From Schmidtea polychroa (Eukaryota), in NCBI GenBank assembly GCA_044892525.1, contig CM097886.1, forward strand, positions 5,084,001 through 5,148,000: 64,000 bases of DNA, given 5' to 3'. Each line of letters opens with the position of its first letter. Position 1 is the stretch's first letter. Made by a program: the position numbers and the translations under genes. The notes beneath the pieces are model-generated. The model was not told the DNA's origin and ran no database searches. It worked only from the letters and a program-made list of their open reading frames with translations. Positions 1-64,000 of this stretch are shown here, in pieces.

Positions 1-1042
1 TATATTTCGAGACAGAAATGAGTTGCAGATAAGTTTTTCATTTACTGTTTCCCGTATTTCTTTTATGTTAATATTAAAACACTGTCACTTCCGAAATAAA
101 TTTCATTCAGTCAATAAATGAAAATATTATTTAGCGCACGCTATTTGCAAAAACCCAGCCATCGCAAACCAGTTTGATTGAGACGTTTCATATAGAAATT
201 TATTAAATTTTTTTTATGGTTTTAATTTTATGTTTGTATGAATTCATTTGTGTTTCACTAATATTATCTGTTATTATCATGTTAAATTAATAATTTAATT
301 TAATTTACTTAATTATTTAATTTTAAAATGTATGTATCAATTAATTTATAATTTAATATGAATATTATATGCAAATATTTAAAATTATTTATAAGTAACT
401 ATAATTATACTATAAATCACATATATAAAAATATATAAATTTTATAGAATAAAGTGCTATTTAGTTAAGACCCTTTTTTTGTTTAAATATTATTGATAAA
501 TAATAAATCTTTGAAAACATTAAAAATCTTCTAAATGGATACTACGTCAAATATTACTCCAAAGAACCACAAAAAGTAAAATTTTCTTCAAGTTAGAAAA
601 CCACCAGAATTGTCTAAAAGGAAAGAGAACATTTATTTAAAATTCATTCTTAATAAGGCCTCATGACACATTTAATCACAATTAAATATTATCAAGTATT
701 AAGCTAATCTGTTAACTGACTGAATATTTAGATTGAAAAATTAAAAAAAAATTTTTTTTCGATGATCAAAAATGAAGCTTTTCCATTTTAATGACAACAA
801 ACTATTCACCATCTATTGCCTGTTGTCGTCGAATAAAACTTTACATAACAATATTTTGCCAGAAAGACTGCAAAAACTTGTAGCTGTATTTATCATTTTA
901 CTATGCTATATATTATTAACTATAAAAACCTTTTCATGAGCTTTAAATGATGTAGTGCATGAGCAACAAAAAGCAAATGATTTTTATTATGTTTTTATGC
1001 AAGTTATTCTAGCGCTGCATTTGATCAATGAATAAACTCTCT

Positions 1043-1393
1043 GGGGGTAGTATAGAGGTCTGTATATGTTGGTTTTCTATAAATTTCTTTTTCATATTGT
1101 TCATCTATACGTTTAATTAACAAGTCAAGAAATGCTATGGATGAATCCTTCTCAGTTTCACATTTGAATTTAATGTTCTTATGTAATCCATTCATTTAAT
1201 GCAAAAAAGGTTTCACATGTTCCTTATTTTTAAATATCAGAAAAATATCATCAACATACCTTTTATACACAATTGGTTTTTCATCTTGAAAAGAAGCAAT
1301 TTTCTTTTCTAAACATGCCAAAAATATTGACGCCATTGTTGGTGCTAAGGGCGAACCCATAGCCACTCCATCAATTTGTTCATACCATTCATT
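1043..1393 (-). pseudogene. Penelope-like element (PLE) reverse transcriptase fragment
   Basis: The minus strand translates in one frame as YEQIDGVAMGSPLAPTMASIF...YKRYVDDIFLIF...LH*MNGLHKNIKFKCETE...IAFLDLLIKR...IYRKPTYTDLY. These are PLE-type RT motifs (GVAMGSPLAP, YVDD, FLD..., YRKPT), with one in-frame TAA at 1196-1198. Confidence 0.9.
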
Positions 1394-1658
1394 ATTAAAA
1401 AGAAAATTAACTTTAAGTTTTTGTTTTTTTGATGTATATTGAATAATAGTTATGTTAAATAATTAAAAAAAAATAATTAAAATTGATATTTTTAAAGAAT
1501 TTTAAAAGTTTAAAATAATTGTTTGTTGAAAATTATTTTTAAAAACAATTATTTGAAATTTTTATTTATAGTTTTGAAAATTTGAAAATTTATAGATTTT
1601 ATAATTTGTTTATAAATTATCAATATTGTATAATTATTTATCCGTCGTGAATGTATGT

Positions 1659-1697
1659 AACCTGATGATGATAGTGATTCTATCGAAATATATAGTG
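1659..1697 (+). ncRNA. Minimal type I hammerhead ribozyme, family H (extra U after A9)
   Basis: aac-CTGATGA-t-GATAG-tgatt-CTATC-GAAA-tatata-gtg. The core is intact, stem II has 5 bp and stem III is the palindrome ATATAT. Predicted cleavage is after 1694; stem I is weak. Confidence 0.7.
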
Positions 1698-3393
1698 AAA
1701 AAGATGTACGAATGGAAATTTTTAAAAATTTAAAGTATTTTCTTCGTTGATTTTCAATTCATAATTTTTATAAATATTCTGTTTGAGACTTTCACATTTT
1801 AAAATTACATTCTACTTATAGTTTAAAAAATTATAAATTTTCACATATAAAATGTCTGAGATAACATTATGTTATTGAATAAATCGTGAACTTCTCCTAT
1901 ATAGTATGTGTCTAATCAGGATTTGCTTTTTTGGGCATAGAAATTTATTTGTGTATGTGCGTTGGCCTAATTACTATATAATTTACACCTAATTCCAATG
2001 AATAAAAGAGTCTATAATACACGCTGGTGTGCACTCCAATTGTAGGTGCTCTCCATTTTTGAGAAAATGAAGTTTGTAAGTTGATTTATTTAATTTTAGA
2101 AATGGCTTTCAAGTAAGCTTTTTAATTTTAAGGCTTGAATGTTGATTTTATATAATTATGAAATCATTATTGATGTTCTTAAATATTACGTTTAGTCACT
2201 ATTTGTATTATAATTTATTTTTAATTACTTTTCAGGTTTTTTAGGAATTTTATGAAATTTATTTTAGAATTATTTTGGAATTATTTCGATATAATGTAAG
2301 TCAGATCAATTCTGAATTATTTAATAAAGAAAATAATCACCAAACACATTAATTTTTTTAATACATTCAAATTTTATTAATCTTCGCCATTTTTGAAGAC
2401 ATCAATTAATCGAATTTTTTCATGTTCTGATTCTATTAAAATATTATTTTTGTTAAATTAAGTTAATAAAATTCACAATTTCCCCCTCGAAATCAAGAGG
2501 TAGAAGGACCTGGTTGAATATTTGAAATTTAGCCTTCACAAAAATAAGAGTTTTAAAAGAAATATCTGAAAAACTGTAAAAAATTTAAATTATTTGTAAT
2601 TTCATGAATTAATCTTACATCAGCTCTTCATCTTCATAAAAAGGCAACGTTTCCCATTTAAATTGTAAACAATTTAATTTGCTTTGAATATCCAATTATC
2701 ACTTATAACTAACTATTACAAAGAAAATATTTCCTAAACTAGACAATGAGATATTTGTTTTCATTATAAGTATACTGATGATAATATCTGAAATTCTAAA
2801 GAAATACTAAATTTATAAATAATCTTATAAATCTTACGAAGATTTTTCGTCTTTTCTCTACAAAAACTTTCTCAAAAACTTTTCCACGATGTTTTTTTGA
2901 TAAATTGGAAATAATAGTATGTTAATCACATTTATTCATTAAAATGAAAAAGCCTCTCAAAAATTTACATGTATTTTTTATTGTGTGTTGTGTTTGTATG
3001 TAAAATTATTTTTCTACCACTTTCAATTTTTATATCATAACTTATTCATTAAAATATTACATTTTTACACACAGATAAGTTAGTGTGTTCCTATACTATA
3101 ACTTTATAGATATTTTTAGATTATAGAAACTTCTATTTATTGAAATTAGGTGAAATGCTCGACGTGTCTGTGTTTGGTATTTTTGCTGCGCTTAGGTTGG
3201 ATTAATTTAATGATTTATTATAATTTTATTTATTAAATCTTTGAGATCTAATGCTTTGTTTTAAATTTGTAAAGTTTTTTCTCAAGTTTATTTTAAATAA
3301 ATTTATTAAAATGAAGGTAAAATGATCAAATTATTTTGATCCATAAAATTTAATTATATAAAATCAATGAATTACTAGCACTGATTATCAATA

Positions 3394-3687
3394 TTTTTGG
3401 AATATATGTCGAAGTTGAATTTCAACGATGAACTACGTGTTATAAAAAATTCTGGAATCATTTGCATTATTGGATCCCCAAATAAATCTGCTACAGTTCT
3501 TCACAGAACGATTTCTGTTTGAATTAATGCTGCTTGTTTGAATTTTAGTCATGGAACTTATTAATATCATGAAGAAACAATTAATTTATTGAGAGCAGCA
3601 GTTGATATATTTGGACCGTATTTCAGAACAATTGCTATATCCCTGGACACAAAAGACCCAGAAATTAAACCTAGTCTTATATATGGT
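3394..3687 (+). pseudogene. PK: Pyruvate kinase N-terminal fragment, decayed
   Basis: FLEYMSKLNF...SGIICIIGS...INAACLNFSHGTY*YHEETI...IAISLDTKDPEIKPSLIYG matches the PK motifs IICTIGP, NFSHG and LDTKGPEIR. Stops at 3520 (TGA) and 3562 (TAA); no frameshift or intron over 98 codons. Confidence 0.88.
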
Positions 3688-5913
3688 AATACATATACTG
3701 AATGGTGAAATAATAGTCAATTGTGAGTAGATTATAATAACAAAATTAACACAAAATATATTTAATGTTTTCAAGGTGATCTTAAAGCTCCTAAGATTTT
3801 ATTCCAAAGGCAATCTTTTGAGCAAATCTTAAGCTTATTCAATGTATTTTCACGAGTAAATTGGTCTAATTTTTGTTTTAAAAAACTAGTTTATTCTCTG
3901 CTTAGACTAAGCAAAACTTAGATTGTAATGAATAAAATATAAACTATAAATTTATTTAATCATAGATTTCGTCGCTAATGTTCAGCAATACTTGATCACT
4001 TTCTTTTTAAAATATTAAAAAAACATTGTTGGTCACATATTAATAATATTAATTGTAGGAACATGAAACTAATTTGCATAAAGTTTTTATTAAAAATGAC
4101 TTTGAAAATGATCATAGAAATATCTGCTCCAGCAGTCATTAACTTATTTTGGCAATCAAAGACGTATGGGTTAGTCCAGCTGATACGGAAAATTTCTTTG
4201 GTGTCAGCTTGGAAGACAGTTTCTCAAATGATTGGCATTTGTTATTTATAGATTTTGACAAGGGTTAGTGATTGAAATGGCAAAAGATGCATGAATTGTT
4301 AATAATGTTTTTCTTTTTTAACAAAAATGTTTTTTCGAATATTTAAACAATCATTTTAATTTAATTAATTTAATAATATATTTTAGGTTTAAATATTAAG
4401 TTGGTAAATACGAATATTTGTTTAATTTGTTATGGTATATTTAAATATAATAAGAGTAGGGGAACAATGTTAAACCATTAATTAAAGTAAGTGGGGCTTT
4501 GCATCATCTTAGAATCATCTTGGATTCTATTTACATTGAAGTAGGAACAAAGATTCTCATGGTGATCTGTACATAATTTATTCTTATAAATATAAATAGG
4601 TAAATAAAAATGTCTTTGAATTTTCCTTAAAAATAGACGCTAACTTTCTGAACAAACCCATACTTTGAAATGTCACGAGTGCAATAAAACCATTCTAATT
4701 AAAAATATTGTACAATCTGTAATTGATACAAAACCTTATCTCTATGTAACATCGAAAATTAGAAAAGAAATTTGGGCAAAAGAAACATTTGAAATTGCAC
4801 GTCTTTTCATTAATAGGCCAAAGACTTTGTTGCTTCTTTTGAATGCCCGTTTTCTTTTCTTTGTTGTAAATTTTTGTTTTCTCCTCTATTACACAGCTGT
4901 CTTGTATTGTTGACGCCTCCCAGTTTTCTAATGATAAATAAATTATAAATTGCATTGACAAGTCTATGATGCTTTTTTAAAGTAAATTGATTTTAGTAAA
5001 ACAAATTAAAATGAATCAATTTTTAACATTTTATTTGCTCCTTACAAATATTATATCATCACAAAATGTATTACATATACTATTTTTAAAATTTGGTTTT
5101 AAAAATGAAAAATAGTTAGCAGATTAAAAAAAAACGCAAATTTTCTTTCTTTCTCTCACCAAGAAATCTAGAAAGCTAGGAACTCTTTTTTGTTTAAATT
5201 CTAAAATAATTACAAACAAAAAGCAAGATAAATAACATAAATAAATTAACACATTACAATGTATTTTCAGTTGAAAAATTAGTAATAATAATTTTTGTTT
5301 GAATGAAGTTGATAAGAATCTCAATGGTAACCAGATGAGTAAAAAAAATAGATTGAATGTTGAACGCTCCATAGGAATTTTTTTGCTCGATCTACATTGA
5401 ACTGACATATCTTTTCACAATATTCATATTAATATTTACCCTGGAGAAATAAATTAATCATTGTAATAAACAATTAAATTGAATTACAAAAAATAATATT
5501 TGAAATAATTTTTCTCATTTTACAAAACATGAAATATTTCTTTTTGTGGAAATTAGACGGTATTATTATAATATCCTTCAAATTAGCTTTTTTTGAGGTT
5601 ATGACCAGTTTGCGTCGTCTCGTTCCCATTTGTTGTAATATTATCGAAATTCATTTGTTATCTATCCATTATTTTGATGAATTGTCGTTTGTAAACTTAT
5701 TAAATTTAGATATGAAATTGTATTCAAAAAAGGTTTGTTTAAATTAGTTTTTAATATGTAATTATCGTAATTCAAATAANNNNNNNNNNNNNNNNNNNNN
5801 NNNNNNNNNNNNNNNNNNNNNNNNNNNNNNNNNNNNNNNNNNNNNNNNNNNNNNNNNNNNNNNNNNNNNNNNNNNNNNNNNNNNNNNNNNNNNNNNNNNN
5901 NNNNNNNNNNNNN

Positions 5914-6492
5914 ATGTCATTTACCTCTAACTGGCAGCTTGTTTGGTGGTTTTTGCATCGCGTCTGTGTGCGCGGTATGGTTAAACCAACACCAGTTAGT
6001 GTGCGCACACAGACACGAGAAGTAGGTTGTTTTTTTGATATGATAGGTCAGTTTTGATTTGAATTCTAGAAAATGTAATTGATTTGTTCTCGGGAAGCAA
6101 TATTTTGTTTAAAAGAGATTTTTTATGTGGAAATTTTGAATTCTCGCTGTTGTTAAATTTGGAAGATAATGAATGTTTGAAATGTCGTATTTCAATGAGC
6201 AATATATCGAAGAGATGTCTTTTCAGCAGGGAAACTTGTTCATGTGATCGTGACTCATCAAGATCGCTGCAAATTATTAATGGAAAATTTCTAATTGACA
6301 TTAATTCAATTTCTCAAATGTTTATTCGCCAAAGTGTTGAACAATGTTTCCAATTCAATCATGGGTTAATCTCAAGTTATTGGACACGTTAAATGGTTTA
6401 ATAAACAATGGTCTTGTAAAAATAGAGCGTGTGATACGACCAATTACAAAAAAATTCTTTTGATTTGTTTTAGACGAAAAAAAACACACACA

Positions 6493-6501
<9 letters not shown>
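5914..6501 (+). mobile_element. Double-hairpin/ORF cassette, copy 1 (5' part lost in gap)
   Basis: cctctaactgg at 5924-5934, then the stem tcgcgtctgtgtgcgc (5958-5973) / gcgcacacagacacga (6003-6018), homologous to 14385-14503. It ends at a (CA)n(TA)n tract. Confidence 0.6.

Positions 6502-6557
<56 letters not shown>
6502..6557. repeat. (TA)n microsatellite
   Basis: Read directly from the sequence. Confidence 0.98.
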
Positions 6558-6560
<3 letters not shown>

Positions 6561-6693
6561 TTTTTCATTTCAACTCATATTTCTTTTTAAAATGATAAAA
6601 TACAAGAGTACATTATCTATTCGATAATACCAAATTTCGATTTAACAGTTGAAAATGTCTGAAGTTAAAAAAGCAAAATCCGAATCAAATTAA

Positions 6694-6925
6694 CCGTTTG
6701 CGGACGGAATTAATTTTAATAAGTAGTGTTATTTAAGCATAAAATGTTTTAGTATACGAATGCTCGATATCGTGGTATGATTTTTTTAAAGTTTGACCAG
6801 CACAGCTGGCCATTATATATTGTAGAACGTCTGGAACAAAATTCGTGGCCAGCAGTGCTGGTCTACCATTCGCTATCGTATAAGCCATTTAAGGCCAGCA
6901 CTCCTGGCCTACCGTCTGCAAACGG
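6694..6925. mobile_element. piggyBac-like MITE (232 bp)
   Basis: TTAA on both flanks (6690-6693, 6926-6929). TIRs CCGTTTGCGGACGG / CCGTCTGCAAACGG, with three internal GGCCAGCA...CTGG palindromic motifs. Confidence 0.85.
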
Positions 6926-6930
6926 TTAAA

Positions 6931-7356
6931 TCCGATGGAAATGTGATTTCATCAATAAATCCAAAATGGATTAGTCAACATGCCCTCAATGTCTTCAGAA
7001 TGTTACCAGGTAATGTTTCAATTGTTGGCTGTTATGCTATTGCTGACAACCATTCATTCAACAATTTTTCAAATGAAATTTGATCGATATTGAATGCGAT
7101 TTATTTAAAAGAAAAGAAATTAAATTATGATTTATTTGATTGCGATGACTATAAAAAAGATCAAGAGTGTACTTATGAACCTCTGAGCTCTGATTTTTTG
7201 AAAGGAACAAATGCAACTATTCAACAACGAAATAGCATTATCAACAATCACTCTTCGCTTGCTCATTCATTATCAGTAGAACGATATCCAGTACCATTAG
7301 CTAAAAACCTCCAAAACATTGATATGTCAAAGATTCAATTCTACAATAAAAAATAA
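6931..7356 (+). pseudogene. ODR-4-like protein fragment
   Basis: SINPKWISQHALNVFRMLPGNVSIVGCY resembles the ODR-4 motif W..EHA.QV.RMLPGG..V.G.F (from memory). One TGA at 7081, then in frame with track ORF 7090-7356. Confidence 0.55.
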
Positions 7357-7499
7357 GAGGAATTATTGTAAAATTGAAATTACAAGCATTTTTTATGAAA
7401 AACAATAAAAACTTAAGAAATATTTTGAAAATAGAAAGAAATTGTTGTAGAACAAAAGATTGAAACACTTCCTCGAAAGAAGTCCATTAAATCCATTAA

Positions 7500-7905
7500 A
7501 TCCAGAAGGTGTATTCAAAACCGGCTTTACTCCGAAAATCATCAACTCTTACAACTAGTATGTACTTGTTAGTAATGTAATGAAGTTGCAACCGAAGCCT
7601 AGAAATCTCTTGCATGACATTGAACTAGTTCAGAGGTCAACGAACTGTGGGTATAATAACCAAAAAAAGTTTCGTGCTGATTTTACACCCACCTTATAGC
7701 CTTTATTTGGCTCACAGTGATTTTTGTTTAATCATTTAAAGAAAATCGTGCGAGGGCAGAGAAATTAGTCCAAAGAAGATCTCGTGAGACTAGCGCAAGA
7801 TTTCCTCAATGAAAAGTAGGTCACTTTCTTCGAAAATGGTCTTTTTTCAAAAATAAATTGCGGGTGAAGTGCCTGGAAGCAAAGGGTGGTTACACAGAAA
7901 AATAG
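7500..7905 (+). pseudogene. Mariner (DD34D-type) transposase relic
   Basis: LLHD at 7607, HPPYSLYLAHSDFCL at 7686 (compare HPPYSPDLAPSDF), and the C-terminus KCLEAKGGYTEK* at 7867-7905. Multiple frameshifts. Confidence 0.75.
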
Positions 7906-8244
7906 TTTACTTGTTGTAAACATAAAGTCTCATTGCAATATCATTTATATTTTCTTTTTTTTCGCAGTTTGCTTTTTGCTAGTAACTTTCTGATTGGAGC
8001 ATGCACAATTTAAATAAGTAGGGGACACTGTTTTAAATATGTTGTTCAAGATTAGGATTTGATCCTCTCTTATTAAAGAGTCTGGCGAATATTAATTATT
8101 TATTTTAAAAATGTAAATAAATTATATTTATAAAATAAAAAGTATTCTCGTATAATTGTCAAACCTTTGTCTTGTCAAGATTTTGCATGTTAGATGTTTC
8201 TTCCAAGTTCTTACATTTTATTCTTTTAACTATATTGAAATATT

Positions 8245-8422
8245 AAAGTGGTAATTTAAGCCTTCTGCTGCGAATAATGACTTAATGAAAAAATGTCGAC
8301 TATAAGGATTATCTTATAGTCGAAAATATTTTCAATCAAATACATTATTCACAGCAAAAAACTTAAATTATCACTTTATTGTTATAAATAAAAAATGCTG
8401 CTACCAAGAAATCATCACTTTA
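8245..8422. repeat. Palindrome-plus-tail element, family A, copy A1
   Basis: Inverted arms centred near 8310, then the tail atgctgctaccaagaaatcatcacttta. Confidence 0.8.
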
Positions 8423-10059
8423 TATATTGAAATATATTCAAAAAATAGCCTAATTTGACACATTATAATGTCTCTTTAGTCTGTCTGAAACTGATGTCCT
8501 AAATCCTATCAAATCACCTGTTTTGATTTGACATTTTGAATTTTGTTAGAGTTTTTACATATTCATGACGAATGATTAGAATTTCTCCAAGTTTTCACCA
8601 AAGATCTATCAATTGAGCTTTAGACATCCATGAAGTTTCAACAAAAGTTATTCTATATCTACTTTTGGAATATCTTTTCCACAAAAAGTCCGTTAATACC
8701 GAAAGCAGAACAGTCAAAACTTCGCGTAGTTCAAGTAACTTGGTAATAAATTTGTTTAATTTTTTTATTACTTCGAATCCATAGAAAGTTTGCGGTTGCC
8801 ATTTCTAATAAAATTTACGCATTTCAGAAAAGGTTCACTGTTCACTTATTGAAGGTTAAAACTAATTTTATTGTTTTAATTACACCTCATTATAATTAAT
8901 AGCCAATAAATCGAAAATCTTTTTTTTCCCCAAAGTTTTTAAACAAATTTTTATTTTTGCCATAATTGAAAATATGTTGATTAAAATATACTACTTATGA
9001 ATTTGCTCTCATTTTTGTTGTTGAACATTGAAGAGATCTTGAAACGGTTTTACAATTTATGAAAACCTTTTTTTAGAATTCCCCCATCTCTTGTCTAATC
9101 CTTTTCACCTATTTCAACTTGCCTATTTTATTGCTATTTCTTTCTATTTTCTTTAATTGGAAGGTTGGCAATTTTTAACCTTAACAGTGGCAATATTATT
9201 TATGGCAATTAGAAAATTTAATATAATATCAAATTCTTTTCGGCATTTCAAAGCAAAATCTCAAATAAATAATATAAAATCGGGAATTTCTGCACAAATA
9301 TTATTTTCGTATATAATTCTACAATATTTATGGATTTCATTCTCATTTCTTTTTTCATAAATAATTCTAAATTTTTTTCTCTGAAAATATAAATTAATAT
9401 TAAGTTAATAAACTAAATTCAAAATTTTCAAAAATTCATTAATTTGCTTGTATTTATCCACGTGTAATTTATTTGAACATGAAAATTTCCAGACTTGCAA
9501 AACGTAAAACGAAGCAAAAACATTTGGCAAATATGTAAAATCCGAGTAATATTGTAGAAAACTTTGCTCTTTTAAAACTATATAAAATATAATAACNNNN
9601 NNNNNNNNNNNNNNNNNNNNNNNNNNNNNNNNNNNNNNNNNNNNNNNNNNNNNNNNNNNNNNNNNNNNNNNNNNNNNNNNNNNNNNNNNNNNNNNNNNNN
9701 NNNNNNNNNNNNNNNNNNNNNNNNNNNNNNNNNNNNNNNNNNNNNNNNNNNNNNNNNNNNNNNNNNNNNNNNNNNNNNNNNNNNNNNNNNNNNNNNNNNN
9801 NNNNNNNNNNNNNNNNNNNNNNNNNNNNNNNNNNNNNNNNNNNNNNNNNNNNNNNNNNNNNNNNNNNNNNNNNNNNNNNNNNNNNNNNNNNNNNNNNNNN
9901 NNNNNNNNNNNNNNNNNNNNNNNNNNNNNNNNNNNNNNNNNNNNAACATAAATTTAATGTTAAACAAGTAAATGATAAGATAATGATTTAAAAATAATGA
10001 TAAAATAATGATTTAAAAGAAAAATATTTGATTATTAAATAATCATTTTCAATTTCTCG

Positions 10060-12092
10060 AAATTTTGTATTTTTTGTTGCATAAAAGATAAAGAAATCAG
10101 AAAAAAAATCGAAATGAAAGATCTTAAAACGTTGGAACAGATTAAAGAAACTATAAAGAAGATTGAAAAAGTTAACAAGGTTATTAAACAAGTAAACACT
10201 GTGAGACCAATACGACCTACAACTTGGGAAAGAACTTATAGAAATGTGGTAGAAGTTGAAGCGACGAAAAATCAGCAAATGGAAACCAGATACAAGGATA
10301 AAGTTATAAAATGCTGGACGTGTCGAAAACCCGGATACAGTAACAGAGAATGTAATATGAAAAGTTCACATACGAAGAGAATGCCCAACAATCAAATATC
10401 ATAGATGCAATGCACGAGGACACAAATAAAAAAAGTGCTACACAAATATGGAAAGACGAAATCAAGGAAGAGATCGAGACAAAGGAAGAAGTCAGGAGGA
10501 AGAATTCAAAGAAATACTTATCAAAATCAAAGACAATGGGGAAATCAACAATATAACAGAAGAGATATTGCAGCTATCGAGTCTGATGATGAGATGATAA
10601 ATACAAAACATTCAAGCCAGCCAGACGAGTATAACAGGGAGGATGACCCAAACGAGCACGCTCCGCCAAACGGGACATTGATCGAAGCAATCTACTAAGT
10701 AATTTTGATTTCAAGCAAATGATAACCGTATGTGTATTTTATGTATGTATAATGATTGTATGATTGATGAAGACTGTAGTGTTTTTGAATGTGATATAAA
10801 TAATAGTGGTAAAATAAATAAACCAAATATATATAATAATAATATTATTAATAATAATGGTAGTGTAGAAATCAAAATGTCGAATGACAAGGAAATTCAG
10901 AAAAAATTAAAAGAGGAGTGTAAAGTAGATGAATTAGTAAAACATGATGGAAGGATTACAGAGTATTAATGAAACTGTAGAAGATACTAGAGAGCAGAAT
11001 ATTTTGCCAGTAGAAGAACAAAAAAGACCAGTAATAACATGTAATAAATGCAAGGTAGACCGAGTACAACACTGGATATCCAAGGGCGGAAAGTAAATTG
11101 CTTATTGGATACAGGAGCGCGAATTAATGTGATGGCTAAATCTGTAATTGATCGATTAGAAAATATCGAGATAATATAAACAAGTGAATCGCTAAGATGT
11201 GCAAACAACAGTAGATTAGAAACTATGGGTAAAATAAACACCAATGTTAAAATGGGCGATAGTGAAAGAAATGTAACATTCATTATAGTAAGGAATATCA
11301 TACCAGAAATTATCGGAGGAGTAGAACTCCAAAGGTTATTTGGTATAGAATTAAAATGTATACGACAATAAAATGGAAAACGTAGTGATTTCATTTGCGA
11401 AATAGAAGCTAGATTTGGGCGGATTATAACAGATAAAGAAAGATTACCTCATGCCATCGACGTTTTAAAGGTTACTGCAAATAAGAGACTGTTAGAAATA
11501 TTTCAGTCGAACAAGAACGTTTTTATGGCAGATAAATGGGATATTGAGTGTACCAATCTCATTAAACATAAGATCATCACGAAAGAAGAGCCAATAATGA
11601 TTAAACTAAGACGTCAACCAATAAATTTGGAAGACAAGATTGAGGAAGCAATAAAAAATCTAGAAAACAACGGAATAATTAGGAAGTGTAATTCACCGTG
11701 GAACACATCTTTAGTTTATGTATGGAAGAAAGAGAAAAGAGACATCAGGCTTTGTCTAGACTTCAGACAATTAAAAAAGATAACAGAAAGACAAGCATTT
11801 CCAATGCCAAATGTAGATGAAATTTTAAACATCCTACACGGATCCAGATATTTTACCTCGATCGACTTGAGAAATGCTTATTACCAAGTGAAGTTAGATA
11901 AGGAATCTCAAGAGAAAACAGCATTCTCAACAAAAGAAGGACAGTTCTGTTTTAACAGGATGCCGTTCGGTATTGCAGCGGCACCAGGAACATTTCAAGA
12001 ATTAATGACGAAAGTTTTGAAAGATTTGTGAAAAGATGGAGTGATGGTATATTTAGACGACATACTAATATTCACAAAGACAGAAGAAGAAC
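10060..12092 (+). mobile_element. Decayed Ty3/Gypsy retrotransposon E1 (gag end, protease, RT up to YLDD)
   Basis: CCHC remnants (CWTCRKPGYSNREC; CPTIKYHRCNARGHK), gag stop at 10696-10698, CLLDTGARINV at about 11100, RT ORF 11525-12031 (CLDFRQL, TAFST, RMPFG) and YLDD at about 12050. Truncated at 12092; no LTR seen. Confidence 0.92.
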
Positions 12093-12250
12093 GTATTTTC
12101 GGCACTGCCTTTTTTATCACGTTACTTCAAATTCAAAAAAAAAGCCAGTGCCGAAAATTCGAGAGTATCAACAAACATCGATATATTATTGATTTATAAT
12201 CTTCAAGCTCTCTTTTTAATAAATTCAATAAAAATCAAAAGTTTACAATC
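12093..12250. repeat. Palindrome-plus-tail element, family B, copy B1 (left arm truncated)
   Basis: ttttcggcactgcc...gccagtgccgaaaattcgagagtatcaacaaacatcgatat, homologous to 20864-21055. Confidence 0.8.
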
Positions 12251-12859
12251 AAAACCATTTTGAATTCCATATTAAAATTCCTATAACTAAGTCATAATTT
12301 AAACAACTAACGATGTACAAAATCTGTGTTTCCTTTTGCTATTGAAACAGAGGAGAGGGGAATTAGTGCCCAACGATAAGTGCTTCCTGTTAGAGATCAT
12401 GAGGCATCCTGTTTTTAAGAAAATTCTACTTTATGACATAAATGTGTGTAGAATTAATACATGAATAATTTTTAGAGTATATAAATATTTATGGACAGTA
12501 TCAAATTAAAACAATTTATATTTTTTATATTTTTTCAAAACAATCGAAAAAAATAAACTTTATAGATGCATTAAGAAAACATGTAATTATACAAAGAAAA
12601 AATGCAATAATATTTTTATTCAATACTTTATAAATCTTAACTATAAAACTCTTAATATATGTATGTTTATTTGTTATCCTTTCCTCTTATATGAACTAGA
12701 CTAGATGGCAACGCATGCTTTTCTTTCCTAATTTGATGTTCACAATTTTCTTTTCACTTTAGATATTTTGAAATGAACTTTTCAACAAAATTTTGAAGTC
12801 CAGCAGAAGCAGCAAACTGCTTTCTCCAAGCAGTCTTCAACTGAACCTAATTTGGTGCT

Positions 12860-41015: not shown

Positions 41016-42200
41016 TCCCCCCTGTTTAAAAGGCTTTAGCCATTCTACATTTCGAATCATTGTTTTACCTTCTTTATCCATAAGTTCGTAACTTCTATCA
41101 TGTAGTTTTTTTATCACTCGAAAAGGTCCTCTGTATCTATCATCTTCTTTTTTTCTTGTGTCTATCTTTACTAAAACGTTGTCATCTATTTTAAATTCTC
41201 TATTAATTCTATCTGCGTTTCTGTACTTAACATTTCTTTGCTTTTCTTGTATCTCTTCAATGATTCTAATTCGGTCATTAGTAACTTCCTTTTTGTTTTG
41301 CCATTCTCTTGTTATTCGAAACCCAAATACTATTTCCGCTGGACTTTTCCCTAATGTACTTTGTACGGTTGCGTTCAAAGCAAATTCAATTTCTGGTAAT
41401 ACCTCTACCCAATTGCTTTTTAATCTATCTTTAATTGAGGTACTCATGAAATCTCTTATTGTTCGAAATTGCCGTTCTATTAATCCATTTGCACTATGAT
41501 GGTATGGACTTGAAAATTGAAGCATTATGTTATGGGTTTTAGCTAATTCTTTCATCACACCTGATTCAAATGTCTTCCCACAATCTACTTGAATTATCCT
41601 AGGAGAACCGTATTTTAGAATCCAAAATTTCATTATTGTGTCCGCTGTTGTTTTCTCATCTTGCTTAGAAACTGCTGTAAGAGAAATATATCGAGTGCAC
41701 ATATCAATAATTCCTAAAATATACTTTTTCCCATGTACACTTGTTTTCAAAGGTCCACAAAAATCTATAGCAATTGTTTCAAACGGTTTCGACACTTCCG
41801 TTTTTAGTATAGTTTCCTTTATTTTAGTTGTTAGTGTTTTTCTTTTTTGACATAATTCACAATTTTGAATAATTTCTGTAGTTATCATTTGTAATTCATC
41901 CATGTCATAATTTACTTTTATGTAGTCAATCACTTTTTTGCAACCTGCGTGGCATAGGATTTTATGCATTTCTTTGATAAATTTTTCGCGATTGTTTTTA
42001 GGAATCCAAATTTTATTTTCTTTTGTCATGATAACATCATCATCAATCTTAAATTTAGTTTTTACATTTTTCATGATTAGTTCTTTTTGATTTTCTATCT
42101 CAACATTACCCTTTTGCCAAATCACACCTTGCTTAACAGCTGTCATTGTTAAAAGTCTTGTTTTCATTTTTTCTGTTTTAGGATTTTCATGAACTTCCAT
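40983..42200 (-). CDS. Integrase part of E2 pol (separated from RT-RH by a 1-nt frameshift)
   Basis: HHCC (HKILCH...CELC), catalytic IAIDFCG / QVDCG / LIERQ, and GPF module; no chromodomain. The ORF ends inside the 3' LTR. Confidence 0.93.
   Translation of the reverse strand: MEVHENPKTEKMKTRLLTMTAVKQGVIWQKGNVEIENQKELIMKNVKTKFKIDDDVIMTKENKIWIPKNNREKFIKEMHKILCHAGCKKVIDYIKVNYDMDELQMITTEIIQNCELCQKRKTLTTKIKETILKTEVSKPFETIAIDFCGPLKTSVHGKKYILGIIDMCTRYISLTAVSKQDEKTTADTIMKFWILKYGSPRIIQVDCGKTFESGVMKELAKTHNIMLQFSSPYHHSANGLIERQFRTIRDFMSTSIKDRLKSNWVEVLPEIEFALNATVQSTLGKSPAEIVFGFRITREWQNKKEVTNDRIRIIEEIQEKQRNVKYRNADRINREFKIDDNVLVKIDTRKKEDDRYRGPFRVIKKLHDRSYELMDKEGKTMIRNVEWLKPFKQGGCEEDLIISTI
41016..41027 (-). 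promoter_or_regulatory. Polypurine tract of E2
   Basis: AAACAGGGGGGA on the minus strand, directly abutting the 3' LTR. Confidence 0.85.
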
Positions 42201-44509
42201 ACATTGAGTACATCGTCCACACTTATCTCTGATAATGCATCTGCATTGGTATGTTCCATACCTTTTCTAAATGAAATATCCATATCCAAACTGCTAAGAA
42301 AATTTATCCAAGTTTGGAATTGTGCCGTGATTGGCTTTTTTGTTGCCATCATGAATGTTATTGCTTTATGGTCCGTTCTTAATTTAAATTTTTTCCCATA
42401 CAAATAATGTTTAAAATGTTGAGTAAAATAATAAATGGCCAATAACTCCTTCCTTGTTATACAATAACCTATTTCATGCTTATTCATTGAATGCGAACCA
42501 TATGCAATTACTCGCTCATGTCCCTGTTCGTCTAACTGTGATAACACCGCACCAATTGTGTCAAAACTTGCATCAGTGTCCAAAATAAATTCTTTCTGAA
42601 AGTTAGGGTATATTAATACTGGTGTTTTCGATAATGCATTTTTTAATTCTTCAAATGCTTCTTCACATTTTTCTGACCATATAAGTTTTTCATTAGTCGT
42701 ACCACATATAGACTCTAATATTCGTGAAAACATTGAATAATTTTTTATAAATTTTCTACAATAATTACACAACCCCAAAAAACTTCTTAGTTGTTTCAAA
42801 CATTGAGGTCTTACAAAATTTTTAATTGCTTCAATTTTATTTTCATCCACTTTCACACCTTCATTATTAATTATATGGCCTAAAAATTTTGTCTCATTTG
42901 TTAAAAATATACATTTTTCTGGATTTACTCGTAATCCCGCTTCCTTAATTTTCATTAATACTTCATTTATTCTTTTAAAATGCTCTTCTTTATTTGTAGA
43001 AAATATTAATATGTCATCCAAATATACAATAGCTGTATTCCACAGAAGTTTTCCTAAAACCATATTCATTAGTTTTTGAAATGTAGCCGGTGCCGCAGCA
43101 ATTCCAAAAGGCATTCTATTAAAACAGTACTGTCCGCTCCTTGTTGAAAATGCGGTTTTTTCTTGTGAATTATTTGTTAACTCCACTTGATAATATGCAC
43201 TTCCAAGATCTATAGTACTAAAATACTTGGATCCATTGAGTGAATCTAACATTTGTTCAATATTAGGCATTGGAAATATTTGTCTTTCTGTTATTTTATT
43301 TAGGTTTCTAAAATCCAAACACAATCTGATGTCATTCTTTTCTTTTTTCCAAACACATACCAATGGAGTATTCCAACTCGAATCACATTTCCTAATAATA
43401 CCATTTTCTTCCAAATTTTTTATAGCCTCCTCAATCTTTTCTTCTAAATGAGCCGGTTGTCGTCTAGGGTTCATGTAAATTGGGCCCTCAGTAGTTTTGA
43501 TTTCGTGCCATAATAAATCTGTTTTTCCAATGTCCCATTTATCAGCCATAAAAACTTCTTTATTTTCATTAATTATCTGATACATTTTATCTCCTTTTTT
43601 TAAATCAAATAATTTTATTGCTCGACTAAATCTTTTCTCATCATTATATGAGTTGCTAAATCTTGCCTCAATATTACAAATTTCATTAAAATTATTTTCT
43701 ATTTCCGTATTTTCAGTTATACTATCGTTTATTTTCATTAACTTGATGTTGAATTGACGAAGTAAATCTATCCCACCAATAATTGACGGTGAAACCTTTT
43801 TAACAACAACAAAAATCACATTCTCTTCTTTGTTACCGATTTGAATCTTCAATTTAACATTGCCAAATGTTTCCAATGGACTGCCATTTGCACACCAAAT
43901 TCCTTCATTGTGAGGTTTAATATCTATCTCACCTATTTCTTTGATGATCGAGCTATCTATTACATTCATTCTAGCCCCCGTATCCAATAGACAATGTTTG
44001 AAATAAATCCTATTAATCCCAACTATTACGCTTGGTCTTCCACCCATCTTATCATATACAATTTCTAAATCGTCATTTAAAACAGAAATATTATTTATAT
44101 GTTTATCCAATGTTTCGTCATAAACAAACCTTTTACTGCTATTTATTAATTTTGCCTCACAAATACTTATTATCTTCTTACAATTCTGATCACATTTATT
44201 TTCAATTACATTAATTTTATCACGCATCCAATTACAATCATTAATATCAGTTTTATCTCTTACGTCATATATAATCTTACTGTTACTCTGATTATCTTCC
44301 TTTATTACATCATATTTTTTTAATTTACTTTTCACGTTTTTAATACTATCTTCTAAAATTACATCTGATTTAAATCTAATATTTTTTACCTTTAAATTTG
44401 ATTTAGATATACTGTCTAAATTATTATTACTACTTTTAAAATTATACATACTGTCTAAATTACTATTACTATTATTATTAAAAAATATACTATACTTATC
44501 TTGGCGCAC
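42164..44509 (-). CDS. pol: E2 pol: aspartic protease, reverse transcriptase, RNase H
   Basis: CLLDTGARMNV; CLDFRNL, RMPFG, VYLDDILI; LDTDAS, KELLAI, TDHKA, NADALS. Confidence 0.96.
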   Translation of the reverse strand: MRQDKYSIFFNNNSNSNLDSMYNFKSSNNNLDSISKSNLKVKNIRFKSDVILEDSIKNVKSKLKKYDVIKEDNQSNSKIIYDVRDKTDINDCNWMRDKINVIENKCDQNCKKIISICEAKLINSSKRFVYDETLDKHINNISVLNDDLEIVYDKMGGRPSVIVGINRIYFKHCLLDTGARMNVIDSSIIKEIGEIDIKPHNEGIWCANGSPLETFGNVKLKIQIGNKEENVIFVVVKKVSPSIIGGIDLLRQFNIKLMKINDSITENTEIENNFNEICNIEARFSNSYNDEKRFSRAIKLFDLKKGDKMYQIINENKEVFMADKWDIGKTDLLWHEIKTTEGPIYMNPRRQPAHLEEKIEEAIKNLEENGIIRKCDSSWNTPLVCVWKKEKNDIRLCLDFRNLNKITERQIFPMPNIEQMLDSLNGSKYFSTIDLGSAYYQVELTNNSQEKTAFSTRSGQYCFNRMPFGIAAAPATFQKLMNMVLGKLLWNTAIVYLDDILIFSTNKEEHFKRINEVLMKIKEAGLRVNPEKCIFLTNETKFLGHIINNEGVKVDENKIEAIKNFVRPQCLKQLRSFLGLCNYCRKFIKNYSMFSRILESICGTTNEKLIWSEKCEEAFEELKNALSKTPVLIYPNFQKEFILDTDASFDTIGAVLSQLDEQGHERVIAYGSHSMNKHEIGYCITRKELLAIYYFTQHFKHYLYGKKFKLRTDHKAITFMMATKKPITAQFQTWINFLSSLDMDISFRKGMEHTNADALSEISVDDVLNVWKFMKILKQKK

Positions 44510-44529
44510 ACAATCATCATTATTACCTT

Positions 44530-45693
44530 TTAATGCATGGCTCCTATCATCTCGCCTAATGATGGAGCCCTCCCATTTGGGTGTCCATCACTTCGGGTAG
44601 ACTGAGAATCCTCCGCTTCGTTTCCGCGGTCTTCCATAGCTGCCACTCTTCCATCGGCATATCTGTCTTGATATCGTCTGTTATCCTCGTAATTTCTAGA
44701 TTGGTTTCTTCCTGATGATCGTGTGTCTGCTGTTCCCCAACATTGAAACCGCAAATGACCACGTTTTCCACATCCTGAGCATGAAATCGATGGACATTCT
44801 CCCCGGTGATGGCCAGATTCCTTACAAGCGTTGCATCTCAATTCTGAATTTATCTTGTTATTTTTACATTCTCTAATCATGTGTCCTTCTTTTCCACATC
44901 CATAACACTTCTTTTTTGGGCATTCTCGACTCGAATGTCCTAGTTCTTGACAATTCCAACATGTAACAACGCGACTTCCACTTGCTCTGTTGTCTCTATG
45001 GTAATACTGTTGATTAGTATTCCTTCCAGAATCGAAGCTTTGAGCGTGCGGAATAGAATTGAATCTTGGTTCAAAATTTCGTCTTTCTTGAACATTTGAA
45101 AAATTGCGTTGTCGATCTTGTATATCGGCAAATCCTTGTCGTTTCTTTATTACGTTTGCGAACGTTTCTTTTCTTTGCATAACTGCAATACTAGAAACTT
45201 CAATGTTGATAGCATCAACTTTACGAATTACGTCCTTGATCTCTTCGACTTTTAAAGCATCTCGCATCTTGATCTCTTTTTGGATTTCTTTGTCTTTGAC
45301 ACAATGTATCAAAAAATAAGCGACTAATTCGTTTTTATCCCACTTGTGTTTCAATACTTTGTCGACCATTTTCTCAATCTTTTCGAAAAACACTGGCGCT
45401 GCATCGTTATCTTTCTCATAATTGTATAAGTTCAGAAAATCGCCTATCAGTGTTGACGGCTTCTTGAAAGCTTCTCTGAGTCTATCTTCAAAATTAATAA
45501 ATTTGACATCGACGGCTTCATAAATCGGTAAAATATCTCTTGAAATAAGGCATTTTATCATCATATTTTGGTTATCTTGATCTAACCCACATAACTGAAA
45601 ATATCGCTTACATTCTTCAATGAAAGTTTCGATTTCGTGTCTTCCGTCGTAAACATCCGGAATCATCTTATTCACTATTGCCAGGGTCGCCAT
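44530..45693 (-). CDS. gag: E2 Gag with four CCHC zinc knuckles
   Basis: 387-aa ORF containing CWNCQELGHSSREC, CYGCGKEGHMIREC, CNACKESGHHRGEC and CSGCGKRGHLRFQC. Confidence 0.96.
   Translation of the reverse strand: MATLAIVNKMIPDVYDGRHEIETFIEECKRYFQLCGLDQDNQNMMIKCLISRDILPIYEAVDVKFINFEDRLREAFKKPSTLIGDFLNLYNYEKDNDAAPVFFEKIEKMVDKVLKHKWDKNELVAYFLIHCVKDKEIQKEIKMRDALKVEEIKDVIRKVDAINIEVSSIAVMQRKETFANVIKKRQGFADIQDRQRNFSNVQERRNFEPRFNSIPHAQSFDSGRNTNQQYYHRDNRASGSRVVTCWNCQELGHSSRECPKKKCYGCGKEGHMIRECKNNKINSELRCNACKESGHHRGECPSISCSGCGKRGHLRFQCWGTADTRSSGRNQSRNYEDNRRYQDRYADGRVAAMEDRGNEAEDSQSTRSDGHPNGRAPSLGEMIGAMH
45679..45692 (-). promoter_or_regulatory. Primer binding site of E2
   Basis: TGGCGACCCTGGCA immediately after the 5' LTR, complementary to a tRNA 3' end ...CAGGGUCGCCA. 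Assignment to tRNA-Arg is a guess. Confidence 0.85.
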
Positions 45694-45937
45694 GTTAAAT
45701 AAAACTAGAAGTCGAATTCAAATTATATTCAAAAATTATAACAATATCGGTTTGACTAAACAAATCCTTAAATTGACGATTAAGCATTTCTAAATAATAA
45801 TAATAATTATGTACGCCATAATATAATACGAATATAATACTTTAATATATGTATATGTTAATTTCTTAATAGTAATAATTCAGATGTAATTTATTATTAT
45901 AATATTATATTGTGCTAATAATTAAATCTTCCTCACA
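45693..45937 (-). repeat. 5' LTR of E2
   Basis: Direct repeat of 40771-41015. Confidence 0.97.
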
Positions 45938-45940
45938 ATA

Positions 45941-46000
45941 TTATAAGAACTTTTTTAAATTTTCACCACTGATTTCTTTTCAATTGACATTTTATTTATT
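45941..46000. repeat. Family B tail only (B4, reverse orientation)
   Basis: ttataagaactttttt...caccactgattt is the reverse complement of the B3 tail. Confidence 0.7.
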
Positions 46001-46401
46001 ATATTATGCATTATTATCACGAAATACATAGATAGATTGAAGATTAAGGAAATTAGTATTTGAAAAAAAGTTTTGAAATCAATTCAAATAAATAAATATA
46101 AAAAATAAATTGCATTATAAAATTATCAAAGTTGATTGACTGACCTACTATTACCAAATTCTGGTATTTTTTCAGTTTCTAGATTCGGAATGTAATTAAA
46201 ATATTAATTAAAACGAAGAAAGAATTTACAATGATTCTAGCTCTGTAAATGGTAATTATTTCTCCAGACATCAAATTTGAATAATGATTATCAGATTTTC
46301 ATACTGGCGAATTTACTGTAATTTTGTTTTACTAATACATGTAATTTGTCTTTTTATTGCGAAAAAAAATTATAAAACTCTTTATAAAATTGATTGTAAA
46401 C

Positions 46402-46525
46402 TAGGGTTGCCACATGTTGAGAGGCTCAAAAGTTGGACAAATCAATAACCAACTACAGTAGTGTGTAGGACAAATATCAAAATTTTAGGACTGTCCTACC
46501 GAAAGTAGGAGGTGTGGCAACTCTA
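46402..46525. mobile_element. Short hAT-like MITE (124 bp)
   Basis: TIR TAG(G/A)GTTGCCACA; degenerate 8-bp TSD TTGTAAAC/TTGGATAC (6/8). Confidence 0.7.
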
Positions 46526-47255
46526 TTGGATACATTCAGAACTTATACCCCTCTAAATCGGTGTTTTCCAAAGTGTGGATCCAAGTCCGATGTTTGGTTA
46601 CTCAGGTAAAATAAATTGGAATGGAACATTTTATATTTACATAAAAAATACTATTTCTACTTAGTTACTTTGAATTGGTTTTCAAATTTTGTTTTAAACT
46701 AAATATTAAATTTAATAAATAAGAAAAGATATTTAACTATGAATGAAAAAAAAAGTATATGATGTCAAGGAAATTTGTTTTTAATTAGGTTTAAAATAAT
46801 ATACATGTCGGAAACTTATTTACCAGGCATGACAAATACATACTTTAATCAATTTAAAAAGTCGTTTTTTTATTTGTTGATTGTTAAAAATGCGTTTTAT
46901 TAGTTTAATAATTAGTGTTATATTTAAGTAAAAACTGTTTTCTTCAAGGTTAATTTTTAACTTAACACAATATTGTTTTATTAATTAAATTATGAATTTT
47001 ATAATTTAATACTTTTCATTCAAAAAAACTAAAATAAGGACTCATATATCTGCTTTCATGTTTCTTAGTGGAAAATGATGTCCTTTCAGTAGCAGCAAAA
47101 ATTAAATGTTAAATAATAATAAGGAGATGTGAGCCATACAGACACTCAATCAATCCCAATATATTGTAAAGGAAAATGAAGAGTCTATCAAGTTAGCAGC
47201 ATATGACAAATACTGATTTAAAATTGATTGACTTTAAAAATATGGTGAATTCGCC

Positions 47256-47504
47256 TTTCTGATAGCATCATTCTAGCTTGCACTGTAGGCCTTGAACTGC
47301 CATGTTTATTTCATTAATGAAAGGCAAAAATTTCATTATTTCACCAAGAGTCTGTTCCAATATAGTTTATGTTTAAACGGGCATTCCTGAAACACATTGA
47401 ACTACAACGAGATCTCAATCAGTAAATATTAATGCTGTCACTTCACTGGTAAAAGCAGCGTAACCAGGAGAATCATTCAGATTGATTGGAAATATGTATT
47501 CAAA
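47256..47504 (-). pseudogene. EEF2: Elongation factor 2 G-domain fragment, decayed
   Basis: INLNDSPGYAAFTSEVTALIFTD*DLVVVQCVSGMPV*T*TILEQ aligns with [46 protein letters not shown]. Four stops, no frameshift over 83 codons. Confidence 0.88.
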
Positions 47505-48422
47505 TCTTAACAACGTTCAAGAAAGAAGTATATTAATTTTTACAATGATTACTACCATGTTTCTTTTTATAATAATATTTACATACATAATGTTGATTTT
47601 GATGGTAACCTTTCTAGAAAAAAAATAAAATGCTTAGTTCATATACCGTGATTAAAAATTGGTAATATGAAAAAATATTATGTATTTATGTTTTAGATAC
47701 ATTCCAAATAAATTATTTTAAATAATTAATATTTTAAATGTATTATTTTGTTAAATATAATTTTTAATACACGCATAGAAAGTTATTTAAAATATATCAT
47801 TTTATAATAATTAATATAAATAGATTAAATATTTGTAAATTTATAAATATGTAAAATTTTAAAATTTGTTTAATTTATTTAAAAAAAATTAGAAAAAAAG
47901 TTTAAATAAAATAATATTATGTATTATTTTATTATGTCTAAATGTCATTGTGTAATGGGAAAATATTGTAACAAAACCTTTTGCACTAAAATTTATTTTA
48001 TATGCCTCAACTGAGTAGCTGTGACTTTATCGCCTATAAAGAATTTTATAACGAACATAAAGATCATATAGAATCATTCAGAGAATAAAAAGGATATATG
48101 TACTAAATTAATAAAATCCTTCGACAGCATACTTGTCAATGATCAAGTTAAAATTATAGAAAAAGTTAACATGATTGTAAAGAAGGAGGAAAAAATATGG
48201 TACACGGATTCATTCTTTTAGAATGTGAAAATGTAAAGTTAAGGTCCCAACTGTTTCCTGTAATGATTGTGGCAGTATTTCTGAACACAAGCATCTATAT
48301 TTCAGAAGATCGACAGTCGGAACCTTGATTCAATAATCGGTCTATTTAAAATAATACCTTTGAGATAAAACTTTTATTATCCTTTGGATGAAAATGAAGA
48401 AACCAATAAAATGACTTTCAGA

Positions 48423-49215
48423 TGTTGACACATGACATCAGAGGTACGCTTATTGTTATCACGATATGGCAATACCTCTGGTGCTCCAGAAAAACAAAAA
48501 ACATGCGAAACTATCAACATTACATAATAAAAATAAAAAATCGTCTTTACCAATACAGATGATAAGCGTGGTCAATCCTGACGTTGATTCGATCCTGTGT
48601 GCGCGTTGGATTCGGAGATGGTTTTTTATTTGTATGCGCACGCAGACGCGAACAGTGTAATTTGGAGATTGTTTTTGATCGAGTTTTCGTGATATCTGTT
48701 TTTTGGATTTTTTATTTGGTTTAAAAATCTTGAATTTTGGACGTTTGTTTTAAAAAGGATTTGTTGTTAAAATAGTGTGAGTTTCGGTAAAGTTTGAAAA
48801 TAAAGATTTTTGTTAATTCGGTTTAATTAATTTCGAAATGGAAAATGATATTATAATTGTATGGAGTTTAGAAGATGGCAAACAGAGTGATATATTATAT
48901 GTACATTCAGAATGGAACATCAATGACATCAATGAAACTTACTCATTCCTTGTAAATGTGGATATATGTGATTATGTAATCGTATGGAAATTAAATCTTG
49001 ATCAAATGAAGTTGAATAAATTCAAATCAGTTGAAGGTTCAGAAATGATTGACTTTAAGCGGATAGTTGATCCATTGTCCAGATATGAATTTCTATACAT
49101 TGGAACAATAAAACTGGAAATTTGGACACGAATCTCTATAAATCGGTCTTTATGCTTGCCGTTATCCCCGAACATGAGTTATTACTATATGAGGAATCAA
49201 GTCAAAGGCTTTTAG
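48423..49215 (+). mobile_element. Double-hairpin/ORF cassette, copy 3 (divergent)
   Basis: Stems catcagaggta (48436-48446) / tacctctggtg (48473-48483) and ctgtgtgcgc (48595-48604) / gcgcacgcag (48636-48645), then a 186-nt spacer and a 125-aa ORF. Confidence 0.55.
48838..49215 (+). CDS. Hypothetical 125-aa protein in double-hairpin cassette
   Basis: ATG-initiated ORF in an aaATGGAA context like copy 2; no motif recognised. Confidence 0.4.
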   Translation: MENDIIIVWSLEDGKQSDILYVHSEWNINDINETYSFLVNVDICDYVIVWKLNLDQMKLNKFKSVEGSEMIDFKRIVDPLSRYEFLYIGTIKLEIWTRISINRSLCLPLSPNMSYYYMRNQVKGF

Positions 49216-50677
49216 CTGATGCTTCGAAAGAAGATGATGCTCAATACAAGAGTGAGTTTATCAGAACCAACATTAAAGTTATCCATTGAAGGTTTTGTTC
49301 TGGTTGGCTCTCATTTCCTTTCTAATAGCTAATTTATAATTAGAAAAGCCATTGCAGCAAATTTTATTATAAGATATGTTACAGTAAATTATTATTATTT
49401 CTTAGTTTTTCATAAAATTTGTAGCTAGATCTATGATTCGTAAATGAATGTATTAAATAATACAACGTAAAAAATCCAATATTGTTATATCTCCCTTTCT
49501 GTAGCCATCTACCAGTGAGCTGAGTCACAACAAATTTCTATTTTTCCCCTAAGTTAAATTTTTAAACAATATTTATAAACTTTCTTAGTCTCCTTAAACT
49601 CATTCATATTTCTAATTAAATTTTCGTTAAAAATAAATTTCAAGTTAAAAAAGTAGAAAAGAGAAAAAAATCTTATTCATTTATTTGATCTCGTTCAACC
49701 AATTTCCTTCAAATGCCGATTACATTCGCCAAATATTTCATTTACTCAAGGGACAAATCCCTTGACAAAATTGATATAAAATGAAACTAACAAATCAAAT
49801 GAAAATTTAAACAAATAAAATACAAATTTCAAATTGATTAAAAAAGAAAAAATCGAAAAAAAAATTGAAAAAAAAAATTTCAAATGGAAAAATAATGAAA
49901 CAATTACATCGTTTCAATAAATTTAATTCCATTGAGATATTCATTTGTTGGGAATATTATTCAATCAGTTTGGGAGATTCTAATGAAAACAAACTTAAAA
50001 TCCAATTTACAATCTGATTGGTTGAAATTAAAGTGAAAAGAATGTGCAAATGTAATGATTGATATATTTAAAATATTTGTTCTTTTGGATTCGATATTGA
50101 AACTAGATCATTTTTAGTGGATATCGTGGAGAATTTCTTTTTCCTCATCAGGTGAGTCCATAACTATTATAAATATTATCATTAAATTATTTCTATTTAT
50201 TTTGTTAAATTTTATTTTAATTACAAATTTGTTTTATTTATAAAAGTTTTTCAAAGATAATAATTTCATGTTTCTTTCAAGTCTAATAAACAACTTGTTA
50301 TGAGTAATAAAAAAAAGCGGGTAATTTCATTTTGTGAAAACAAAATATATTAAAAATACCGTATTTCCAACAATCTGTTTCATTACTGTCTCCAAAACCG
50401 TTAAAATTATTACAAAAACTATTTGTATAACTTTGAAGTATTTTAAATTTTAGAAGTGTTGTTTAAAAAACATTGTTACATTCTTGTGAATAATANNNNN
50501 NNNNNNNNNNNNNNNNNNNNNNNNNNNNNNNNNNNNNNNNNNNNNNNNNNNNNNNNNNNNNNNNNNNNNNNNNNNNNNNNNNNNNNNNNNNNNNNNNNNN
50601 NNNNNNNNNNNNNNNNNNNNNNNNNNNNNNNNNNNNNNNNNNNNNNNNNNNNNNNNNNNNNNNNNNNNNNNNNNNNN

Positions 50678-50820
50678 ATTTAAGCCTTTCATTGCGAATA
50701 ATGTATTTTGTGAAAAATTTTAAATCTTTTTTCATTAAATACATTATTCACCGCAAAAGGCTTAAATTATCACTTTATTGTTTTAAATAATAATGCTGCT
50801 ACCAAGAAATCATCACTTTA
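50678..50820. repeat. Family A copy A4 (centre deleted)
   Basis: atttaagcctt...aaggcttaaat plus the tail atgctgctaccaagaaatcatcacttta, followed by a short (ATT)n. Confidence 0.8.
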
Positions 50821-53800
50821 TATTATTATTATTATTATTTTAAACTTTATAATAATAATTATTATTAATAATCATTAATAATAATATACATAATAATAAT
50901 TAAATCAAATTAATATAAAAATGAGTTTAATATTGGTATTGATGAAGACTGACAGACTTTGGGTTATGTCTAACATTCGACTGTTTCTGGGTTATTATGA
51001 ATGTAAAGGTTACTGTTTGGATTTGTACACAAAACAACTGTCATAATCTTTAGTCTATTCAATGACAACAGTTTCAATGAGATTCACTATTTTAAATAAT
51101 TAAAATATCTTTGAAACACAAAAATATTTTTTTATAGAGTTTGATTTATATTTTTTCTGCTTCAGATTTTGATTGCGGTAAATAATTTTTTTCGGATTTT
51201 ACATATATATTATGTTGAATGATAAAATGTCAACATATTTGACTGCCTATCATTCATAGGAAAGTCTTATAACTTTTCAATTCTCAAAATCCGTGTAATA
51301 TAATGCATATGAAAGAAGGAAATTGTTAGAAACCTAATTCCAATGAATTCTTTCAATGAAGTAAATAGAAACAACTGAGTGAATTACGATGAACAATTTA
51401 AATTAGAAATTGTAAATATAATTTTTCAAAATATTTTATTACCATTTTAATTTGTTTTAATCATCGTGTTTAATTGTAACAAATAAAGCAGAAACCAGAT
51501 TCTAACCATGATAACCAATTACATCACTAAATGATTGGAAATTTGTTTTATTGAAGCGTGTTTGCAGTCAGTTAAAAAATTATTAAAATTTTGTTTTATC
51601 GACTTCTCCTACAATTTGTTAGTAGAGATGGATTTAATTACTTCAATATGCTTTGACTACCTTTTGACAGACATATATCTTGACATAAGCTGTAAGATAT
51701 TAAAGTAACATAGATGTACATTCTGAATATTTCAGGATAATATTAAGTCACAAAATGTTATACCAACAATGAAACTAAACCATAAAAGTTAGAATTTAAA
51801 AAAGAATAATGCAATATTGAATCTTTTTTATTACAGAAAATAATACAAAAACAAAAATAAATTGAGTAAAATTAATTATTACATGTTGATCTGTATAATT
51901 GTGAAATTATTATTATAAATAATTAAATTCTTTATAACTGACTTTATTTCTGAAAACTTATAACTAATTTGGATGCAAATAAAAAACCTTAATTAAAATT
52001 TACATTTTTTTAAACAAAAAAGAATTTCGAAATAAGTAAAAATTAATAAATTATATAAAAATATTTAAAAGTATCCCCTACAGCATTGACTCTTAAACTG
52101 AACTTGAATAATATTTAAACTGTTAGTTTGAACTTTATGTTCATTAAAACGAAATATAAATTTTCCCCCAATTTCAAAATCTTTAAGAAATTTAATGAAA
52201 TCGAAAAAAATATCAAAAATTATCAAAAAATACCGATATAATAATTACCAGTCTATTTATATATATATATAAATATTAAAATATGTCATTCCGATGAATA
52301 TGTAATTGCTGTAATTACTTTCGGCATTTTTCTTTTTTTTACCGATTTAATTAACATAATCTTGAGTAAATACTTTGACTAAAATCTTCCCAGAAAAATC
52401 AAACGGGAGAACTTAACGGAAAAAAAACATTAGAAATTTTCCTGAGGCTGTGCTCGACTTTGAAGCCTAACGGTAGACTAAAATAGAATTCATTATTAGT
52501 TAGTAATTATTTGATCCTTGCTGAATTATCAAATATGTTGGTTATTGTAAAATTTATGCAATTTGAAAGTTTCTTATTACTATTTATTAAACACCTGATA
52601 CGTCCTAAAAATACACAATCTCTTTACCATTTACCGTTCTTACTTCTAGCAAAGTCCTTTGTCAATGAAAAAAATTGAATATTAATTATAATAATATCAA
52701 TAAATAATAGTNNNNNNNNNNNNNNNNNNNNNNNNNNNNNNNNNNNNNNNNNNNNNNNNNNNNNNNNNNNNNNNNNNNNNNNNNNNNNNNNNNNNNNNNN
52801 NNNNNNNNNNNNNNNNNNNNNNNNNNNNNNNNNNNNNNNNNNNNNNNNNNNNNNNNNNNNNNNNNNNNNNNNNNNNNNGGTAGTAGCATAAATCAAATGG
52901 TAAACAGTAAAGGTTAATATTAATAATCCTTAGTGGCAAAATATGTACTAAATGAGAATATTTTCGTTTTATATTTTCATTTTATTGTTATATATCTATG
53001 AAATTATAAAATAAGAAATAGTTCAAAAATATATTTCAAAAAATAAGTATTATTGAAACAATTTAAAAATATGTTAATTTTAAATTCTTCACAATAAAAA
53101 TTTTAAATTATAATATATGAATTAGATATTAATTTAATCCATATAACATTTATATTTTCAATTTCTTAAAGAAAAAGATAGTTTTCTCATTTAATACATA
53201 TTTTGTAGCAAAGGCTTATTTTATCATTTACCTTTTAACAAATAACATTAAAATAATAAAAATAATAATATTAGAGATATTAATGAAATTAATTTTTTTT
53301 ATTTTATCTGAAATCGTTTTAGCTAATTCATTTATAAATTAAATTAGAGACTGCAGATAATATCTGTGTTAGCTGATAACAGCAAAAAATATTTCCCAGG
53401 TTCATATAAATTATTATTAAAATAATTTCCACATTGACTGTTGAAAGTGAATAACCAAATCCATATAATTTGATAAACAATTTCTCAAAAAAGTAACGTA
53501 AACAAATTAATCGACATTAAATAAATATTGCTCAAGTAAATTATTTTCAAATAATGAAAATTACCTTGTCAATCCTAACTATTTACATTCATCATAAATT
53601 ACATTTTAAAATTATTAATTCATCCAAATGTTCATTTCTGATACAATGTTAGCATTTATTAAAAGTTGGAATAATTAAATTAAATAATTTCCGATCAATT
53701 TTGTTTCTATTTTTATTTTTATTTTTATTATCATGTGAAATGTTTAGATCAACAAAAAAAGAGGAACAAAAACAAATGACAAAATTAGAAAGTTTTTGAA

Positions 53801-54360
53801 AATTTTTTTAAAATTAAAACAAAATAAATAAAGATAACTTTTTAATGTGATATTATCGGTATTTGAATAGACATATGTTGAAATATATTGCGCATTTTAT
53901 CTCATGGAAACCAGTTCAGTTCAACTAAACAAAAATATCGTTTTTTTTGTTAAAAGAAAATTTCAAAAAATATTAAATTGATCTCAAATGGCAGATAGCT
54001 ATTCAAATTATCTAAATTATCTCTCTTCACTGAATTATAATGGTTAGGAAAGATTATATTTTCTGGTTAACATGAATGATAACATAGAATGACGTGAACA
54101 AGCTTTGTTTTGACAGATAAGAAAATTAAGTCTACATTTATAAATTATGCATTTATACTCCGTTTTCCNNNNNNNNNNNNNNNNNNNNNNNNNNNNNNNN
54201 NNNNNNNNNNNNNNNNNNNNNNNNNNNNNNNNNNNNNNNNNNNNNNNNNNNNNNNNNNNNNNNNNNNNNNNNNNNNNNNNNNNNNNNNNNNNNNNNNNNN
54301 NNNNNNNNNNNNNNNNNNNNNNNNNNNNNNNNNNNNNNNNNNNNNNNNNNNNNTTGTTTT

Positions 54361-54399
54361 CACGATATATTTCGACATTTTTCTTGTCATCATCAGGTC
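54361..54399 (-). ncRNA. Hammerhead family H copy
   Basis: Minus strand gac-CTGATGA-t-GACA-agaaaaa-TGTC-GAAA-tatatc-gtg. Confidence 0.72.
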
Positions 54400-54790
54400 G
54401 GATATAATAACTATATAAATTAAGGATTTCTAAATTAATTAATTATTCATTATATAACAAAATCTTTTTAATTTCATTCTATTAAAAATTATAATTAAAA
54501 TAACACATTATCTTTTAAATTTTAACATTTAGAATTTAATTTTATAGTTTATTAATTATTTAATTTAACAATAAAATCAATAAATACAATATACAAAAAA
54601 TTATTTAAAAACATTTAAAACACAAGTATTCACTGCATTCTGCACATTAATTTTCGGATTCAATGACTTATTCAATAACGAGTCACAAATTACATGTTCC
54701 CAATAATTATCAAAATTTCTTATATAATTAATAATTAATACAATTAATAATTTTGTTTAAAAATCCTTAATTTATATAGTTATTATATCC

Positions 54791-54829
54791 TACCTGATGA
54801 TGACAGGAAAACTGTCGAAATACATCGTG
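54791..54829 (+). ncRNA. Hammerhead family H copy
   Basis: tac-CTGATGA-t-GACAG-gaaaa-CTGTC-GAAA-tacatc-gtg. Confidence 0.75.
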
Positions 54830-55030
54830 AAAAGAATGTTTTGGCGCTTTCTTACTATTAAATNNNNNNNNNNNNNNNNNNNNNNNNNNNNNNNNNNNNN
54901 NNNNNNNNNNNNNNNNNNNNNNNNNNNNNNNNNNNNNNNNNNNNNNNNNNNNNNNNNNNNNNNNNNNNNNNNNNNNNNNNNNNNNNNNNNNNNNNNNNNN
55001 NNNNNNNNNNNNNNTTTATTATTTACAAAA

Positions 55031-55168
55031 ATAAAGTGATAATTTAAGCCTTTTGCTGCGAATAATGTATTTAATGAAAAGATTTTCAACAATAAGATAG
55101 AAGTACTATCTTATTGTCGAAAAGTTTTTCATTAAATATATTATTCGCAGTAATAGGCTTAAACTATC
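55031..55168. repeat. Family A copy A5
   Basis: Arms centred on acaataagatag-aagta-ctatcttattgt; gaps on both sides. Confidence 0.82.
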
Positions 55169-57443
55169 NNNNNNNNNNNNNNNNNNNNNNNNNNNNNNNN
55201 NNNNNNNNNNNNNNNNNNNNNNNNNNNNNNNNNNNNNNNNNNNNNNNNNNNNNNNNNNNNNNNNNNNNNNNNNNNNNNNNNNNNNNNNNNNNNNNNNNNN
55301 NNNNNNNNNNNNNNNNNNNNNNNNNNNNNNNNNNNNNNNNNNNNNNNNNNNNNNNNNNNNNNNNNNNNNNNNNNNNNNNNNNNNNNNNNNNNNNNNNNNN
55401 NNNNNNNNNNNNNNNNNNNNATCTATTATTAACATAATCATGCTTATTATTTATATTTCACTGAATCTTTTCTTAAACTCGATTTATAAAAACAAAACAT
55501 CTGAATAATTACTCAAATTATCCTTTGGCTAATTATCTTATATTCTATAAAACTTTTCAAATCATGAATTACAAAATGTTTTTTTTTGAAATCACTTGAA
55601 TCCTTTGATGCGCATTAATTCACTTTGTAATTCAGTTGAGTAGATTTTCAAGTGAATTTTAATTTTTTTTAATTTTTAAACTAAAAATCCTTTTTGTTTT
55701 AATGAGACGAATTAATTTTAATAATCATTATTAGCAACAGAAATTATTTACCACTAATAATAAATTATGAGATGACATATAGTCAATTTCTGTCCAAGAA
55801 AAGATCATGTCAAAATTTACCAGTGGTATAGTTTCAATTGTTTTAGTTTCAATTAGATTTCCTTAATTTGACAAGTGAAGCGAATATTGTAATACGAGTT
55901 TGCTAGAGAGTCAATTATCCCTCTGTATGTCATTGCGAGACAATTGGGATATCTCTGTTTATTTAGTTGATTGTTATAAAAATTTGTAGTTATAAAACAT
56001 CAAATAAGAAGATACGGTTCTTTAATGTTTGGCTTTTAGTATTCCTAAGAGATTGATACTTTTTTTGGGATTTCCAGCATTCGAAACGGTTCTCAGAATA
56101 CTTTTCTCATTTCAACATCACTCGTAAATATTTGATTTAAAACACACAGGTTTAAAGTTTATTAAATTTTAATGATGAATGTTGATCTTATTTGAATATG
56201 TTATTAATGAAAACATCTTGGGAACATGATCATTACAACATTAAAATTCAGAAGGTATATTGTAAAATTGTCAAGAAAAATCTTAAGAGAGGTTTTATTT
56301 CTTGAATATTTAGAAGGATTTACATTGAAACAATCCAATACGTGGATACTCTTGTAACATTGATGAGATGCTCTTGGCAAGAACCTTTATAGTAAATAAA
56401 AATATTTACATACAAACATACATTTTAACCAGAAACACAATATTAATTACAAAACTGTAAATATTTATGTAATATTTTATTACAGTATGAAAATTATTAA
56501 TTAATCGTATATAAGATGTATTTTAAAAAACAAATATAAATTAAAACAACAAAATCAAATAAAAAAATATAGATAAAAAAATCTAAAGACAAGTTTGAAA
56601 AACGAAAATGTACTAAAAGATCCAAAACATTTATAATGAATCCAAACCAAGAAGCCATCCCTATTTATCCCTTTACCCGGAATACCTCAATTTATTAATG
56701 TACATCCTCTATTACAAAATTACGAAACACGTTTGATCAACTCTTAATGTGAAAGTCGCACGCATATGTTTAATTTTAATTACTATTTCAAACAGCTCAT
56801 CTAAAATTGTTGCATCTTAATAATTTAGTATTTAATAATTATTTCCTAATGAATATATATTGATCATAGAATATACAATTGCAAAAATACAATCGTTCAA
56901 GAAGAATAACCTTTAAAGAATTCTTCCGAAGAAAAGCGTTAAAATAATAAAGATGAAAAGTCAGCTTCTATTTATTTCTCAACTAAAATAGGTGAAATTT
57001 ATTTTTAAAAATGAGTTTTCAACTTTTAAAATAAATATTTATTTATAATAAATTCAATAATTTACCTTTAATAGTAAATGCTTTTAATTAGTAAATATGA
57101 AATTAAAACAAAAAATCTGCTTGACCTCTAATAATTCTATCGTTACTTGTAATGTTTTATAGAAAATGGCATTAAAATATACTGATAAAAACAGACAGCT
57201 GTTATTTGTGAAACAATTTTTTATGGTTTTTTAATTTTATTAGACATTTACACTTTTTATTAATGTACATAAAATATAAGTGAAATGGGAATATTGGTTG
57301 ATATTTGCTGAAATTCTGTTTGTTTCATTTATTTTAATTTCGACACGACTAATTAAATAATATATCAAATATACAGTGGAACCCACATAAGAAGGTTTAA
57401 CATGAATTTCTTCATTGTTGAAACTAAAATGACATAATTTTTG

Positions 57444-57446
<3 letters not shown>

Positions 57447-57481
<35 letters not shown>
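57447..57481. repeat. (TA)n microsatellite
   Basis: Read directly from the sequence. Confidence 0.97.
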
Positions 57482-57482
<1 letters not shown>

Positions 57483-57639
57483 TTATGGTTAATTTAAACA
57501 AAAATTTTAAAATTTAAACAAATCAGCAAAACAACAAACAAAAAACTGAGCTGTTGGTTTTAGAAGTGACTTTCTTCTCAAAACTTAGTAAGATCATTTG
57601 AGTTAATTAGTGAACGTAGGTGGAATAACATTACTTTTA

Positions 57640-57834
57640 CACTAGATTTATCAGGCCAGTCAAAATGACTGGTTTTACAAATTTTTTTGAAAGTCCCTAA
57701 GTAAATTTTTTTCTGCGACAATGACTTTTGTAGTGATAATACAATAAATATCATTAAAAATGTTTTTGATTACCATTGGTACTTATACCTATACCAGTCA
57801 AAATGACAAATGCATTTTGACGGTAAATCTATTG
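57640..57834. mobile_element. piggyBac-like MITE (195 bp)
   Basis: TIRs cactagatttatc / ggtaaatctattg (11/13), flanks TTTA and TTAA, and subterminal CCAGTCAAAATGAC motifs at both ends. Confidence 0.6.
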
Positions 57835-59118
57835 TTAATTGTTAATGGTAGCAATTTTTGTAAGAAGAAAAAGTCGTGTTATGTTTTAACCTCCGTGAAT
57901 ACATATAATTTGTTGGTTGTATCTTTTACTTAACCTTTTTGTTCCAACATTTTCAAAATGCACAAAGCAAAATTTGTAAATCTGTATTAGATAATATTGA
58001 TGAAAATATGAAATTTCTCTGATGCTAAAATGCACAAAAAGACACTGGAATAAGACCGTAACATTGGAATTACATTGATATTATCTCATTATTATCCCAG
58101 TATTATAACGAAATCATCTGAAAGTATTGCCTCAATAAGCGCTAATGAGTTAATAAAAATTGTTTATGCCAAAATTTATTAAAAATAATTGTCTGAACTG
58201 ATCGAAAAACTCTTTATTGTTACAAATTACTACAATATTTTGGTCAAATCCATAAAACAATACCTATAATATTGTTATTTAAATCACGTCTTATTAACAT
58301 CTGGTACAGATAGCTATTGATGTGTATACCACATCAATTCAACGCAAGGGTAAAATTTATAATGAGAACATTAAACACCTTTTAAGGCAATGAGATAATA
58401 CTATTAAAAGGAGAAGTAAGGAAGTTGATTAAAAAAGAATTGTTTCAAAAAAAGGAGTAGGTCATAAATTGTGCCATACCGAATAATAACTTAGCAATAT
58501 GATTTGCCTGCAAAATAGAATGATCTTACATGAATCTTTCGTTCAAATATAGAAATCATTATTTATATTATGCTACTTAGAAAGTGACGAACCGGTAGAA
58601 AATTAAGTAAAGAAAAAATAAGTAAAAGAAATGTTCACTTCTTTATATGGTACATGTATGTCTCATTCGTAGTTTAAGAGTTAAATTCATTTGAAATATT
58701 TCTAAAACATATTAAAATACGATTCTTTTGAATTATAATATGTACGTTGGTATTGGATTACCACCCTCGAATCCCTAGTGCTTTCATTTGACATACCTTT
58801 TATCACTGTCAAAGCACAGAAATTTGAAATAACTCTATTGGTTAATATTAAATTATATAAAAAACAGCATTCTTAGTTTTTTTGGCATAGATTAATATAA
58901 CATTTCAATAAAATTAAAATTAATTTATTTAGTAGAAATTTTCTAATTGTAATAAAGCATGAAAGCATGAAAACTTCTTTTCTGTTCCTTTCAGACAAAT
59001 TACCTCAAAACATTTTACTACAAATTATTTAACAAACAAATATTCTTAACAATTTCAATTTATAATATATTCAATAAATATTTAAAATTTATTGGAAAGC
59101 GCCTTCAAACCAACCTTT

Positions 59119-59152
59119 TACGATATATTTCGACTGTCTCACTGTCATCATA
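59119..59152 (-). ncRNA. Degenerate hammerhead family H copy
   Basis: Minus strand atgat-GACAG-tgaga-CAGTC-GAAA-tatatc-gta; the CUGAUGA core is damaged. Confidence 0.45.
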
Positions 59153-59254
59153 AAATTTAAGTAAAAGAGATATATCATTTAAATGAAACGATATCGTGTG
59201 ATTTGAAAAAATTTTTAAAAATTTTAAATAACTTTAAAAAATAAATTATAAGAT

Positions 59255-59587
59255 ATCGCTAATCAAACATTCTTTTCACGATATATTTCGACAGTTTTCC
59301 TGTCATCATCAGGTGGTATATAATAACTATATAAATTAAGGATTTTTAACAAATTTATTAATTATATAAAAATAATTTTTTATTTAATAAAAACATTTAA
59401 TTATTTTTAAAAATTATAAATTAAATTAATATATTATTTTTAAAATTTTAGCATTCAGATTTGATTTAATAATTTAAAAAAAATATTTTTTTTATTAATT
59501 ATTTAATTTAACACAACAATCAATGCATCAATATAAAAAAATTATTTAAAAACATTTAAAATACAAGTATTCACTGCATTCTGCACA
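59255..59587 (-). repeat. Repeat unit of about 330 bp carrying hammerhead family H
   Basis: Collinear with 54355-54647 up to the shared boundary acaagtattcactgcattctgcaca; partial copy at 62400-62560. Confidence 0.8.
59277..59315 (-). ncRNA. Hammerhead family H copy (best preserved)
   Basis: Minus strand cac-CTGATGA-t-GACAG-gaaaa-CTGTC-GAAA-tatatc-gtg: 3-bp stem I, 5-bp stem II and palindromic ATATAT stem III. Confidence 0.8.
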
Positions 59588-60573
59588 GTTTTATTATCTC
59601 GATTTTCTTTAAAATTCAAATTATATTTTCAATTTTTAAATTATAATACTCACACCTCACACGGTGAATTACCAGTTGATCGAAGAGCGAATTAAACAAA
59701 AGGAGGAAGGGTAAAGTAGACTCTACATAAAAGTTACAGTCAATGAAACAGTGAAAATTATATAGATAAATATAGGCAGTTTCAGTTTGAGATCTTTAAC
59801 CTGAAATTATCAATAAAAAGTACGAAAAGTGTAGTTAACTATATTGTAAAGATTTGATTGAGTTTCAATAAATTATTCTGTGTTCGGTCTTATTCGATCA
59901 ACTTAAATAAATAACACAATATAACAATTAAATCATTGATATTTTTATTTCATTGTTTATTTTTAAAATTATTTATATTAATCATGATATTATAAACCAA
60001 AGGTTGATAAAAAAATTATATCTCCCATTATTGATTGTATCTTAGTTTTTCTTTGTTTTCATGCATCACTTTAAATGTTCTTTAAACGATTGTTTAAAAT
60101 AAGTTCATATTTAAAATGTTTAATAATTGAGGATGTTAAAATTAATTTTTATTTATATATATTTTTATAAATGTTAACATGAATGATGATAATATTCATA
60201 TAGGACATTGAATTTTCTACAAATTCTAAGATGGCATCAATTCACAAATGAAATTTGCAGTGTTTGTGAAGGTGCTGTCACAGTTAGAACTTTTCATTAT
60301 AATCATTTAAAAAACAACTTAAGTATAATGAAACGAATAATGAGATATTATATTAATTTTTTCTTATCATTCATAAAGTATCATAACCTTGAAAGCTACT
60401 GATTTTATTTTATATCTTTAATTATTATTGTTGTTAATATGGATTTTTATAAAGGATTTATTATAGAAAATATTTATTATTTTCAACCGACGCATTAGTA
60501 CAGAAATAATGACTCACATAAGACGTAGGAGAAAATCATAATTTTAAACAAGGAAATAACCATTTATTTGTTA

Positions 60574-60687
60574 TTATAAGAACTTTTTTTCAAATTTCAC
60601 CACTGATTTCATTTCAATTGACATTGTATTTATTTAAAAGCTTGTCTTTGAATCAGTAATTATATCGATGTTTTCGATATTATTTGT
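60574..60687. repeat. Family B copy B5 (reverse orientation, collapsed)
   Basis: tataagaacttttttt...caccactgattt...gaatcagtaattatatcgatgttttcgatat. Confidence 0.7.
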
Positions 60688-62420
60688 TAGTATAGAGTTG
60701 ATTTATAAATTATAGGTTTAAAGTGGTAAGTCAAAATTTTTCTGCTTCATATTCGTGAATTTCTTTGAAAGGTTCGTTTGGAATAATGATAAAATCTTTT
60801 GAGATCCAATCTTTTCGAAGAAACTGTTGCAAACCCATTTTTTTATCAAAAAAAACAATTATAACCTGAAAAAAATGCATAAAAAAATGCTAATTTTGTA
60901 AATTTTATGTTTCATGTAGTTTCCATTATTGTAATTGACAAGACAAACTTATTCTCAAAAATAGATTTAAAAGTAAAAATTCGGTTCTTTCAATATCTCT
61001 AATACCAAAGGATGCTAATGGAACATTTTCTTGAAATCTGTCAAAATCTATCCATTCTATCCATTCATTTTACTACACTGATTTTTTTCATTTTGCAAAG
61101 AATCTTATGATATGCTTGCCAATATTTACATATTTATGTGTTTTCTACACTTAGTGAATTTGAATAAAAAATAATTTATTTAAAAAAAATATTATTTATT
61201 TGTCAAGAAATAATTAAATATTAATATTTGTAGTATTATTGGAAATATGATAGTTTTCAATTAATTCTTCGAAATTCATTTGTATTTTTTTGGGAAAATA
61301 TTATATTACCAATCAAAATACATATTAACATCCCTCTAAATATATTCAAGGATTTACAGAAATATTTTCTTCCTAAATATAAATTAATGAATTAAAATAA
61401 ATTAAAAGTTAATTAAATAAAATGATTTGAAACCTTTAATGTGTTCGTTATTTAATTACTAAAACTCAGCAATGTTGAAACTTTGTATAAAATACGAATT
61501 CGATAAAACAATTGATATAACAAATAATTTAAAAATAAATTTTTCAAAATGGTTATTTTTAAATATTTTACAATTTTTTTTTATTTATTTCGTATTAGTT
61601 GTTGTGTTTACTTTAATTAAATTGCCAATGGAAAATTCACACCTAATTCTTTCGGTCAAGAATATCGTAAAAATACCGGAAAAAAGGCAAATATACATAA
61701 TAATAAAAATATTTAGTTTCATTTTGTTGAATGTACTTTTCTGTAATAGGGAAAATTTCCGAACAAATTACAGGAAGAAAGTTAAAGAAACATGAAGCAT
61801 AAATAGAGAATAGTCCCACAGTTTTAGAGGAGATAGACGCCACTGACAGCCATCATATTATATAGAATATGATAAAGTTAAGTACAAGCATTTGAAAGTT
61901 TTATCTGATATTAATAAAATAAAACAAGCAGAAAATCACCCTATCAAAGGGTAGGATCAATTATTATTGAAATGCACTATTAGCCCCCATATATTCTGAC
62001 ATTAATCAATTTGATCTAGATGTAGAAATTAATTGAATTTCATCAAAATTTCAACCCAATTTATCAGCAGGATGATTTCCTTCTGATACCAAAACATGTA
62101 AAAACTTATAAATTGGTTTTTCAAAACAAAAATATTTTTTTTTGGTTTCTGCTGTGATATTTTATAAATCTATTTTTAACGGAATATTTTAAATAAGCAA
62201 TTAAAGCGCAATCCTATCAATTATCAATTCAGAGCATTATTTTTAATTTAACACTAAATTTCGGCACTGCTTTATTTTGTGAGATTGCTAAAATTCCTTG
62301 GCCGAAATGAAAATAAGAAAATAGAAAAAAAAACAGCAGTATTTATAAGTAATTAAGAGAATTCTTAAATATTAATAATATAATAAAAATCATAAGATAA
62401 CGCCAATCAAACATTTTTTT

Positions 62421-62459
62421 CACGATTAATTTTGACAGTTTTCCTGTCATCATCAGGTG
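62421..62459 (-). ncRNA. Hammerhead family H copy, probably inactive (G12 changed to A)
   Basis: Minus strand cac-CTGATGA-t-GACAG-gaaaa-CTGTC-AAAA-ttaatc-gtg. Confidence 0.6.
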
Positions 62460-62959
62460 GGATATAATACTCATTAAATAAAGGATTTTAAACAAATTTA
62501 ATTATATATAAAAACTTTTTATTTTATAAAAATATTATTTTTTAAAAACTTTAACATTTAAAATAATAAAAATCCCCAAAAAATAAATTACTAAATTAAA
62601 TGTCAATATTTACTGTATTGGCATCAATTTCTGTGTGTTTATTTCATCTGCAAATTTCATGCTATTGACACGGAAAATAACATTAATGAACTAAATTCAT
62701 TTCGGAATTTCAGAAACACAAGCATTTTTAATTTAATTTATGTTGTCACTAAATTTATCTAAAGAATGTANNNNNNNNNNNNNNNNNNNNNNNNNNNNNN
62801 NNNNNNNNNNNNNNNNNNNNNNNNNNNNNNNNNNNNNNNNNNNNNNNNNNNNNNNNNNNNNNNNNNNNNNNNNNNNNNNNNNNNNNNNNNNNNNNNNNNN
62901 NNNNNNNNNNNNNNNNNNNNNNNNNNNNNNNNNNNNNNNNNNNNNNNNNNNNNNNNNNN

Positions 62960-63593
62960 CAAATACCCAGAAAAGGAATTTCTTTATTAACGACTTTGAA
63001 AACATAATCCAACACAACTGTTATCATTTCAAGAACATCACTAGTTACATTTATCACCGGAGACAAATCAGGTTTCATATACACGTGCCTTTCTTTATTT
63101 CGTAATCTTTCTTTCATTAAATCCAAAGTGTATCTTTCAGATTCATGAGCAATTCTTTGCACATCAATAGGGACAAACATAGCTCCATTACTTTTAGTTT
63201 TGTCCAATTGTTCATACTTCATATCACATAAATAATCTTCATTTTGTTTTCAATCGAAATATTACTTTGATCTTTACTTTGTAAATTTGTAGACTTATCT
63301 TTCATTTAGATATTAGTCAGTGGAATGTTAATTGAATACTTGCATAACAGCTCTGATTCTTTAAGATTTTCGAAATCTTGGATTATACTAGAAAATGTAC
63401 AAGAGTTTTTCATTTTGAAATTGTCAGATTTGGGGAGATCAAATGAACGAAATTTGTCATTGATCATATTTTGAATGTCTACTTTATATTTGTAAGAATA
63501 TACATCATCATCATGTATCAATTCATTTCCAATGACACGAGAATTTACGTCAGACCTTCTTTCAAATGCATCAGTTATTGAGAATAGAGCCAT
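62960..63593 (-). pseudogene. Unidentified disrupted reading frame (about 210 codons)
   Basis: Track ORFs 63306-63593 and the segment from 63222 join through one TAA and a 1-nt shift in an A-run near 63245, then run into a gap. No motif recognised. Confidence 0.4.
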
Positions 63594-64000
63594 TTCCAGA
63601 AAAATCTAAATCGCCTTTTTAAAAAAACCACCAAAATTCAGCTGGTAAAACAAACTCTAAAAAACTCTAAAAGACTCTAAAAAAAAATATTGTTTTTCAA
63701 AAAGAGTGTAATTTTAGAAGCTGAATTATAAAAAATCCACCAAATTCCTGTCTTATTGAATTAATACAAATGTAACTTAATACAATAAAAAATAGTAAAT
63801 GTAATTTTATCAAAAATTCTAAAATAGTAAACACAAAACTGTCAAAATACGAAATAGAAAATGCAAAAAATTAAACGGTAATCTGATAGATTTTCATAAT
63901 TCGAAAAAAAGTTTTTTTTAATATTACAATATTTTTCAATAAATATTTTATTTGAAATCGCCATGGAAAATTATTTTAAAACTATTATAAAAAATTGATC

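What the first reader, a model, noticed from the sequence alone, without database searches (positions are those of the whole stretch)
1659..62459. Dispersed family of minimal hammerhead ribozymes with an extra core U and covarying stems
Seen: five copies with an intact CTGATGA (1659+, 54361-, 54791+, 59277-, 62421-) and one degenerate copy (59119-) of CTGATGA-T-stemII-GAAA-N6-GTG. Stem II shows a compensatory double change (GATAG/CTATC vs GACAG/CTGTC) with a variable loop. Stem III is a 6-nt palindrome in four of the five copies and switches between ATATAT and ATTAAT. Established: minimal type I hammerheads with weak palindromic stem III occur in Penelope-like pLTRs and retrozymes and cleave as dimers, and an extra nucleotide between A9 and G10.1 is tolerated in some viroid/satellite hammerheads. 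Inference: this is a high-copy ribozyme-bearing retroelement family with an unusual AUC/AUA cleavage triplet and a short stem I. No ORF-based annotation would see it.
Basis: partly seen in the sequence, partly recalled or inferred. Interest (0 to 1): 0.8.

Follow-up and report, generated by a model that had tools for sequence, protein, structure and literature searches.

The report
Penelope retrotransposon minimal hammerhead ribozymes
These are real but ordinary self-cutting RNA motifs that sit at the ends of Penelope-type jumping genes in a flatworm genome, of a kind already described, and their only extra interest is that they overlap the start of the element's own protein gene.

Summary
The motifs are real: 4 exact matches in the window against 0 in 100 shuffles, and 3,898 genome-wide against 5 for a reversed control. 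They are the pLTR hammerheads of Penelope/Poseidon-type Penelope-like elements (PLEs). Intact 2,771-bp units with an 857-aa RT + GIY-YIG ORF flanked by two motifs exist elsewhere in the genome; the window holds truncated and inverted ends. Stems covary across seven family representatives (70 of 70 cells paired; 0 of 500 shuffles as high). The extra core nucleotide and the palindromic stem III are in the published PLE minimal-hammerhead consensus (Cervera and De la Pena 2014). D. virilis Penelope has the same AUAUAU palindrome, AUC triplet and 2-bp stem I, and a Schmidtea example is listed there. The 62456 copy lacks G12. The motif is not ORF-free: it overlaps the ORF start. In U-type families A9-U-G10.1 is an in-frame AUG, which cleavage would remove; a sister clade has A there and its first AUG just after the cut. 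Cleavage was not tested. The scan noted a Penelope hammerhead before on other DNA. New member of a known kind.

The parts
1034..1419 (-). Inverted fragment of the family-B PLE RT region, joined head-to-head to the 3' pLTR
   Evidence: tblastn to aa 469-595 of the intact ORF, 77%; 94% DNA identity to family-B locus L152
1413..1706 (+). Family-B 3' pLTR (3' UTR, hammerhead, first codons of the ORF)
   Evidence: 85% to L152 over 298 nt
1660..1696 (+). Minimal hammerhead, family B: C3 at 1662, extra U, 5-bp stem II, palindromic stem III, AUA triplet, 2-bp stem I; predicted cut after 1694; core complete
54354..54729 (-). 5'-truncated family-A PLE end (last 40 codons of the ORF, 3' UTR, hammerhead); its 3' end runs into an N stretch
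   Evidence: tblastn aa 818-857 at 54723-54604, 82.5%; 78% to L140
54361..54399 (-). Minimal hammerhead, family A: C3 at 54396, core complete, stem II reduced to 4 bp; predicted cut after 54364
54712..54863 (+). Inverted, 5'-truncated second pLTR of the same insertion (typical PLE head-to-head arrangement)
   Evidence: 80% to the L140 pLTR; inverted repeat I4
54791..54829 (+). Minimal hammerhead, family A: C3 at 54794, core complete, stem III palindrome broken; predicted cut after 54826
59116..59160 (-). Degenerate hammerhead relic: C3 and G5 changed to U, one mismatch in stem II; predicted dead
59244..59587 (-). 5'-truncated family-A PLE end, short-tail form (ends about 36 nt after the cut site)
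   Evidence: 79% to L140; end position
59277..59315 (-). Best-preserved minimal hammerhead in the window, family A1: C3 at 59312, extra U, 5-bp stem II, AUAUAU palindrome, AUC triplet, 3-bp stem I; predicted cut after 59280
62388..62564 (-). Short 3' pLTR fragment of the young subfamily A2
   Evidence: 97% to L140
62421..62459 (-). Hammerhead of subfamily A2 (AUUAAU palindrome) with G12 changed to A at 62433; predicted inactive
21191..21531 (-).
   Evidence: Rfam HH9 24.4 bits, E 0.11, below the gathering score; 97.7% to the 383-bp tandem unit of L133

Best explanation
The motifs are the minimal type I hammerhead ribozymes of Penelope/Poseidon-type PLEs. Shown here: the element is a tandem unit (2,771 bp in family A, 2,862 bp in family F) with one RT + GIY-YIG ORF. 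The hammerhead sits in the pLTR, so it appears about 200-300 nt after the stop codon and again over the ORF start. Most genomic copies are 5'-truncated ends, often with an inverted partial copy. At least six families keep the same fold by compensatory changes. Inferred from published PLE work: the monomer folds poorly, so cleavage is weak and conditional. It needs a second copy to form stem III through the 6-nt palindrome, and/or help from the PLE protein bound just downstream. Reverse transcription starts inside the RNA at two sites about 35 and 70 nt after the cut site and mostly uses uncut RNA. Cleavage is therefore a side branch that trims tandem read-through transcripts and, in families A, B, C and G, removes the core AUG from the ORF; it is not a required step of insertion.
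For: Intact ORFs of 857 aa between two motifs 2,771 nt apart in L140-L142, 99.8-99.9% identical to each other; RVT_1 E 1.7e-9 and a weak GIY-YIG match E 0.019. Covariation over 7 family representatives: 70 of 70 cells paired, 6 of 10 pairs with changes on both sides, 0 of 500 shuffles as high on cells paired, slid controls 19-46%. Family majority letters pair in 30 of 30 cells at five variable pairs, 0 of 100,000 permutations as high; two of those pairs join first-with-first or second-with-second codon positions, so coding alone does not explain them. 3' ends of 78 family-A copies chosen without asking for letters after the cut: 33 at +26 to +46, 26 at +60 to +80, 15 run on into the ORF, 2 at +6 to +25, 2 with an internal deletion across the cut, none ending at the cut. 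This matches the PLE tail and the two RT start sites of PMC11167929. All 29 candidate hammerheads found in 26 of 80 distant PLE loci carry the extra nucleotide, 23 U and 6 A. The published consensus has it too.
Against: No cleavage data. No Rfam hammerhead model matches these six copies at E up to 5. Folding energy is unremarkable (z -0.6 to -1.1), and the predicted monomer folds pair core bases instead of forming the hammerhead junction. Stem I is only 2 bp in four of six families. The 7 representatives are related and were picked as intact examples, so the shuffle result is not a probability. 0 of 30 ORF-start-bearing copies begin at the cut site, so there is no genomic footprint of cleavage.
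Confidence: 0.8

Rival explanations
1. The fold is kept but no longer cuts in these families. Stem II and the palindrome serve as a protein-binding or dimerisation signal next to the RT start sites, and the core letters are kept partly because they encode the ORF's N-terminus.
For: No genomic trace of cleavage at 5' or 3' ends. H17 is the third position of an Ile codon, so A/C/U there is also what coding allows. Weak stem I and G10.1-U11.1 in families F and G. In PMC11167929, catalytic mutants did not impair insertion in vitro.
Against: C3, U4, G5, A6, G8, A9, G12, A13, A14, A15.1 and U16.1 are invariant in all 7 representatives while stems and peptide change. In two distant loci the core is in another reading frame and still complete. 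The related Anolis motif cleaves when its protein is added.
Confidence: 0.12
2. The ribozyme is mainly a translation switch: an off-switch where the cut removes the start codon (families A, B, C, G) and a start-generating cut where the first AUG lies 3-6 nt after it (families D, F).
For: In-frame ATGs relative to the cut: family A -51, -30, -27, +9; family F only +6 after an in-frame stop at -81. Families D and F have A instead of U at the extra position (19 of 19 copies) and form one clade (92/98). A viral type I hammerhead cuts 7 nt before a start codon, and cleavage can drive cap-independent translation (PMC13725137 passages).
Against: The D/F change is one evolutionary event. In distant loci the start codon lies elsewhere (in stem III at -5 in 2 of 3 usable 5' copies, +50 in the third), so no register is fixed. 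Simple scanning of uncut RNA would also reach the +6 AUG. No expression data.
Confidence: 0.15
3. The copies are a non-autonomous retrozyme or SINE-like family with no ORF of their own.
For: The window copies are short and carry little or no ORF.
Against: Shared sequence runs on upstream into the RT + GIY-YIG ORF with variable 5' truncation, and full units exist. The description fits only family E at 21293-.
Confidence: 0.02

Closest known systems
Minimal hammerheads of metazoan PLEs (Cervera and De la Pena 2014, PMC4209133; main text parts 1-2 of 4 and supplement file 2 parts 1-2 of 3 read)
   Same: Type I core with one extra nucleotide between A9 and G10.1 (consensus CUGANGAH), G10.1-C11.1, palindromic stem III, short stem I, location in pLTRs, thousands of mostly solo copies, pairs on opposite strands. 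The listed Schmidtea mediterranea PLE motif (AAWT01060303) has nearly the same upstream flank and stem II as family G of this genome. D. virilis Penelope has AUAUAU, AUC and a 2-bp stem I.
   Different: The exact families in this window (A, B) are not among the 56 listed examples. Stem II is 5-6 bp rather than the 7-8 bp given for Schistosoma.
Poseidon_Ac (PAc) of Anolis carolinensis (Frangieh et al. 2024, PMC11167929; parts 1-2 of 4 read)
   Same: [quoted passage not shown] Two RT start sites inside the ORF give the optional tail. Uncut RNA is the main template.
   Different: PAc cleavage was shown and needs the protein; nothing is shown here. Families D and F lack the core AUG.
Penelope/Poseidon clade PLEs, including A. 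vaga Penelope and flatworm Perere10 (PMC3846280 and PMC8557442, passages read)
   Same: Single ORF of about 850 aa with C-terminal GIY-YIG and CCHH motif, DKG motif, no conserved Cys linker, pLTR holding the first codons, 30-40 nt tail, inverted 5' pLTR.
   Different: No named reference sequence was available, so closeness to Perere10 was not tested by a tree.
Non-LTR retrozymes (PMC7229834 passages; bioRxiv 10.64898/2026.07.22.740005 part 1 of 5)
   Same: Type I hammerhead with palindromic stem III in a repeat.
   Different: Retrozymes are short non-coding tandem units with canonical hammerheads. That fits family E (21293-), not the finding's copies.

Membership tests
Type I hammerhead ribozyme | Complete core C3 U4 G5 A6 N7 G8 A9 / G12 A13 A14 / A15.1-U16.1 / H17 | tested here: met
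   Complete in 4 of 6 window copies; 62456- lacks G12, 59154- lacks C3 and G5. Invariant in 7 of 7 family representatives.
Type I hammerhead ribozyme | Stems I, II and III supported by covariation | tested here: met
   70 of 70 cells paired, 6 of 10 pairs with double changes. Stem I is supported for 2 bp only; two stem III pairs never vary, and the third changes once.
Type I hammerhead ribozyme | Site-specific self-cleavage after H17 | not testable with these tools
   Only contigs of public runs were available; they cannot show RNA ends.
Rfam hammerhead families (clan CL00010) | Match to a curated covariance model | tested here: not met
   No match for the six copies at E up to 5; only 21243-21311 matched HH9, below the gathering score.
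PLE minimal hammerhead (Cervera 2014) | One nucleotide (A, C or U) between A9 and G10.1 | tested here: met
   U in families A, B, C, G; A in D, F (149 assigned of 158 motifs).
PLE minimal hammerhead (Cervera 2014) | G10.1-C11.1 pair; palindromic 15.2-16.2 region; short helix I | tested here: met
   G-C in A-D, G-U in F and G; palindrome is the majority form in all six families; stem I 2-4 bp.
PLE minimal hammerhead (Cervera 2014) | Located in the pLTRs of a PLE | tested here: met
   Two copies flank the ORF in L140-L142 and L148-L149.
EN+ Penelope-like element | Single ORF with RT followed by GIY-YIG endonuclease with CCHH motif | tested here: met
   857-aa and 862-aa frames. RVT_1 passes its cut-off; Pfam GIY-YIG is below cut-off, but the motif residues align with homologues.
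EN+ Penelope-like element | Partial tandems, inverted 5'-truncated copy, optional 30-40 nt tail | tested here: met
Penelope/Poseidon clade | No CX2-5CxxC zinc-finger linker between RT and endonuclease; C-terminal endonuclease; DKG motif | tested here: met
   The linker is variable, and family A's cysteines are absent from family F and the homologues.
Penelope/Poseidon clade | RT phylogeny with named reference elements | not tested
   The homologues found are almost all unnamed.
Non-LTR retrozyme | Short non-coding tandem unit with a canonical hammerhead | tested here: not met
   The finding's copies are ends of a coding 2.8-kb unit. Family E does meet it: 383-bp unit, three in tandem.

The most novel reading that the evidence does not exclude
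The PLE hammerhead controls translation of its own ORF, and the sign of that control has flipped within one genome. In U-type families the bulged U is the U of the start codon, so protein-assisted cleavage would cut off the AUG (negative feedback by the PLE protein). In the D/F clade that U became A, and the only nearby AUG lies 3-6 nt after the cut, so cleavage could create the translated RNA, as reported for some RNA viruses. Two young families with intact ORFs (A2 and F) would then be a natural pair for settling what PLE hammerheads are for.
Probability: 0.15. Interest if true: 0.6.

Novelty: new member of a known kind. Interest (0 to 1): 0.25.

Why it matters
As found, it adds about 4,000 or more copies in at least six families to a class described in 2014, in a lineage already listed there. 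Its practical value is as test material. The function of PLE hammerheads is still open, and this genome holds two young families with intact ORFs whose start codons lie on opposite sides of the predicted cut. If cleavage changed translation in opposite directions in the two, that would give the first functional role for these ribozymes.

Tried and rejected
RNA evidence: no RNA holder listed; only contigs were available, and they cannot show ends or strand. No conclusion drawn. Rfam: no hammerhead model matches the six copies. PDB sequence search with the ORF: 0 hits at E up to 0.01. Folding z-scores: not significant. Idea that the extra U exists only because it makes the AUG: rejected as a general rule, since families D and F keep an extra A and in L273 and L277 the extra-U AUG is out of frame with the ORF. 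Idea that cleavage sets the ends of inserted copies: 0 of 30 5' junctions at the cut (10 of 30 lie at +10 to +57, some of them duplicates, too few to interpret) and 0 of 78 3' ends. A first 3'-end count (54 copies) required three letters after the cut, so it could not see ends at the cut; it was replaced. Helitron or MITE origin: rejected once the upstream RT and GIY-YIG ORF appeared. Other CTGANGA sites in the window (for example 2775+, 10583+, 44712+, 50151-) lack the stem II/GAAA/UH layout. Some repeated genome-wide pattern hits (for example L080, L094, L251) show no PLE link or paired stem and were left out of the families. Two papers (Lunse et al. 2017; Arkhipova et al. 2017) are not held and are not used as evidence.

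Full report
Observation. The pattern CTGANGATG-N(8-26)-CGAAA-N6-GT matches 4 times in the window, against a mean of 0.00 in 100 shuffles. Only these four have a complete core. The 62456- copy has G12 changed to A, and 59154- has lost C3 and G5. A seventh hammerhead at 21293-, without the extra nucleotide, was missed.

Host. The window lies in a 781-Mb eukaryotic genome and is 26% G+C. I infer a planarian of the Schmidtea type, because one family matches a published S. mediterranea motif (below) and mir-753 matches below threshold at 2124-2185 (that this family is planarian is recalled).

Copy number and context. The same pattern has 3,898 exact matches genome-wide against 5 for the reversed control. 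Patterns for other letters at the extra position gave 542 against 102, for no extra letter 1,824 against 777, and for another stem II start 306 against 5. The 30 best loci for the 59312 copy share a fixed downstream end and variable upstream extent. Upstream they run into an ORF with YVDD reverse transcriptase and GIY-YIG motifs. Three of eight long regions fetched (L140-L142) hold a complete unit: two motifs 2,771 nt apart around an 857-aa ORF. Pfam gives RVT_1 E 1.7e-9 and GIY-YIG E 0.019, the latter below cut-off. These copies are 99.8-99.9% identical, so subfamily A2 is young. A second family (F) has intact 862-codon frames in L148-L150. The alignment with seven homologues shows DKG, the CCHH residues and an unconserved RT-endonuclease linker, which places the element in the Penelope/Poseidon clade by the criteria in PMC8557442 (passages); no tree with named references was possible. 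In the window the copies are truncated ends: 1413-1706 (family B, with an inverted RT piece at 1034-1419), 54354-54729 with an inverted partial pLTR at 54712-54863, 59244-59587 and 62388-62564.

Structure. Six families share a 16-nt spacer between A9 and G12: A, B, C, D, F and G. Of 158 distinct motifs in the fetched loci, 149 were assigned and 9 were not. On 7 representatives, 70 of 70 cells pair and 6 of 10 pairs change on both sides. None of 500 shuffles reached the paired fraction or the covariation score, and slid controls gave 19-46%. With the decayed window copies included, 97.7% of 130 cells pair. Family majority letters pair in 30 of 30 cells at the five variable pairs tested (0 of 100,000 permutations), including pairs between first or second codon positions. 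The families are related and the representatives were chosen as intact examples, so these are not probabilities, but coding alone does not explain them. Stem I is supported for 2 bp only. Monomer folding is unremarkable (z -0.6 to -1.1) and tends to pair core bases, as expected for a motif that needs a partner.

Comparison with what is known. [quoted passage not shown] Their consensus core is CUGANGAH. Their D. virilis Penelope motif has a 2-bp stem I, the AUAUAU palindrome and an AUC triplet; D. willistoni has AUA. Their S. mediterranea PLE motif has nearly the same upstream flank and stem II as family G here. They found no monomer cleavage and weak dimer cleavage for a Schistosoma example. 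In 80 distant PLE loci from metagenomes, 26 had a candidate motif, and all 29 candidates carried the extra nucleotide (23 U, 6 A), although the filter allowed none. So the extra U, the triplet and the short stem I are the norm.

Overlap with the ORF. In family A the ORF opens inside the core: A6-U7-G8 and A9-U-G10.1 are consecutive in-frame ATGs, and the predicted cut falls after codon 9 from the second one. Frangieh et al. 2024 (PMC11167929, parts 1-2 of 4) describe the same layout for Anolis PAc. They show that this hammerhead cleaves only when the PLE protein is present, that dead mutants still insert, and that reverse transcription starts at two internal sites that define the tail. PMC3846280 (passages) notes that the pLTR holds the first codons. 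The genome fits this. Of 78 family-A copies selected without asking for letters after the cut, 33 end at +26 to +46 and 26 at +60 to +80, 15 run on into the ORF, 2 end at +6 to +25, 2 have a deletion across the cut, and none ends at it. Of 30 copies (of 51 found) that carry the ORF start, none begins at the cut and 20 extend upstream across it. The template is therefore mostly uncut RNA.

Start codons differ between families. Families A, B, C and G have U at the extra position and thus the core AUG; C and G show no other Met in the roughly ten codons preserved after the cut. Families D and F have A (19 of 19 copies) and group together (92/98). In intact F the first in-frame ATG after an upstream stop is 6 nt after the cut, and in D it is 3 nt after. 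I did not find this contrast in print (searches), but it is one event. Distant relatives put the start elsewhere (-5, -5 and +50 in the three usable 5' copies). A translation role is possible (viral precedent in PMC13725137, passages) but unshown.

Mechanism. Shown: identity as PLE pLTR motifs, RNA-level conservation, overlap with the ORF start, two 3'-end classes, no footprint of cleavage at copy ends. Inferred: weak cleavage after H17 that needs a second copy or the PLE protein, trimming of tandem transcripts, loss of the core AUG in U-type families. Not testable here: any cleavage or expression.

Verdict. A real feature, and a new member of a known kind. Interest 0.25. The most novel open reading, a translation switch whose sign differs between families A2 and F, gets probability 0.15 and interest 0.6 if true.

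Noticed in passing
window 21191-21531 (-); L132-L134: Family E: a 383-bp non-coding unit with a canonical type I hammerhead, found three times in tandem and often as inverted pairs; it looks like a non-LTR retrozyme and dominates the 1,824 no-extra-nucleotide matches listed. Its hammerhead translates in one frame to a peptide resembling the PLE N-terminus, which fits a PLE origin; no parent ORF was searched for.
   Followed up: partly
window 21324-21339 (-): Sixteen nucleotides identical to the 5' end of the host's U1 snRNA genes lie 30 nt upstream of the family-E hammerhead core; present with at most 1 mismatch in 14 of 24 distinct copies. Either a captured U1 5' end or a perfect 5' splice site on the other strand. 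No upstream promoter similarity was seen, and one paper search found nothing relevant in its listing.
   Followed up: partly
window 40771-45937 (-): Young LTR retrotransposon: 245-bp LTRs 99.6% identical, with gag (zinc knuckle), protease-RT-RNase H and integrase frames of 395, 807 and 427 codons. Older relatives lie at about 11400-12100 and 19600-20400.
   Followed up: no
window 36465-38226: DNA transposon with 33-bp inverted ends and a 390-codon frame with a weak Tc3-type HTH match (E 0.02).
   Followed up: no
window 8235-8425, 21615-21830, 40537-40770, 50678-50900, 55015-55168; and 12091-12237, 20864-21054, 25524-25680, 60571-60685: Two families of short palindromic, MITE-like repeats. The 20867-20993 hairpin gives a below-threshold MIR7504 match.
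   Followed up: no
window 2124-2185 (+): mir-753-like hairpin, 48.4 bits, E 1.1e-7, below the gathering score of 62.
   Followed up: no
L143:3824-6071: A family-A PLE copy whose ORF holds seven in-frame perfect tandem repeats of 321 bp covering part of the RT, giving a 1,193-codon open frame.
   Followed up: no
L205, L206, L226: Three copies have their 5' junction at the same place, 23 nt after the predicted cut; possibly an endonuclease target or microhomology site.
   Followed up: no
L273:3-60 and L277:257-320: In two distant PLEs the first in-frame AUG lies inside the palindromic stem III, 5 nt before the predicted cut.
   Followed up: partly
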